A stretch of DNA of 64,000 nucleotides. It comes from Armatimonadota bacterium. GTDB taxonomy: Bacteria; Armatimonadota; HRBIN16. The notes below the pieces were generated by a model. The model saw only the letters and a list, made by a program, of their open reading frames with translations, ran no database searches and was not told where the DNA came from. Location of the stretch: positions 2,208,001-2,272,000 of the forward strand of contig OY781964.1 in assembly GCA_963677485.1 (NCBI GenBank). The letters are read 5' to 3'. Shown one piece after another: positions 1-64,000 of this stretch. A program made the translations under genes and the position numbers. Numbering within the stretch: position 1 is the stretch's first letter; every line of letters begins with the position of its first letter.

Positions 1-1
1 C

Positions 2-949
2 ATGGTGCGGGCGGTTGGCGGCACGTTGTGGAACCGCGCCGGCGGGATCATCAGCCGCCTTGACCCCAGCGTGACCGAGAGCCGATGGGTGCAAGGTGAT
101 GACACCATCCACCAACTCACCACCCCGCTGGGCAGCATTCAGGAGGTCTACCGGCACTCCGAAGGACCGCACCGCACGATGGCTTTGGTGGAGCACTTTG
201 TGAAGGACTTGGACACGCTGGAGATCATGAAATATGTTGTCGAGGCCACGCATTATGAGCCCGACCATTCGGCCACCCAGCGGGCACTCGATGAGACCGG
301 TGATGAGGGCATCGTGCTGACCACCTACTTCAGCATGCCGTTCATTCAGTTCGCCAAGGTGGATGCCGGTTATGTGAATGGCTTCTACCTGTGGGCAGAT
401 CACCGCGAAGAGGTGGATTCGCTGATAGAGCTTTACTTCAAGAAATTCCTGGAGGGGTATCGTATTCTGGCTGAGGGGCCGTCAGATGTCATCGGTAACG
501 GCGACAACATGGATGGTCTGATGATCTCGCCTTCCATATTCAGAGAGTATGCGGTGCCGTTCTACCGCGAGGTGCAGAGGATTTGTTCTGCGAAGGGCAA
601 GCTCTGCCAGGGACACTGGTGCGGCCGCACCCAGAGCCTTTTACCGCTGGTGCCCGACTGCGGGCTGGACATCGTGGAGGCGATCGTGACCAAGCCGATG
701 GCCAATGTCACCCTGCATGATGCGCTGGAGATGCTGCAGGGTAAAGTGGTGCTGCAGGGAGGCATCCCTTCGGTGCTGGTCTGCGATGAGGGTGCCACCA
801 GGGATGAGTTTCTGCGTTACATCGATGAGGTTATACTGCCGCTCAAGGGCCGCAAGGGTTTCGTACTGGGCATGTCCGACAACGTGCCCCCGAACGCTGA
901 CTTCTCGCGGGTTGAGATGATAGCGGAGCTGGTCGCCGGGGCCTGTTAG
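2..949 (+). CDS. Uroporphyrinogen decarboxylase-like (URO-D/MtaA-CmuA family) protein, probably 5'-truncated by the window edge
   Basis: C-terminal TIM-barrel motifs: 'ISPSIFREYAVPFY', 'HWCG', 'LQGGIP', 'FVLGMSDNVPP'. Confidence 0.7.
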   Translation: MVRAVGGTLWNRAGGIISRLDPSVTESRWVQGDDTIHQLTTPLGSIQEVYRHSEGPHRTMALVEHFVKDLDTLEIMKYVVEATHYEPDHSATQRALDETGDEGIVLTTYFSMPFIQFAKVDAGYVNGFYLWADHREEVDSLIELYFKKFLEGYRILAEGPSDVIGNGDNMDGLMISPSIFREYAVPFYREVQRICSAKGKLCQGHWCGRTQSLLPLVPDCGLDIVEAIVTKPMANVTLHDALEMLQGKVVLQGGIPSVLVCDEGATRDEFLRYIDEVILPLKGRKGFVLGMSDNVPPNADFSRVEMIAELVAGAC

Positions 950-959
950 GCGTTCAGTT

Positions 960-1177
960 TCACGCGAAGACGCGAAGGCGCGAAGGGTTTGCAGCACGGC
1001 GTCGTTGTTTTAACCACTAATAAACACGAATGAACACAAATGGTAAGCGCACGGCAGAACGTCCTACTCGTCCTACTCATCTGACATGTCCTACACTGCA
1101 CGGGAAAACCAAAGCAAAGCTGCGAAGGGTATGTGCCTTTTATTTACCGCGGATAAACACGAATGAACGCGGATGGG
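960..1177. repeat. Cluster of short triplet tandem-repeat units (A: cacgcgaagacgcgaaggcgcgaag; B: accactaataaacacgaatgaacacaaat and accgcggataaacacgaatgaacgcggat; C: gtcctactcgtcctactc)
   Basis: Directly visible 8-10 bp periodic units; related units recur at 9031-9142, 24573, 28096, 30905-31104 and 59157. Confidence 0.85.
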
Positions 1178-1202
1178 AAGACACAGTGCGGTGGCCAGCT
1201 CG

Positions 1203-2345
1203 TTAGTGCTTCCGGCTGATGATCTCCTGCACCCTGACGGCAATGTTGGCGCCGAACAGGGCTTGACCATACGTCGACGGGTGGACGCCATCGTAGGTGT
1301 GCTGTGTCGATCCGCCGTTCTGGGTGATCGTCGCATTCAATGAGGGCACGTCGATGAGGTATATCCGTTGGTCCTTCGCTTTATGGCGCGCCGCGACCAC
1401 GGCGGTGATCTCGTCGCGGTGGGAACCTGAGCCCGGCAGCACGCAGAAAATCTGCGCGTTCGGACACGCCTTACGCACGGCGGTGGCCCATTCGAGATAG
1501 TTGCTGGTCACATCAAGGCCGCCGTAATCATTGGTGCCCATGTTGCAGAACACATAGTCAGGCTCAGGGAGCAGCAAGCCGTTCTTCAGCCGCGAGGTTT
1601 GGGCATCATAGTGATCCCAGCTCTTGTTCAGCGACGGCAACTGCATCACCCTGACCATTCCCTGTCCGCCCGAACCCAGCAGACCATACTCACAATCAAG
1701 AGCTGAGCATACGATGGGGAACCAACTGCATCTGGCGTTGTTGGGCTCCAAGATCGACCACGAGGTGAAAAGTGCCTCAACACCAACACCCTCGGTGATC
1801 GAATCGCCAAACCCGATGGCCAGTTTGGAGCGTTTGGGATAAGCTGCGATGCTGCCGCCGTCGTCCAGCGATAGGCCCGCAATGCGCAGGTGGGTGGTCG
1901 ATGCCGTCCAGCGGTTCACCATCAGGTCCGCCGCACGGAAATAGAACTCCACGCGGTGCGGCACCGAACCGTCCAACTGGCCTGATATCGGAAGCGTATA
2001 CAGGCCGCCTGTCTGGGAAAGCTGCACATGCGTGAACGGCCCTCCGTCTATGGAAAACTCCACCACCGGCATCGAGCCGGCTGGACAGTTTTCATTGGCG
2101 GTTCCGTCAATCACCACTCCAACGCTGCTGGTGCCCTTCACGATCGTCTTAAAATAGGCTCCAGGCATGGTGGCTTCCGCTCGTGCTTGATCTGCTTTAC
2201 CGGAACACTTCCAAACATATGGTGATAGCCCGAACTCTGAGCGGTCACACGGTATGGTGGTCGCGGCTTGAGCACCTCTGGCCAGGACCAATCCAGCAGC
2301 CAGTATAAGCACGGCGCAGCATGGTGTCAACATATTCATCTTCAA
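1203..2345 (-). CDS. Secreted SGNH/GDSL hydrolase (carbohydrate esterase CE2-like)
   Basis: Signal peptide; SGNH blocks FGDSITEG, GSGG, GTND, DGVHP. Confidence 0.85.
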   Translation of the reverse strand: MKMNMLTPCCAVLILAAGLVLARGAQAATTIPCDRSEFGLSPYVWKCSGKADQARAEATMPGAYFKTIVKGTSSVGVVIDGTANENCPAGSMPVVEFSIDGGPFTHVQLSQTGGLYTLPISGQLDGSVPHRVEFYFRAADLMVNRWTASTTHLRIAGLSLDDGGSIAAYPKRSKLAIGFGDSITEGVGVEALFTSWSILEPNNARCSWFPIVCSALDCEYGLLGSGGQGMVRVMQLPSLNKSWDHYDAQTSRLKNGLLLPEPDYVFCNMGTNDYGGLDVTSNYLEWATAVRKACPNAQIFCVLPGSGSHRDEITAVVAARHKAKDQRIYLIDVPSLNATITQNGGSTQHTYDGVHPSTYGQALFGANIAVRVQEIISRKH

Positions 2346-2482
2346 TATCCCTTATATGCGGTTTACGGTCATTACTGTGATACCATCCATGCGGGGCCGT
2401 GTCAATGGCATGTCTACCGATACAGACCATCTCAGCTAATGGCAGCTTAGAACCGCTGAGCAATCGAGCGTTCGGTATCGGC

Positions 2483-3514
2483 TTATATCTTGAACCTGAC
2501 GGCATCATCAAGCAGCGGGGTTTTCTTGACCATTATCTTCATTGGATCATCATCGTCTGGGCATTCTGCGATCTCAATCAGCCCTAGGAAACCAGCGTAG
2601 TCAACTAATGCACGGCTTGTATAACAAAATCGAACTCCGCTTTCATATCCCTCAATCATCGGGTTCCCATCTTCATCTTGCAGGAGAGTGGGGAATGCAC
2701 GTAGTATGGCATCCTCGTAGAAGGTATTCGTCCGGAACTCATCGCCATATTTATGCAGCATGTAGAGCGAAAAAGCGAATGTATCTTGAAACTCGAACAT
2801 CTCTGGAAAATCATCACCACGACCCCAAGGCACATCCTCAGCCGCGGCACGCAGTATCATAGGATATAAAGCTTGAACCCCAGCCCCGCCTAACAATCGT
2901 CTGCACTCTGCACTCAGGCTTAACGAGCCTTTCATGCAGTCGATGATACCTACAGTCGCGGCTAGTTCCAGAATCTGACTTAATCCATCAAACATCAAGT
3001 CATCATCGATCGTCCCGTCCTTCATAAATTCGAGGACTGCTTCCTCCTGGAAGTATGCCTTCACAAGTTCGCGAGCTGCTTTGGTGGGCAGGCTGCCGTC
3101 TTTCTTCAACTTCATGCCTGTGAGACCGATCTCTTGTAGCAGGGTCACAAGCAGCCTCATAACTGGCGTCTCCGGCCATCCGGTCATGACCTCAGGAAAC
3201 TCCACGATTTCTGGAGATTCGAAAGGTACATTGATGAGTTTGAGCATTTGGACTGGGGTCAAACCATCGAAATCATCGCATGGCTGTTTATTACTAAGCG
3301 CATATGGACTAGGAATGAACCTGGCTTGTGCATAGGCTTGTTCCATACCATGCGGGATTTCCATTTCGGCATAGTCGGATAGCATCTTGTCTACGTCGAG
3401 TTCTTCGAATGGGTCGCTGATGACAAGCTTGTTTTCGTCTTTACCTAAGCAGCACTTCTTGTATTTTTTCCCGCTGCCGCAGGGGCACAGATCATTCCGT
3501 CCAACTTTTTCCAT
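2483..3514 (-). CDS. SEC-C motif domain protein
   Basis: N-terminal [20 protein letters not shown] zinc-binding motif followed by an acidic uncharacterised domain. Confidence 0.85.
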
Positions 3515-3794
3515 ATCAGCTACGCTCCTTCAAGATCGTCTTCATATATCGCTTTGTCGGGGATCGCTTGCGCCTTAGTGAGAGCGGAAGCACTAATAGA
3601 TTTTTTGCCTGGCAACAACAATACCTCGTGTGTGTAGATATGACCACAGCCCATGGACCGGCCCTCACATAGAGTTTAGCATCCAATCGCCGTCCATATC
3701 AGAAGCGCCGAGCCCGTGAATATGCGACGCCACCGACCGGGGCGGTTTTCTCCTAACCTCGCCGGTGGTGATCTATGCGTGACAAGGGATTTCC

Positions 3795-3870
3795 GGCTAA
3801 CCGCCAGACCGGCGCGGTCTATAGCCTTCTGTTGCCGATAGCCTACTGTCAGACCGCCCCGGACATAGCC
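3795..3870. repeat. Partial copy (right half) of the 168-bp nested palindromic element E
   Basis: ccgccagaccggcgcggtct...cagaccgccccggacatagcc matches 11419-11490. Confidence 0.85.
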
Positions 3871-3901
3871 ATGATGTTCTTGACTCCGAAATGGTTGGCC
3901 G

Positions 3902-6184
3902 TTACCTGGCGACGCGCTTGGGCATGAACTTCACCGACAACACGAGCTGATCGCCCGGCTCTGTGCCTTGTTCGACGCTGGGCTTGAGCGGGTATTTGAC
4001 ATCCCAGTGCTCGGAGGGCATATCTGCTAAGCCGATCCACTCCAGGCTGACCAGGTGCTTCATGATGTCAGGCAGTGATGAGGTATTGAAGCTGACGCCT
4101 CCATACATATCTGGCTTCAGCGGGATATTCTGAAGCACGAGCCGCTTCTTCGAGTATTGCGGTTTATCACCCGTCTCTTTCATACATATCCGCTCAGCCA
4201 CAAGACGTGTGAGCGTGCCGCCATCTGCTGAAACAGTGCCCTCTACACTGACCGGCCCGGCATACTCGTCGGCGGTCTCCAGCGGGCCAGGGTCACCATC
4301 CCTTGCCTTTCCGGTGATGCGGAATGTGTTTCCGCTCCAGGTATGCGTGTCGATGTCAATGTAACCCTCGATAGAGGTGGTCCATGCGTAATCTGGTGAG
4401 TCATACATCTGCGACGAGGGCAGCTTTGTGCCCTTACTGTCACGATAGGTGACGGATAGGTGAACATCAACCCATGAGCCGGACAGGTTGATGTTTGTGG
4501 CTGGCTTTACAGCAGGTTTCTCCGTTGTTTTCGGGGCCGGTTTCGCCGGTGGCTTGGGGGTGGCAGGCTTCGATGGGGGTATCACGGTCAAAGCGACGGG
4601 CTGTTCGGCCACATCGGACTTCACCAGGATGCCGCCCATGTCTATGGCGACCGCATAGAGTATCTTGTTGGTCTTTTTGTCGCGCTGTAATGCGGCCAGG
4701 ATATCTGTGGTGAACTCCGCCGCGTTCACCGTAAAGTTGCCGTTCCCTTTATATGACATTGGCAGCCAGTAGTTCTTTTTCGTGCCAACCATGGTGAAAA
4801 GCAGCACACGGTCGCGCGCGGTCGGGCAGACCGAAGCCGATGATTTCTGATAGCTGGAGCTTTCTTTGTCCCAGGCGAAGGTGTCCGCGTGGAAGGTGAT
4901 GGTCTTGGTCTTGATGTCCAGACTGGGCAGCGTGAGGTTAACCCGCGGGATGCAGATCTCCAGCAGCCGCGCGTTGGCGGCAATCGCTTCGGGCACCAGC
5001 GTGTTGGCCTGGTCCATCGCACACACACGATCAATGCGGTGACGTCCGTCGGCATCACGGCGCGCCAGATTGCTCCCCGCGCTGTTTTGGTAGTATCCGC
5101 TGCCGTCTGCAGTAGAACTGGCCACAAACTTCAATCCATCCAATAGCGGCGCCGCGAACGCCTTGGGCTGCTTGTTGAAGCCGTTGACGTGCACTTTGGT
5201 CACGCCATCGGTGCCAGCGACCGTGTCGGTGGAGAAATACTTCGAGTTGGTGAAACGGGCGACAGCCTCAAACAGCTCTTCTGGGGTGACGCATTTATCG
5301 ATGGCCGTTTGAAACGCGGGGTTGACGGAATACTTTTCTCTGTCGGTCACCTCAGAGGCCGTGACATACTCCTCATATGGGTCGCCCTTCAGGTCCTTCA
5401 AATTCTCCCAGTAGCGGCTTAACGCCCCGGGGTGAGCGTCGTTGCGCACGTGTGCCGGCACCGTCATGTCGGCCAGCAGATGCTGCATCTCACCCAGGCT
5501 GCGCCACACCTTCCCGTACCGTCCGGGGCCCGCAGCCAGATCAGAGCCCTTCCAGGCCTGTGACAGGTTATCGGTGAATGTCTTGTTCGAGTACGGAGAG
5601 GCACTCATCGCCCATTGCTTACAGTCCATGCGCGGATTAGCGCCCATCAGTAATGGAGAGAGGGTTGGGTCAAGTGAATCGGTCAGATAGGGGACATTCT
5701 CTTTCCGGGTTTGACTGTCGTAACCACTGCTGGTGGGGTCGTAGAAATGGCGCAGAGCCATATAGGATTCGGGTTCATCGGCCGTATACCCGCCTTCAAT
5801 CATCCACCAGAGGAAGGGTCGACTCGCCATGCTTTCGGTGATGTATGTCGGCAGCCAGGGTAGCCCTTTAACGTCGATCGACACCTCGTCACGATGCCAG
5901 TCGCCGCTCTCTGTCACCGTCAAGCAGTCCGCCACGAACGGGTGCTCACCGGCCTGCAGCTTGATGCCGAGTTCGGCCGCACTGGAGGGCACGAAGTCGT
6001 ATTTGGATAGAATTGGGTCCTTCTCTGCCCTGGCAAGGAACAGGATGAGTGCGTATTCGTTGATCTTACGGTGGGCGCCTCCCTGTCCATTGGCACCATC
6101 GGCATTGCCGTAGCCCCACGCCAGTGGTGAGGTGACCAACATAACTGCCAGCACAGCCAGAATAACCAAAGCCGATTTATTCAT
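3902..6184 (-). CDS. Secreted modular protein with an N-terminal zinc-dependent phospholipase C / S1-P1 nuclease-like domain and a Pro/Lys-rich linker
   Basis: Start reassigned to MNKSALVIL (signal peptide); motifs GAHRK, ADEPE, RHFYDP, HLLADMTVPAH, DPYEE fit the Zn-ligand pattern of the PLC/P1 fold. Confidence 0.7.
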   Translation of the reverse strand: MNKSALVILAVLAVMLVTSPLAWGYGNADGANGQGGAHRKINEYALILFLARAEKDPILSKYDFVPSSAAELGIKLQAGEHPFVADCLTVTESGDWHRDEVSIDVKGLPWLPTYITESMASRPFLWWMIEGGYTADEPESYMALRHFYDPTSSGYDSQTRKENVPYLTDSLDPTLSPLLMGANPRMDCKQWAMSASPYSNKTFTDNLSQAWKGSDLAAGPGRYGKVWRSLGEMQHLLADMTVPAHVRNDAHPGALSRYWENLKDLKGDPYEEYVTASEVTDREKYSVNPAFQTAIDKCVTPEELFEAVARFTNSKYFSTDTVAGTDGVTKVHVNGFNKQPKAFAAPLLDGLKFVASSTADGSGYYQNSAGSNLARRDADGRHRIDRVCAMDQANTLVPEAIAANARLLEICIPRVNLTLPSLDIKTKTITFHADTFAWDKESSSYQKSSASVCPTARDRVLLFTMVGTKKNYWLPMSYKGNGNFTVNAAEFTTDILAALQRDKKTNKILYAVAIDMGGILVKSDVAEQPVALTVIPPSKPATPKPPAKPAPKTTEKPAVKPATNINLSGSWVDVHLSVTYRDSKGTKLPSSQMYDSPDYAWTTSIEGYIDIDTHTWSGNTFRITGKARDGDPGPLETADEYAGPVSVEGTVSADGGTLTRLVAERICMKETGDKPQYSKKRLVLQNIPLKPDMYGGVSFNTSSLPDIMKHLVSLEWIGLADMPSEHWDVKYPLKPSVEQGTEPGDQLVLSVKFMPKRVAR

Positions 6185-6389
6185 GCGCAACCTCGATTCA
6201 TGAGTTGCAGACCCGTCGCAACCTCGTATCCATTGCCGCAGCCCGATTTGATGTCTTAAGTATAGCATACGAACCGGCCATATTATGTATCGAAAGGGAC
6301 ACACCTCTGTAGTTGAGTTAGGGTAGAATTGAACACAAGGGCACGGTGTTTACCGCCCTATCATACCGCAGCACAGAGGATGGATCATA

Positions 6390-7658
6390 TTGATGATGAG
6401 AATGATGGTGTTAATATTGTTCGGTGCGTTACTGGCTGTCATGCCCGCCATGGCCGCAGCACCGTACAGCGTCTCTGCGGCGGAATTCGGGGCCAAAGGC
6501 GACGGCATCGCGGACGACACGGTGGCGATCCAGCGCGCGCTGGATGCTGTGGCCAGCAAGGGCGGAGTGGCCAATCTGCCGGCGGGTTCCTACCTGATCT
6601 CTGCAGCATTGGTGGTTCCGCACGGTGTCACGCTGCTGGGCGAGGGTGCCCGCTGGGAGGGCTCCGCTACCAAGCTGATCGTGCCCAAGAACGGCTACTC
6701 GGCCATCAAGCTGAACCACGGCAGCTCCGTCAAGGCGCTGGGTATCGTCTACCCCAACAACCGCAACAACGCGCATCCGGTGGCCTACCCGCCGTCCATA
6801 TTGCTCGAAGGCATCAACCCCAGCGTGGAGAACATCGTGTTTGACTGCGCCTGGATCGGCATCTCCACACCTCCTGGCGGCGGCAACTCAGGGCAGGGGA
6901 TGTTTAGAGAGATCACCGGCTTCGTGCATCATGTGGGCATCCACCTCTCGGGCTGCCGCGATGTGAACCGCATCATCGATGTCCATTGGTTCGTCGGCGG
7001 TGATAACAGCGATGAGCCAGCCTACTTTGGCCGCAACCGTGTGGGGTTTGAGTTCGGTGATGTGGACGGCCTGATCATGGACCGCTGTTTCATGATTGGC
7101 GGCAAGACTTTCTTCCATCAGTTGCCCCGGAAAGACACGCCCAACGGCAAGAATGAAGCCGCGCACTCTCTGGGACATCACATCAACCTCTGCTGGATAG
7201 AGGATGTGGAGAAGGGCTTCGTGTTCGAGGGCATGACCGGTTTCGTGCTGAGCAGCACCAACATCCTGGTGCGCGAGGGTGGGGTCGGCGTGAGCGTGAT
7301 CCCGCAAAGCCTCTACTACAACGGGGTGATTAGCGGCGTGCAGGTTCGCACCTTCGGCAAACCCGCCGTGGGCATCGAGTTCGACCCCAAGACGCCGCAT
7401 ATCAGGAACCGGCTGAGCATTTCCGACTGCCAGGTGGTGGACGGTGCGCCCGCGATTCGGCTTGGCCCGGGTACCCGCCGGGTGAACCTGCATGACAACC
7501 ACCTGCAGGCCGCGCCGCAACAGCCATCAGTGCTCATTGAGAAGGGGGCTGACCTGCTGGTCATTACCAACAACGTGCTGACAGGCGGCACCGGCATCAT
7601 AGACAACTCTGGCAAGAAGACGCAGAAAACCATCACGGGCAACCTGGTGGAGAAGTAG
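6390..7658 (+). CDS. Secreted pectate lyase superfamily (Pectate_lyase_3 / GH28-related) beta-helix protein
   Basis: Signal peptide; FGAKGDGIADDTVAIQRALD...LPAGSY motif; beta-helix-like repeats. Confidence 0.8.
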   Translation: MMMRMMVLILFGALLAVMPAMAAAPYSVSAAEFGAKGDGIADDTVAIQRALDAVASKGGVANLPAGSYLISAALVVPHGVTLLGEGARWEGSATKLIVPKNGYSAIKLNHGSSVKALGIVYPNNRNNAHPVAYPPSILLEGINPSVENIVFDCAWIGISTPPGGGNSGQGMFREITGFVHHVGIHLSGCRDVNRIIDVHWFVGGDNSDEPAYFGRNRVGFEFGDVDGLIMDRCFMIGGKTFFHQLPRKDTPNGKNEAAHSLGHHINLCWIEDVEKGFVFEGMTGFVLSSTNILVREGGVGVSVIPQSLYYNGVISGVQVRTFGKPAVGIEFDPKTPHIRNRLSISDCQVVDGAPAIRLGPGTRRVNLHDNHLQAAPQQPSVLIEKGADLLVITNNVLTGGTGIIDNSGKKTQKTITGNLVEK

Positions 7659-7913
7659 GTTATAAGCCAGTATGGAGAGCACCATATGAGGCATCACCGC
7701 GCTTTATCCCGTTATCCCTGGGGCACGTGATTGGGGCAATCGGGCAGTGTGCATCTCGAACCTGCGGTACTCGTATATGGCTGCGGACTGATTTCGTTTC
7801 GGAGATGACCCTATAGGTCACATAATATCTGCTGATAACCTGTAACACTCGTTGTAGAATCGCTGTCTGTTATATGAACGGCATGAATTCGTTACCTGCA
7901 GGAGGGTGTCTTG

Positions 7914-9005
7914 ATGTCAGGTTATTCAGATTTCGCGATGAAACTCACGCAACAGTGTTACCAGCCCGGACAGAACCTCTGCCTCTCGCCCTACAGTGTT
8001 CGCATCGCATTCAGCATGGCGATGAACGGCGCACGGGGGGAGACGTTCCGGCAGATGGCAAAGGTGCTGGGATACAGCAGCGTAGACTTTCAGGATATCA
8101 ACAAGGAAAACGAGCAGAGCTTACGCGTGCTTCTCAGCAAGACAGGCCTAGAGAGGCTCGAATCCCTTAACGGCATGTGGCTATCACAACGGGATGAGTT
8201 GAACCCAGACTATGTCCGGCGCATCGCCACCGTGTACCAGGCTGAAGTTGGTCGGGTGGACTTCACGCAGCGACAGGCACTTGAGCAGATCAATGGCTGG
8301 GTGAAGAAGCAGACAGATGGGAAACTGACGTCGCTGTTCGAGCGTCTGGACAAGGAAACTGTGATGGTCATGGCCAATATCATCTCATTCCTCGGCCTAT
8401 GGCAGTCGCAATTTGATCCCAGAAAGACAGTCCCCCAACAATGGACCAAAGCTGACGGTACCAAAATAGATGTGCAGATGATGAGTCGTGACTTCATGGG
8501 CGATTTCGACTATACGGACGACCACATCGCAGTCAGGATGCACTACAAGTCAGGCAAATCGAGCATGTATCTCATCATGCCGAAGAAACGTCCCATCAAT
8601 CAGTTCGTAAAGCAGTTGAATACATCGGAAGTAGATGCGATTATTTACAGACTTAAGTTTGACCAGGTAAAACTGCTGGTGCCTCGATTTGATATCGCAT
8701 CACCGATCAACTTAGTACCGGTCTTAGCGAGAATGGGTATGACACTGCCTTTTGGTGGTAAAGCAGACTTCAGTGATATGACGCGAAAGAGGACGTCCGG
8801 TCTGTTCATCGGGCAGGCTGTTCAGAAGTGTGCTGTCACGGTCAATGAAACGGGCACCAAGGCAGTCGCAGCCACTGGTATTGAGATGTTCAAAGGCAAG
8901 CCATCCGAGGTGCGGTTCGATAAGCCGTTTGTTTTCATCATCCGTCACGATCCAACAGGTGAGCTGCTGTTTACCGGTGTAGTTTGCGAGCCGGAAAAGG
9001 CCTAG
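7914..9005 (+). CDS. Serpin (serine protease inhibitor) family protein
   Basis: NLCLSPYS, GARGET, INGWVKKQTDGKL, hinge ETGTKAVAAT, signature FDKPFVFIIRH; SD GGAGG at 7901-7905. Confidence 0.93.
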   Translation: MSGYSDFAMKLTQQCYQPGQNLCLSPYSVRIAFSMAMNGARGETFRQMAKVLGYSSVDFQDINKENEQSLRVLLSKTGLERLESLNGMWLSQRDELNPDYVRRIATVYQAEVGRVDFTQRQALEQINGWVKKQTDGKLTSLFERLDKETVMVMANIISFLGLWQSQFDPRKTVPQQWTKADGTKIDVQMMSRDFMGDFDYTDDHIAVRMHYKSGKSSMYLIMPKKRPINQFVKQLNTSEVDAIIYRLKFDQVKLLVPRFDIASPINLVPVLARMGMTLPFGGKADFSDMTRKRTSGLFIGQAVQKCAVTVNETGTKAVAATGIEMFKGKPSEVRFDKPFVFIIRHDPTGELLFTGVVCEPEKA

Positions 9006-9030
9006 GACTGTCCGCCAGCCAGCCCTTCTT

Positions 9031-9166
9031 TTGCGTCCTTCGCGTCTTCGCGTGACACCGCTCCCATTCGCGTTTATTCGTGTTCATTCGCGGTTAAAAG
9101 GCACCCCAATAGGACGGGTAGGATGAGAAGGACGAGTATGACAAGGGTTGGCGTGACACCGCTCCC
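9031..9166. repeat. Cluster of triplet tandem-repeat units A, B and C, each inverted relative to the 960-1177 cluster
   Basis: 9037-9055 is the exact reverse complement of 960-978; 9063-9094 matches the reverse complement of 1146-1177 with 4 mismatches in 32. Confidence 0.85.
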
Positions 9167-9247
9167 CATCACAAAACCTCGTATCTCCGGTAAAACCAAG
9201 GTAGAATGCTGGTAATATCATCAGACCGCGTCACCCGGAGGTATCGT

Positions 9248-11299
9248 ATGCTCACCATGCGTCTCATCATCATTTCCGCACTACTTGGTTGTGCTACGCT
9301 CAGTTTCGCGAAGCCGACCTCGCCCCGCAGCCTGGTGGGCGCCGTCCGCTGGGATGCCTGGCACGGGCAGAACGGCCCCTCTACCGCCGGCATCGAGGTG
9401 GAACGCAGTCTGGGACCAGCCAAATACCACTACCGCGCACCCTACTTCGCCAAAGAGCTGGGGCCGGATGCCATCACCGCCCGTTCCACGAGCCAGGCGG
9501 GCATGGATGCTGAGATCAAGATGGCGCGCGACGCCGGTCTGGACTACTGGGCTTTCGTGTATTACGACCCGGGTACCGCGCTGGATATCTCCATCAACCG
9601 CTATATCGCCAGCAAGAACAAGCGCGGGCTGAAGTTCTGCATGATCCAGGAAAATATCGGCGATAAGAACCTTGAGCTGCTGGTCAGCCGGTTCAAGATG
9701 CCGGAGTACGTCACGGTGGCCGGTGGCCGGCCGCTGCTCTACATCTACAGCAAATACGTCTGCACTCAGCAGCAGCTCGACAAACTGGCTGATCGCTGCG
9801 TGCAGGAGGGGCTGAAGAAGCCCTACCTCATCATGTTCACCCACGTGAATGAGCCCGACGCCAAGACTGGCTACGACTTCAAGACCGACGCGGTGAGTGC
9901 CTACACCACCTTCCCCTGGTGGCCCAACAACCCGATGGAGCAGTACACCAAGTGGGAGCAGCAGCGGTGGCAGCAACTGGCCGACAAGGGTTACAAAGTG
10001 CAGCCATGGGTCAGCACCGGCTTTGACAACCGTCCCCGCGCCGATAACACCATGACCTGGGTGGCGAAACAAGACAAGCTAACCACCGCCTTCACCAACG
10101 ACATCAGCCCCGAAATGCTGGGGCAGCAGGTACAAGCCGCCTTGGAGTTCAACCGCAAGAACCCCATGGCCAGCGAAGCCAACGCGGTGCTGATCTACGC
10201 ATGGAACGAGTTTGACGAGGGTGGATGGATCTGCCCCACGCTTTATTTTGGCGCCGACCGGCTGAACGGCATCGCCAAGGTGCTGGGCGGCAAGATGGCG
10301 CCTACTCACAACCCGCCCAGCCTGGGCACCAACCTCACCAAAGGGGCGGTCGCTGTGGCCAGCAGTTTCGAGCTTGGCTCTCAACCCGCGAAGGCACTGG
10401 ACGGCAAGCTAGGCACCGCCTGGCGGACCAAAGCGGGGGCCCTCTGGGGGAGCTGGATCGAGCTGCATCTGCCCAATCCGGTGAGAATCAACACCGTGCT
10501 GCTGCGCGAAGGGCCGGATCAGTCCATCCGCGGCTTCGAGCTTCAAGTGCCCGAAGGTTCCGGCTGGAAGAGCATCTACAAAGACTCCACCGCCGGGCAC
10601 TACGCCCCGCTCTATTTCCCCACGCAGCGGCTGAAACGCATCCGGTTGCTGCTGACCGACCTGCAGAAGCCGGTCACACTCATCGAGATGTCGCTATACC
10701 ATAACTCGATGTTGACGCTGCCCGCCCTCGGCCTGCAGTGTGAGTGGAGCCTCAATGGCGACCTGTTGGACCGCGTGGGTAGCCGGCATATGCTGCCGAA
10801 CAAAGAGCCGGTATACGTTCTTGACGCCCCGTCAGGCCAACATTACAAGAGCCTGATGCTGACAGATGGCTTCTATACCTATGTGCATGACACCAATGGT
10901 TTGCACCCTCATGCGATCGACGGCATGAAGGAGTTCCGGCTCTCGGTGTGGGTCAAACCGATGGCGCCAAAGCCCTCCAACATACTCTCCAAGACCGATG
11001 CGTACGTGCTGGTTCTGGGCGATGACGGTCTGACCCGCTTCGCGATGGGAACCGTCGATGTGCCCATCAGCGCGGGCCGGAATGTGGCGTTCAAGCTGCC
11101 GGATGGTCAGTGGAGTCATGTGGAGGCGAGTTATGACGGTCAGACGCTGAGGCTGTTCGTGGATGGTGCGTTGGCGGGCTCGCATCCGCTGACCGGTGCG
11201 GTCACTCGGGTCAAGGAGCTCGCGCAGAACCTGGTCATCGGCGGCGGCTACCAGGGGCTCATCCGCGGGCTACAGATTTGGGACCGCCCGCGGCCGTGA
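9248..11299 (+). CDS. Secreted GH99/WbsX-like glycoside hydrolase with discoidin (F5/8 type C) and LamG-like domains
   Basis: Signal peptide; GAVRWDAW, GLDYWAF, YAWNEFDEGGW; ASS...ALDG...W discoidin motif; C-terminal SVWVKP...GQWSHV...YDG..LRLFVDG LamG motif. Confidence 0.75.
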   Translation: MLTMRLIIISALLGCATLSFAKPTSPRSLVGAVRWDAWHGQNGPSTAGIEVERSLGPAKYHYRAPYFAKELGPDAITARSTSQAGMDAEIKMARDAGLDYWAFVYYDPGTALDISINRYIASKNKRGLKFCMIQENIGDKNLELLVSRFKMPEYVTVAGGRPLLYIYSKYVCTQQQLDKLADRCVQEGLKKPYLIMFTHVNEPDAKTGYDFKTDAVSAYTTFPWWPNNPMEQYTKWEQQRWQQLADKGYKVQPWVSTGFDNRPRADNTMTWVAKQDKLTTAFTNDISPEMLGQQVQAALEFNRKNPMASEANAVLIYAWNEFDEGGWICPTLYFGADRLNGIAKVLGGKMAPTHNPPSLGTNLTKGAVAVASSFELGSQPAKALDGKLGTAWRTKAGALWGSWIELHLPNPVRINTVLLREGPDQSIRGFELQVPEGSGWKSIYKDSTAGHYAPLYFPTQRLKRIRLLLTDLQKPVTLIEMSLYHNSMLTLPALGLQCEWSLNGDLLDRVGSRHMLPNKEPVYVLDAPSGQHYKSLMLTDGFYTYVHDTNGLHPHAIDGMKEFRLSVWVKPMAPKPSNILSKTDAYVLVLGDDGLTRFAMGTVDVPISAGRNVAFKLPDGQWSHVEASYDGQTLRLFVDGALAGSHPLTGAVTRVKELAQNLVIGGGYQGLIRGLQIWDRPRP

Positions 11300-11322
11300 G
11301 CGCGTTGAATTACCTATACGTT

Positions 11323-11490
11323 TTGCCTATGTCCGGGGCGGTCTGTCAGTACGCCTGCGGTGGCCGCTATCTATAGACCGCGCCGGTCTTGTTCCAGACA
11401 CAAATCTATCAGGGCTATCCGCCAGACCGGCGCGGTCTCGAGCCTTCTGCATCCGCTAGCCTACGCACAGACCGCCCCGGACATAGGCAA
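11323..11490. mobile_element. Full 168-bp nested palindromic element E (REPIN/MITE-like)
   Basis: Perfect 24-bp terminal inverted repeat (11323-11346 / 11467-11490) and perfect inner 15-bp inverted repeat (11375-11389 / 11424-11438); second full copy at 42731-42898. Confidence 0.8.
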
Positions 11491-11588
11491 TGCATGGCTG
11501 CAACAGAGGCGGACAGCCATTCGTATATCACACTGTCGCCTCAGCGTGACGCGTAAGTTACAGTATGGGCATTGCGGCAAAGGGCCCA

Positions 11589-12521
11589 CTACCATTTCTC
11601 GTGGGTTTCGCTGATGGGCTTATACAGGCCAGGGCGTCGTTGGTGATACATTCTGCTGTTGGCGCGGTTGAGCCTGAGATGGTGCAGGTCGAGAATCCCG
11701 CTGACGTACTGGTCGCCTGTCTTCTCTGTTCGTGCCACGAACTGGGTGGGGTAAGCACCGATGGTGGCTCCTGCGCCTTCGCCGTTGTTGGTGGCCACGA
11801 TATCCACTGTGCAGCGGAACATATCGGACTTCAGTAAGTAGTCTTCAATCACCCCGCCGCGGCTGTTGATCCATATGATGATCTCAGCGCCGTTTAAAGA
11901 CAGGCATTGGGCACTTTCCGGGAAGTAGCCGTCGTAGCAGATCATGATGCCCACTTTGGCGAAATCAAGCTGGAAGGTGGGGTAGCCGTCGCCAGCTTTC
12001 ATGAGGTGTTCCAATTCGTCCTCTTTAGGCGGCCAGAAGTAGGGCGGCCCACCGGTGGCGCGGTGCGTTTTGCTGTATGTGCCCACAATCTGGCCGTCTC
12101 TGCCGAACAGCACCGCGGTATTTGAGAAGGCGTCCTTCTCCTTACGAGCGAAACCGCCGGGCTTCAGATCTTGCCACACACCCACCACCACGTAGATGTT
12201 GTTGCGGATGGCTGCATCGGCGATTTTGTGCAGGTTCGGTGAGAGCGGCTTCAGGGTCTCTGGGCCGATGATGTATTCCGGCAGGGCGATCAACTGCGCA
12301 CCCTCTTTGCCCGCGCGGTCAATGTTGCCGATGAGTTTATCCATCGTCGGCGTGCCGTCATGCACCACTTGAGCCGCCGCGAGCAGAACCTTCTCATTGC
12401 CCCTGTTGGGCACATCGACGATCTTACCCATCTGGCGGCCGTCCTCCAGTGGTTTTGCCATCGTGATGACCGGTATGGCCACCATTAACGCCGTGCATAA
12501 AGATGGTATGAGCAAGTTCAT
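11589..12521 (-). CDS. Carbon-nitrogen hydrolase (nitrilase superfamily) with signal peptide
   Basis: E-K-C triad motifs LPEY, YSKTH, ICYD. Confidence 0.9.
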   Translation of the reverse strand: MNLLIPSLCTALMVAIPVITMAKPLEDGRQMGKIVDVPNRGNEKVLLAAAQVVHDGTPTMDKLIGNIDRAGKEGAQLIALPEYIIGPETLKPLSPNLHKIADAAIRNNIYVVVGVWQDLKPGGFARKEKDAFSNTAVLFGRDGQIVGTYSKTHRATGGPPYFWPPKEDELEHLMKAGDGYPTFQLDFAKVGIMICYDGYFPESAQCLSLNGAEIIIWINSRGGVIEDYLLKSDMFRCTVDIVATNNGEGAGATIGAYPTQFVARTEKTGDQYVSGILDLHHLRLNRANSRMYHQRRPGLYKPISETHEKW

Positions 12522-12568
12522 GTAAATATCTCCCTTTTGGGTTATCTGGCGGCATCTGAGTGGTCACA

Positions 12569-12692
12569 CTGTCGATAGACCGCGCCCGTCTTGTTCATGA
12601 CACGAATCTTTCATGGCTCTCCGCCAGACCGGCGCGGTCTCGAGCCTTCAGTAGCCGCTAGCCTACGCACAGACCGCCCCGGACATAGGCAA
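12569..12692. repeat. Partial copy of element E lacking the left terminal repeat
   Basis: Aligns to 11368-11490 in the same orientation. Confidence 0.85.
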
Positions 12693-12726
12693 TAACGGTC
12701 CATGATAAGCAAACGCTTGAGCCTGT

Positions 12727-13221
12727 CTATTTCAGGGCTTTCAACACCTTTTGCACCTCAGCCACAGCGGACTTCTTATCGGAAGGCAGGCTGATGTTGA
12801 GGTATACCACGCCTTTACTGGCTTGCACGGTCACCGCACCATCCTGCTGCATGACAAACCCATTCCAAGGTTTCGCAGTCGGGCTGCTTTTGGTCTTGCC
12901 AAGGCTCTTCTTCCAGTAAGCCACGAAACTGGCCGCGTGCTTGGCACTTTTCATGGTATGGGCGGTGGCGGTGAGGTAGTCATTCCCCTTTTGGTAGATA
13001 CGCTGCTGCGCATCGAGAACACCGTGGTCTTGATAAAGGCCGATGCCGCCATCGTACAACCCTGTCAAGTCATTCCCGGCCACATAACGTGCAGCCGATG
13101 CCATCTCTTTCCAACCTGCCACAGCACCTTTTGGAAGTGCTTTAACGGCAGGGGTGATGGCGGGCGCGGCGATGGCCAGCATACTTGCCAGCACCAATGC
13201 CGTCGCAATGATTCGCTTCAT
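12727..13221 (-). CDS. Small secreted hypothetical protein (possibly DUF6599-like)
   Basis: Signal peptide MKRIIATALVLASML; L..LYDGG..LY motif. Confidence 0.6.
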   Translation of the reverse strand: MKRIIATALVLASMLAIAAPAITPAVKALPKGAVAGWKEMASAARYVAGNDLTGLYDGGIGLYQDHGVLDAQQRIYQKGNDYLTATAHTMKSAKHAASFVAYWKKSLGKTKSSPTAKPWNGFVMQQDGAVTVQASKGVVYLNISLPSDKKSAVAEVQKVLKALK

Positions 13222-13362
13222 GATTTTACCAACCTGTATATTGTCATATCATCGAACCGTAGTATGTCTCTGCGTGTAACCGCTGGTGGGTGAATGCCCC
13301 AAGGGGCCTCCCGCAGCCAAAGGAGTCAAAACCAGGGTTGTCGGGGCTTCACGGGCGGCAGC

Positions 13363-15084
13363 TTATAGTGCGCTGGTGTCTACCGGACTAAGCACAGCAC
13401 GTAAAGGCATCCTTATAGTGAAACAGCTCCCCTCGCCGGGGGTGCTGCTCACAGAGACATCGCCGCCATGTGAGGCTGTCAAGTGTTTTACCAGGTATAA
13501 GCCGATACCTGTTCCCGAAATCTGTACATTCTGGCTGCTTTCCACACGGTGGAACCTGTCAAAAATCAGTGACAACTGATCTGGCGGAATGCCTACACCT
13601 TGATCGACAACGTCGATGCGGTAGCTGCCGCTTGACGCTTCTAATGATAGTGTAACCCGAACGGGTCCGCCATCTGGCTGGTACTTCACCGCATTACTGA
13701 TGAGATTATATAAAATCTGCTCCAGCTTGTCGCTGTCGGCGTATACCTGTGGCATCTCATCCGGCACCTGCAGCTCTATCTGGTGCTGATGAGTTCCGGC
13801 CTGTTGAACCGCCACCACCTGTTGCAGCACGGGTATGATGTTTATCCACTGAAGGTGCATGTCTAGCGATCGACCGGCTTCGACGCGGGACATGCTCAAC
13901 AAATCATCAATCAGTCGGCGCAGACGGTCCGTCTCCTGGTCGATGATCCCCAGAAACTCTCTGCGCGCGGCTTCATCATAATATCCTTCGGAGTCACCTA
14001 ACAGCGTACTGACAAAACCCTTGATGCTGGTGAGTGGTGTGCGCAGTTCATGAGATACGGTGCTGACAAACCTGCTTTTCATGCGATCGATCATGCGGAT
14101 ATCCGTGATGTCATTAAACACAGCAACAGCTCCGGCGGAATCAAGCCCGTCATCTGTCTTCACCGGTGTCACATTCACACGGAAGATGCGGTCTTCCTGG
14201 GTTGAGAGCTCTGTGCTGCCCTCTTTTCGAGTGGTCAATGCGTTGTCAAACAGACTGACCAGCTCGTGCTGGGGCAGCGCGGAGTGGTAGTCCTCTTTTT
14301 GCAGCGCGGCTTGCTGTAAGCCCGGCAGGATCGACTCCGCCTGACCGTTGACTAAGGTGATGTGTTTGTTGGCATTCACCAGTACCAGCCCTGCGCCTAA
14401 ACTCTCAAAAGTGGAAATCAATTCGCTGTTGCCTTCGGACGCCTCGCGATACATCTGAGCGGAGGTGATGACAGCCGCTGCATTCCGGGCCAGACGTTCC
14501 AGCAGATGAAGGTCCTCATCACTAAAAGGCAGGCCGTAGCGTTTGTTCATCACATGAACCACGCCGATCGTCTGGCTGTCGACCACATGGTTCTCAAGGT
14601 CACGCCGTTGTACCACCAGAGGGGCGCAGCATCCGTTCTTCACGCCTAGTGCGTGAACCAAAACAAGGTCAGAGCGCGGGTTATCTGAGGGATCGTTGTA
14701 TATCACCGGCTGACCAGACAGAAACACCAGGCCACTCATGCCGGTGCTGGCTGGTAACCGAAACAGCTCCACCTCTTGGGCAGCGAGTCCAAAGGCAGGG
14801 GGTAGTGCCACCAGCTCTGCGGTGGACCTGTTGAACATCAGGAACACACATTTTTCAGCTTGAAGAATCATGGCAATACGGCTGACCAGCCGCATCAGCG
14901 TGTCGTCAAAACGCACGCCAGCCTTGGCTTCGCCATCAGAGTGGTCGAGTTTGCGTTGTAAGTCGGCTACAATGCCAAGCAGGTGTTCGACTTGAGCGGC
15001 CAGCTGTGTCGACATATTACTGTCATCGGTATTTAATGGCAGTTGGCCAGGGGTAGAACTGGTATGTTGGTCAGGCAACTTCAA
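13363..15084 (-). CDS. Cytoplasmic GAF-PAS sensor histidine kinase (no adjacent response regulator)
   Basis: GAF (GMSG...VMNK...FSDED), PAS, H-box VSHELRTPLTSI, NLISNAVKY, DQGVGI, GTGIGL; start could be TTG 15078. Confidence 0.93.
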   Translation of the reverse strand: MKLPDQHTSSTPGQLPLNTDDSNMSTQLAAQVEHLLGIVADLQRKLDHSDGEAKAGVRFDDTLMRLVSRIAMILQAEKCVFLMFNRSTAELVALPPAFGLAAQEVELFRLPASTGMSGLVFLSGQPVIYNDPSDNPRSDLVLVHALGVKNGCCAPLVVQRRDLENHVVDSQTIGVVHVMNKRYGLPFSDEDLHLLERLARNAAAVITSAQMYREASEGNSELISTFESLGAGLVLVNANKHITLVNGQAESILPGLQQAALQKEDYHSALPQHELVSLFDNALTTRKEGSTELSTQEDRIFRVNVTPVKTDDGLDSAGAVAVFNDITDIRMIDRMKSRFVSTVSHELRTPLTSIKGFVSTLLGDSEGYYDEAARREFLGIIDQETDRLRRLIDDLLSMSRVEAGRSLDMHLQWINIIPVLQQVVAVQQAGTHQHQIELQVPDEMPQVYADSDKLEQILYNLISNAVKYQPDGGPVRVTLSLEASSGSYRIDVVDQGVGIPPDQLSLIFDRFHRVESSQNVQISGTGIGLYLVKHLTASHGGDVSVSSTPGEGSCFTIRMPLRAVLSPVDTSAL

Positions 15085-15370
15085 CCTCCCCGTGTGTGTA
15101 TATCCAGATTATACGGCATCACACGCCAAATTGTACGCATTTAGATGTAACAGCAGTTCAACTTTGGTTTAATTTTCACACTAACTGTGCGTATTGTGGT
15201 TAACAGCTGAACGGCTGGAGCTATATTGGCTGTGTTGTCTGTTTTAATGGTGATGTTGGTAGCTATCTGTACCACAATACGATACCGTAACTAGGAATGG
15301 TGTCACTTCACATAAATACAAGTACAGGATATAGATAAGCTGTCTTCTGATGTTGGACTTAAGGATAATC

Positions 15371-17368
15371 ATGAATCACAAGATATTACCTGCTTTCCTG
15401 TTTTTATCTACTGTGTTCGTTGGGGTAGCCGATGCGCAATCGAATCCACCACGACCAGAGATGCCCTCGGTCATCGCCAGCAAGGCACCCAAGATCGATG
15501 GGGTGCTGGATGATGAGTGCTGGAAATCTGCGTCGGCCGTGACGGACTTCTATCTGCAGACCGACGATAAGGCTCCAGAGAAGACTGAAGCTTATGTCTG
15601 TTATGATCAGAAGAGCATTTATGTGGCGTTTTACTGCCATGCTTCACGACCCGAGCTGATACGGCATGAGCAATCACGTCGGCGCGGCTCGATGGGTTCA
15701 GATGACAGGGTAGACTTCTATATCGACACGTTCAATTCGCTGCAGTGGGACCAACGCTCGAGGTTCACCGTCAGTGCCGGGGGATGTCAGTCTGAGAGAA
15801 TGTCAACCGGAAGCGTCAGTAAGACGGAGTGGCGCGGTGACTGGTATGCCGGAGCGAAAGTGGTGGCCGATGGTTTTATTGTAGAGATGGAAATCCCATG
15901 GATCATTTTGCAGTATGATAACTCAAAAGGCTACCTGGGCATCATGTTCAACCGCTGGTATTCAGCGGCAGACCGTGACCATGCCAGCCCAAAGATGGGC
16001 ACCAACTGGGACCCCTATCGCTGGTACATCTGGAAGGGGCTGCAACTGCCCAAGTCGGTGCGGCGTCCCATGGCGATGCCATACATGCTGTTCTCGGCGA
16101 GCCAAAAGGACACCACGGTAAAGACCGGCGTCGATATGCGTTATGACCCCAATTCGCAGAGCACCGCGGTGCTTTCGCTGCTCCCTGACTTTTCGAGTAT
16201 TGAACAGGGTGTCGATAGCGTGAGTTTTAGCTATAACGAACAGCAGCAAGGGGACAACAGACCGTTCTTCCAGGAGGGCGGCAGCTATTTCCCAGGTTCA
16301 GATATGCTCTATACGCGTCGCTTGGGTGATATAGACTTGGGGGCCAAATACTTCAGCCGGATCGGCTCGTTGAACTACGGTTTGATGCATGTCACAGCCA
16401 CCAATGGCGATTCGGCGCAATCTGTCAGTGCAACGAACCAATACGGCAGCAAAGGCAGTCTCTCTGCAGCCGTCGTGCGCAGCGACTACCAGGGAGCCAT
16501 CGGCACCACATCGGGAATCGGTGGTGGATACAATCTTTACCGGAAGAATGACACCGCCTGGGATATGTGGGGACAGGTTGGGCAGGCAAATAACGGGCTG
16601 GGTGAAGGCACCGGTACACGCATGAATATCGGAACAAACTGGGGTGCCGGCCGCAGAAAACTTGGGTATTGGGCGGAATACAACAACATTGACGCAAACT
16701 ACAAACCTGCCATTGGTTATTTTCCAGATGTGAACTTTGAGAGCTATGGCGGCGGTTTGTCGTTATGGGATGATCCCAACAACAGCCCTGTGAAGTCTTG
16801 GTGGTTTGGTTGCGACGCCGGCGAATCCTACTATAAGACCGGTGAGCTATTTCAGCGCAACTGGAGTATCAATGGTGGTGCCTCATGGCTAAAGGGCTAT
16901 TCCATTTGGATGAACTCTGGTGGGGCGAAACGTCCACCGCATCAAGACCGATTGACCAGCACAGGTGTGGGCTGGGGCCAGACTACACTATTCCGCGGCG
17001 GCGGGGCGAGCTATACCTCAGGTAACCTGGCTAGTGGACACTACATGAACTGGTCTGTGTCGCAGGGCTGGAATCTTGGTCCAAGCTTGAACATGAACCT
17101 GAACTACACCCATAGCCAGTTGGATGAACCCAGTCCAGATGCCTATCACGCCACTCAGATGATCGCATCTTTTGCGTATGAGTTCCCGACTCTGACGCAC
17201 GAACGCACCGTCATCGGCCGGTTTGTGAACCAGGACAGCCACACCAACTTCTATCTGGCATACCGGCAGAATGCCCGCAGCGGGATGGATATCTATGTGA
17301 CGCTGGGCAACCCCAACGCGGAAACGACCGAAGAGTCGATCACCGTGAAGCTGCTTCAGGTGTACTAG
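15371..17368 (+). CDS. Secreted CBM9-like / DUF5916-type outer-membrane protein, paralog 1
   Basis: Signal peptide; PKIDGVLDD..W, VEMEIPW CBM9-like motifs; PDFS.IE and RPFFQEG motifs; beta-strand-rich C-terminus. Confidence 0.75.
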   Translation: MNHKILPAFLFLSTVFVGVADAQSNPPRPEMPSVIASKAPKIDGVLDDECWKSASAVTDFYLQTDDKAPEKTEAYVCYDQKSIYVAFYCHASRPELIRHEQSRRRGSMGSDDRVDFYIDTFNSLQWDQRSRFTVSAGGCQSERMSTGSVSKTEWRGDWYAGAKVVADGFIVEMEIPWIILQYDNSKGYLGIMFNRWYSAADRDHASPKMGTNWDPYRWYIWKGLQLPKSVRRPMAMPYMLFSASQKDTTVKTGVDMRYDPNSQSTAVLSLLPDFSSIEQGVDSVSFSYNEQQQGDNRPFFQEGGSYFPGSDMLYTRRLGDIDLGAKYFSRIGSLNYGLMHVTATNGDSAQSVSATNQYGSKGSLSAAVVRSDYQGAIGTTSGIGGGYNLYRKNDTAWDMWGQVGQANNGLGEGTGTRMNIGTNWGAGRRKLGYWAEYNNIDANYKPAIGYFPDVNFESYGGGLSLWDDPNNSPVKSWWFGCDAGESYYKTGELFQRNWSINGGASWLKGYSIWMNSGGAKRPPHQDRLTSTGVGWGQTTLFRGGGASYTSGNLASGHYMNWSVSQGWNLGPSLNMNLNYTHSQLDEPSPDAYHATQMIASFAYEFPTLTHERTVIGRFVNQDSHTNFYLAYRQNARSGMDIYVTLGNPNAETTEESITVKLLQVY

Positions 17369-17375
17369 AACCTAA

Positions 17376-17411
17376 TCCGACGGGTCGGTCCGATGCGACC
17401 GATCCGTCGGA
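17376..17411. repeat. GC-rich hairpin of 9-bp periodic units just downstream of paralog 1 (possible terminator or RNA stability element)
   Basis: tccgacgggtcggtc-cgatgc-gaccgatccgtcgga; related hairpin at 19699-19740 and related units at 37778-37806; no U-tract. Confidence 0.55.
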
Positions 17412-17680
17412 CTTATCCTCCCCATCTACCACGGCTGCCATTACTCTCCGCTTTAACACTTACCAGGTAATTCACCATCTGCGGGCCGAAGTGTATGTTT
17501 TATTACCAACATACGAACTGTCAACTCCGATTTGCTTGCGGGACGGTCAAGCCCGCTGACGAAAGAGGTGAATGAGCCCATCGTCCCCGAAACTATGCAC
17601 ACTGATGTGCAAAAGTCTGCCACACAGTCAACTGTAACCACACGGATCTGTGTCCTTCGAAAAGCAGGAGTTTGGGAACA

Positions 17681-19678
17681 ATGCGTAAGGGTATTCATCT
17701 ACTATTCGCTGTTTCTGTGGCCACGTTCAGCGGTGCTCTACTGGCACAAACGCCCCCCTCAAGGATTGAGCTTCCTTCTGTTGCAGCCAGTAAGCCGCCA
17801 AAGATCGACGGTGTTTTAGACGATGCTTGCTGGACCACAGCCACTCGGGTCTCCGATTTCTATCTGCAGACCGAGGAGGTGTCCACTGAGAAGACAGATG
17901 CCTACATCAGCTATGATCAGCGAAGCATCTATGTGGCTTATTACTGCCATGACGCTCATCCCGAAACCATCCGTCATGAGCAGAGGCGGCGGCGGGGTTC
18001 GATGGGCTCAGATGACCGGGTTGAGCTTAATCTGGACACCTTTAACTCGTTACAGTCGGGTAAATGCTCCAAGTTTATTGTGAGTGCTGGTGGCTGCCAG
18101 TCCGAGACAATGCCCACAGGAAGTGTGAGCAAAACGGAGTGGCGTGGTGACTGGTATGCAGCCACCAAACAGGTGGACGACGGCTATATCGTGGAGATTG
18201 AGATACCGTGGACCATCCTGCAATACACAAACACCACAGGTAACCTGGGGATCATGTTCAACCGTTGGAAGGCCAGTACAGATAAGGACCACTCCAGCCC
18301 CAAAATGGGCGTCAACAAGGACCCCTTCCGCTGGTATATCTGGAAAGGGCTTCAGATGCCTAAGTCGGTACGGCGTCCTATGGTGATGCCATTTGTACTG
18401 ATGCATACCAGTCAGGACGACTCATCTGTCAAGGGTGGCGTCGATATGCGCTACGACCCCAACTCGCAGAGCACGGCCGTGCTCTCGATACTGCCCGACT
18501 TTTCGAGTGTGGAGCAGGCGGTTGAGAGTGTGAGCTTCAGCTACAACGAGCAGCAGCAGGGCGATAACCGACCCTTCTTTCAGGAAGGTGGCGGCTATTT
18601 CCCAGGTCCTGATATGCTTTATACCCGCCGGTTAGGTGATATCGACATCGGTGCCAAATACTTCAGCCGGGTCGGTGCGCTCAGCTACGGGCTGATGCAT
18701 GTCACCGCCGCCAACGGCGATGCCGCACAGGCGCTGACCGTTAAGAATGAGTTCGGCAACAAGGGAAACATCAACATCGCGGCCATGCAAACCGACTACC
18801 TGGGAAACTCAGGCACCGTTGCTACGTTGGGTGGCTCAATCAAGCTGTTTCAGAAGGACGCTCGCTTATGGAACATGTATGGTCAGGTTGGGCAGGCTGA
18901 CAACGGGCTGGGTATGGGCACTGGTAAACGCTATGATACCGGTATGGATTGGAGTGCTGGCCCACGTAAACTGGGAGCCTCTATAGGCTATAGCAGTATC
19001 GATGATAACTACAGACCCGCAATGGGCTATGTTCCTGAATTCGGTATCGACACTAAAAACATAGGTTTGTTCATATACGATGAGCCAAGTAACAATCTGG
19101 TCAATTTCTGGAAGCTGGAGTGCGGAGAGGGTGAGTCGTATTTCCAGACTGGGGAGCTGTTCCAGCGAAACTGGCGTTTGAACTTCAACGCAACTACGCT
19201 GAGCGGTTATTCCATTTCGCTGAATACTGGTGGAGGTAAAAGGCCGCCGCATCAGGACCGCATATCCGCTTTGGCTGTAGGCTGGGGGCATAACACGCTG
19301 TTCCGCGGAGGCGGTGCCAACATCACATTTGGCAAAATGGCGAGTGGTAATTACACCAACTGGTCAATAGGGCAAGGCTGGAACCTTGGGCCTAGCCTGA
19401 ATATGAACCTGAACTACACCAGCAGCAAGCTAGAAGAACCCAGCCCTGCTGCGTTCAAGGTGACCCAGATGGTGGCCTCATTTGCTTATGAGTTTCCGAC
19501 AGTTACCAGTGAACGCACCATCATCGGACGGTTTGTGAACCAGGAAAACAGCACCAACTTCTATCTGGCTTACCGGCAGAGCTCACGTCACGGTATGGAC
19601 ATTTACGTCACGCTGGGTGACCCCAACGCCCCTACCACAGAGGAATCGCTGACGGTGAAGCTGGTACAGGCGTTTTAG
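17681..19678 (+). CDS. Secreted CBM9-like / DUF5916-type outer-membrane protein, paralog 2
   Basis: Colinear with 15371-17368, same 1998-nt length, shared blocks such as GSVSKTEWRGDWYA. Confidence 0.75.
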   Translation: MRKGIHLLFAVSVATFSGALLAQTPPSRIELPSVAASKPPKIDGVLDDACWTTATRVSDFYLQTEEVSTEKTDAYISYDQRSIYVAYYCHDAHPETIRHEQRRRRGSMGSDDRVELNLDTFNSLQSGKCSKFIVSAGGCQSETMPTGSVSKTEWRGDWYAATKQVDDGYIVEIEIPWTILQYTNTTGNLGIMFNRWKASTDKDHSSPKMGVNKDPFRWYIWKGLQMPKSVRRPMVMPFVLMHTSQDDSSVKGGVDMRYDPNSQSTAVLSILPDFSSVEQAVESVSFSYNEQQQGDNRPFFQEGGGYFPGPDMLYTRRLGDIDIGAKYFSRVGALSYGLMHVTAANGDAAQALTVKNEFGNKGNINIAAMQTDYLGNSGTVATLGGSIKLFQKDARLWNMYGQVGQADNGLGMGTGKRYDTGMDWSAGPRKLGASIGYSSIDDNYRPAMGYVPEFGIDTKNIGLFIYDEPSNNLVNFWKLECGEGESYFQTGELFQRNWRLNFNATTLSGYSISLNTGGGKRPPHQDRISALAVGWGHNTLFRGGGANITFGKMASGNYTNWSIGQGWNLGPSLNMNLNYTSSKLEEPSPAAFKVTQMVASFAYEFPTVTSERTIIGRFVNQENSTNFYLAYRQSSRHGMDIYVTLGDPNAPTTEESLTVKLVQAF

Positions 19679-19698
19679 CGAACTTGGTATAGGCGACT

Positions 19699-19740
19699 GC
19701 ATCAGGCGGATCGGTCCGGTACGGCCATTCCGTCTGATGC
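19699..19740. repeat. Hairpin downstream of paralog 2, homologous to 17376-17411
   Basis: gcatcaggcgga...tccgtctgatgc stem with G-U pairs. Confidence 0.5.
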
Positions 19741-19774
19741 GGGTGGTTGATAACCGGCATAAAACACGCATCGC

Positions 19775-21184
19775 ATGGAAGGAAACATGGTCATGAAAGC
19801 TACTCCAAAAACAGGGAGCAAGCCAATATCACCCGCGCTCGTAAATAAAAAGGAGCCGCTCTACCTGCTGTTCTGGGGTGACCTCAAGCAGGTGCCCGGC
19901 CTGGTGAAGTTGATCGGCACCCGGGGCGACGGTCATCACATGCTCGGATTCGGCCTGCCATGCCCCACCATGGACGCGGAGAAGCAGGTGCAAGAGTATA
20001 TCCGCCAGGCATTCGCAACCGCTCGCAGTCATAACATGGCGGTGATGCTGCACTTCGACTTCAATGTGGCCTGGGAGAACCGACCAGACCTTTGGAACTG
20101 GTTCGATTCCAACAAGCCCGGTTACAACCCTGGCAACCGGCAGAACGTGGAGTGGTATGGCTGGGATGGTCCGCCCTCGAAGACGCGATACCTGAACCAC
20201 GGCATCACAAAGCGTATGGCCCCGCCGATATGTTTCACCAGCAGGCGGGTTCGTCAGGAATGGGCGCGCCTGATACGAGAGGTGATCGCACCGAATTTGC
20301 GTCGGGAGATCGCCGCACTGAAGCGGGATGGCAAAGAGCATCTGTTCGCTGGCGTGCTGGCGGGTTCTGAGCCCATGATCGACAACTACATGAAGCCCGA
20401 CGCAGACACGGAGAGGCTGATGAAAGCCGACGGCACACCGAAGGGACGGCTGGGATATCGCGCGCTGATGAACCGCGGCTATAGCAAGCTCCATCCCCCG
20501 AAAGATTTGACAGCCGCACTCTGCACCATCGTAGAGGAGACCGTCGCCTTCTGGTGCCAGCAATTCGCTGATGCTGGTATTCCCATCGCGAAAATCTACC
20601 CCCATGTGGCACCTCAACTACCGTTGGAGATTACGGCTGCCCCAATCTCTGCGGCGTTCAACCGATGGTCACGTCCCGGCTGGACGACCTACGCGGTTGG
20701 GCAGTTAAATGATAGCTTCGAGCCGCTATACAGTGAGCTAAAGAAGCACGGTAATCCGCCCTGGGCAGGTGTCGAGGCCAACGCATGGTTTCACGAGTCG
20801 CTGGACTGGGAGACGTATATGGGCTGGCACTTCAACCACGGGGCAGTCTTAATGGCTGTCAACTGTGGTGCCACCGGTACGGAGCTGCCCACCCAGCTTC
20901 ACAAGTCGGCATTCGGGCCTGCGGCCATCGCAGCCTACCGAAAGTTCCTGCAGGGAGGGACGCTCAAGGAGAGGCGGATCTCCACCGACCGGTCGTTAAA
21001 GGCGAAGATGGCGATCCTGCAGGCAGGTTTTCAGTCATGGCAGCGGAGCGGGCGCGACCCGACACCGATCGTGAAAGAGGTGACGGAGCGTTTGCAGTTT
21101 TTTCTGAACCAGGGGAAGAAGGACGAAGCGGAAGCCGTCATCGACGCAGGGATCAGGAAGCTTGGGTTGAAAGCAGCGAAGTAA
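19775..21184 (+). CDS. Hypothetical protein, probable glycoside-hydrolase-like TIM barrel, paralog 1 (no signal peptide)
   Basis: Colinear paralog of 21206-22687 (RPDLWNWFD, NVEWYGWDGPP, LFAGVL.GSE); fold call is an inference. Confidence 0.7.
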   Translation: MEGNMVMKATPKTGSKPISPALVNKKEPLYLLFWGDLKQVPGLVKLIGTRGDGHHMLGFGLPCPTMDAEKQVQEYIRQAFATARSHNMAVMLHFDFNVAWENRPDLWNWFDSNKPGYNPGNRQNVEWYGWDGPPSKTRYLNHGITKRMAPPICFTSRRVRQEWARLIREVIAPNLRREIAALKRDGKEHLFAGVLAGSEPMIDNYMKPDADTERLMKADGTPKGRLGYRALMNRGYSKLHPPKDLTAALCTIVEETVAFWCQQFADAGIPIAKIYPHVAPQLPLEITAAPISAAFNRWSRPGWTTYAVGQLNDSFEPLYSELKKHGNPPWAGVEANAWFHESLDWETYMGWHFNHGAVLMAVNCGATGTELPTQLHKSAFGPAAIAAYRKFLQGGTLKERRISTDRSLKAKMAILQAGFQSWQRSGRDPTPIVKEVTERLQFFLNQGKKDEAEAVIDAGIRKLGLKAAK

Positions 21185-21205
21185 TGGAATCACAGGGAGC
21201 CAAAC

Positions 21206-22687
21206 ATGAAGAGGAAAACCGCATTGATCTTAGGGACCGTGCTGATCGTTGCTGTATTGGCAGTTGTTGCAATGAAAAATGAATCACCTCGGGCACTCCC
21301 AGTTGCTAATGTAAAGACAGCTACCGCGCTCGGAAGCCAAAAAGAACCCTCCTACCTGCTGTTTTGGCGAGCACCTGATCAAGTACCTGAACTCATCAAG
21401 TCTATCGGCACTCAAGGCGATGGCCGTCATCTACTCGGATTCGGCGTGCCATGCTCTACCTTCGAGCAGGAGATAAGTGTACCCGGGCAGATCCGTTTAA
21501 CATTCGCAACCGCACGAAAGTATAACATTGCGGTGATGGTACACTTTGATTTCCACGTGGCCTGGAAAAGCCGGCCTGACCTTTGGAACTGGTTCGACCC
21601 TAATAAGCCAGGCTACAATCCCGCCAACCAGCAGAATGTGGAGTGGTACGGCTGGGACGGCCCACCGGCGAAGACGCGCTATTTGAACTGGGGTGTCACG
21701 GAGCGTATGCCCCCGCCGATGTGTTTCACGAGTAAGCAGATCCGCCAAGAATGGACGCGCTTGATTCGGGAGGTGATCAGTCCTACCTTGAAGCAAGAGA
21801 TCGCCGCGCTGAAGCGGGAGGGCAAAGAGCGCCTGTTCGCTGGCGTGTTGGTGGGCTCCGAGCCGATGTTCGACAACTACATGAAGCCCGACCCTGAGAT
21901 GGAAAAGATGATGGCGGCCGACGGCACAGCGAAGGGTCGGCTTGGATACCGTTCGCTGATGAACCGCGGCTACAGCAAGGCCAATCTTCCGAAGAATATG
22001 ACAGAGACACTCGGATCGATCACTCAGGAGACCGTGGCCTTCTGGTGCAAGCAGTTCGCGGATGCCGGTATTCCCACTTCAAAACTCTACCCACATGTGG
22101 CACCTCAACTTCCTGAGCAGGAGACGGGGGCGCCCGTTTCGGCGGCTTTCAACAAATGGTCGCGTCCAGGCTGGTCGACTTACCCGGTTGGGGTGCTGGG
22201 TGATAGTTTCAAACCGCTGTATGTAGAGCTCCAAAAGCACGGCAATCCGCGGTGGGCCGGCGTGGAGTCCAACGCGTGGTTCCCCGGCGGATCTGTAGAT
22301 TGGGAGACCTATCTGGGTTGGCACTATAACCACGGTGCCGCTATCGTGGCGATCAACGTCGGAGCGACAGGCACCGAACTGCCTGACCGGCTATCAAAGG
22401 CCGCATTCAGTCCAGAGGCCATCAAGGCCTATCATAAGTTCCTGCAGGGAGGGACACTTAAGGAGACCGGACTGACCTCCAAACAACAAGGCGCCAGGCT
22501 GCAGAGCAAGATGAAGACACTGCAAGCAGGCTTCAAAGTTTGGCAATCCAGCGGGCGCGACCCGTCACCGATCGTGCAAGAGGTTACTAAGCACCTTCAA
22601 CCGTTGCTGCAAGAAGGCAAGATTGCGGAGGCCGAGGCGGTTATTGACGCGGCGATCAAGAAGCTTGGGGTGAAAGAGGCGAAGTGA
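21206..22687 (+). CDS. Hypothetical protein, probable glycoside-hydrolase-like TIM barrel, paralog 2 (with signal peptide or membrane anchor)
   Basis: N-terminal MKRKTALILGTVLIVAVLAVVA; SD GGAG; C-terminal helical GRDPSPI...AEAVID module. Confidence 0.75.
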   Translation: MKRKTALILGTVLIVAVLAVVAMKNESPRALPVANVKTATALGSQKEPSYLLFWRAPDQVPELIKSIGTQGDGRHLLGFGVPCSTFEQEISVPGQIRLTFATARKYNIAVMVHFDFHVAWKSRPDLWNWFDPNKPGYNPANQQNVEWYGWDGPPAKTRYLNWGVTERMPPPMCFTSKQIRQEWTRLIREVISPTLKQEIAALKREGKERLFAGVLVGSEPMFDNYMKPDPEMEKMMAADGTAKGRLGYRSLMNRGYSKANLPKNMTETLGSITQETVAFWCKQFADAGIPTSKLYPHVAPQLPEQETGAPVSAAFNKWSRPGWSTYPVGVLGDSFKPLYVELQKHGNPRWAGVESNAWFPGGSVDWETYLGWHYNHGAAIVAINVGATGTELPDRLSKAAFSPEAIKAYHKFLQGGTLKETGLTSKQQGARLQSKMKTLQAGFKVWQSSGRDPSPIVQEVTKHLQPLLQEGKIAEAEAVIDAAIKKLGVKEAK

Positions 22688-22691
22688 CAGT

Positions 22692-22760
22692 GGCTGCGGG
22701 CTGAAAGCGCAGGCGATGGCATGTGAATCATCCCTCGTCCCCGCGCCCTGAAGGACAGTC
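22692..22760. repeat. REP-like family F remnant
   Basis: cctcgtccccgcgccct(g/a)aaggaca shared with 30627-30651; gcgggctgaaagc is inverse to 30760-30775. Confidence 0.6.
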
Positions 22761-22890
22761 TACTACCCATAGTTATTGCATGGCCAGTAGGTCACCGATT
22801 CCGAGACATTTATGTCGTGGCGTGGTATGTACACGAGATCGCCATTGGCATCCGGGGCGGCGAAATGCCATCGCTGCCCCGGTGTTCGTT

Positions 22891-24498
22891 CTACTTCACT
22901 ACTGGCAGCACCAGCACACTGGGATGGGCAGCATTCAGCAAAATGCTGTTCGTGGCGACGATGGTCTTCGTCGCCTGCCAGGGCAGTTCGCCTGTGTTGG
23001 GGTTCACATCGAACCTCGGCGAGTTGCTGCTGCTGATGGCCAGCCGGATGCGGTGCCCCTTGTTGAATATCAGGCTGGTGGACCACAGGTCGACCTCCAC
23101 CTGCGCCGGCTTGCCCGGGGTGAGCAGCTCTGGCTTGGACAACGACTTCCGCACGCGGGCGCGGATGATGCCGTCGCAGACCAACATGCTGCGGCCGTCC
23201 GGGTAGACGTCGGTCAGCTTCGCGGTGAAGTCGGTGTCCTTCGCGGTGCTGGTGATCCACAGTTTGGCCTTGATGCGACCGGTGACCTCCAGAGGCTGCC
23301 TGAGCACATCGGTGCTGAACAGCAGCACATCGGGTCGGTTTTCAGATGGGCGCTGGTCCATCGGCCCCGCGGCGATGGTGAGGTTGCAGCCGCCGAGTGT
23401 CGGTACCGGGTTCTTTGGGTCGAACTGGTAGCTGAGCGGTTTGTGGCTCGATTTCGGCTTACTGGTGCTCAACAGCGATCCAGGCTGCAGATAGTAGGCT
23501 GTCTGCTGCGCCGGAACCGGCCAGGAATCGGCGATGCGCCACTCATTACCCGGTGCATTGGCCTCGCCTACTGCTCCCATGGTGTAGTATTGAACCGCGG
23601 GCACTGGAACCGCCGTTTTGATGCCTTTCAACTTATCATTTAGCCACTCGACACTGGCGATGATCGGGTTGACCTTAGCGGCATTCGGGAATGTAAACAC
23701 GCCGACTTTATCATAGCTTCCGTGGCTGAATGGTCCTAATATCAACCTCTGCTGGCCTCTGGCTCCTGGCCCACCCCGCTTCTGAAGCCCCTCAAAGGCG
23801 TCCAGGGTGCCTTGCTGGAAAGTGTCATACCATCCGCCGATATGCAGGCCGGGCACGTTGACGGTTGAGAACCGCTCCGCAAGGTTCATTTTTTCCCAGA
23901 ATCCATCGTAATATGGGTGGGCGTGCCAGATTGCCAGGTTGTCTGCATTGAACTGGCACATCTTCAGCCAGTTCACAATCTGTTCTTCTCGCATCGCACC
24001 GTTCTGGAAGGCACACTGGTTGTAGATGCTGGTTGGGGCCATGATGGCACAGATCGCGGTCAAGCCGGCCGGTTGGCTGCCCGCCATTTGGTATTGCGTG
24101 ATGGCGTTGGCGCTTCCGCCGAATGTGCCGATTTTGCCGTTGCACCACTTTTGCGACTTGACCCAGGCGACGCAGTCTGCCCCGTCCTGGTTGGTGTTCC
24201 AGCCGTCATCCACGAATATCTTCGAGAGGCCTTCGGATTTGTAGCGTCCGCGTGTGCTTTGGATCACCACCGCGTAGCCCTGCCCCACAAATCCCTCCGC
24301 ACCGTTGCGCTCGTATGGTGTGCGGATCAAGACCACAGGGAAGGGGCCGTCGCCTTTGGGAAGGTAGATGTCGGTGGCCAGTTTCGTGCCGTCACGCATG
24401 GGCAGCATCTCGGTGGTAAACGGCTCTGCTTTTGATGAGCAGCCGAATGTCAGCAGTATGGCGATGGCAGCACATAGCCGGATGAGTAGGGTGCGCAA
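22891..24498 (-). CDS. CocE/NonD family (peptidase S15) hydrolase
   Basis: PMRDGTKLATDIYLP, RTPY, RGRYKSEG, GGSANA, GGWYD, GPFSHG and a PepX_C-type C-terminus. Confidence 0.92.
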   Translation of the reverse strand: MRTLLIRLCAAIAILLTFGCSSKAEPFTTEMLPMRDGTKLATDIYLPKGDGPFPVVLIRTPYERNGAEGFVGQGYAVVIQSTRGRYKSEGLSKIFVDDGWNTNQDGADCVAWVKSQKWCNGKIGTFGGSANAITQYQMAGSQPAGLTAICAIMAPTSIYNQCAFQNGAMREEQIVNWLKMCQFNADNLAIWHAHPYYDGFWEKMNLAERFSTVNVPGLHIGGWYDTFQQGTLDAFEGLQKRGGPGARGQQRLILGPFSHGSYDKVGVFTFPNAAKVNPIIASVEWLNDKLKGIKTAVPVPAVQYYTMGAVGEANAPGNEWRIADSWPVPAQQTAYYLQPGSLLSTSKPKSSHKPLSYQFDPKNPVPTLGGCNLTIAAGPMDQRPSENRPDVLLFSTDVLRQPLEVTGRIKAKLWITSTAKDTDFTAKLTDVYPDGRSMLVCDGIIRARVRKSLSKPELLTPGKPAQVEVDLWSTSLIFNKGHRIRLAISSSNSPRFDVNPNTGELPWQATKTIVATNSILLNAAHPSVLVLPVVK

Positions 24499-24572
24499 AA
24501 TGGGCCTCCAGATGGGTGTGTTTTACGGATATCATACCCGCTCGCAGGGAGGGATGCAAGCAGGGGGGTAGC

Positions 24573-24933
24573 TCACGCGGAGACGCGGATGTTTTGCACC
24601 GGAAGGGATTGGTAATCCACAGATGACACAGATGGCACAGATTAGGTATCGACCGCGTCGGTTTTTAGTAGGCTCTTAATCGCCATGCAGCCCGTCTCCG
24701 GCGCGGTCTGGCGGATTGCCCTATCTAGTGGCCATCCGTGCCGCGGGTTTAGTCACCCCACGGGACTGGCGTCCCTGACGGGGTTCCTGCACCGCATGGC
24801 TGATCATTAGCGGCCGGCGTCGCTCCGCTCCGGCCGGCGCAAGGGAGGGCAGCCATCGCATCTTGAGTGCCTACATCCGGGGCGGGCTGACGGTACGCTA
24901 AAGGCGGTGGAAGGCCAAAGACCGCGCCGGTCT
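24573..24933. repeat. Composite repeat region: A-type unit (24573-24589), D-type triplet aatccacagatgacacagatggcacagatt (24614-24643) and degenerate E halves (about 24697-24724 and 24868-24933)
   Basis: Direct matches to 28109-28125 (inverted), 56998-57048 and 42731-42797. Confidence 0.75.
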
Positions 24934-25076
24934 TTCACACTCGGGCAACCCTCAACCATATGGACTTGTCGATTATGGGTTAGCCTGATTTAACCACCAT
25001 TCATGCGTATATAGCACCAATGGATGCCAGGGAGAACGATAGTTGAGTCATGTGTCATGTCATGACCATCTCACGA

Positions 25077-27941
25077 CTATAAAGTACCACCATCAAGTCT
25101 GAACCCATATTGGAACCCAATCTCATCTAAAATACACCGAATATCCTTTCGACTGAGCCCTTGTTGGACGAGGCATTTTGCGTAGTTTACAGTGATATCA
25201 CTAAGGTTTGGATGGGGTGACTTCATTGTCGCTGAAATCTTCATCAGTCCTACTAGTGCACGACGAAACAAAGGAGCAGCACTATTAAAATCGCCTATAT
25301 GGGCGAGAACTCCAGCCAAGTTGTTTACACTCACCAGTGTTTTTGGATGATCATTCCCTAAAACCTGCTCGCGAGTGTCCATCGCACGCTTATACAGCAC
25401 CTTCGCACCTTTGACATCGCCTTTCTTTTCGAGAATTCCTGCCAGGTTGTTCACACTACTTAGCGTGTCGGGATGATCCGATCCCAATACCCTCTCGCGA
25501 ATCTCCAACGTCTGATGGTGTAATAACTCCGCGTTAGCATCGTCACCGATACGTACAAGCACAAAAGCTAGGTTATTCATGGTGCTTAGTGTGTCGGAAT
25601 GCTCAAACCCCAGCACACGCTTGCGTACCTCAAGCACATTTTCGTATAGCTCCTTCGCGTTGTCTAAATCACCTTTACTATCTAGGATCCCTGCTATATT
25701 AAATGCAACCATCAACGTATCACGATGCTCTGGGCCAAATGCTTGTTCGCTGTATCCCATTGCACACCGGAATAACTGCTCTGCGTTATCGTAATCGCCT
25801 TTAGCCGCCATCAACTCAGCCATGTTGTTCATTGTCGTAATTGTGATGGGGTGTTCAGGTCCCAAGAGCCGATCGCTTGCCTCATATGCACGTTGGTAGA
25901 GGAGCTCAGCGCCTACCCAGTCACCAATTAAGTATAAGACCAAACCCAGATTGGTAACCTCAGTGATGGTTATTAGATCGTCGGCCCCGAGTATGGTTTC
26001 AAGAACCTCGATTTCTCTGCGCAATAGGTTTGCGGCATCATTATATTTGCCAATTTCCTTCCATTGCATGGCGACCTTTTTAGCTATCCATGGTCCATGA
26101 TCCCAAACCTTCTCATCTAACAATAAGTGGGCCAAGGCACTTAGAGGTTCGACTTCCCAACGGTTGTTTCCGGCAAGACTCTCTTCCTCCAGAAATGCAC
26201 ACCGTTCCCGAGCGAGTGTGGTCAGACAGTTTATATGATTCTCAGCATCGTGATCGTTGCTTCGTACCATTTCTCCTACCAGTCGGTGCATGCGCAGAAG
26301 GTTTGGCTCACTGGCCTCGCCGTCGACACGGCTGAACAGAGCCAGCCGCAGGAGCCTTTGCCAGAGTTCGCGCCATGGATCGGCTACGAGCCGCGTGGGC
26401 TGGAGTATTTCCGGGAAATCTTTACCAACCAATTCGCGTAACCATGGCAGCACCACGTACTCGGGAGGCAGGTGTGCAGCGTACTCGAGCAGGCGGTGTT
26501 CGATGGGTTTCAATTCCTGCAACACCGGGCCAAACACGGCACTCAACCGGCGTTCGTGGTTATGCCGGCGCAGTTCCACGTCCTCATCGCCTGCGATGTC
26601 TTCCAGGTCTTGCAACCCCAATCCATCGGCAAATACCACATAGTCTGAGCCGGGATGCGCAGCCAGATACGCAGCCACCAATTCTACCGCAAGCGTAAAG
26701 CCACCTAACCGTTTCACGATATGACCGGCCGCCACGCGATCCGCGTCATTGACTAAAGGTCGATGTTTTTCCAGCATGGACAGGGCGTCGAGATCGGGCA
26801 GTTCGCTCAAGGTAAGCCAATTACCACCGGTCGGCGGGAGCAAGCGCGTGGTGGCCAGCAGGTGAAGCTTTGGGCCGAGAGTGGTGAGGCAATCAATCTG
26901 CTGCGGGCTGACGAGGGCAGAGTCAGAGACATTGTCCAAGACAAGCAGGATGTGGCCCTTGTCGGCGAGGCGCGCAGCCAGACAGCGGGCTACGGCGGCA
27001 AAGTAAGTTTCCGTCGTCTTGCGTTCATCGTCGCTGATGTTCCGTTGGATATCGTGGAAATCACCGAGGCAGAGCACCGCTTGTTGCAAGCTCTCCTTGC
27101 CGTCGCACGGGATCAGGAACCGTCCGCCAGGATATGCGCTGGCAAAGGCGTGTGCGTAGGTGAGGGCCAACTCGGTCTTGCCGATACCACCTAGCCCATG
27201 CACGCCGCAGACCACTCCGGCCTGATCGTCTTTGAGGCGCTTTCTCAGTTCGAGTAATTCGTCAATTCGGCCGGAGAACATCTTGTTGTAGGGTGGAACG
27301 GTGGTTTCGCTTGTAGCCGCGGTAGAAACAAGTTGCGCGTGATGGTTCAGGTCTTGGGCTAGAGTGCTGAGCACGCGATGCAGGTCATCGCGGCGCAGTG
27401 CGTCAATCCCTTCGTCCGCGAAGGGTTTGGTAAAGTCCGTTAGAAGCTGGCGGCGGCGGACTTGTTTGACGACCGGAGCGGTGGAGGCAAGAAAGACCTC
27501 ATAGGGCGCAGGCACTCCGCACAGTTCGGCGACCTTTAGTGCGACGGCATTATCGTCCAACGCTCCTTTGCCTATAAAACCGGGCACTTCGACCAAATAG
27601 ACCGGGCGTACTCCTTCGGTGAGGATGTGCTTGGCGATTTCGGTGTCTATCCACGCCCGCCATTCGCGTCGACACCAATCGCTAGCGAAGTAGTTCGGTG
27701 AGATGAAGGCCAAGAACATCCGGGATTGGGCGATGCCATGAAGCAGGGTGTGTTCCCAATCGCGCCCCACCTCAATGTCTTTTTTGTCGAAGAACTCCTT
27801 CAGAGGGGGGAGGTCGGGGAAGAATTTGGCGTGTTCGGCCTTGAGTTCCTTGACGAACTCCGTGACCCAGCCAGTGGTATTGTCTGCTTTGGCGTAGGAG
27901 ACGAAAAAGTCGAATTTGTCAGTGTCTCTTGTTGTGGCCAT
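25077..27941 (-). CDS. TIR - NB-ARC/STAND ATPase - TPR protein (bacterial NLR-like, putative anti-phage)
   Basis: TIR: FFVSY...FFD..I..G..W...SPNYFASDWCRRE; Walker A GLGGIGKT; Walker B LLVLDN; MH.L winged-helix motif; about 42-aa LGxxHPxTL..xNNLA TPR repeats; start set at MATTRD with SD GGAG. Confidence 0.92.
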   Translation of the reverse strand: MATTRDTDKFDFFVSYAKADNTTGWVTEFVKELKAEHAKFFPDLPPLKEFFDKKDIEVGRDWEHTLLHGIAQSRMFLAFISPNYFASDWCRREWRAWIDTEIAKHILTEGVRPVYLVEVPGFIGKGALDDNAVALKVAELCGVPAPYEVFLASTAPVVKQVRRRQLLTDFTKPFADEGIDALRRDDLHRVLSTLAQDLNHHAQLVSTAATSETTVPPYNKMFSGRIDELLELRKRLKDDQAGVVCGVHGLGGIGKTELALTYAHAFASAYPGGRFLIPCDGKESLQQAVLCLGDFHDIQRNISDDERKTTETYFAAVARCLAARLADKGHILLVLDNVSDSALVSPQQIDCLTTLGPKLHLLATTRLLPPTGGNWLTLSELPDLDALSMLEKHRPLVNDADRVAAGHIVKRLGGFTLAVELVAAYLAAHPGSDYVVFADGLGLQDLEDIAGDEDVELRRHNHERRLSAVFGPVLQELKPIEHRLLEYAAHLPPEYVVLPWLRELVGKDFPEILQPTRLVADPWRELWQRLLRLALFSRVDGEASEPNLLRMHRLVGEMVRSNDHDAENHINCLTTLARERCAFLEEESLAGNNRWEVEPLSALAHLLLDEKVWDHGPWIAKKVAMQWKEIGKYNDAANLLRREIEVLETILGADDLITITEVTNLGLVLYLIGDWVGAELLYQRAYEASDRLLGPEHPITITTMNNMAELMAAKGDYDNAEQLFRCAMGYSEQAFGPEHRDTLMVAFNIAGILDSKGDLDNAKELYENVLEVRKRVLGFEHSDTLSTMNNLAFVLVRIGDDANAELLHHQTLEIRERVLGSDHPDTLSSVNNLAGILEKKGDVKGAKVLYKRAMDTREQVLGNDHPKTLVSVNNLAGVLAHIGDFNSAAPLFRRALVGLMKISATMKSPHPNLSDITVNYAKCLVQQGLSRKDIRCILDEIGFQYGFRLDGGTL

Positions 27942-28095
27942 TCTCAGTTTACTCCGCAAACATTCGCGCTTAAGGATTGTAGGTTCTACCGTATGTTGAT
28001 CAATACAGGCCACTAGATATTGCTGATGTGTGGTCTCTGTGTCTGCATTATAGCACCCATATTACCGTTTCAACAACACGATATATTGCCCTTGA

Positions 28096-28127
28096 CCCCT
28101 CCGCGACCTCCGCGTCTCCGCGTGAAA
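28096..28127. repeat. A-type triplet unit cccctccgcgacctccgcgtctccgcgtgaaa
   Basis: Identical 32-bp copy at 31073-31104; 17-bp perfect inverted copy at 24573-24589. Confidence 0.9.
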
Positions 28128-28144
28128 ATCCCCGCCCTCCCCCG

Positions 28145-30532
28145 CTAGAACTTCACCAGCTCCAGGTCGCTGACGGTCAGCACCAGGTGCTCGGATTTGG
28201 AGTTGCACCCCAGCCGCACGGCGCTGATTGCGTCTAGTGACAGTTTGTTGTCGGGGTCTGGGCCAAGGAATTCGAGCAGGCTCATGTGGGAGAACTGCAA
28301 GGTGACCCGGCGCCGGGTTTTCGATGTGGGGATCCCGGCAATGTAATGCGCTCCGCTCTTTTCGACCAGCATCAACTGTATCACCGAACCATCGCCTTCA
28401 CTGCTGCACTGCATATCGAAGGAGATGCCGTCGTATTTGGAATAGTCACGGGGTGTCTTGAATGTGTAGTCCGGGTATGACCAGCGGTCGTGCTCACCGA
28501 AGAATTCGGAATCAATCTTCAGACTCCCAGTGGCTGGATTGCTGATGGTCACTTTATCTCCAGCACTGATTTGTGGTCTCCACTGTGCGGCATCAAGCAG
28601 ACCCATACTGACGTGCTTGGTGGTTAGCACATCACTCAAGTCATACGTGAAATGGCTCGCAGCCGGGCTCAGCTTTGTTTTGCCGACCACGGCCGTTGCT
28701 GTCAAGTTGTAGTTACCAGTCTTTGGAAGGCCAGGGTGAACCATGAATTTCAACACCTCTCGACCCATGGGTGCGAGCGTAAAACTGCGAACCGGCGCAT
28801 CAACGCGCCAGCCTTTCGGCCCAGATAATGTGACCGTTCCTTTGCCCGTGGGCTTTGTTCCGAAGTTATACACCTCAACGGTATATTCGAACTGCCGGTA
28901 TTCCGCACCATACAGCACATAACTGTCGTTGCCTTTGTCAACTCTGGCCAGGCTGTGTCCCACCATCACGATGGGGGATGGATGGAGCACGGGCATCTTG
29001 CCCAGCGGTTTGACCGCTCCTGTGAGATGGGACGCCACTTTGTCATTCATGCCTGTGACATAGACCGCCTCAGCACCCAACGACACCGCGATGGAGCCGT
29101 TCTTGGCCCGCACCGTCTCTTCGCCGCCGAATATGTTCCTCACGCGGGCCTCTGGGCCATCGACTGGCAGCGATATCACTGTGGGTTTATCCGACCAGGC
29201 GGCCAGCACACGCCTATTTGGCGTGTTGAAGAGATAGGCATGGCTGTCTGTATTACCCAGCCGATATTCGCCAAGGTAGGTTCCCTGTCCCAGGATATTC
29301 ACGACTGCTGATAGCGCTATGAAGGCCGGATTGGGTGACAGGTCTGGCTTCATTGAGCCGTATTGCGTCGTGTTCTCCAGGTACTCTGGCAACACGAAGA
29401 AAAAGTGCTTGGCATTGCCTGCGACCAATGACATCACCGCCGAACGGGGAGCAAACTGGCACTGCAGCCTCTCATCGGAGGCGGTTAGCAGCCGCTTGTC
29501 AATGCCTTCTGAGCCTTTCAGAATGATCCCAGCTTCCGTCATCCAGCTTGGCCGATCGTTCAGTTTGAACTCAGACAACTGCTTGCGGTAGCTCTCCAGG
29601 TCGCCTGGGTAGACCGCCGGTGCAGCATACCGGTGCCAGTTGTAGATGTCGTAGTAGTTACCCATGCCGTTTTGATACAAGCCAAGACCGAAGTTGGAGG
29701 GGCCGATACAGAGTGAGCACTGCGTCACGATGGCATCCGCATCGCCCGCTTTCAATCCGAGATAGGCTGCTTTCAGGTATCCTGAGCACCGGTCGCTGAG
29801 GTCAGGCCAAAAGTTTCCGTCTGGCTCATTCCACGGCTCCCAGGCTTGAACCTGCTTGCCGAAATGCATCGCTAGCTGTTTTGTGAAGGTGTAGACCGTG
29901 CGCAGGTCTTCAGGATAGTAGCTGCCTTTCGGTTGTTTCACCCGGGTCCACTCTGGCGTGAGGTGCCACACCTCAAAGATATTAATTCCTTCAGCGGAGA
30001 GGTTGTCGACGGTGGGCTGGATGCTTGACCAATCATACCTGCCCGGTATCTGCTCCATGCTCTCCCACCTCAGCCGTTCACGTATCCAGGGGATACCGGC
30101 GCGGCTGACCACTTTGGCAAACGGCTTCCGAAGCGCATCGTCATGCAGCAGCCAGACGCTGGCCGCATCGGCCCCTATCCGACCGTCTTTGGGCAGCGGA
30201 GCCCCTTTGCGGTCGATCACCACGCCGACGGAGGCCTTTGTGGTCCCAGCAGCATCGCTGCAGCTCAGCTCGTACCAGCCCGGCTCACAGCCCTCGAAGC
30301 GAACCGTCGCAGCACCGTCGGTGGTGGTGGCCGTTCCGCTGGTGATCAGCACTCCGAAGTAGTCCTTCAACTCATATCGCACGTCACTTGCAGCGCCAGA
30401 TATCTGAAACACCATGGGTTGCTTTGTCGTGTGCAGGTTGCCCGGCTGGTCGCAGGATATGGTGAGGGCTGATGCTCCGAGCGAGCCGGCCAGCCACGCG
30501 CCGATGATCATGAGTGAGGCGAATATCCGCAT
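28145..30532 (-). CDS. Secreted clan GH-A glycoside hydrolase (GH39/GH5-like) with C-terminal CBM11-like domain
   Basis: Signal peptide; WEPWNEPD acid/base motif, WMTEAG nucleophile; C-terminal DYSKYDGISF...LSLDAI. Confidence 0.75.
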   Translation of the reverse strand: MRIFASLMIIGAWLAGSLGASALTISCDQPGNLHTTKQPMVFQISGAASDVRYELKDYFGVLITSGTATTTDGAATVRFEGCEPGWYELSCSDAAGTTKASVGVVIDRKGAPLPKDGRIGADAASVWLLHDDALRKPFAKVVSRAGIPWIRERLRWESMEQIPGRYDWSSIQPTVDNLSAEGINIFEVWHLTPEWTRVKQPKGSYYPEDLRTVYTFTKQLAMHFGKQVQAWEPWNEPDGNFWPDLSDRCSGYLKAAYLGLKAGDADAIVTQCSLCIGPSNFGLGLYQNGMGNYYDIYNWHRYAAPAVYPGDLESYRKQLSEFKLNDRPSWMTEAGIILKGSEGIDKRLLTASDERLQCQFAPRSAVMSLVAGNAKHFFFVLPEYLENTTQYGSMKPDLSPNPAFIALSAVVNILGQGTYLGEYRLGNTDSHAYLFNTPNRRVLAAWSDKPTVISLPVDGPEARVRNIFGGEETVRAKNGSIAVSLGAEAVYVTGMNDKVASHLTGAVKPLGKMPVLHPSPIVMVGHSLARVDKGNDSYVLYGAEYRQFEYTVEVYNFGTKPTGKGTVTLSGPKGWRVDAPVRSFTLAPMGREVLKFMVHPGLPKTGNYNLTATAVVGKTKLSPAASHFTYDLSDVLTTKHVSMGLLDAAQWRPQISAGDKVTISNPATGSLKIDSEFFGEHDRWSYPDYTFKTPRDYSKYDGISFDMQCSSEGDGSVIQLMLVEKSGAHYIAGIPTSKTRRRVTLQFSHMSLLEFLGPDPDNKLSLDAISAVRLGCNSKSEHLVLTVSDLELVKF

Positions 30533-30626
30533 TAGTCTGATCTCCATCTGTTGTGGGTGAAACACTTGCTTTATTATACGTGAGTAGCGGTGGGGATAGG
30601 GTTGGTTGAAGGCCGGTAGGGTGAGG

Positions 30627-31104
30627 CCTCGTCCCCGCGCCCTAAAGGACACGGCTTATTATCCGAAAAGCCGGCTAAAGCCGTCTGCCGGAGGTCTGTA
30701 AACCGGAGCGGGATACGGCCAGCCCGATTCATCGGGCTTTTCGTTCAATTAGCCGCAGGGCTTTCAGCCCGCGGCCGTGGGCGCAATCGATTATATCAGC
30801 CCATCACCCCTTCCTCATGGCTAACCGCCAGACCGGCGCGGTCTCGAGCCTTCCGCAACCGCTAGCCTACGCACAGACCGCCCCGGACATAGCCAAACCT
30901 ATCCCTCTTCGCGCCTTCGCGCCCGCGCGTGAGCTGTGCTCTTCGCGGTTGGCTTAGGACCGGTAGGATGAGTATGACGAATAGGACAACCGCCAATCCT
31001 TCGCGCCTTCGCGTCTTCGCGTGAGAATGCCTCCGCCTTTTCGCGTCTTCGCGTGAGCCTCCCTTACCTCTCCCCCTCCGCGACCTCCGCGTCTCCGCGT
31101 GAAA
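30627..31104. repeat. Stack of repeats: family F palindrome (30627-30778), right half of element E (30816-30896), four A-type units and one C-type unit (30905-31104)
   Basis: All units match copies elsewhere in the window. Confidence 0.85.
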
Positions 31105-31176
31105 CATCCCTCCCCCAATCTGGCCTGATTGTGCTGATATTTGGCCGTAAAGACGTAGATATCTCCCGCCCTGCAG

Positions 31177-31185
31177 TGCTATACT
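31177..31185 (+). promoter_or_regulatory. Putative extended -10 promoter element
   Basis: TGcTATACT about 40 bp upstream of ATG 31226. Confidence 0.35.
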
Positions 31186-31225
31186 TCAATCACAACATCA
31201 AATTGCACCGGGAGTGACTTTAGCT

Positions 31226-33148
31226 ATGCCTATCACCAAAATCAGCTATCCTGACTATCTCAACCGCGTGACCGGCGGCTGGATCGGAAAATGCATCGGC
31301 GGAGCCACCGGTGCGGCGATGGAAAACAACAAGAATCTGATGCACTACACCTTGGAGAACGTCATCCCTGAGGTGATCCCGCCAAATGACGACCTCGACC
31401 TTCAGGTGCTCTACCTGCAGGACGTCCTGGAACGGCTTGGCGCGCGGTTCGACAGCCGCGACATCGCACTCAGCTTTGCGGCGCACAACCTGTGCATGGC
31501 CAACGAGTATGCGGTGGCGGTGCGCAACATCGACCACCGTATCATGCCGCCTCTGTCCGGTGTGTTCAACAACGACTATTTTAAAAACAGCATGGGCTGC
31601 CCCATCCGCTCCGAAATATGGGGGTTCGTCTGCCCGGGTGACCCCAACACCGCGGTGCAACTTGCATACATGGACGGCTGCGTAGACCACGACTCCGAGA
31701 GCATCTCCGGTGAGCAGTTCAACGCCGCCCTGGAGGCACTGGCCTTCGTGGAGCAGGACGTGAACCGCCTGCTGGATATGGCGATGAGCTTCATACCTGA
31801 AGAGGGTGAACTGGCGGGCTGCGTGCGGCTGGTGCGCGAGGGCTACCGGTCCGGGCAGGACTGGCAGCAAACCCGTGCGGCCATGCTGGCCAGGTACGGC
31901 AGCAGTGATGCCAGCTACAGCGTGACCAACCTGGGTCTGACCATTCTAGCCCTGCTGCACGGTCAGGGTGACATGGAAAAGACGATCTTGACCGCCATCA
32001 ACTGCGGGTTTGACACGGACTGCACCTCGGCCACCGCGGCCTCAATTCTGGGCGTGATGCTGGGAGCGGATAAAATCCCTGGATTCTGGCTGGACAAGAT
32101 CGGCCATGAGATTGTGGTCGGCACGGTGGACATCAAACGCGAACGCAGCAAGGTCACCGAACTGGGCGAGGACACCTGCACCGCCGGACTCTCGTTCGCA
32201 CGAGACGGCATCACGCAGGTGGAGTTCACCGACGTGCCCGAGGGTATCCTGCCCTCACTTCCGGTGGCCCAGCTTGAGCCGGAATTCACGCTGGACGTGG
32301 AGTATGTGGGCGACCCGACCATCGGCGTGGGCGAGCCCCGAGCGGTGGTTCTGCACGCCGTCAACCTCACTGAGCGAGGGGTCCAGGCCCGTCTGAGCAT
32401 CACTTGCCCTGAGAGCCTGAGCGTGGTGAAAGATAAGATCGACATCTACATCCCTGCGTTTGAGTCGGTTGATGTGGCGGTTGAGTTCGCCGTCAAGCCG
32501 GATATCTCCGAGCTGCCCACCCGCAACGTCGTCGTCGCCAGGTTGAGCACTGGCCATCATCAGCTCGCGGAGCTGGAGTTCGGTCTGATGGGCGCCTGGC
32601 GCATGAAGCTGATCGGCCCCTTCTGGGATAACTACGACACCACGAAATACGACTCCAACCCCTACGGTGAGGTGATGCAGTTCGTCAACGGCTCGCATGA
32701 CCTCTACGCGATGTTCAGCGGATGGGCGAACATCAACCGCGCGTATATCGACGAGAGTTTTGTGGACATCGATGAGCTGCCCGGCACCATAGTGAACATC
32801 CACCATGACATCTGGGAGATGGACCAGCTTGTGAAGTATAAAGGCCCATGCTGCGTCTACATGGTGTGGGACATGGTCTGCCCTGAGGACCGCGATGGCA
32901 CCATCCTGCATATCGGCAACAACGACGCCTACCGCGTGTGGGTAAACGGCGATCTGGTTGCACAAAATGACAAGCAGACGATGTGGATGCCCTACAACTG
33001 GGGCACCGGCGTCAACCTGAAAAAGGGCGTGAACCGCTTCATTTTCAAGCTGCTCCGTACCGGTAATGATCTGGACTTCAGCCTGCTGATGCGCAGCGTG
33101 GCCAGCCGTCTGCGCTACTATGCCGACACCGCCAGCGTGATCAAGTAG
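31226..33148 (+). CDS. ADP-ribosylglycohydrolase family protein with C-terminal beta-sandwich domains
   Basis: GGWIGKCIG, NDDLD, MGCPIRSE, GFDTDCT motifs; C-terminal NDAYRVWVNG...LKKGVN. Confidence 0.85.
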   Translation: MPITKISYPDYLNRVTGGWIGKCIGGATGAAMENNKNLMHYTLENVIPEVIPPNDDLDLQVLYLQDVLERLGARFDSRDIALSFAAHNLCMANEYAVAVRNIDHRIMPPLSGVFNNDYFKNSMGCPIRSEIWGFVCPGDPNTAVQLAYMDGCVDHDSESISGEQFNAALEALAFVEQDVNRLLDMAMSFIPEEGELAGCVRLVREGYRSGQDWQQTRAAMLARYGSSDASYSVTNLGLTILALLHGQGDMEKTILTAINCGFDTDCTSATAASILGVMLGADKIPGFWLDKIGHEIVVGTVDIKRERSKVTELGEDTCTAGLSFARDGITQVEFTDVPEGILPSLPVAQLEPEFTLDVEYVGDPTIGVGEPRAVVLHAVNLTERGVQARLSITCPESLSVVKDKIDIYIPAFESVDVAVEFAVKPDISELPTRNVVVARLSTGHHQLAELEFGLMGAWRMKLIGPFWDNYDTTKYDSNPYGEVMQFVNGSHDLYAMFSGWANINRAYIDESFVDIDELPGTIVNIHHDIWEMDQLVKYKGPCCVYMVWDMVCPEDRDGTILHIGNNDAYRVWVNGDLVAQNDKQTMWMPYNWGTGVNLKKGVNRFIFKLLRTGNDLDFSLLMRSVASRLRYYADTASVIK

Positions 33149-35425
33149 ATGCACGCCGGGAATGCGCTTACGATCTCCCTTCGCTTCCGCTATGGCGGCG
33201 GCGAAGGGCAGATGAACCTGGTCACCAAGGACAGCGAGTATCTGCTGCGCCTTTCGCCTGTTGATGGTGGGATGCGTCCTTTCTTCTTTGTGTATGCAGG
33301 CGGCACATGGGGCGCGCCGGTCAGCGGTCCGATTCTGCGCAAGGGCGACGACGTCAGTTTGGTGGCGGTATGGAGTGGTGAGGCCATCTACCTTTTTACC
33401 AATGGCTTGGTGGTCGCTGGTGGACGCCGCGGCGAAGTGGCGTCTGTCGATACCCCGCTTATTATCGGGAAAGGCAGCTCCTGGGCACCGGTGCCACTCG
33501 ATGGCGGAATTTTGGAGCAGAGCCTCGTGCCCGAAGCTCGCAGCCTTGATGCGATTTTGCGTAAGAACCTGGGTGTATCCGATACGCCTGGCAAAGCCAA
33601 CGCACCATCCGCTCTGAACGAACTGAATGGCTGGCAGGTAGAGGGCGGTCATGGTTCTATCCGAAACGGTGAACTGCGTGCCACCGCCACTGGTCCAGCG
33701 CTGCGGCTGCTGCGCACGGGTTTGGATATCGACCTGCAGGGTCTGCCGGAGCTCGGTCTGGCGATCGGCAGCACGGCCCGCAACGCACAACTGGTATTCG
33801 TCACCACCAAAGGTGCCCGCTCGCTGCCCATTGATCTTCCTGAGAAGGGTGAAGTCAGCACGGTGTTGATGGATATGCGCGCTTACTGGGAGTGGTCTGG
33901 TCGGCTGCTGGCACTGGGCATTCTTCTGGACGACCGCTCCCATGTCGCACGGCTGCGTGAAGTTCGCATCGAGGCCAAACCGACATTAGCTCCGCGGCTG
34001 CAGCTCACGCTGCTGGAGACCACGCCTGTTTTGCCGCGGTTCGGCAAGCCATTCAAGCTCAAGATGAAGCTGACCAACGCGGGAGGTCCTGCCCGTCAGG
34101 TTCGTGTATCAGTGCTCAGCCACGATGGTGTAACGGCAGTGGCACAGACTGTGGATCAGGGTATCGAACATCTCGATGCACGTGCCACACATAAGATGGA
34201 ATGGCAGCTCACTGCGAATCGCGATGGGCACCGTGTGGTGCGCCTCAAGCTGGACTGCGCCGAGGCCCCCAGCCGGGTGGTCGAAGTGCCGATCCTGGTA
34301 CTGGCCGCATTGAGGGCGGGTTCTGCGACCGCTGGTGTGCCTGTGCCAGCATCAACAGGCAGTGTCAGCCTGGGCATGATGACCTGCCCACTCTGGCGGC
34401 AAGGCACGCGCGGTGGCCCGCAGAGCGGCTGGTCCGAAATGACGCCCTTCCCACAGCGGCAGTCAGCGCTGGGCTGGTATGACGAGGGCAATCCTGAGGT
34501 CACCGACTGGGAGATCCGCTGGGCTGTGGAGCACGGCATTGAGTTCTTTATGTGCTGCTGGTATCGCGCCGCGGGCAACATCGGCAAGCCGGTGGTGCCG
34601 TGGCTAAACCACTGGGTGGAGAGCCTGAACCAGGCGAAATACGCTCAGATGGTGAAGTATTGCATCCTGTGGGAGAATATCGGCGCGGTGGGTGTGTCGA
34701 GTGCGGATGACATGATGCAGAACCTGCTGCCTTTTTGGATAGAGCACAACTTCAAGCAGCCCAACTACCTCCGTCGCGAGGGCAAACCGGTGCTGTATGT
34801 TTATGGCGTGCAGAAAATGGTGGATGACCTCGGTGGTGAAGCGAATACCCGGCGTGTGATCCGTCTGATGCGCGCGGCCTGCGAAAGAGCAGGTCTCGGT
34901 GGGTTGATATTGATGGGCGCGAACCACACTTCGCCAAGCAATGATAATTCGCTGGCGGCGCGGATCGGCTTCGACGCGATGTGGGCCTATCACTGGCCGA
35001 CCGCCAGCGATGTGATGCCCGCCAACTACACCAACCGCAGCCTAATGGAGCTGACGAAGCAGTGCTGGGCGATGCAGGCCAAAGGCAGGCTGCCCCGCTC
35101 CAACACGGTCAGTTTCGGCTGGGACGCCCGGCCATGGGGTCAGAAGGGTGCTCAGTGGCATCTCACCTCAGACGAGTTCCAGGAGATGTGCGTGGAGGCC
35201 AGGCGTCAGGCTCTGAATGCCAGTCACTGGGCGGAACGGATCGTGATGCTGGACAACTGGAACGAATTCGGAGAGGGCCACTACCTGGCTCCCACCAGAG
35301 GGTATGCGTTTGAGTATCTGGATGTCATCCGCAAGGTGTTCGCGCCGAAGGCAGGGCCGCATACTGACCTGCTGCCCGAGGATGTCGGCCAGGGTCCCTA
35401 CCAGACGCTATTTACGGGGGAGTGA
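33149..35425 (+). CDS. LamG-like plus GH99/WbsX-like glycoside hydrolase, paralog 1
   Basis: LGWYDEG.PEVTDWEI, HGIEFFM.CWY, GKPVL, GWDARPW, DNWNEFGEGH. Confidence 0.8.
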   Translation: MHAGNALTISLRFRYGGGEGQMNLVTKDSEYLLRLSPVDGGMRPFFFVYAGGTWGAPVSGPILRKGDDVSLVAVWSGEAIYLFTNGLVVAGGRRGEVASVDTPLIIGKGSSWAPVPLDGGILEQSLVPEARSLDAILRKNLGVSDTPGKANAPSALNELNGWQVEGGHGSIRNGELRATATGPALRLLRTGLDIDLQGLPELGLAIGSTARNAQLVFVTTKGARSLPIDLPEKGEVSTVLMDMRAYWEWSGRLLALGILLDDRSHVARLREVRIEAKPTLAPRLQLTLLETTPVLPRFGKPFKLKMKLTNAGGPARQVRVSVLSHDGVTAVAQTVDQGIEHLDARATHKMEWQLTANRDGHRVVRLKLDCAEAPSRVVEVPILVLAALRAGSATAGVPVPASTGSVSLGMMTCPLWRQGTRGGPQSGWSEMTPFPQRQSALGWYDEGNPEVTDWEIRWAVEHGIEFFMCCWYRAAGNIGKPVVPWLNHWVESLNQAKYAQMVKYCILWENIGAVGVSSADDMMQNLLPFWIEHNFKQPNYLRREGKPVLYVYGVQKMVDDLGGEANTRRVIRLMRAACERAGLGGLILMGANHTSPSNDNSLAARIGFDAMWAYHWPTASDVMPANYTNRSLMELTKQCWAMQAKGRLPRSNTVSFGWDARPWGQKGAQWHLTSDEFQEMCVEARRQALNASHWAERIVMLDNWNEFGEGHYLAPTRGYAFEYLDVIRKVFAPKAGPHTDLLPEDVGQGPYQTLFTGE

Positions 35426-37698
35426 TGCACGCCGGTAAAGCGCTGACCATAAAAATCCGCTTCCGCTACGATGATGGAGAGGATACGATGAACCTCATCA
35501 CCAAGGATGGCGAATACCTGTTGCGCCTGTCGCCTGGTGATGGAGGTATGCGACCGAATTTCTTTGTATATGCAGGCGGCGCATGGGGTACACAGGTGTC
35601 GGGGCCGGTGCTGCGCAAAGGCGACGAGGTGGAGCTGGTGGCGGTGTGGACCGGTGAGAGCATCCACCTGTTTACCAACGGATTGACAAGCTATGCTTCG
35701 CGCAGCGGGGAAGTGGTGCCTACCGATTCGCCCGTCATCGTAGGAAAGCCCAGCCCGTGGGCCCCGCTCGCGCTGAACGGCAAAATCATCGAGCAGAGCA
35801 TCGTGCCCCAAGCACTTACGCTGGTTGAAATATACCGCGAAAACATGGGAATATCGCAGATAGCCTCCACCACCCCGGCACAGGATACCATCAGCAACCT
35901 CAAGCTCTGGAAAGTAGAGGGGGGTCATGCGGAATTCCGATCTGGCGGTTGGAAAGCCACCGCTACCGGTCCTGTATTGAGGTTTTTCCGCACAAACTTG
36001 AATCTGGAGTTACAGGGCCTTCCAGAACTCGGACTAGTGATCGGCAGCCATGCCCAAACCGTCCAACTCACATTTGTCACCGATAGGGGAGCACGTGTGA
36101 TTGAGCTAAACCTGCCAGACGGGGGCGAACTGGGCACGGTGCTTCAGGATATGCGGGCCTACCCGGAATGGTCAGGACGGTTGCTGGCATTAGGTGTTTT
36201 CATTGCTGACCGATCGGGCGTGACCCATCTGCAAGCGGTACGCATTGAGACAAAACCGACCTTGCCACCTCGACTTCAACTGCATCTACTCGATACTACA
36301 CCGGTATTGCCCCGCGTTGGCAGGCCGTTCCGTCTTCGGATGAAGCTGACGAATCACGGCGGTCCAGCCAATCAGATTCATGTATCTGTCATGGAGGGTG
36401 CTGGTTTGACGGTTCTGCAGTCTGCATCGACCAGGGATATATCCCATCTGAATGCACGGGGCGTTGAGCACCTCGAGTGGAGCCTCACGCATGAGCACCG
36501 GGGTCATCATGTGATGCGGTTTCGAGTGGAGTGTGCCGAAGCCAAAAGTTGTTATGTTGAGATCCCGATTTGTGTGCTTCCCAAACTCGATTCGGTGCCT
36601 GGAACGGTGCCTGTACCGAAGCCGGCATCGACCGCACCTGTCTCGGTAGGCATGATGAATTGCCCGCTTTGGCGTCAAGGCTCGCGAGGTGGAGCGCAGA
36701 GCGGCTGGAACGAGATCACCCCCTACCCGCAGCGTCAGCCCGCGCTGGGCTGGTATGATGAGGGCGATCCAGAGGTCACCGACTGGGAGATTCGCTGGGC
36801 AGTGGAGCATGGGGTGGAGTTCTTCATGCCTTGCTGGTATCGGGCCGCGGGTAACATCGGCAAGCCGGTGGTGCCCTGGTTGAATCACTGGGTAGAGAGC
36901 CTGAGCCAGGCCAGCTACGCCGATCTGATGAAATATGCCATCATGTGGACAAACGACGCAGTGGGTGTAGCCAATGCCGATGACATGATGCAGAACCTTC
37001 TGCCGTTTTGGATAGAGCACAATTTCAAGCAGCCGAACTACCTTCGCCGCGAGGGTAAGCCGGTGTTGTTTGTGTTTGTCGTGCAGAAGATGATAGACGA
37101 CCTGGGCGGCGAAGTGAGCGCACGGCGAGTGATCCGGCTGATGCGGGCTGCCTGCCAAAAGGCCGGTTTGAACGGGCTCATATTGGTAGGTGCCAACCAC
37201 ACCTCGCCCAATAGCGATAACGCCCTTTATGCCCGGGTGGGATTTGATGCGGTGTTTGCCTACCATTGGCCCACCTTTAGCAATCAGATGCCCGCCGCAC
37301 ACACCAGCCGCAGCATCATGAACGCTCAAAAGAAGTGCTGGGCGGGGCAAACCAAGAGCCGACTGCCCGCCGCAACCACCGTGAGCATGGGCTGGGATGC
37401 CAGACCGTGGGATCAGAAGCAACCTCTGTGGCGATTAAGCTCCAGCGAGTTTCAGCAGCTGTGCGTGGAAGCCAGGCATCAAGCACTGAAGGCCAGTCAC
37501 TGGGCGGAACAGATGGTGATGCTGGACAACTGGGATGAGTTCGGTGAGGGTCACTACCTGGCTCCGACGCGGCAGTATGGGTTTGAATATCTGGATGCCA
37601 TCCGCAAGGCGTTCGCGCCTCAAGCTGGCGAGCACACCGACCTGCTGCCCGAAGACGTCGGCCAGGGTCCCTACCAGCGGCTGTTTAAGGGGGAGTGA
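35425..37698 (+). CDS. LamG-like plus GH99/WbsX-like glycoside hydrolase, paralog 2
   Basis: Colinear with paralog 1; TGATG stop/start overlap at 35423-35427. Confidence 0.8.
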   Translation: MHAGKALTIKIRFRYDDGEDTMNLITKDGEYLLRLSPGDGGMRPNFFVYAGGAWGTQVSGPVLRKGDEVELVAVWTGESIHLFTNGLTSYASRSGEVVPTDSPVIVGKPSPWAPLALNGKIIEQSIVPQALTLVEIYRENMGISQIASTTPAQDTISNLKLWKVEGGHAEFRSGGWKATATGPVLRFFRTNLNLELQGLPELGLVIGSHAQTVQLTFVTDRGARVIELNLPDGGELGTVLQDMRAYPEWSGRLLALGVFIADRSGVTHLQAVRIETKPTLPPRLQLHLLDTTPVLPRVGRPFRLRMKLTNHGGPANQIHVSVMEGAGLTVLQSASTRDISHLNARGVEHLEWSLTHEHRGHHVMRFRVECAEAKSCYVEIPICVLPKLDSVPGTVPVPKPASTAPVSVGMMNCPLWRQGSRGGAQSGWNEITPYPQRQPALGWYDEGDPEVTDWEIRWAVEHGVEFFMPCWYRAAGNIGKPVVPWLNHWVESLSQASYADLMKYAIMWTNDAVGVANADDMMQNLLPFWIEHNFKQPNYLRREGKPVLFVFVVQKMIDDLGGEVSARRVIRLMRAACQKAGLNGLILVGANHTSPNSDNALYARVGFDAVFAYHWPTFSNQMPAAHTSRSIMNAQKKCWAGQTKSRLPAATTVSMGWDARPWDQKQPLWRLSSSEFQQLCVEARHQALKASHWAEQMVMLDNWDEFGEGHYLAPTRQYGFEYLDAIRKAFAPQAGEHTDLLPEDVGQGPYQRLFKGE

Positions 37699-37877
37699 TG
37701 CAGGGGCGGCCGGCAGGAGAGGCAGTAACTGATACAGTCGGGACGCCCACGACCGGAAACTTACAAATGAAGCACTGCAGATCGGTCTGATCGGTCGAAT
37801 CCGTCATATGCCCATACCCACCACCCGCCTGCGGTTTGTGGTAAAACATACCAGCTATACACCTTAAGGGGGCTGAG

Positions 37878-38978
37878 ATGAGCCGCAAAAGACCACTGCT
37901 TCTGGCGCACTACTACACCTGGTACGGCACCCCATGGGGTGCTGCAGGCCGGTGGGACCACTGGCACCAGGGCGACATCGGTGCGGTGAAGTGCCCCAAC
38001 AACGCTGACACGGTGCTGTTCAACCCCGCCCTCCGCGAGATCAGCTCCTGTGCTTACCCGCTCATCGGGCCATACGATAGTATGGATCGCGAAGTCATCC
38101 GCTGGCATATGCGGCTGGCCAAATCGGCGGGTATCGACGTCTTCAGTGTGGACTGGTGGGGCGACGCCGGCTGGCAGGGCGTGCCGCACTGGACCCGCGA
38201 TGTGTTCGAGAAAAGCGTGCTTCCGGTAGCAGAGCAGGAGCATTTCAAAGTTTGCCTGTTTGACGAGTGCCCGCAGTTTGTTGGTGATTTCGAGCAGTGC
38301 ATCACATGGGCCATCCAGTTCCTGAAGCGATATTCTACCAGCCCTGCCTATCTGCGCATCGAAGGCAAGCCGGTCTACTCTATCTACCAGGTATGGGAAG
38401 GTAAAGTCAGCCCGGCGCAGTATCAGCAGTTGGTTCAGCGTGTGGAGGCGGAGTGCGGGCCGGTCTACTGGATCATCGACCGTATGCTCTGCAGAGGGGC
38501 CGCGGGACGTCCGCACGGGGAGCTCTACGCCCCTGAGGAGTGGTTGAAGCAGCCAAAGCTTGATGCCATCAGCGGATACGCCACTTTCAGCAGCTTCCGC
38601 AGCTATGATGTGGATGTCTTAAAAGATATGTATGCTGGTTTCGCCAAACAGGTGCATGCCGCAGGTAAAAAAGTGATGCTGCCGCTACATCCCGGCCACG
38701 ACAACCGCAAGATCAACGCAGACCCCTGGCCAATCCCCCGTCAGGGCGATACCACACTGCGGAACTACTGGAAAGCTGTGGAACAGGCTGAAGCCGACAT
38801 CGCTGTCATCACCAGCTTCAACGAGTGGCCGGAGACGACCGTGGTGGAGCCCAGCCTCAGTTGGCCAGATCCGTATCTTTACTTGAAGACCATCGCTCAG
38901 TTGCGAGGTCGGCGGTTTGTGGCACCTCCACTGCCCCCAATGGCACACCGCGACCCTTTGATGAAGCTTCCTCAATAG
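37878..38978 (+). CDS. GH99 family (endo-alpha-mannosidase-like) glycoside hydrolase
   Basis: HYYTWY, YPLIGPYDS.D, AGID...VDWW, GKPV, PGHD, ITSFNEWPE. Confidence 0.85.
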   Translation: MSRKRPLLLAHYYTWYGTPWGAAGRWDHWHQGDIGAVKCPNNADTVLFNPALREISSCAYPLIGPYDSMDREVIRWHMRLAKSAGIDVFSVDWWGDAGWQGVPHWTRDVFEKSVLPVAEQEHFKVCLFDECPQFVGDFEQCITWAIQFLKRYSTSPAYLRIEGKPVYSIYQVWEGKVSPAQYQQLVQRVEAECGPVYWIIDRMLCRGAAGRPHGELYAPEEWLKQPKLDAISGYATFSSFRSYDVDVLKDMYAGFAKQVHAAGKKVMLPLHPGHDNRKINADPWPIPRQGDTTLRNYWKAVEQAEADIAVITSFNEWPETTVVEPSLSWPDPYLYLKTIAQLRGRRFVAPPLPPMAHRDPLMKLPQ

Positions 38979-39101
38979 GCTGTAGGAGTGTTGGAAAGGC
39001 TGTTCCGCCTTATCTGCCCATATAGATCCACAACATGAATCCTCACCGTGAGCCACTGCATCTAAAACACAGAACAACACATTTCTGGAGGAACCTGAGA
39101 C

Positions 39102-39488
39102 ATGGCTATTACAACAACTATAGATAGTGGCTTCAAATTCACATCCGATGTGCGCGGTATCCCTGTCGTCGTGGATCTACCTGCTGAGCAGGGCGGCACG
39201 AACGAAGGAGCAACCCCACCAGAGCTGCTGGTTGTGGCGTTGAACGCCTGCATCGGCATATACGCTGTGATGTACATGCAGCGTGCTCGGTTGGACACAG
39301 CAGGCCTCAAAATCACCGGTGACTACGTGAAAGCGGCACACCCCACTCGTATCGGCTCCGTCTCGATACAAATAGTGGCGCCTGCCGTATCCGAAGAACA
39401 CAAAGAGGAATTCATGAAGTTTGTGAACAACTGCATGGTTCATAACACCCTTCACCACTGCCCTGAGATCACAATGGATCTGGCATAG
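39102..39488 (+). CDS. OsmC/Ohr family protein
   Basis: GG...G.TPPELL..AL.AC and C.VHNTL motifs; SD GGAGG. Confidence 0.88.
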   Translation: MAITTTIDSGFKFTSDVRGIPVVVDLPAEQGGTNEGATPPELLVVALNACIGIYAVMYMQRARLDTAGLKITGDYVKAAHPTRIGSVSIQIVAPAVSEEHKEEFMKFVNNCMVHNTLHHCPEITMDLA

Positions 39489-39513
39489 TTCCCCCTTTCC
39501 ACGCAGCACCAAT

Positions 39514-39549
39514 ACACCCCCGCCAGACTTGAGTTTGGACGGGGGTGTT
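39514..39549 (+). terminator. Possible terminator hairpin after the OsmC gene
   Basis: acacccccg-ccagact-tg-agtttgg-a-cgggggtgt; weak U-tract. Confidence 0.45.
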
Positions 39550-39657
39550 GACGTAAATGCTCGCTTATAACACGCAAACAAGAACCAATTGCACCATATC
39601 GCGTCCAATAATATAGGTTGACTGATAATAGTTGATATACTTTTAACGGGACACAGA

Positions 39658-40494
39658 ATGATAGATATACAGCATGTTACCGTCTCTTACGACTCGGGAC
39701 CTATGGTTCTAAAGGACGTAAGCCTTCAAATAGATAAGGGTGAATTTGTATTTCTGGTGGGCAGTACAGGCGCCGGAAAATCCACTTTGTTGCGTCTGCT
39801 CACACGCGAAATCGTACCGGATAGCGGCGTGTTAATGGCTGGCGGCCAAAGCCTCGGTGAACTATGTAGCTCTGACTTACCCCAGTACCGCCGCACACTT
39901 GGTGTTGTTTTCCAAAATTACTCGCTGTTGAAGCGCAAGACGGTCTGGGAGAATGTGGCTTATGTGCTGCGCGTATTAGGTATGAGCCGGAAAGAGATTC
40001 GCCGCCGCACCTCACATGCACTTGAACTGGTGGACATGCAGCGTAACAACAACAAGTTTCCAAACCAGCTTTCGGGTGGCGAACAGCAGCGGGTCGCCAT
40101 CGCCCGCGCTTTGGTGAACGACCCCAGCTTGCTGCTGGCCGATGAGCCTACGGGCAGCCTGGATCCTGATACCAGTTGGGAGATCATGGACCTTTTCCGG
40201 CAGATCAACGCACGGGGAACCACGGTGTTGATTGCCAGCCACGACCAGCCGATGGTTGACCGCCTGCGCAAGCGTGTGGTGCGTATGGAAAACGGCCAGA
40301 TCATCAGCGATGTGCCTGAATCACGCTGGGAGCTGAACCTGCCTCGCCTTGAGGATATGCCAGCTTCTCAGATGGAAGACCAGCAGGATGAACCGGTTGA
40401 GCTGCCTGCGGCTGAACCGACAGATGAAAACCCCGAAGCCGTTGAAGTATTAAACCAGCCGGTGACACAAGAGCCGACTGAGGATCAGCAATAG
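39658..40494 (+). CDS. ftsE: Cell division ATP-binding protein FtsE
   Basis: GEFVFLVGSTGAGKST, GVVFQ, LSGGEQQRVAIARA, ADEPTG, INARGTTVLIASH; directly upstream of ftsX. Confidence 0.92.
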   Translation: MIDIQHVTVSYDSGPMVLKDVSLQIDKGEFVFLVGSTGAGKSTLLRLLTREIVPDSGVLMAGGQSLGELCSSDLPQYRRTLGVVFQNYSLLKRKTVWENVAYVLRVLGMSRKEIRRRTSHALELVDMQRNNNKFPNQLSGGEQQRVAIARALVNDPSLLLADEPTGSLDPDTSWEIMDLFRQINARGTTVLIASHDQPMVDRLRKRVVRMENGQIISDVPESRWELNLPRLEDMPASQMEDQQDEPVELPAAEPTDENPEAVEVLNQPVTQEPTEDQQ

Positions 40495-41373
40495 ATGAAT
40501 TTTACAATTATCGAATTCGTGGTACAAGAAGCTTTTGTCAACATGGTTCGCAACAAGCTTATGACACTGGCCGCTGTGGCCACCATGGCCCTAACTCTGG
40601 CCATTCTAGGTGGGTTTGGGGTGATGGGCTGGAAGCTTGAGCGTGAAGTCAACGCGCTGCCTGCTAAGTTTGAAATGAAAGTCTACTTCAAAGACGGCAT
40701 CGACCATAAGCGTGAGCAGGTGGTGCAGAATAAAATCTCACAAAGCCCCCACGTAGCGAAGGTCACATTCACTAGCAAAGAGAAGGCCTGGGATCTGGCA
40801 AAATCGACCTACGATAAAGCCATCACACAGGGTCTGCCTGCCAATCCGCTGACCGATGAACTCAAGGTTCTTCTGAAAGATGCCGCGATGACAGAGGATG
40901 TTTCTTCATGGCTGCGCAACCTGCCAGAAGTTGATGAGGTGGTGGATAGCCGCGACGAAGTGACCATTCTGCTGAAACTTCAAACGGGGCTGCGTGTAGC
41001 CGGAGCCATACTGACTTTGGTCCTGTTGATCGCATCGATAGTCATCATCCACAATACAATCCGACTGACCATTTCAGCTCGCAAAGAAGACATCCGTATC
41101 ATGCAGTTGATTGGTGCGGCTTCGGCCACCATTAGAACACCGTTCGTGCTGGAAGGCGTGGTGCAGGGGCTGCTTGGTGCTGCGGTGGCCTTGGGGTTGC
41201 TTTGGGCGGTCATGGTTGCCATAATGAACTACGTCAAATCAGTCATCCCGTTGGGTATGACCAACAGTCCGGTGCCGATGGGCATTGTGGCGTTGGTGCT
41301 GGCGGTCATTGGCATGTTGATTGGGGGCGTGGTCAGTTCAATGTCTCTACGTCGGTATTTAAAGGAGGGCTAG
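40495..41373 (+). CDS. ftsX: Cell division permease FtsX
   Basis: NTIRLTISARKEDIRIMQLIGA...IRTPFVLEG motif; 4-TM topology. Confidence 0.93.
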   Translation: MNFTIIEFVVQEAFVNMVRNKLMTLAAVATMALTLAILGGFGVMGWKLEREVNALPAKFEMKVYFKDGIDHKREQVVQNKISQSPHVAKVTFTSKEKAWDLAKSTYDKAITQGLPANPLTDELKVLLKDAAMTEDVSSWLRNLPEVDEVVDSRDEVTILLKLQTGLRVAGAILTLVLLIASIVIIHNTIRLTISARKEDIRIMQLIGAASATIRTPFVLEGVVQGLLGAAVALGLLWAVMVAIMNYVKSVIPLGMTNSPVPMGIVALVLAVIGMLIGGVVSSMSLRRYLKEG

Positions 41374-41377
41374 ATAG

Positions 41378-42529
41378 ATGCTCTCACGTCGAGCAACGGT
41401 CGTTCTGTCATTCATCATATGCCTCTGTGTCATCATCGCATCAGGCTGTCCTGCAGCCATTACGAAAACAGCCAAAAAGAAGGTGCTCCACACCAAGCTT
41501 TCCACCGTCAATAAGCAAATTCGGCAGAAGCGGGCCCAAATTCGCCAGGTCAAAAAGACCAAAGCGGTGGTGCATAGCCAGCTCAAGAACATTCAACACG
41601 AACTGAACAATACCCGCCATACCATCCTGACCACACACCAAAAGCTAGTCATCGCCCGTGCGCAATACAACGCCAAAAAGCATGAGCTGGAAGTGATCCG
41701 TCAGCGGCTGAAGGATCGGCAAGCACTGCTGAGCAAGCGTGTACGCGCCAGCTATATGCAGGGAAACACCGGCTACCTGACAGCCATTGTACGCTCCAAG
41801 AACATGAGCCAGTTAGTCAGTCGCTCCTATGTGATAGGGCGCATCGCCAGGTATGACAGCAGCTTGATCCGTCAAATTAAGACCGATGTGGAAGGCGCAC
41901 AGATTGCCGAACGCAGTATGGCCAACAGAAACCGCGAGATTACCAGACTAGAGCAGCAGCTTCAACAAGAAGCGGTCACGCTGAAATCCAAGAGCAACCA
42001 GAAATACGCTGCTCTGAGCGATGTTAAGAGCCAGCAGCGCGAACTGGAGCAATCCCTGGACGAACTAGAAGAGGTTTCTCAGCAGATCACCAGCTCGCTG
42101 CGGGCCATGGAGCAAACACCTGTCGGCCGGCGGATGGCCAAGATGCAGTTTAAAGGCGGCTTTTTGAGGCCTGTTCCTGGGCGCGTGTCTTCTCCGTTTG
42201 GCTGGCGGCGCCACCCCATCCTTGGACGTATGAAGCTGCATACCGGTGTGGACCTGGCTTCCGGTTATGGCACACCCATCCACGCGGCGGCTAGCGGTGT
42301 GGTGGTTTATGCCAGCTACATGCGCGCTTATGGCAATGCGGTTATCATCAACCACGGCGGCGGTGTGACCACGCTATATGGCCATTGCAGTTGGCTGGGT
42401 GTGCGCACCGGTGAGGAAGTCCGTCAGGGGCAAGTGATCGCACGTGTGGGCTCTACCGGTTACAGCACGGGGCCGCACTGCCACTTTGAAGTGCGCCGGC
42501 ACGGCGTACCCGTCTGCCCGCCGTTCTGA
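41378..42529 (+). CDS. Murein hydrolase activator EnvC-like coiled-coil plus M23 peptidase
   Basis: Long coiled coil; HTGVD, YGH, GYSTGPHCHFEVR M23 motifs; follows ftsEX. Confidence 0.9.
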   Translation: MLSRRATVVLSFIICLCVIIASGCPAAITKTAKKKVLHTKLSTVNKQIRQKRAQIRQVKKTKAVVHSQLKNIQHELNNTRHTILTTHQKLVIARAQYNAKKHELEVIRQRLKDRQALLSKRVRASYMQGNTGYLTAIVRSKNMSQLVSRSYVIGRIARYDSSLIRQIKTDVEGAQIAERSMANRNREITRLEQQLQQEAVTLKSKSNQKYAALSDVKSQQRELEQSLDELEEVSQQITSSLRAMEQTPVGRRMAKMQFKGGFLRPVPGRVSSPFGWRRHPILGRMKLHTGVDLASGYGTPIHAAASGVVVYASYMRAYGNAVIINHGGGVTTLYGHCSWLGVRTGEEVRQGQVIARVGSTGYSTGPHCHFEVRRHGVPVCPPF

Positions 42530-42558
42530 TGGTGGTGACCGGCTGAAGGGAAATCTTC

Positions 42559-42591
42559 ACGGCCCGGGGCAGATGCTCCGGGCCGTTTTTT
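42559..42591 (+). terminator. Rho-independent terminator of the ftsEX-envC operon
   Basis: acggcccggggca-ga-tgctccgggccgt followed by a T run. Confidence 0.85.
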
Positions 42592-42730
42592 GCTGGAGGG
42601 GTCAATTGCCCGCATCTGTCGATAAGCACCTGCCCGTGCTGGCACGGCAGCCCAGATTGTAGCTGATGATGTCATGCTGAGGCGATAGAGTGATATGCGA
42701 ATGGCTGTCCGCCTCTATTGCGGCCAAGCA

Positions 42731-42898
42731 TTGCCTATGTCCGGGGCGGTCTGGCAGGATGCTAGCGGATGCAGAAGGCTCAAGACCGCGCCGGTCTGGC
42801 GGAAAGCCATGAAAGATATGTGTCAGGAAAAAGACCGGCGCGGTCTATCGACAGTGGCCTCCGCAGGCGTACTGACAGACCGCCCCGGACATAGCCAA
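42731..42898. mobile_element. Full 168-bp element E, opposite orientation to 11323-11490
   Basis: ttgcctatgtccggggcggtctg...cagaccgccccggacatagccaa; 42671-42730 also matches the reverse complement of 11491-11550. Confidence 0.8.
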
Positions 42899-43009
42899 CC
42901 CAGTTACTTACAAACGACTGGGTTTAATCATCCCATGTATCGTGATTTATCGGTATTTTCATAATCATGACATCCCCTGTTTTGCGGCGGATATGAGTGG
43001 CGGCCTGGT

Positions 43010-43040
43010 TTGACAAAGTCCTTAAGCTCATCTATATAAT
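43010..43040 (+). promoter_or_regulatory. Sigma70-type promoter
   Basis: TTGACA at 43010-43015 and TATAAT at 43035-43040 (19-bp spacer). Confidence 0.5.
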
Positions 43041-43113
43041 GTGATTAGGATACCAAGCAGAATAGAGGGTGAATGATCGCTCTGGAGTCCGTAGTACCCA
43101 ACATACCATCCTA

Positions 43114-43656
43114 ATGAAAAACACCCTGATCAGCCTCATGACACTCATACTCATCACATGCATGTGCGCGCCAGCCGCATGGTCTGCGGATGATGCCGAC
43201 ATGACAAACTGGGTAAAGGCAGGCGGTGCGCTGATACGCATCAGACCGGAGCCGTTGTCCACGATCGACGGCTCAAAGGAGTGGCAGTCGAAGCTGTTTG
43301 GTCCGGCATCGACAGTATTATCCACCTCATGGGAGCAGGCGAAACAACTCGGCAAGGGATATACCCTGTTGATACCGGATGCATATCGCACGCGGAAGGA
43401 GATCGCCGGGGTGATGGACAGACTGCTCTCCGGCATAGGCAGCCTGGGTCTTGGATTCGTCGCCCCGCCACGAGTGTCCGGCGCCCCGGAGCTCTATGGG
43501 TGCCTGATGCAGGCCAGTTTCATGCTCCTGAACGCGAACCCCTCCCCGGTGACGGCAGTGTATGACATACCCCTCCCCGGCGGGAAGCGTATGCCGGGAT
43601 CGGTGTTGATGCCGGGATACTCGAACACGAGGTTGAGTTGGAGCAGTGAGCTGTAA
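43114..43656 (+). CDS. Secreted hypothetical protein
   Basis: Signal peptide MKNTLISLMTLILITCMCAPAAWS; consensus-like promoter upstream. Confidence 0.6.
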   Translation: MKNTLISLMTLILITCMCAPAAWSADDADMTNWVKAGGALIRIRPEPLSTIDGSKEWQSKLFGPASTVLSTSWEQAKQLGKGYTLLIPDAYRTRKEIAGVMDRLLSGIGSLGLGFVAPPRVSGAPELYGCLMQASFMLLNANPSPVTAVYDIPLPGGKRMPGSVLMPGYSNTRLSWSSEL

Positions 43657-43778
43657 GACGGGCAACTGATGCTTAGGTTGGGCCCCGCTTGAAAGGGCCT
43701 CTTCACACGCTCATTCCGCCGTACCACTGAAGATGGTGTTGGTGGCGCATATGAAAACCCCTCCACGGAACTTTACGC

Positions 43779-44579
43779 CTAATGTATCACCATACGCTCC
43801 CATTCTCGGCCAACGGCTTCCAGGAAGGCTAGCGGGTCGCCGATCTGCGATGGCTCAATCGCCAAGGTGCGGGCCAGCGGCTGGGCGATATTCATTGCCA
43901 GATCGCGAGCTACGAAAGGCTGCAGCTCGCTTCTCCGATTTAAAAAATGGCGCAGCGTGCGGTAATCATCCTTCGAAATACGGCTGATATTTGGGATCGC
44001 CTCAGTTGGTAGAACCGTTGACGTTTGTGCGACTGCGGTGTATGCTGTAGATGCAGGCTTAGGGCTGGCCGTCACAGCGTCGGGCACACGCCCCACCTTA
44101 ACTACCAGCGTGCCAGCTACGTAGTCGCCAAGCCGTCGATACTGCGGGCTGAAAAACGCGGATATGATGCCGATGCCGTAGGCTCCGGGTAAACTGTCTA
44201 CGATGCGCATCACGTTCCTGAGCAGCGCCGCACGGAAGTCGATGGGGTGACCTGTGTCGCGGATGACGCGGATGTCAGCATACTTTTTACCTGGAGTTTG
44301 ACCGTTTCGTGCGGCCTCAAAATAGAGGAAATAGCCGCTGAAAAGGACAAAATATACCAGGATGATGACCGCGATTATCCATGGCGACAATGCAGCGACG
44401 TCCTCAAGTTGGCTCAACCAAACAACTCCGCCAAGTGCGAGCGCTACCCAGATGACGATCGCGATGAGTGCCTGAAGCAGCGAGTCGACCAGTATCGCGA
44501 TAAACCGTGAGCCGATACCGGCGAGTTCGAAACGCAATTCAACCTGTTCCGGTGTCATGATAACCACTTCGCGATCCAT
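43779..44579 (-). CDS. RDD family membrane protein
   Basis: TPEQVEL.F.LAG.GSRF.A.LVD, GQTPGK, RN..R.VD, RRLGD.VAGT.V. Confidence 0.93.
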   Translation of the reverse strand: MDREVVIMTPEQVELRFELAGIGSRFIAILVDSLLQALIAIVIWVALALGGVVWLSQLEDVAALSPWIIAVIILVYFVLFSGYFLYFEAARNGQTPGKKYADIRVIRDTGHPIDFRAALLRNVMRIVDSLPGAYGIGIISAFFSPQYRRLGDYVAGTLVVKVGRVPDAVTASPKPASTAYTAVAQTSTVLPTEAIPNISRISKDDYRTLRHFLNRRSELQPFVARDLAMNIAQPLARTLAIEPSQIGDPLAFLEAVGREWERMVIH

Positions 44580-44605
44580 TAGGTATCCTCCAGGGAGCTA
44601 GATTA

Positions 44606-45583
44606 ATGAAACAAACCGAGATAGATACATTTAAAAGACTTGAAGAGACGCTTGGGCGCATTGAGCATGGCGGACTTCACAGCCTGAAGAGCGATGAGCT
44701 ACTCTCATTCGGCTCGTTGTATCGGCGTGCTGCTTCGGCTCTCTCATCTGCCAGAAGCCAGGGCGTTAATGATGCTCAGATTGACTATCTTAACGGGCTG
44801 GTGTCTCGCGCCTACGGCCACATATACGTCAGTAACCCTAAGGGGTGGCCTTCAGTCGCAGCCTTCTTCAAAACAGATTTTCCCCAAACGTTCCGAAAAA
44901 ACCTCTATTTCATCGCCCTTGCGTTTATTATCTCGGTCATAGCGGCCGCTTTCGCCTACGGAGTGGTCAGTAAGGATATCGGTGTCGCCGATATCGTGAT
45001 GGGGCCTGGTGCCTCGGAGACGATAGACGAGGTGGCCAGTCGCCACGAGGGCACCAAAGACTGGATGCCCGCCGAAAAACGTCCGATGATGTCCAGCTTT
45101 ATCATAACCAACAATATCAGGGTGGCGGCTATTGCGTTCGCCACAGGTATCGGTGCTGGCATCGGCACCTTCCTTATTCTATTCTCCAACGGGTTGATGC
45201 TGGGTGTGATTGGTGCCGCTGTCGCTGCACGCGGGGCACATGTAGCGTGGGGCTTTTGGAGCTTCGTGTGGCCGCATGGTGTGATTGAGCTCACGGCGAT
45301 CTTTATCGCAGGCGGAGCAGGGTTGATGCTCGGGTGGGCCGTGTTGAACCCAGGGGACTACTCGCGCGCAAATGCGTTGAAGCTGGCAGGACGAGAAGCG
45401 TTCAAACTGTTGATGGGGGTCACCGCGATGCTAGTGGTGGCTGGCATCATTGAAGGATTTCTATCGCCATCTATGCTGCCTAACCAGGTGAAACTTGCCT
45501 GTGCAGGTGCTATAGGTGTGGCTCAGTTCAGCTACCTGTTTTTGGCGGGTAAGCAGATGCCTCGGAAGCCATCAAGGTTGTAG
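44606..45583 (+). CDS. Stage II sporulation protein M (SpoIIM/DUF95) family membrane protein
   Basis: LYRR....LS.AR...YLN.LV.RA, NNIRVA, NG.MLG, PHGVIELTAI, AGIIEGF.SP. Confidence 0.92.
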   Translation: MKQTEIDTFKRLEETLGRIEHGGLHSLKSDELLSFGSLYRRAASALSSARSQGVNDAQIDYLNGLVSRAYGHIYVSNPKGWPSVAAFFKTDFPQTFRKNLYFIALAFIISVIAAAFAYGVVSKDIGVADIVMGPGASETIDEVASRHEGTKDWMPAEKRPMMSSFIITNNIRVAAIAFATGIGAGIGTFLILFSNGLMLGVIGAAVAARGAHVAWGFWSFVWPHGVIELTAIFIAGGAGLMLGWAVLNPGDYSRANALKLAGREAFKLLMGVTAMLVVAGIIEGFLSPSMLPNQVKLACAGAIGVAQFSYLFLAGKQMPRKPSRL

Positions 45584-45991
45584 ACTTTTCGCGAGGCGAT
45601 TCGGCTTCGCGGAGACGTAACGAGCGTGGCCTGGCGTGGAATCAGTATCAACCGCGGAGGCATCGCTCCAGCAGTTGATTTACTTTTTGACCACCTCCAT
45701 ATAGAGCTTCATGAACATCCTAGCTGCTGCAGGTGGGGTGATGGCCTGCTGGCATTGCGTGTAGAAGCTGAGGTTCGCCGCATCTATGGCTACATGACGT
45801 TATTGAGTGTATGATTTATATTAGTCAACAAAAAGGATACGGGCCTTATGTTGGCGAAATGTAGCATACAGCCAGGCGTGGTCGCTGGATCTAACTGGAC
45901 GCATCAGGCAGCCAGCGATTTACAACTATACGACTAGTTTATGAAGCCGCACGCAGGTTGCTCAAAACAACCTATTACAGGGGGTAACAGT

Positions 45992-46849
45992 ATGGCACAG
46001 GGAATCCTTCGCCCGCTTTCATATGGGGATCTCTTCGATGAGCTATTCGATCTCTACAAAAAGAACTTCATACTTTTTGTGGGCATATCGGCGGTTTTGT
46101 TAATTCCAATTTATGCGATTGGACATGGTATCGGCACGAAAAACGCCATTGATACTACTCAGGTTTTGGCCATTCTTGCTTCGTATGTGATTCTGGCCGT
46201 GACGACATTCGCAGTGGCACAATGCTATCTAGGCAATAAAACCACAATAAAGGATTCGTATAAGGCAGTTGGACGCTCAATCGTACCATTCTTTTTAACA
46301 CTTTTTGGAGTATTATTTCGCATATTGGGTATGAGCCTATTGGCTTCCATACCAATGATGGCGCTAATATTTCTGAAAGTTGATTCCATTTTTGTTTTTA
46401 TTGCTGCATTTATACCCATTGTGCCGTGCATCATGTTGGCCTTTAGGTATGCCTTCGTGTCGCAGGTATTTGTACTTGAAGGAAAGAGGGGTAATGACGG
46501 CAGGTCAAGAAGTGCAACGCTAGCCAGGCATAACACGGGTCGAATATTTGTGGTTTTACTACTGACTACGATCCTAGTGTTAATACTTCAGATGATTTTA
46601 ATGTCACCCATTTTAGCCATTGTGCCAGTGAATTTGGGAAGAACGGCGCTAATCATTACGGGCCTTAGCACCGGTATTGTCACCGCATTGATTGGTCCAA
46701 TACAGATGATGGCATTAGTGTTGTTGTATTACGATATTCGGGTGAGGGAAGAGGGCTTCGACATCCAGATGCTGGCCAGTAATATGGGTATGGCGTTACC
46801 GGCTGCACCGGCTGCACCGAAACCAACGGATCTGAATGGATCATTCTAG
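45992..46849 (+). CDS. Membrane protein of the MoxR/DUF58 cluster (glycerophosphoryl diester phosphodiesterase membrane domain-like)
   Basis: LRPLS.G...D..F.LY..NF N-terminus and LLYYDIRVREEGFDI C-terminus. Confidence 0.8.
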   Translation: MAQGILRPLSYGDLFDELFDLYKKNFILFVGISAVLLIPIYAIGHGIGTKNAIDTTQVLAILASYVILAVTTFAVAQCYLGNKTTIKDSYKAVGRSIVPFFLTLFGVLFRILGMSLLASIPMMALIFLKVDSIFVFIAAFIPIVPCIMLAFRYAFVSQVFVLEGKRGNDGRSRSATLARHNTGRIFVVLLLTTILVLILQMILMSPILAIVPVNLGRTALIITGLSTGIVTALIGPIQMMALVLLYYDIRVREEGFDIQMLASNMGMALPAAPAAPKPTDLNGSF

Positions 46850-46876
46850 GTAACAACCGGAAGCAAGAGGGCATAT

Positions 46877-47899
46877 TTGACCTTAGCATACCTGAAATCT
46901 AGCCGTACGAACACTATCGTCCTGAGCCTGGTATTGACCGGGCTCTGGACGTGTTCCTGTGGTGCGGTGAAAGCGGAAACTATCGCAGAATATGACCGCG
47001 AGTTGGCGTCGGTCAGCCGTGAGCTCACCATCTTGCGGGAAAACGAAAAAGCTGAGCCTGGATCGGCCACGAGTGCGTTGAAGAGTCTGTCCACCAGGGT
47101 GCGTCCAGATATGGATGTCTCGGTGAGCAACGGCGAGACAATTCATGTGGATCTGGGCTGGATATCAAAAGGCATAGACGCAGTGGCGAAACGGGAGCCC
47201 AAAACGCGGTTACAGCGCATCGATAGTCTTGTGGAGCGCGTAGACGCTCAGCGTAGTGCCGCATTGAGTTTCCCCACTATCGATCAAAACTCGGTTGACA
47301 GATCGGAAGCCAAGTTAAAGTCAATATTGGCGGGTTCAGAATACCAGCCATCATGGCTCGAACGTCTCACACGTACAATCCAGTCGTGGCTATATGGACT
47401 ACTCGCGAAACTGCACATACCCTCCTCCGTCGGCAAATTCATCGGATGGCTCACGGTGGTGGTCGCTGCGATCGCGTTCATCGTGGCCGTTATCTTTCTA
47501 GTCTGGCGGCTGCTGGTGGCGGCGTCGCTGGTCAGGTTAAATCGGCCATCACCTCATGCCAAGGCTCAACCAGCGCCGCGGATACCCACACAAACCGCAG
47601 TGATGGATGAAGCGGAGCGCCACGCGGCAGCCGGACGATATAAAGAGGCGTTTAGGGCCGTCTATATGGCAGCGATACTGGCCCTCGACCGTGCGAAGCT
47701 TGTGAAATACATCGACGGTGTCACTAACTGGGAATACCTGAGGGCTCTCACAAAACAGGATCGTGTTCAAGCCGTGCCGCCTTTCAAGGCGATGACCGGC
47801 ACATTCGATAGACTGATCTACGGTAAACAGCTCATTTCGGAGAGCGACTACACCGAGTGTAAAGCACACTATGTGGCTCTTATAGAGGTGCTGAAGTGA
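46877..47899 (+). CDS. DUF4129 domain protein
   Basis: A...A..G.Y..A.R..Y...I..L......TNWEY...F....YG motif. Confidence 0.85.
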   Translation: MTLAYLKSSRTNTIVLSLVLTGLWTCSCGAVKAETIAEYDRELASVSRELTILRENEKAEPGSATSALKSLSTRVRPDMDVSVSNGETIHVDLGWISKGIDAVAKREPKTRLQRIDSLVERVDAQRSAALSFPTIDQNSVDRSEAKLKSILAGSEYQPSWLERLTRTIQSWLYGLLAKLHIPSSVGKFIGWLTVVVAAIAFIVAVIFLVWRLLVAASLVRLNRPSPHAKAQPAPRIPTQTAVMDEAERHAAAGRYKEAFRAVYMAAILALDRAKLVKYIDGVTNWEYLRALTKQDRVQAVPPFKAMTGTFDRLIYGKQLISESDYTECKAHYVALIEVLK

Positions 47900-49116
47900 A
47901 CAGGCTTTCGGGCGATGTGAAGATACTGATCGGGCTGCTGTTGTTCTTGATCATAATGGCCTGTCTCTTTAGCGGAAGGCAGCCAGACGATGGGACTATG
48001 GATTATGTGCCTATACGCAGCAGCTATTCTGTCCGCCGAGGTGGAGTCAAAGCCCTTTACGACACACTAAAAGCCATTGACTATCCCGTGCAGCGTAATA
48101 CCTCGGAGTTAACCGCACAGATTGATGATGGTGTGCTGTTTGTGATCTCTCCGATAACCCCCATATCACAACAGGAGTGGGACGCGCTGGCCCAGTGGGT
48201 GCATCGTGGGAATCTATTGGTATATGCCTGTGATACTGCGCAAGTACCAGAGGAGTTTGACAAGGATCTGCAGATATCCCATTCCGCTCCTTCAGCACCC
48301 TCGTTCCTGACGCCAGGTGTGCGCAAGGTCGATATCTTCGGTAGATTCCGCACCGATACTGAGATGCAGTTTTCGGAATCATCCGAGGCACCACCAAAGA
48401 TAGTCACGCGAAAGATAGGAATGGGTGCGAAACCCCGGCGCGTAAGCAATGCACCAAGGCTGTCGATCATTCCGCTGTTTTCCGATAGCGCGGGAACCGT
48501 GGTGGGCTACAGCCGGTGGGGGCGTGGTGAGGTCATTACTCTGGCTGATGGATGGTTGCTTTCGAATCGTGGCATCAATCAGGGCGACAACTTCCGAATG
48601 GTGCTAAACGCGCTGCAGCACCAGAACCCGACGCGAAAGCTGATGGTCACCTTCGATGAGTATCACCACGGGTATGGTGGTCAGAAGGGTATCATGTCGC
48701 TGATCGACCTGCCTGCGAAAATCGGGCTCGGCGTGATCGCGGTCGCCTTCATACTGCTGGTATTTTCGGCATCACGCCGCTTCGGTAAACCCATTCCGTT
48801 GCTGGAGGAGGGGCGGCAGCGAGGGGAGTATCTCAGCTCAATGTCTGCTCTGCTGAGAAGGGGACGAGCCACCGAACTGGTGCGTCAGGAGCTAGGACAG
48901 CGTTTCCTTTCTGAGACGGCGATCGCAGTTGGAGTCGCACCGGAATCCAAAGTAGACACCATTATTTTAGCCGCGGAGAAGCGGTATCCCGATAAGGTGG
49001 CCGTGCTTCGTGAACTGTGCGAGGCGGCCGTATCCAATGCCCCAGTAAATGACGAGACAGCCATACTAACGATGGCCAGACGATGGCACAAGATGAAAGA
49101 GGAACTGACAAAATGA
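47896..49116 (+). CDS. DUF4350 domain protein
   Basis: SSY....G..ALY, WV..G, G.GEVI, N..I...DN, FDEYHHG, RFG.P motifs. Confidence 0.85.
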   Translation: MNRLSGDVKILIGLLLFLIIMACLFSGRQPDDGTMDYVPIRSSYSVRRGGVKALYDTLKAIDYPVQRNTSELTAQIDDGVLFVISPITPISQQEWDALAQWVHRGNLLVYACDTAQVPEEFDKDLQISHSAPSAPSFLTPGVRKVDIFGRFRTDTEMQFSESSEAPPKIVTRKIGMGAKPRRVSNAPRLSIIPLFSDSAGTVVGYSRWGRGEVITLADGWLLSNRGINQGDNFRMVLNALQHQNPTRKLMVTFDEYHHGYGGQKGIMSLIDLPAKIGLGVIAVAFILLVFSASRRFGKPIPLLEEGRQRGEYLSSMSALLRRGRATELVRQELGQRFLSETAIAVGVAPESKVDTIILAAEKRYPDKVAVLRELCEAAVSNAPVNDETAILTMARRWHKMKEELTK

Positions 49117-50060
49117 CGGTTTACGAACTGGGAGAATATCTCAGAGGCGAAATGAGAAAAGTGATCGCAGGCCAGGACGATGTCATCGAGCAGATGATCG
49201 TCTGTCTGCTCTCAAAAGGGCATGTGTTGTTGGAGGGTGTGCCGGGCATCGCTAAGACATTAATCGCAAAAACCATGGCGCACGTGATAGGCAGCGAGTT
49301 TAAGCGCATCCAGTTCACGCCAGACCTGATGCCGACCGATGTCACTGGCACCTATGTTTATGACTCTAAAACGTCCGAATTCCGACTGAAAAAGGGGCCG
49401 GTATTCACCAATGTGCTGCTGGCAGACGAAATAAACCGAACACCGCCTCGGACGCAATCGGCCATGCTGGAAGCGATGGAAGAGAAGAAGGTCTCCATCG
49501 ATGGCATTGAGCATCTGCTGGACGGTGTGTTTTTTGTGGCGGCCACACAGAACCCCATCGAATACGAAGGCACCTACCCGCTGCCTGAGGCGCAACTCGA
49601 CCGCTTTTTAATGAAGCTGCTTGTGGACTATCCAGGTGAGGGTGATGAACTGGCTGTGGTACGTCACTCGCATGAAGGGTTCAACCCGCATGATCTGGCG
49701 GCTGCGGGGCTATGTCCCCTTGAAAATGCTCAGATACTGACGGATGCCTTCCACGAAGTGCAGCAAGTCAAAGCCGATGACGGCGTGATCAAGTATGCAG
49801 TGGCTATCGCCCGCAAGAGCAGAGAGGCTTACCGCGTAATCCTTGGGGCCAGCCCGCGAGCCTCGGTGGCGCTTCTCAGATGTGGGAAAGCTCTGGCGGC
49901 ACTTCGCCAGCGCGATTACGTGACCCCTGATGACATCAAAAGCCTGGCCCTTCCCATCTTGCGCCATCGGTTAATTTTGTCGCCGGAATGTGCGATCGAG
50001 GGAGTAAAGGCCGATGAAGTAATAGCATCGTTATTGGCCTCTGTTCCTGTGCCGCGATGA
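49113..50060 (+). CDS. MoxR family AAA+ ATPase
   Basis: GHVLLEGVPGIAKT, RIQFTPDLMP.D.TG, LADEINR, ATQNPIEYEGTYPLPEAQLDRF, GASPR. Confidence 0.96.
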   Translation: MTVYELGEYLRGEMRKVIAGQDDVIEQMIVCLLSKGHVLLEGVPGIAKTLIAKTMAHVIGSEFKRIQFTPDLMPTDVTGTYVYDSKTSEFRLKKGPVFTNVLLADEINRTPPRTQSAMLEAMEEKKVSIDGIEHLLDGVFFVAATQNPIEYEGTYPLPEAQLDRFLMKLLVDYPGEGDELAVVRHSHEGFNPHDLAAAGLCPLENAQILTDAFHEVQQVKADDGVIKYAVAIARKSREAYRVILGASPRASVALLRCGKALAALRQRDYVTPDDIKSLALPILRHRLILSPECAIEGVKADEVIASLLASVPVPR

Positions 50061-51421
50061 GCATTCCGAGCAAACCAGTAAAGCCGCGGATCTACCCCAC
50101 GCGACGCCTTGCTGCGGCAACGGCGCTGGGGTCGATTTGGTTCTTTGCCGCAGCCTGGACTGGCCCGGTATTACTTTGGATTGGTGCGTTCTATCTGCTG
50201 ATACTGCTGGTTCTGGCGGTGCTAGACAGCCGTTACGTCGCCGATTCGCGCGAATGCAGTGTCTCCAGAAGCATCGACACAGTGCTATCGCTGGGTGAGC
50301 CGAACGCCATCTGGGTGGAGGCCGTACACCGCGGCAAACAGTTCATCCGGGTAGTCGTGAGAGACGAGCCTCCGATTGACTACCGCTGTGAGAGCTCCAT
50401 TGTTCGGTTTGAGCTGCAGCCGGAGGAGACCGCGAAGGCCAACTACAAAGTCAAACCGCTCGAGCGAGGCGACTACCAGTTCGGCGATGTGAATGTGAGG
50501 TTCACCACCCGTCTTGGGCTAGTGATGCGCCAGGTCGTGGTACCCTCCCAAGTGATGGTGAAGGTATACCCGGACGTATTCCAGACCAAGAAGCATCTCA
50601 TCTTAGCTCGAGAGAACCGCGCGAACATGATGGGCTTGCGAAGGTCAAGGATGTTAGGGCAGGGGCAGGAGTTTGAACGTCTGCGTGACTACGTGCCGGA
50701 CGACCCGCTGAGGCATGTAGACTGGAAAGCCACCGCGCGTCGGGGCAGTTTAATCACCCGCGAATACAACGTTGAGCAGAGTCAGAACATCATGATCGTG
50801 CTAGATATGGGGCGCACCATGGCCAGCCGAACCGAGGAAAGCGACGGCCAATTGGGCATGAGCAAAGCGGACTACGCCATCAACGCCGCGATATTGTTGG
50901 CCCATGTCGCGGCGGAATCGGATGATAGAGTAGGGTTGTTCTGTTTCGCTAAATCCCCGATAGCCTTCCTTGCTCCGGGTAAGGGTGCTGCTCAAGCTGC
51001 GGCGTTGATGGAGACGTTATACCCGCTTCAACCGCGTATCGAGGAGTCGGATTACTACGAGAGCCTGGCTCTGTTGAGCCACCGGCAGAGGAAGCGATCG
51101 TTGATATTCCTGCTGACCGACCTGGTGGATACCGAGTCTTCACGTTCGTTGATTTCAAGCGTGGCGATGCTGGTGCGGAAGCACCTTGTGGTGTGTGTGG
51201 CCATCGCAGATTATGAGCTGCCCTCGATCGTCGCTGCTCAGCCCGAACGTGTCTCCGATCTGTATACGCAGACGGCGGCAGCCAGCGTGATGCGCGACCG
51301 TAAGTCGGCACTCTCACAGCTTTCGCGGCTGGGTGTGGTGACGCTGGATGCCACGCCAGCGGACCTTTCTGTGGCGACAGTGAATAAGTACCTACAGCTG
51401 AAGCGCGAGGCACGGATATAA
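50057..51421 (+). CDS. DUF58 (vWA-like) domain protein
   Basis: G.EFERLRDY.PDD.LR.VDWKATAR, MIDAS-like D.GRTM, DRVGL, LTD. Confidence 0.93.
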   Translation: MSIPSKPVKPRIYPTRRLAAATALGSIWFFAAAWTGPVLLWIGAFYLLILLVLAVLDSRYVADSRECSVSRSIDTVLSLGEPNAIWVEAVHRGKQFIRVVVRDEPPIDYRCESSIVRFELQPEETAKANYKVKPLERGDYQFGDVNVRFTTRLGLVMRQVVVPSQVMVKVYPDVFQTKKHLILARENRANMMGLRRSRMLGQGQEFERLRDYVPDDPLRHVDWKATARRGSLITREYNVEQSQNIMIVLDMGRTMASRTEESDGQLGMSKADYAINAAILLAHVAAESDDRVGLFCFAKSPIAFLAPGKGAAQAAALMETLYPLQPRIEESDYYESLALLSHRQRKRSLIFLLTDLVDTESSRSLISSVAMLVRKHLVVCVAIADYELPSIVAAQPERVSDLYTQTAAASVMRDRKSALSQLSRLGVVTLDATPADLSVATVNKYLQLKREARI

Positions 51422-51688
51422 CACTTCGTGTGTTGACGGCGCCAATCGTGTGGTAGCCCGTGATAGTCATGGAGCACCCTTCCGGCGCGCTTTATCGGAT
51501 AGCCCTCCCACTACGCGGTATGAATGGCTGTCCGGTCGAGTCGTCATGCGGCAACCATAACAGCAACTCCCCCCAACCTTCGAGTGCTTGATTGCCAGTT
51601 GCGCAATCTGATCTGTGACCAGTGGTGATAAACGAAGGCGATGGGACTTATTGGTGATCGGCGGAACCCCACCGTCACAGTCAGGAGC

Positions 51689-52186
51689 TCATCCGCTGTG
51701 TTCCCTCAAACAGGCACCCCAGCCCTTGCTATGTGGTCGCGGCAGACCAGCCAAACAGCACAGACCGAAGAAAGTGAGTGCCGGCACCAGTAGAATTTCT
51801 ACAGAGGTGACCACTATGATCATGAACAGATTCAGCCGCTCGTCCGGGTTATTGGGGGGGGCCATGGCCATCAGATACAGTGCATACGCAGTATAGGTAG
51901 CCAGTATCACACCATAAAACGGCCAGTAACGCCGCAGCAAACAGGCAATACACACAAACAACATGGCCGTCAGGGACTGTTCCACTAGACCCGCCAGGTA
52001 GTTTGTAGACTGCGTACCCGACTGGTTTGTGCTGGACATGGCGTTCGGGATAAACCAAAACAGCCCCATCACCACGCCCGTTAACAACAGCATCACCACA
52101 TATGCAGCGACCAGTTTCGGGTTTTCTGCAATATCCTTCGACAGCGTACCGAATACACATGCCAGGTTCGTCCGTATTTTGTCCAT
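51689..52186 (-). CDS. Hypothetical membrane protein (about 4 TM)
   Basis: Hydrophobic helices; SD GGAG upstream; co-oriented downstream of the prepilin gene. Confidence 0.55.
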   Translation of the reverse strand: MDKIRTNLACVFGTLSKDIAENPKLVAAYVVMLLLTGVVMGLFWFIPNAMSSTNQSGTQSTNYLAGLVEQSLTAMLFVCIACLLRRYWPFYGVILATYTAYALYLMAMAPPNNPDERLNLFMIIVVTSVEILLVPALTFFGLCCLAGLPRPHSKGWGACLREHSG

Positions 52187-52247
52187 CAGTTATGCTCCAT
52201 AGTTTGTTCATTGAGTATGTCTATCTACAAAGGCACTACGGTAATCT

Positions 52248-52961
52248 CTATCTTGGCTCCATCCGCAGCTCAGGCGGCAGGTTCTTTTTGCTCGCATCAG
52301 GGGCCGGTAATTCGGTTGTGTAGCCTACAGGAAAACAAAAAATCGTGCTCCACATGAACCCTATATTCAAGGCACCGATCCCAGGTCTATATGGAAACTG
52401 GTTGCAACGCTCTACATGACCGTCACTGTATAGTTTTAAGTAGCCATCAGGCATAAGGTTACGGTCCGACTTTACTCTTTTGCCATATTCCATTGCGCTC
52501 TCACGTTCTGCATAATAAGGTAATGGAAATACTGTTAATGGATGGAAGATATCCGCCATCCAAATTACATCGTGTTGTTCGGGCGAGTAGAATTCGCTGA
52601 GCGTCTTCTCCGATAGCCTTTCTATGCCCGGCACCGAACGTGTGTACGCGTAGGAGCCGATGAGCGGCTTACCAAAAGTTAGTGTACAGCCTTTGGTCCA
52701 CTCCTTATCGTTGGGGCAGCAGGTGGGCATCTTCTTCAATAGCTCGTGTGCCATCTGGTCATCAGGCGGCAACTCGGTGGCGTAGTCATTCATATACAAC
52801 CTTAAGGCAACTCCGCACTGGCGCAAGTTGGAAATACACACCACATCCTTGCTCTTTTTCCGCGCACCAATCAGCACAGGATATAACACCGCCGTCAGTA
52901 TTCCGATGATGGCGATGACCACCAGCAGTTCGAGAACCGTGAACGCGCGACGATGGGTCAT
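52248..52961 (-). CDS. Prepilin-type N-terminal cleavage/methylation domain protein (type II secretion pseudopilin-like)
   Basis: RRA|FTVLELLVVIAIIGIL..., C.SNLRQ.G.A...Y..DY, C-terminal YSDGHV; start reassigned from the longer ORF. Confidence 0.9.
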   Translation of the reverse strand: MTHRRAFTVLELLVVIAIIGILTAVLYPVLIGARKKSKDVVCISNLRQCGVALRLYMNDYATELPPDDQMAHELLKKMPTCCPNDKEWTKGCTLTFGKPLIGSYAYTRSVPGIERLSEKTLSEFYSPEQHDVIWMADIFHPLTVFPLPYYAERESAMEYGKRVKSDRNLMPDGYLKLYSDGHVERCNQFPYRPGIGALNIGFMWSTIFCFPVGYTTELPAPDASKKNLPPELRMEPR

Positions 52962-53164
52962 GACTCGCATCTCCGTATAGACTTGATTGGTATCTTTATG
53001 ACTACTCAGCACTAAGGGTCTTTCGCCAATGCCGACGGGCGATAGGGACGTTCCTGCACCGCGCGGCAGCGTGGGACACTTGGTATCATAGTTGCGCACT
53101 GGCGATGAGCGACGGGTTCGGTGGCCCGTCCGTGACTTCGTCCCGGTACGGGCACAGTCACCCA

Positions 53165-53188
53165 GGGCGATTCGCGAATCGCCCCTAC
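53165..53188 (-). repeat. Canonical GTAG-type REP palindrome
   Basis: Minus strand GTAG-GGGCGATTCGCGAATCGCCC (perfect 20-bp palindrome); flanked by direct repeats ccgacgggcg(a)taggga at about 53032 and 53201. Confidence 0.7.
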
Positions 53189-53651
53189 ACAGCCCGCGTT
53201 CCGACGGGCGTAGGGAAGGACGCCTGCCCCGGCTGTGACTACATCGCAGAACGTAGTCGTGCGGGTGACTAAACTCGCGGCACATCGCACATAATGTTGC
53301 TGAGTGGATGATCGGAAACGACCGAACACCACACTAGTATTAAGTATACTTACTGTCGTTTTTAATGTGCATGGTTTTTCGGAGGTTCCCGCCAATATAA
53401 CGTGCAAACTAGTATTATTACCAGTCTCAGTATGCCCATAGACAATCTGTTCGCCACCTATTCCGAGTGCATAGACGCAAACATGATCCACGCCAACCAT
53501 CGTCGGCACAAGCCTGGCACTGCTCATTTCGAAAACACTGCCAAAATCGCGTTCATATACGGGTAATCTGATGGTGTGCCCCAGTCTAAATGTGTGGTAT
53601 CTTGCTCTGAAATTCCCACTCCAACCGATCGATCGGGAGGTAACCTCATAA

Positions 53652-55010
53652 ATGAACATCACGAAACTGGCTATGTACCTGTCTGCAATGATTTTTGTCG
53701 CTCCCCTGTATGCTCAGACGACCTGGATTCGCGCCGATGTGGGCGAAGACCGCATATTCGATGTGATTTGCGCGCGGACTAATGCGACCAAAAGCCTGTA
53801 TGTTGCGCGGAAAAGTGCGGGCGTGGTCAGCACGGAATATGTTGGCAATGTATGGGTGAACACCGTCATTGACAACATCAACCGCTATATGTCTTTGGCA
53901 CCAGGAACCAGCAGCTCTGAGCTATACGGTCTGCGGACCGACGGATATTTGTATAGGATGCTCAAAGGCACAAGCTGGACATCCTCACGTGTGGATTCCT
54001 CCAGGGCCTATTCTAGCCTGATGCCGGGCAAGTTCAATGATGGTTTCATCGGAATGGTGGGCAAAAACGGTGGTTTATACTCATACGGGTATGTGAACAT
54101 CAGCCCTGTCACCCGAGTGTTGTATGAGGGGGCTACATTTCGAGGCGCGTATGCGGCAGGCGACCGCGTGCTGGCCTGCGCGAGCACCGGTGGGCTAGTG
54201 CTGTTTCGCGCGGCCACAAACTGGCAGCCGGAAGTGATCACAGCCTCAGGCAGCTATCAGACGGCACTCATCGACAGCGGTGACCCCAACACGATCTACG
54301 CTCTGGGCACCGACAGCAAGTTGAGCATCGTGCGGAATGGACCGTCTGGCTGGCAGGCGTCGGTGATGGACCCCGACACGTTGTATTATTCCATCACAAT
54401 TTCGCCTGTGGAGCCGGGGTTAGTCTACGCATCAGCCAAGTCTGGTGCCATCTTTTGCTGGTGGCAGCAAGAGGGCATATGGGGAGCGACCAGCATCAGC
54501 CAGGGGAAATACGGTCAACTGACCACGGACTGGTACGGAACGGGGCTGGTCTATGCCGTGCCGTCTATCGGTGCCAAACTGCAAGGAACGCTGGTATTCA
54601 ACCAATTCTCCTTCAAAAACCCCGAAAGAGTGCCGATGATGATTTCGCTGCGGAACAACCAGGGCACCGAGGTGGGCAGTTATCAAGTGGATGTGGATAA
54701 CACCGGTGCTTACAGCATCGACACCAATGCTTATGGTGTGCATACGCTGTATGTCAAAGGGCTGCATTTCCTGGGCAAGAAGTCACCAAGTGTGTTCATC
54801 CCCGACACGGGCACAGCCAACGTGGCCTCCCTCAGCCTGGCTAACGGTGATACCAATGCCGATGGCGGGGTCAACCTGTTTGACTACGTGGTGCTAGATG
54901 AGCACTTCAACACTCCCTGGCAGATGGCCGATGTGGACGGCGACGGCAGCGTGAACCTGTTTGACTATGTGATTCTGGACATGTATTTCGGAGCCCAGGC
55001 GGACAAATAA
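53652..55010 (+). CDS. Secreted beta-propeller-like protein with C-terminal dockerin-like (double EF-hand) domain
   Basis: Signal peptide; GDTNADGGVNLFDY...ADVDGDGSVNLFDY duplicated Ca-binding loop. Confidence 0.8.
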   Translation: MNITKLAMYLSAMIFVAPLYAQTTWIRADVGEDRIFDVICARTNATKSLYVARKSAGVVSTEYVGNVWVNTVIDNINRYMSLAPGTSSSELYGLRTDGYLYRMLKGTSWTSSRVDSSRAYSSLMPGKFNDGFIGMVGKNGGLYSYGYVNISPVTRVLYEGATFRGAYAAGDRVLACASTGGLVLFRAATNWQPEVITASGSYQTALIDSGDPNTIYALGTDSKLSIVRNGPSGWQASVMDPDTLYYSITISPVEPGLVYASAKSGAIFCWWQQEGIWGATSISQGKYGQLTTDWYGTGLVYAVPSIGAKLQGTLVFNQFSFKNPERVPMMISLRNNQGTEVGSYQVDVDNTGAYSIDTNAYGVHTLYVKGLHFLGKKSPSVFIPDTGTANVASLSLANGDTNADGGVNLFDYVVLDEHFNTPWQMADVDGDGSVNLFDYVILDMYFGAQADK

Positions 55011-55102
55011 GCGTGCGGGAGCCGTTGACATTGGCTTGATGCCAACGGCCTAAAGACCAGCCTATTACCCACAAATACATAACGCACGATAGCGATCTTC
55101 CG

Positions 55103-55315
55103 GGCACCCACGAAGTGGGTAGCAGTTCTTATAGCCACGGGTGAGCGCCAGCGAAACCCGTGGTCTACGATGTACCATTCCTACCCCGAAGTGGGTCGCA
55201 CCGGATGGTCACGGTAAACGACCCACGTTCGTGGGTAGATGGTGTCGGACAATCCTCCACGGGTTGCGCTTCGCTTACCCGTGGCTATAAGAATCCTACC
55301 CACTCCGTGGGTGCC
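55103..55315. mobile_element. 213-bp palindromic non-autonomous element (IS200/RAYT-type REPIN-like)
   Basis: About 60-bp near-perfect inverted arms 55103-55163 / 55257-55315, each containing hairpins; inner inverted pair 55181-55198 / 55219-55238. Confidence 0.7.
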
Positions 55316-55584
55316 GGACCATCAAGAGCACATTATATGTTTTGTCCACACCATGCCCAAAACCAAAACTCGAGTTGTGCGTCATAAAAGGGGCTTTCAA
55401 CCCGCGACAGGTGAACAATCGATTTGTGACCTGCGGGTGGCTCCGATCTATATTTGCAGGATATGCTTTGTGGGTAATAGGCTGTGCTTGAACGCGTGGC
55501 GAAAACACCCAGACCGCACCCCTCCTTGTCTTCTCTCTCCTCCTGTAGAATGTAGATGTAAGTAGCATATACTGGGAGGACATC

Positions 55585-56670
55585 ATGCCTGAACAAAATC
55601 AGGTCACTGCGCAACAGATACTTGACGCATTGACCGTTATCATAGACCCGGACCTTGGGCGGGACATCGTCTCTCTGGGGTTCGTCAAAGAGATCAAAAT
55701 CTGCGGCGGACAGGTGGGCTTTGACATCGAGCTAACCACCCCAGCCTGCCCTGTGAAAGACCGATTTAAGAAGCAGGCCGAAGAGGCCGTTTTGGCCATT
55801 GACGGCGTGACCAGCGTCAATGTCAGTATGACCAGCCAGGTTCGAGGGCGCGAGCAGGTGGCTCCCGAAGAGCTGCTGCCTGGCGTTAAGAACGTGATCG
55901 CCGTGGCTAGCGGCAAGGGCGGAGTGGGCAAAAGCACCGTCTCCGTCAACCTCGCTGTGGCACTGGCTCAGACCGGTGCGAAAGTCGGGCTGCTGGACGC
56001 CGACATCTATGGCCCCTCCATTCCGATGATGATGGGCACCTCGGGCAAGCCGCAACTGAACTCTGAGAACAAAATCATCCCCATCGAGCGTTTTGGCGTG
56101 CAGATCATGAGCCTTGGCTTCCTGCTGCCCGATGACCAAGCGGTGGTCTGGCGAGGTCCGCTGGTGGCGGGCGCGGTTAAGCAGTTACTCACCGATGTGG
56201 ATTGGGGCGAGTTGGACTATCTTGTGGTAGATCTTCCCCCGGGCACTGGCGATGCTCCGCTGACCTTGGCGCAGACTGCGCCGTTGACGGGCATCGTGAT
56301 CGTCATGACACCGCAGGATGTGGCCCTCTCGATCGCCAGTAAGTCGGTGGCGATGTTCCGCAAACTGGAAGAGGGGCTGAAGCGTCCGATGCCGATTCTG
56401 GGCATCGTGGAGAACATGGCCGGGTTTGTGTGCAGCAACTGCGGGCAATACCATGAGGTGTTCGTGGGTGCCGGTGGGGCCGCCGCGGCGGAGCGGTTGG
56501 ATGTGCCGTTCCTGGGTGCTATTCCACTGGATCCGGGCATCAGTGCCAGCGGTGATGCCGGTGTGCCTGCCATCGTGGCCGCCCCGGATTCGCCCCAATC
56601 CCTTAGCTTCCATGAGATCGCTGGCCGGCTTGCTCAGCAGCTCAGCATCACTCAGATGCCCAAAGGCTAA
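55585..56670 (+). CDS. mrp: Mrp/NBP35 family Fe-S cluster carrier ATPase (ApbC)
   Basis: N-terminal DPDL..DIVSLG, LTTPACP; GKGGVGKST; DADIYGPS; WRGP; D.PPGTGD; ENM...CSNC. Confidence 0.95.
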   Translation: MPEQNQVTAQQILDALTVIIDPDLGRDIVSLGFVKEIKICGGQVGFDIELTTPACPVKDRFKKQAEEAVLAIDGVTSVNVSMTSQVRGREQVAPEELLPGVKNVIAVASGKGGVGKSTVSVNLAVALAQTGAKVGLLDADIYGPSIPMMMGTSGKPQLNSENKIIPIERFGVQIMSLGFLLPDDQAVVWRGPLVAGAVKQLLTDVDWGELDYLVVDLPPGTGDAPLTLAQTAPLTGIVIVMTPQDVALSIASKSVAMFRKLEEGLKRPMPILGIVENMAGFVCSNCGQYHEVFVGAGGAAAAERLDVPFLGAIPLDPGISASGDAGVPAIVAAPDSPQSLSFHEIAGRLAQQLSITQMPKG

Positions 56671-56675
56671 ATCGG

Positions 56676-56933
56676 TTGACACCGGAAGAGTTAGAAGAGC
56701 GGCTGCAGCAGGCTTTCGAGCAGGTGCAGCCGCAACTGCTGGCAGATGGCATCCAGGCCGAGTGCGTCGAAGTGCGTGGGGCCATCATGTTCGTCAAACT
56801 GCATGGCGTCTGCCTGACGTGCTCTCGGCATCAGATGGCTCAGCGGCATTACATCGAGGCGGCCATCCGCAAGCTCGTGCCCGAGCTGGGCGCCGTCTGG
56901 CCGGATACCGCCGAATACCGTGCGCAGATTTAG
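56676..56933 (+). CDS. NifU C-terminal-like domain protein
   Basis: V.P.L.ADG...VKLHGVCLTC CxxC motif; follows mrp. Confidence 0.8.
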   Translation: MTPEELEERLQQAFEQVQPQLLADGIQAECVEVRGAIMFVKLHGVCLTCSRHQMAQRHYIEAAIRKLVPELGAVWPDTAEYRAQI

Positions 56934-56997
56934 GGCAGGGGTGCAGTCAATGACTGGGTTTAGTCACACACACCACCACTGGCACGAAAGGAATGAT

Positions 56998-57048
56998 AAT
57001 CCACAGATTACACAGATTACGCAGATTAGGTAGTTGACCGAGCCGGTT
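56998..57048. repeat. D-type triplet repeat aatccacagattacacagattacgcagattagg
   Basis: Matches 24614-24663 including the downstream ta..gaccg.g.cggtt. Confidence 0.8.
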
Positions 57049-57118
57049 CCTCAGTTACCAACTAGTACCCCCCCCAATCCGGTACACTAAAAATACCAAA
57101 CCCTGTGGAGGTAGAACG

Positions 57119-57988
57119 ATGTGTGAAGCCGTTGCCGTACCCGCCGGACGCCTGCTAGGCGCGCATATGCCCACCACCGGAGGTCTACAAAACGCCCTGA
57201 CCTCTGGTCACGAGATCGGCTGCACCGCCGTCCAACTCTTCACTGCCAGCCCCAGGCAGTGGCGCGCTGCGCCTTTGAAGCCTGAGACGGTGCAGGCGTT
57301 CCAGGAGGCCTGGCAGCAGACCCAGATGGGGGCGGTGATCTGCCACGATTCCTACCTGGTGAACCTCGCGGCGCCCTCTGAAGAGGTGTATGCGAAGAGC
57401 TTGGTCGCATTCCGTGAGGAGCTGGACCGATGTGAGCAACTGGGCATTCCGTGGGTGGTCACGCACATGGGCAGTTATCTGGATACTTCCGAGGAGGAAG
57501 GATTGGAGAAGCTGGTGGCCTCCGCTAAGCGTCTGCTGGCCGATACCGCAGGCTACAAAGTCGGCATCGCCATGGAGACCACCGCAGGACAAGGCACCAA
57601 CCTGGGATATAAGTTTGAGCATCTGCGACGCGTTCTTGACGGCAACCAGGGTGATACGCGCCTCAGCGTATGCATGGATACCTGCCACATCTTCGTGGCC
57701 GGTTATGACATCAGCACCAACCTGCTGAGCGGCGTGCTGGACGAGTTTGATCAGGTGATCGGGCTGGACCGTTTGGTGGCCGTCCACGCCAACGACGCGT
57801 TGAAAGGTCTGGGCAGCAAGAAGGACCGTCACGCACACATCGGCCAGGGCGAGCTGGGTGAGGATCCATTCCGTCAGTTGGTTAACGAGCCGCGGCTGAT
57901 GAGCATCCCCATTATTCTTGAGACGCCTGAGTCAGAGACGATGCACCGCGAGAACCTGGCGCATCTGGTGCGGCTGATAGAGGCGTAA
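57119..57988 (+). CDS. nfo: Endonuclease IV (AP endonuclease)
   Basis: GAH...GG, H..YL.NL, ETTAGQG, DTCH.F.AGYD, HAND, DRH, ILETP. Confidence 0.95.
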   Translation: MCEAVAVPAGRLLGAHMPTTGGLQNALTSGHEIGCTAVQLFTASPRQWRAAPLKPETVQAFQEAWQQTQMGAVICHDSYLVNLAAPSEEVYAKSLVAFREELDRCEQLGIPWVVTHMGSYLDTSEEEGLEKLVASAKRLLADTAGYKVGIAMETTAGQGTNLGYKFEHLRRVLDGNQGDTRLSVCMDTCHIFVAGYDISTNLLSGVLDEFDQVIGLDRLVAVHANDALKGLGSKKDRHAHIGQGELGEDPFRQLVNEPRLMSIPIILETPESETMHRENLAHLVRLIEA

Positions 57989-58003
57989 TAGCCACACCTA
58001 GGG

Positions 58004-59026
58004 TCACGCTTGGTTCAGCAACCCGTACCGACTCTTCATCTGCAAGATGCGGCGCACCGATTCGTCGATTCTGCGCGGGTTCCTGGCAGCCTGTTTGCTT
58101 AAAGACTCAAAGAGCTTTTGCTTGATCTCATCACCCTCGCAAGCCAGGAAGATGTCAACCCCAGCGGTGAGCCCCCGTTTGATCATATCCTCCGGGGAGT
58201 AGTTCTGGCTGATGGCCCCCATGCCCAGACTATCGGTGATGATCACGCCGTTGAAGCCCAGCTTCTTGCGCAGCACTTTGTTCAGCCAGTAGCTGGAAAG
58301 CGTGGCGGGATGACGGTCCTCGGGGAAGATCACGTGCGCACTCATCACTGTCTCAACGCCTGCCTTCACGGCGGCGCGGAACGGTGACAGGTGGATGTCC
58401 ATCTCTTTGCTGCTCAGCTTCACCGCCACCTTACCAGTGTGGGAGTCGTCGGTGGAGGCACCATGCCCCGGGAAGTGCTTGGCACAGGAGATGATACCTT
58501 CAGCCTGCAGCGCTGTGATGTATTCACAGCCCAGCTTCGCCACAATATTGGGGTCAGGGCCGTAGCTGCGGTTGCCGATCACCTTGTTAGCCAGGTTGGT
58601 GCGCACGTCCAGCACAGGTGCCAGGTTCATATTCATACCCACAGCCTTGAAGTCTGCGGCGGTGGTTTGGGCCTGCACTGTCGGTGCGCCAGTGCCTTTG
58701 GCCGCCAGCTCTTCGCTGGAGGGCAGGGGCCGGCAGATGGTCGCGGGGAGATGCTGCACCCGGCCACCCTCCTGGTCTGTGGAGAAGAGCAATCCGATAC
58801 CCGCGCTGTTCTGCATGGCGATGGTCTGAGAGGCCGCAGTCAGTTTGGCCAGTTGCTTGATATCCTGAGCATTCTTGCCCATCACGATCAGCCCGCCCGG
58901 CAGATAGGCGTTCAGCATCTGCTCGGCCCCATCGATGGACTGGCTGCTGAAGCCAAACATCAGCATCTGCCCCAGCTTCTGTTCCATCGTGAGAGATTTT
59001 AATACAGTTTCTATTTGCTGGTTCAT
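58004..59026 (-). CDS. nagZ: GH3 beta-N-acetylhexosaminidase (NagZ-like)
   Basis: DQEGGRV, APVLD, RSYG, KHFPGHG...DSH, ITD.L.MGA; start reassigned (SD GGAG 9 nt upstream). Confidence 0.8.
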   Translation of the reverse strand: MNQQIETVLKSLTMEQKLGQMLMFGFSSQSIDGAEQMLNAYLPGGLIVMGKNAQDIKQLAKLTAASQTIAMQNSAGIGLLFSTDQEGGRVQHLPATICRPLPSSEELAAKGTGAPTVQAQTTAADFKAVGMNMNLAPVLDVRTNLANKVIGNRSYGPDPNIVAKLGCEYITALQAEGIISCAKHFPGHGASTDDSHTGKVAVKLSSKEMDIHLSPFRAAVKAGVETVMSAHVIFPEDRHPATLSSYWLNKVLRKKLGFNGVIITDSLGMGAISQNYSPEDMIKRGLTAGVDIFLACEGDEIKQKLFESLSKQAARNPRRIDESVRRILQMKSRYGLLNQA

Positions 59027-59156
59027 TTGTGAGTTCTCCATATGGTAGTGCCGCCATATGGTATTCTGCCACCATCGCCTGTGGCATGCCACATTCATTT
59101 TGGAGAATGGAGGAGCGAGAAGGTAGAAGCGACTATGGAAACGATGCCTATAATGT

Positions 59157-59320
59157 CCTACTCCACCTACTCGTCCGACTTGTCCTATGGCCCGGCGGGT
59201 AACCCATCCGAGAGTCTGTCCACATATTACGCAGATTGTCGGGTGGAAAACCACGGAGCCCATTGGCGATCCCGTATATTCCATCCTGTCACTGCTTCAA
59301 ATCCGCGTAATCTGTGGTTC
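59157..59320. repeat. C-type unit (59157-59188) plus a 102-bp element with inverted D-type ends (59219-59320)
   Basis: tccacatattacgcagatt...aatccgcgtaatctgtggttc; related element at 62314-62432. Confidence 0.65.
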
Positions 59321-59359
59321 AGACACACAGCAAATGGAACGCACCCGGTCCTCATCTGG

Positions 59360-61966
59360 TCACGGTCCAGAAACGCGCTCAGCATCCCACCGAAACTGCA
59401 CAAAATCGGGGTCGGTGTCTTTCCAGTCGTTTCGCGAGCCCTTGAGCGTCTTGCCGTCCTCAGACATGGTGAACTTGGCACCTCCGCGAAGTGTGCCGTC
59501 ACGGTTCTTCCACTTCAGCCTAACTACCTTCCCGCTGACCGTTCCATCGAGGCTGCCGTCACCACCCCAGGTTCCGGTAACTCGGTTTTCCTCCTGCAGC
59601 ATCACAATCTCACCCCAGTCACCCCAGGTCGTCTTCCAGGTGCCTGTAAATCCCGAAGTAATAGCCGGTGGCGGCGGAGCGGAACCCTCTACGCCTTTAC
59701 GTTTGGCATCCCAGCGGTATCGGGCTTCATCTGATCCCACTTGATCATTCCTACTACCGGTGATGAAGTTCGCGTCAGCCGACAGGGTAAACTTTGCGCT
59801 GCCTGCGAGCCCTGAAGGGTCGGTCCATTTCAAGCGAGCCACATTGTTTTCCACCGTACCTTCCAGTTTGTGCGTGCCCCCATAATAGGTACCTGTCACG
59901 CGCGTGCCATCCTGCTGCAGCACGAACTCACCCCAGTCACCCCATGTCGTGCTCCACGTGCCGTTAAAGTCATGTGGTGTCTCTTCAGGCCATCCTCCCG
60001 TAGGCTGATCGACGCGCGTCGGTTGCAAATCGCCGTAGTTTCCGCCAGGGCTGGAGGGGCTGGTCGGCTTGGAGTCGACGAGTGCGCCTCCCGTCGTGCC
60101 GGTCACGCTCCGCTCCATTCCAGAGCTAAGGGTAAATGGCGCAGCATCTGCGGCCGAGGGGGTCACCCTCACATAACCAAACTGCACAGTGATGGTACTC
60201 TTCCCAGCCGATGGATTGTGCTGCACTACGAAGGCTGTTCCCTGGGCCTCCACCCCGCACAACGGCGTGGTCACTCGGTATGTCTCGCCCTTGAGGGGAA
60301 CAACCGTCGATGCGACCGTGCCGTTTCGCAGGGTGACTTGTCCGTCTTTACCCTGCGATCCCAGCGATGCTTCTGTACCTTCCGCGAAAGTGGCAATCCG
60401 TCCTCGCGGCAGCTCTACCACCGCACTCCCGCCCGTTCCTGTGCGGATCGACGATCCCGCTTTCAACGCCTCGAAGGTCTTGCCGGGACGCCAGCCAACA
60501 GAACCGGCTGGCCGCACAGAAACATCTCCTGCAACAGATGCCAGGCTGACGCCACCTGCAGTAGGAGCAGGTGGGGCGACGGGTGCCGGTTCGCCTGGCT
60601 GAGAGACAGCGAGCATTCTTGGATCGATGGTGGTGGGTTGCGGTGGTTTCACGGCTTCGGGAACTGTGATATCCATAATCTCCATACGCACGATCTCGGT
60701 GCCAGGCATGATGGCCCCCGTTGAGCGCTTGAATATCCACTTCAATATCACGGGCGATTCAGAGGCAGATCCTCTCACCTCAAGCCACAAAGTTGGCTGA
60801 GTGATGTTGTCGGCGGACGGGGTAAATGGTACCCGCATTGTGGCCTCTTTGGGGTAGTTGGGCGGGTCACTCTGCACATAAAGCGAATAGTTCGAGTTGT
60901 CGGCTTCGCTGGCTCGATCACCACGTACATTGTGCCAGCCGTAGACGGTAAGCACTGCCACCGGGTCGCTCGTGATGCGTGCTTTGACGACGATGTCGTC
61001 TCCTTCGACGATCGTGCCGCCAGGCCCAAGCGAGGTATCCCAGGTGAGAGTGCTTGTGCCTGACCTCCCTCCTTTTGTCAGCGTATATGTCAGCGACTGC
61101 CCTGGCTGATATTTGAAACCCTCAGGCAGATTGCCAACAACGCCCGTAGCAATTTGTAACTCGGTAGCTCCGTTGGTGCCCACCCACATCTTGCGTGACA
61201 AAACCTCTGCGGGTTTAGCTTCATTGGCAGTAAAGGGGCACGACTCCCTGGCTGGTTCGCTGAACCAGGAGTTCAGATATACCTCCCATCGGTATACGCC
61301 TGAGGAGGGCACCCTGGCCCGGAATGCAGATTTAACGATTCCTGCACCCCGCACGGCTTTCACTCTACGAAAGGCCTTGGTACTGACACTCTTGCCGTCT
61401 GGTCCGACGAGTTGAACATATTCCATGATCTCGTGCATTCTGGCCTTAGAATCTGAGATGTGGTATTCGAGGTTAAGTGTGACGGGCTCACCAGCCGCCA
61501 CCTTGAGAGGGTTCACTTTGGCGGTGTCGATGGTCATTGTGCAGTCAAGTTTTTTATCGCTGTTGCCGGTTAAGTCAGGAAGAGGCATACATCCGTGATA
61601 ACGGGCGCGAAGCACCAGCCGTTCTATCCTGCGTGTTTTCGGTTCATACACACCCGTCAAAACCCACGCCTCGCTGTCTAATGTCTCTTCAACACAGGCC
61701 ATCAGCATGCCCGTCCTGGCTATCAGTATGCCCGAGATGGTTGCGTTGCCCTCAGAAGTTGTGATCGTGCCGGAGATAGTCCAGCCGATGCCGACGATGG
61801 GCACTTCGCGATGGATGTAGAAGCCCCATTTGTTAGGTATTTGGTCGAGGTAGAAGCATTCAGGTATGTCAGATGGCGAATCAGCTTTTTGGGCTCCTGC
61901 GCATGTGGAAAGCAACAGTAATACGAGAATAACGATCCAGAACGATCTGCGAACGATGGAGAGCAT
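59360..61966 (-). CDS. Secreted multidomain protein with FecR domain and two tandem C-terminal beta-barrel repeats
   Basis: Signal peptide; FecR motifs IRTG..., VTTP...A.GT.F.V, V..G.V.V; duplicated F.GTW.TTWGDWGE...RWDA.R units. Confidence 0.75.
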   Translation of the reverse strand: MLSIVRRSFWIVILVLLLLSTCAGAQKADSPSDIPECFYLDQIPNKWGFYIHREVPIVGIGWTISGTITTSEGNATISGILIARTGMLMACVEETLDSEAWVLTGVYEPKTRRIERLVLRARYHGCMPLPDLTGNSDKKLDCTMTIDTAKVNPLKVAAGEPVTLNLEYHISDSKARMHEIMEYVQLVGPDGKSVSTKAFRRVKAVRGAGIVKSAFRARVPSSGVYRWEVYLNSWFSEPARESCPFTANEAKPAEVLSRKMWVGTNGATELQIATGVVGNLPEGFKYQPGQSLTYTLTKGGRSGTSTLTWDTSLGPGGTIVEGDDIVVKARITSDPVAVLTVYGWHNVRGDRASEADNSNYSLYVQSDPPNYPKEATMRVPFTPSADNITQPTLWLEVRGSASESPVILKWIFKRSTGAIMPGTEIVRMEIMDITVPEAVKPPQPTTIDPRMLAVSQPGEPAPVAPPAPTAGGVSLASVAGDVSVRPAGSVGWRPGKTFEALKAGSSIRTGTGGSAVVELPRGRIATFAEGTEASLGSQGKDGQVTLRNGTVASTVVPLKGETYRVTTPLCGVEAQGTAFVVQHNPSAGKSTITVQFGYVRVTPSAADAAPFTLSSGMERSVTGTTGGALVDSKPTSPSSPGGNYGDLQPTRVDQPTGGWPEETPHDFNGTWSTTWGDWGEFVLQQDGTRVTGTYYGGTHKLEGTVENNVARLKWTDPSGLAGSAKFTLSADANFITGSRNDQVGSDEARYRWDAKRKGVEGSAPPPPAITSGFTGTWKTTWGDWGEIVMLQEENRVTGTWGGDGSLDGTVSGKVVRLKWKNRDGTLRGGAKFTMSEDGKTLKGSRNDWKDTDPDFVQFRWDAERVSGP

Positions 61967-62313
61967 CACGGACCTCCCGGTCTTCCGCGATGGGTCGGAT
62001 TGGCGGCAAAACATCGATCTAACCAACCCATCGCTTTCGTCACGGCACCCTGTGTGCAGGTGCTGATGGCTGTTGATATGACGAATGATTAATAGTCGGC
62101 ACAGTTTAGAGGATAACTATAACCATAGTGTACCTTCTGGTGATGCATAAATCGGGTAAATATGGCCAACAGAACGAACATGAACAGGTATATGCTGTTC
62201 GACAGGCTTGGCTATCGTCGGTACGGAACTGTGAGTCATATCCTCGATGATGTCCATGATGCTGCCCGAGCTTCAATGCCTTGTCCTCTGGCACACAACC
62301 CATCGAACTCCTA

Positions 62314-62432
62314 TCCCCAGATGACGCGGATCGACGCAGGTATAACGGGGAAACAACAGAGCCAAACGACGGTTTTCCGTTACCGGGTGGGGTAATCCTA
62401 TTTCTTTACCAAATCCGCATAATCCGCGGTTC
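62314..62432. repeat. Element with inverted D-type ends, related to 59219-59320
   Basis: tccccagatgacgcggatcgacgcag...caaatccgcataatccgcggttc; shared internal ggaaa...gagcc. Confidence 0.6.
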
Positions 62433-62563
62433 GGGGTATGGACATTTGGGGCCTGATATGGAGCTTTATCCGCAACTGAATACGGATAACGCAAATAGCT
62501 TCGACCTCAAGTAGAATATATCCACAGCTTACTATATCTCATCGAACCCCTGGAGGGTGATCT

Positions 62564-64000
62564 ATGAAACATCGCTACCTGGGAATTCTACCGCTCATGG
62601 CTCTGGTCACGGCTGGATGGGCCGCGCCGGAGCCAGCCGTGCTGCAAAACGGCGTTGTGCGCATTCAAGTGTTGCCCGACCATGGCACCATCAGCCAGAT
62701 CAATGACTTGACCGGCGGCACTTCACTATCATGCGCGGTCGAGCAGGCCGACAACTACGCCTTGATGCTGCAAAACCCAGACAAGTCCTACATCCAAATC
62801 CTGGGTAAACAACAGAACGTATCGGAGCTGACCAACAGCGGCGGCACGATGCAGATCACCTGGAAGGCCCCACTCACCGACGTGAGCGGCGGCAAGCACG
62901 ACATAGATGTCAAAATGAGCATCGAAGCCCAATCCAACGGGTTGGCATTCGGGCTTACGGTGAGTAACCGCGAAACTGCCAAGGTGCAGGAGGCACGGTA
63001 CCCGGTGATCGGCGGCTGGAACGGCTACGGCAAGCCGGGCACTGCTGACGGCGTGCTTTGGGTGCCCACCTCCAACCCCACGGTGATGCCGTTAGGCGCT
63101 GCGTTCAACACCGCCACGTTTGGCTATCCGGGCCATTCGGTGATGTCATTCTGCGCGGTCAGCAGCCCTTCCGCGAAGCGGGTGGCCTATTTCGCACCGG
63201 AGGACCCGGTGGCCAGGCATAAAAACTTCCGCTTTGAGACGGTGAGTGCCGGTGCGGAAAAGGATGTGCAGTTCAGCGTGGATTTCCATCCGTTTGTGCC
63301 CCAGGGGCAGACATGGTCTGGCCCTCCGGTGGCACTGCGATATGCTGAAGGTGACCAGAAGCAGGCGGGGAAGATTTACCGCGCATGGTTCAGCAAGACC
63401 TTTGGCATCAGCCAGCCAGAGGACAACTGGATCCGCCGTGAGTCGTTCTTCGTCATGACGATGTTCATGCTGCCCGAAGGCACGATCTCGATGAAGTTCA
63501 AGGACATCCCCAAATGGGCGAAAGCCGCCAAGGAGCACGGCATCAACTCACTGCAGGTGAGCGGATGGCAGATCGGCGGGCACGACAACGGCTACCCCTA
63601 CTACACCATCGACCCGCGGCTTGGCACCTGGGATGAGCTGAAAGCGGGCATCGCCTATGCCCACAAGCTGGGACAAAAGGTCTACTTCTTTGTCAACTAC
63701 CAGCCTGCGATGCTTGATGCCGAATGGTATAAGAACGAGCTGGAGCCGATGCGCGAAATGGGTCCGAATGGCGAGCTCACATGGAACGCCGGATGGGGCA
63801 TGGGCACGCTGTGGGCCAGGATGGGCAACTCCAAAAAGATGACATGGATTGACCTCTCCTTCCCCAAGTATCGCAAGATCATCGTGGACTACTTCAGCAA
63901 GCTGGCCCAAATCGGCGGAGACGGGGTGCATGTGGACAAGATGTTTCCTTCTGCCATCGAATATAACCCAAACGCTCCGATGAGCCCAGACACCGCCACA
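62564..64000 (+). CDS. Secreted DUF6259-like glycoside hydrolase (TIM barrel), truncated at the window end
   Basis: Open frame from ATG 62564 (SD GGAGG) to the window end, absent from the ORF track because it has no stop; MKHRYLGILPLMAL signal; GW..GGHDNGYPYY..DPRLG...ELK, DGVHVD. Confidence 0.75.
   Translation, partial: MKHRYLGILPLMALVTAGWAAPEPAVLQNGVVRIQVLPDHGTISQINDLTGGTSLSCAVEQADNYALMLQNPDKSYIQILGKQQNVSELTNSGGTMQITWKAPLTDVSGGKHDIDVKMSIEAQSNGLAFGLTVSNRETAKVQEARYPVIGGWNGYGKPGTADGVLWVPTSNPTVMPLGAAFNTATFGYPGHSVMSFCAVSSPSAKRVAYFAPEDPVARHKNFRFETVSAGAEKDVQFSVDFHPFVPQGQTWSGPPVALRYAEGDQKQAGKIYRAWFSKTFGISQPEDNWIRRESFFVMTMFMLPEGTISMKFKDIPKWAKAAKEHGINSLQVSGWQIGGHDNGYPYYTIDPRLGTWDELKAGIAYAHKLGQKVYFFVNYQPAMLDAEWYKNELEPMREMGPNGELTWNAGWGMGTLWARMGNSKKMTWIDLSFPKYRKIIVDYFSKLAQIGGDGVHVDKMFPSAIEYNPNAPMSPDTAT

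Follow-up and report, generated by a model that had tools for sequence, protein, structure and literature searches.

Among the closest described systems are the REP and REPIN sequences with their RAYT (Y1 HUH) transposase, reportedly described by Nunvar in 2010 and by Bertels and Rainey in 2011. MITEs and the ends of Tn7 and Mu, which carry subterminal repeated binding sites, provide a second point of reference, and the cyanobacterial STRR sequences, which are heptamer simple-sequence repeats, a third. In Coxiella, 23S rRNA intervening sequences carry an S23p/four-helix-bundle ORF and are regarded as selfish in the available text of the source (PMC4990558). The available text on the GGGNATC heptamer repeats of Xanthomonas and Nostoc reports a four-unit preference and the formation of G-quadruplexes (Rehm 2015, PMC4692102). 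The triplet repeats between genes that we describe here are genuine. They represent small selfish DNA elements of a widespread family that is apparently undescribed, and we found no published description of it.

In the window (the whole 64-kb stretch of DNA analyzed here), all five mixed stacks of repeats picked out by a sequence-only reading were located at the positions claimed. The first stack contains, on the + strand, an A array with a TCA end and three CGCGAAG words of period 8 (960..987), a B array with a TTAACC end and CACGAAT-type words of period 10 (1010..1043), a C array of GTCCTACTC words of period 9 (1061..1095), and a second B array (1144..1177) that is a direct copy (77%) of 1005-1047. 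In the second stack (9031-9145), on the − strand, an A array (9031..9056), for which the relative G001 has a degenerate copy at the corresponding site, is joined by B and C arrays (9066..9143) that G001 lacks there. Within 9031-9166, modules were added to the resident arm externally, on the side that faces the gene, and not in its interior. A 16-bp direct repeat, GCGTGACACCGCTCCC, surrounds the 9066-9143 modules, with its first copy at 9050-9065, before the B array, and its second copy beyond C; it is a single case, not a general target-site duplication. The third stack (24573..24646, + strand) consists of A' (CGCGGAG, two units) and D (CACAGAT, three units) arrays, is kept in G001, and forms the left arm of a pair around a TIR plus TPR (NLR-like) gene (25080..27941, − strand). 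The right arm of this pair is an A' array (28098..28125, − strand), a 90% direct copy of 31073-31114. The fourth stack, on the − strand, combines A, C, and A arrays (30906..31025), which fall within ∼173 bp (30867-31039) lacking in G001, with A (two units) and A' arrays (31040..31102), which lie on the promoter side of the 31226 gene and are kept in G001. The fifth contains a C array (59155..59189, + strand) and a D-type hairpin element of canonical polarity (59215..59325). Beyond the five stacks we found the array at 28098-28125, a D array that is an 85% copy of 24602-24648 (57002..57028, + strand), and a weak pair of two-unit + and − arms upstream of a FecR-domain gene (62318..62434; fold z = −0.57).

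The sequence-only reading had proposed at least four unit families, each of about three imperfect 8- to 10-bp repeats and, in A, B, and D, with a conserved outer end, and this description proved accurate for A to D, with two or three units dominating. Using gene calls from a crude codon-usage caller made for this analysis, we counted ∼870 arrays in intergenic DNA of the whole genome, each with two to three words of 8 to 10 bp. Arrays of period 8 to 10 numbered 814 in intergenic DNA, vs 57 in a Markov-3 simulation of the same DNA. Periods 8, 9, and 10 were dominant (368, 616, and 310 arrays, respectively), and 717 of 741 runs had two or three units (309 with two, 408 with three, 18 with four, and 6 with five). 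The A, B, and D words match CRCRRAK, and their TCA/AACC ends are as at cassettes of other genomes; the C words fall outside this class. The arm downstream of one GxxExxY gene (L072) was read as consisting of C-like words. Three consecutive CRCRRAK words had 432 matches in the genome, of which 428 were intergenic, as had been suggested from the window, and none in simulated DNA (2 Mb). A consensus built from 180 A copies reads gTcTCACGCGAAGACGCG, and arrays in other phyla likewise start with YTCA. The conserved end is real as the outer end of an intergenic element, not as the end of a gene cassette.

Neighboring arrays were mostly co-oriented (182 pairs in the same direction vs 53 in opposite directions), and the linkers in co-oriented stacks measured 9 to 17 nt, with the families in no fixed order. 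The conserved end (TCA…) was directed toward the nearer gene in 319 of 428 arrays (odds ratio, 8.6) and in 586 of the 837 arrays of the TRF array set. Among neighbors facing in opposite directions, the order + then − prevailed over − then + (90 vs 29). An inverted partner with the same word was present within 600 bp for only 126 of 871 arrays, while 558 had no partner in inverted or direct orientation within that distance, and about half of the listed canonical arm pairs were judged heterologous by eye. As same-word partners are few and half of the pairs are heterologous, we can only infer that solo arms originated from hairpins. Multi-module units also occur in higher-order tandem copies, e.g., near 0.519, 1.529, 3.495, and 3.614 Mb. 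Target-site duplications were not found: direct repeats of at least 12 nt in the flanks belonged either to other arrays or to larger units copied in tandem.

The genome encodes two GxxExxY PD-(D/E)XK nucleases (0.55 and 4.81 Mb) and one four-helix-bundle protein (2.74 Mb), and all three genes lie between inverted word arrays. A' words with a TCTCA end flank the first GxxExxY gene, and period-7 words surround the four-helix-bundle gene. The elements have the anatomy [TCA-words> ... <words-TGA], with the GxxExxY gene enclosed in the full form. The arrays of the window share words and ends with these cassette arms (A' at the first GxxExxY gene; A, B, and D through CRCRRAK). The likely enzyme is encoded elsewhere in the genome, as had been supposed. 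None of the abundant families D, B, H, and C has a copy with a gene in this genome, and we detected no remnant nuclease ORFs in it at an E value of ≤0.01. The suspected link of such repeats to GxxExxY and four-helix-bundle genes held in other genomes: CRCRRAK arrays were present in the flanks of 15 of 20 GxxExxY loci from 20 genomes, with a clean order of forward arm, gene, and reverse arm at 7 (8 by eye) and whole hairpins beside the gene at 5, and inverted arms spanned 10 of 12 four-helix-bundle loci. The words at the latter loci were read as 7-mers, and CRCRRAK words were absent from their arms; each gene family thus has its own word class. The GxxExxY motif and the catalytic residues D68, E78, and K80 were invariant in all 20 sequences. 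A search with the structure model of the nuclease (pLDDT, 95.3) gave weak, generic PD-(D/E)XK matches, the best being Cas4 SSO0001 (E = 1.4e-3). The three Y1_Tnp (PF01797) genes of the genome, another candidate for the enclosed family, have other, palindromic repeats in their immediate flanks, and word arrays surround only one of them, further out than its own repeats.

The arrays resemble the REP/RAYT system in several respects: short intergenic copies number in the hundreds beside a single enzyme gene or a few, inverted copies flank these genes, the elements accumulate in the spaces between genes, and relatives differ patchily in carrying them. Unlike REPs, however, the arms are tandem words rather than a single palindrome, and most copies are single and do not fold. 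Four co-oriented stacks of the window folded no better than shuffled sequences (z = +2.69, +1.66, −0.85, and +1.02); the only folded locus with two mutually pairing arms was 59215..59325 (z = −4.87 vs shuffled). Given these values and the 558 partnerless arrays, we do not classify the arrays as REPs or REPINs. Nor do they form REPtrons, since the Y1 HUH genes have their own palindromic repeats and the arrays are associated with a PD-(D/E)XK nuclease rather than with a Y1 HUH protein. As in MITEs and at the ends of Tn7 and Mu, the ends are polar, direct copies of a short motif point inward, and nonautonomous copies outnumber autonomous ones, but the ends often belong to different word families, there is no DDE transposase, and the lack of target-site duplications speaks against assignment to this class. 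The dominance of periods 8 to 10 and of two or three units excludes the heptamer STRR class, which has period 7 and a variable, frequently high number of units. The GGGNATC and STRR repeats likewise are short-period tandem repeats of few units, overrepresented between genes and near gene ends, but a conserved end, inverted arms, and an associated gene, all seen here, are not described in the available text (PMC4692102), and the present sequences have periods of 8 to 10 and no G-tract. The 23S rRNA intervening sequences share with our elements a small ORF of the same family within inverted ends (available text of PMC4990558), whereas the elements here have word arms, lie between protein genes, and in their main class carry a nuclease gene. 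Intervening sequences sit in a 23S rRNA helix and are excised from the rRNA, but every array of the window lies between protein genes, and an Rfam search of the window gave no match.

We surveyed 151 genomes of the phylum and found at least one array in 78 and none in 73, with 0 to about 500 arrays per genome and counts near 0 for a reversed-pattern control. GxxExxY genes occurred in 41 of the 47 genomes with at least 10 arrays vs 16 of the 104 others (odds ratio, 37.6; Spearman coefficient, 0.73; both raw with respect to phylogeny and genome size). Contrasts within families lean in that direction. In one family (f10), arrays were confined to a single genome, G120 (95 arrays), which is also the sole GxxExxY carrier there; one genome, G002, had 57 arrays but no GxxExxY gene. 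The distribution is patchy among relatives: within family f1, the genus of the window has 57 to 462 arrays per genome vs 0 to 9 in its sister genus. Many phyla outside Armatimonadota carry the words. The exact A-type array, with the same YTCA start, occurs in at least 123 loci from many bacterial phyla and methanogenic archaea, with an inverted arm downstream in 52 A-type loci vs upstream in 10.

Taken as a whole, the triplets are probably the arms of small elements whose full form carries a nuclease gene and which are mostly orphaned in this genome. An element consists of a conserved end (TCA/AACC) with two or three tandem words of 8 to 10 bp, an interior, and words of the same kind inverted with their end. 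In the putative autonomous form, the interior holds the gene for an ∼120-aa GxxExxY PD-(D/E)XK nuclease between CRCRRAK-type words, and a parallel class combines 7-bp words with a four-helix-bundle ("23S IVS protein") gene. Almost all copies in this genome are gene-less, mostly single arms, arranged head to tail and pointing inward from the flanking genes. New elements may insert in or beside resident ones, in nested or abutting positions; multi-module units would then duplicate in tandem, and deletions would remove inner parts more readily than the gene-proximal arm. By analogy with REPs and the RAYT transposase, the nuclease may recognize word arrays and drive or maintain their spread in trans, with mobilization set against decay. 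The anatomy, the polarity, the tie of genes to arms, and the turnover are observed here; the mobilizing enzyme and the mode of insertion are proposed. What lies between arms (the TIR-TPR gene; a RAYT unit together with REPs) probably represents secondary insertions into repeat-rich gaps.

The sequence-only reading had instead taken the arrays for recognition ends or recombination hot spots that shuffle accessory-gene cassettes of the host. They are indeed polar ends of a cassette-like element family, but the shuffling of ordinary accessory genes is improbable. The TIR-TPR gene does lie within one A' arm pair, and this pair is present in G001 without the gene (homology jumps window positions 24884-28095, between G001 positions 1677283 and 1677311, where a short unrelated stretch stands instead); one RAYT gene is enclosed in a mirrored nest (H+ A+ [REP-RAYT-REP] A− H−); and exact inverted matches of 17 to 19 nt link 960 with 9031 and 24573 with 28098. 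Pairs around accessory genes exist, but they are no more frequent than chance, and their orientation is random: 16 brackets around one gene had the order + then − vs 8 with − then +, the counts with up to three genes between were 27 vs 24, and those for pairs sharing a word family were 2 vs 3. Of 23 genes or gene runs that the closest relative lacks at the corresponding position, arrays flanked 3 on both sides, 8 on one side, and 12 on neither side, and 14 of 46 such borders carried arrays vs 394 of 1,548 long intergenic gaps overall. Synteny with G001 was broken at 21 of 65 gaps with arrays vs 29 of 262 without, an enrichment that shrinks to a modest 20 of 62 vs 19 of 99 in gaps of at least 150 bp. 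Other repeats are a confounder: these gaps also contain MITE-like repeats of 230 bp, which extend to the borders of the indels. The arrays do not mobilize host genes, and varying genes are not preferentially flanked by them. That the ftsEX and MoxR operons contain no arrays, as the sequence-only reading had noted, is explained by the close spacing of their genes.

Turnover of the arrays is fast: of 87 arrays in gaps collinear with G001, 25 were conserved, 14 were absent, and 48 were unalignable. Because the gaps are unalignable, few sites can be called cleanly as filled or empty, and no movement event was caught in this analysis. These data also bear on whether the arrays serve the host as tandem binding sites of a plentiful DNA-binding protein with a nucleoid, insulator, or termination function and are kept by selection, which we regard as quite unlikely. 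Orthologous arrays of G000 and G001 keep the core words while the spacer bases vary, 69 arrays begin within 40 nt of a stop codon, and where GC skew is strong, 116 of 178 runs had their word strand on the leading strand. Against this stand the conservation of only 25 of 87 arrays at ∼87% gene identity, the near absence from the sister genus and the complete absence from 73 of 151 genomes, the sharing of the same words across phyla and domains with a horizontally moving nuclease gene, and the lack of orientation relative to the flanking transcription unit (240 vs 222).

It is similarly hard to see the arrays as RNA-level hairpins that stabilize or terminate transcripts or guide RNase III processing, as in 23S rRNA intervening sequences, and we give this little credence. 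Compared with shuffled sequence, the D-type pair at 59215-59325 folds much better, and a full cassette would enclose its ORF in a long stem, but the co-oriented stacks fold no better than shuffled controls, most arrays have no partner within 600 bp, and mismatches between arms on the transcribed strand were G:U compatible in 29 cases vs A:C type in 24. Enzyme-free origin by slippage or unequal exchange, as for STRR heptamers, with small genes landing in the repeats, would agree with the unit-number changes between orthologues and the tandem multi-module copies but is unlikely in view of the conserved terminal motif, the sharp two- to three-unit preference, identical words in distant phyla, a separate word class for each gene family, and an array load strongly tied to the nuclease gene.

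If the arrays are arms of nuclease-bearing elements, hundreds of unexplained intergenic repeats per genome in many phyla gain a biological context, as do PF13366/TIGR04256 and TIGR02436, which are very large families of small proteins of unknown function. A further step is more tentative: GxxExxY proteins may possibly be minimal PD-(D/E)XK nucleases that read tandem CRCRRAK words and spread or maintain word-arm elements in trans across bacteria and archaea, as the enzymes of a novel type of mobile element. As parts of that same doubtful extension, they would be the nuclease counterpart of REP/RAYT, with a parallel heptamer system of the four-helix-bundle genes and with the element interior as a favored landing site for other DNA, here the TIR-TPR defense gene and a RAYT unit. 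Should the nuclease read the words, the two would make up a novel, very compact enzyme-site pair, and the elements a novel class of selfish DNA. The arrays mark fast-evolving gaps between genes. They also break short-read assemblies and cause spurious N- or C-terminal extensions in annotated proteins.

The five stacks of short tandem words described in the sequence-only reading are present in the sequence as described, with extra array copies at 28098-28125, 57002-57028 and 62318-62434. As read in the window stacks, family A has the form TCACGCGAAG ACGCGAAG GCGCGAAG, with a variant, A', that carries CGCGGAG words. In family B, a TTAACC or TTTACC end precedes period-10 words of the form CACGAAT or CGCGGAT; in family D, the end is TAATCC and the words, of period 9, are CACAGAT. 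Family C reads GTCCTACTC. Most families reduce to a single degenerate word, CRCRRAK. The reported number of about three units per array holds (runs of 2, 3, 4 and 5 units numbered 309, 408, 18 and 6), as does the conserved end, since the family A consensus (n = 180 copies) is gTcTCA, then the words, then GGg. Tandem Repeats Finder returned 1,920 nonredundant arrays from the whole 5.22-Mb genome, with a sharp peak at periods 8, 9 and 10 (368, 616 and 310 arrays). By the gene calls of our own, crude caller, 860 of the 1,506 arrays with periods of 7 to 11 lie outside genes, the nongenic share of the genome being 15.6%. Arrays of period 8 to 10 number 814 in intergenic DNA and 57 in a Markov-3 simulation of it, and three CRCRRAK words with 1 to 3 spacer bases match 432 times, 428 of them intergenic, with no match in a 2-Mb simulated genome.

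The arrays had been proposed to pair around accessory genes. To evaluate this, we sorted array-bearing gaps by array orientation (+ only, 186; - only, 156; both, 102) and counted successive array-bearing gaps. With exactly one gene between them, the order + then - occurred 16 times and the order - then + 8 times (P = 0.15). With up to three genes between, the counts were 27 and 24, and they were 2 and 3 when the two gaps also shared a family. As these counts do not favor enclosure, ordinary genes are not enclosed as cargo. Exact matches of 17 to 19 nt between any two A copies are to be expected with approximately 170 similar A copies in the genome.

Enrichment of arrays at the borders of variable genes was likewise not borne out by comparison with the closest relative, a member of the same genus with genes ∼87% identical, from which 0.8 Mb was fetched and orthologues were found for 414 gene calls of the window's genome. 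In 23 islands carried by the window's genome whose flanks are adjacent in the relative, arrays were found at both borders, one border or no border in 3, 8 and 12 cases; 14 of 46 island borders thus carried arrays, compared with 394 of 1,548 long gaps genome-wide. Across 327 adjacent gene pairs, synteny was broken in 21 of 65 gaps with an array versus 29 of 262 without, and when only gaps of at least 150 bp were considered, in 20 of 62 versus 19 of 99. The enrichment at synteny breaks is modest, and the same gaps also carry other repeats.

Clean filled and empty sites were mostly unalignable: among 87 arrays in collinear gaps, 25 were conserved, 14 absent and 48 unalignable. Two arrays adjoining the gene at 31226 are kept in the relative, and the A-, C-, A- arrays at 30867-31039 are missing there. 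The unit A'+ D+ ... A'- encloses ∼330 bp in the relative, and its interior in the window's genome also holds a 3.2-kb TIR-TPR gene; the left border of this indel falls in an arm of a MITE-like element. Downstream of the URO-D-like gene, the relative has a D array where the window's genome has A, B, C and B. Upstream of the gene at 9206, the relative has only a degenerate A array; in the window's genome, B and C stand on the gene-facing side of A. The block at 42590-51695 (RDD, SpoIIM, DUF4129, DUF4350, MoxR and DUF58) has no nucleotide match in the relative at an E value of ≤1e-20 except for a 70% identical MoxR paralogue, so this housekeeping-looking MoxR operon either varies between the two species or has diverged strongly.

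Within gaps, the arrays are strongly polar. Of 837 arrays, 586 had the conserved end toward the nearer gene (odds ratio, 5.4; P = 2e-31), as did 319 of the 428 arrays in the pattern-defined set (odds ratio, 8.6); this polarity was seen in all four gene-orientation contexts. Ends facing the 3' end of a gene lay at a median of 94 nt from it, with 69 arrays within 40 nt, and those facing a 5' end lay farther off (median, 182 nt). In tandem gene contexts, array orientation was independent of which way the flanking genes ran (240 versus 222). Neighbors no more than 80 bp apart were co-oriented in 182 cases and opposite in 53, with stack linkers of 9 to 17 nt and no fixed order of modules or families found in the stacks. 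Among opposite-facing neighbors, + then - (n = 90) exceeded - then + (n = 29), so that gaps resemble the layout gene, TCA-words>, <words-TGA, gene.

Most arrays lack a close same-word partner: within 600 bp, 126 of 871 have an inverted partner, 230 a direct one and 558 neither. Judged by eye, about half of the listed canonical +/- pairs unite different word families. The co-oriented window stacks showed no folding advantage over shuffled sequence (z = +2.69, +1.66, -0.85 and +1.02). Two +/- arm pairs were also folded, and only one of them is a strong hairpin: the D pair at 59215-59325 (z = -4.87). Arm mismatches oriented by the flanking genes were G:U in 29 cases and A:C in 24, and no Rfam family scored above threshold in the window. 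Target-site duplication was not found as a general feature of the arrays. In a single case, a 16-bp direct repeat, GCGTGACACCGCTCCC, has its first copy at 9050-9065; the copies lie on either side of the B array, the second beyond C by our reading of the sequence. Contigs of four sequencing runs over 13000-32999 came from the same strain, with no differences in the long pieces, and break at repeats; they gave no junction or circle evidence, the joints being repeat-graph ambiguities.

The previously suggested association of such repeats with GxxExxY nuclease genes and four-helix-bundle genes agrees with the flanks of these genes, both here and in other genomes. The window's genome encodes two GxxExxY proteins (TIGR04256, PF13366) and one four-helix-bundle protein (TIGR02436), all distant from the window, and all three genes are enclosed by inverted word arrays: A' arrays at the first nuclease gene, CGCAAAG arrays at the second and 7-mer CAGGAGT arrays at the four-helix-bundle gene. 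Among 20 GxxExxY loci surveyed, taken from as many genomes of the phylum, 15 were flanked by CRCRRAK arrays. A clean arm-gene-arm layout was seen at 7 loci (8 by eye), with the forward arm 40 to 160 nt upstream and the reverse arm 20 to 60 nt downstream; the others with CRCRRAK flanks had whole hairpins beside the gene (n = 5), the inverse order (n = 2) or a partial arrangement (n = 1). Four loci had other words, three of them from genomes without CRCRRAK arrays. At four-helix-bundle genes, inverted arms spanned the gene in 10 of 12 loci; their words read as 7-mers, and none was CRCRRAK. As the flanks of the two gene families differ in words, each family has its own word class, which speaks for a functional link between the protein and its words.

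The residues G23, G25, E28, Y31, D68, E78 and K80 are invariant in all 20 GxxExxY sequences, and with D68, E78 and K80 the nuclease triad is thus intact. No solved structure was found by sequence for the GxxExxY protein; its structure model, of high confidence (pLDDT, 95.3), gave weak, generic nuclease matches in Foldseek, with Cas4 SSO0001 first (E = 1.4e-3), followed by Cas4 Pcal_0546, AdnAB, lambda exonuclease and Hjc. A search of the window's genome at an E value of ≤0.01 found no nuclease pseudogenes, so the copies without a gene are not the remains of full cassettes that decayed recently. The frame of the first GxxExxY gene (G000:C1, ∼554300-554830, minus strand) runs on through the downstream A' array, adding a tail of ∼45 repeat-derived residues; such read-through probably explains the odd repeat-like termini of annotated proteins in this family.

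Arrays and nuclease genes also co-occur across genomes. Among 151 genomes sampled from the phylum, 78 have CRCRRAK arrays, and copy numbers range from 0 to ∼500, with a reversed-pattern control near zero; three genomes of the window's genus have 462, 291 and 57 copies, and the sister genus has 0 to 9. A GxxExxY gene was found in 41 of 47 genomes with at least 10 arrays versus 16 of the 104 genomes below that number (odds ratio, 37.6; Spearman correlation, 0.73, with related genomes not independent). Larger genomes tend toward both arrays and GxxExxY genes, yet many large genomes have neither, and several within-family contrasts agree with the link. The four-helix-bundle gene occurs in 72 of the 151 genomes, many of which lack CRCRRAK arrays; this would be expected of a gene that uses other words. 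An exact scan for triple CGCGRAG gave at least 123 loci, again with a YTCA start; among the matches listed were loci from Acidobacteriota, Chloroflexota, Planctomycetota, Verrucomicrobiota, Alphaproteobacteria, Gemmatimonadota, Cyanobacteria, Lentisphaerota and methanogenic archaea. Among the 123 listed, an inverted arm lay downstream in 52 and upstream in 10, with none within 150 nt in 62.

The triplets are best read as the arms of elements from a widespread family that is linked to GxxExxY nucleases, with a heptamer class linked to four-helix-bundle proteins. Reading them as arms accounts for the window-wide system, its conserved ends and an enzyme encoded elsewhere; of the polar system first proposed, the conserved ends and the remote genes of the likely enzyme stand, and the enclosure of ordinary genes does not. 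Elements may insert into or beside resident ones (compare the mirrored nest H+ A+ [REP-RAYT-REP] A- H-), multi-module units may be duplicated in tandem, and deletions may spare the gene-proximal arm. Such steps would suit the inward-pointing, co-oriented and largely orphan arrays found here. By analogy, we infer that the nuclease may mobilize the arrays in trans, as RAYT does REPs. The genome's own three RAYT-type genes go with different, palindromic repeats. We found no published description of the word arms in the literature on GxxExxY, intergenic short tandem repeats or the inverted repeats of IVS/four-helix-bundle genes. In the parts consulted, PMC8934634, PMC3424549 and PMC3936711 touch on the GxxExxY or four-helix-bundle families only in passing, Steczkiewicz et al. 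give PF13366 as a family whose function is unknown and which has undergone multiple transfers, and Rehm et al. (PMC4692102) describe heptamer repeats without associated genes or arms.

The three RAYT/IS200-type Y1 transposase genes are at loci L208, L209 and L210 (the last at G000:C1:4121413-4122739). Palindromic REPs of the type GGCACCCACGAAGTGGGTA / CCACGGGTGAGCG..CCCGTGG border two of them, and one of these REP-RAYT units is surrounded by word arrays in mirror arrangement (H+ A+ ... A- H-).

Replichore bias was considered and rejected. When the genome was divided at the skew minimum and maximum, the odds ratio was 2.4, yet GC skew is flat over 1 to 3 Mb, where most arrays sit; the strong-skew regions are a negative one, from 4.75 Mb round to 1.0 Mb, and a positive one, from 3.25 to 4.75 Mb. 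There, runs divided 116 versus 62 (65%), near the 60% gene-strand bias. Given this similarity, the flat skew and the position of dnaA (1.204 Mb), we draw no mechanism from it. Array density is ∼50 to 95 per 250 kb in the flat-skew zone versus 2 to 12 near 4.5 to 5.2 Mb; the window falls in this zone and has a gene order scrambled relative to that of the relative.

Other repeats share the window. The MITE-like palindromic element (∼230 bp, with 67-nt inverted arms, TTGCCTATGTCCGGGGCGGTCTG ... AGACCGCGCCGGTCT) has fuller copies at 11323-11550 and 42671-42898 and partial copies at 3749-3873, 12567-12693, 24867-24933 and 30773-30897. It has many copies in both genomes and lies at several indel or synteny borders, including the left TIR-TPR border; its ∼45-nt units form tandem runs elsewhere. 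Another dispersed repeat, of ∼270 bp and matching both strands, lies at 55054-55386 and has dozens of copies in the relative at 70 to 79% identity. Tandem paralogue pairs with 69 to 81% DNA identity occupy 15350-19678 (CBM9/DUF5916), 19775-22687 (without Pfam hits) and 33149-37698 (WbsX-like/Laminin_G_3).
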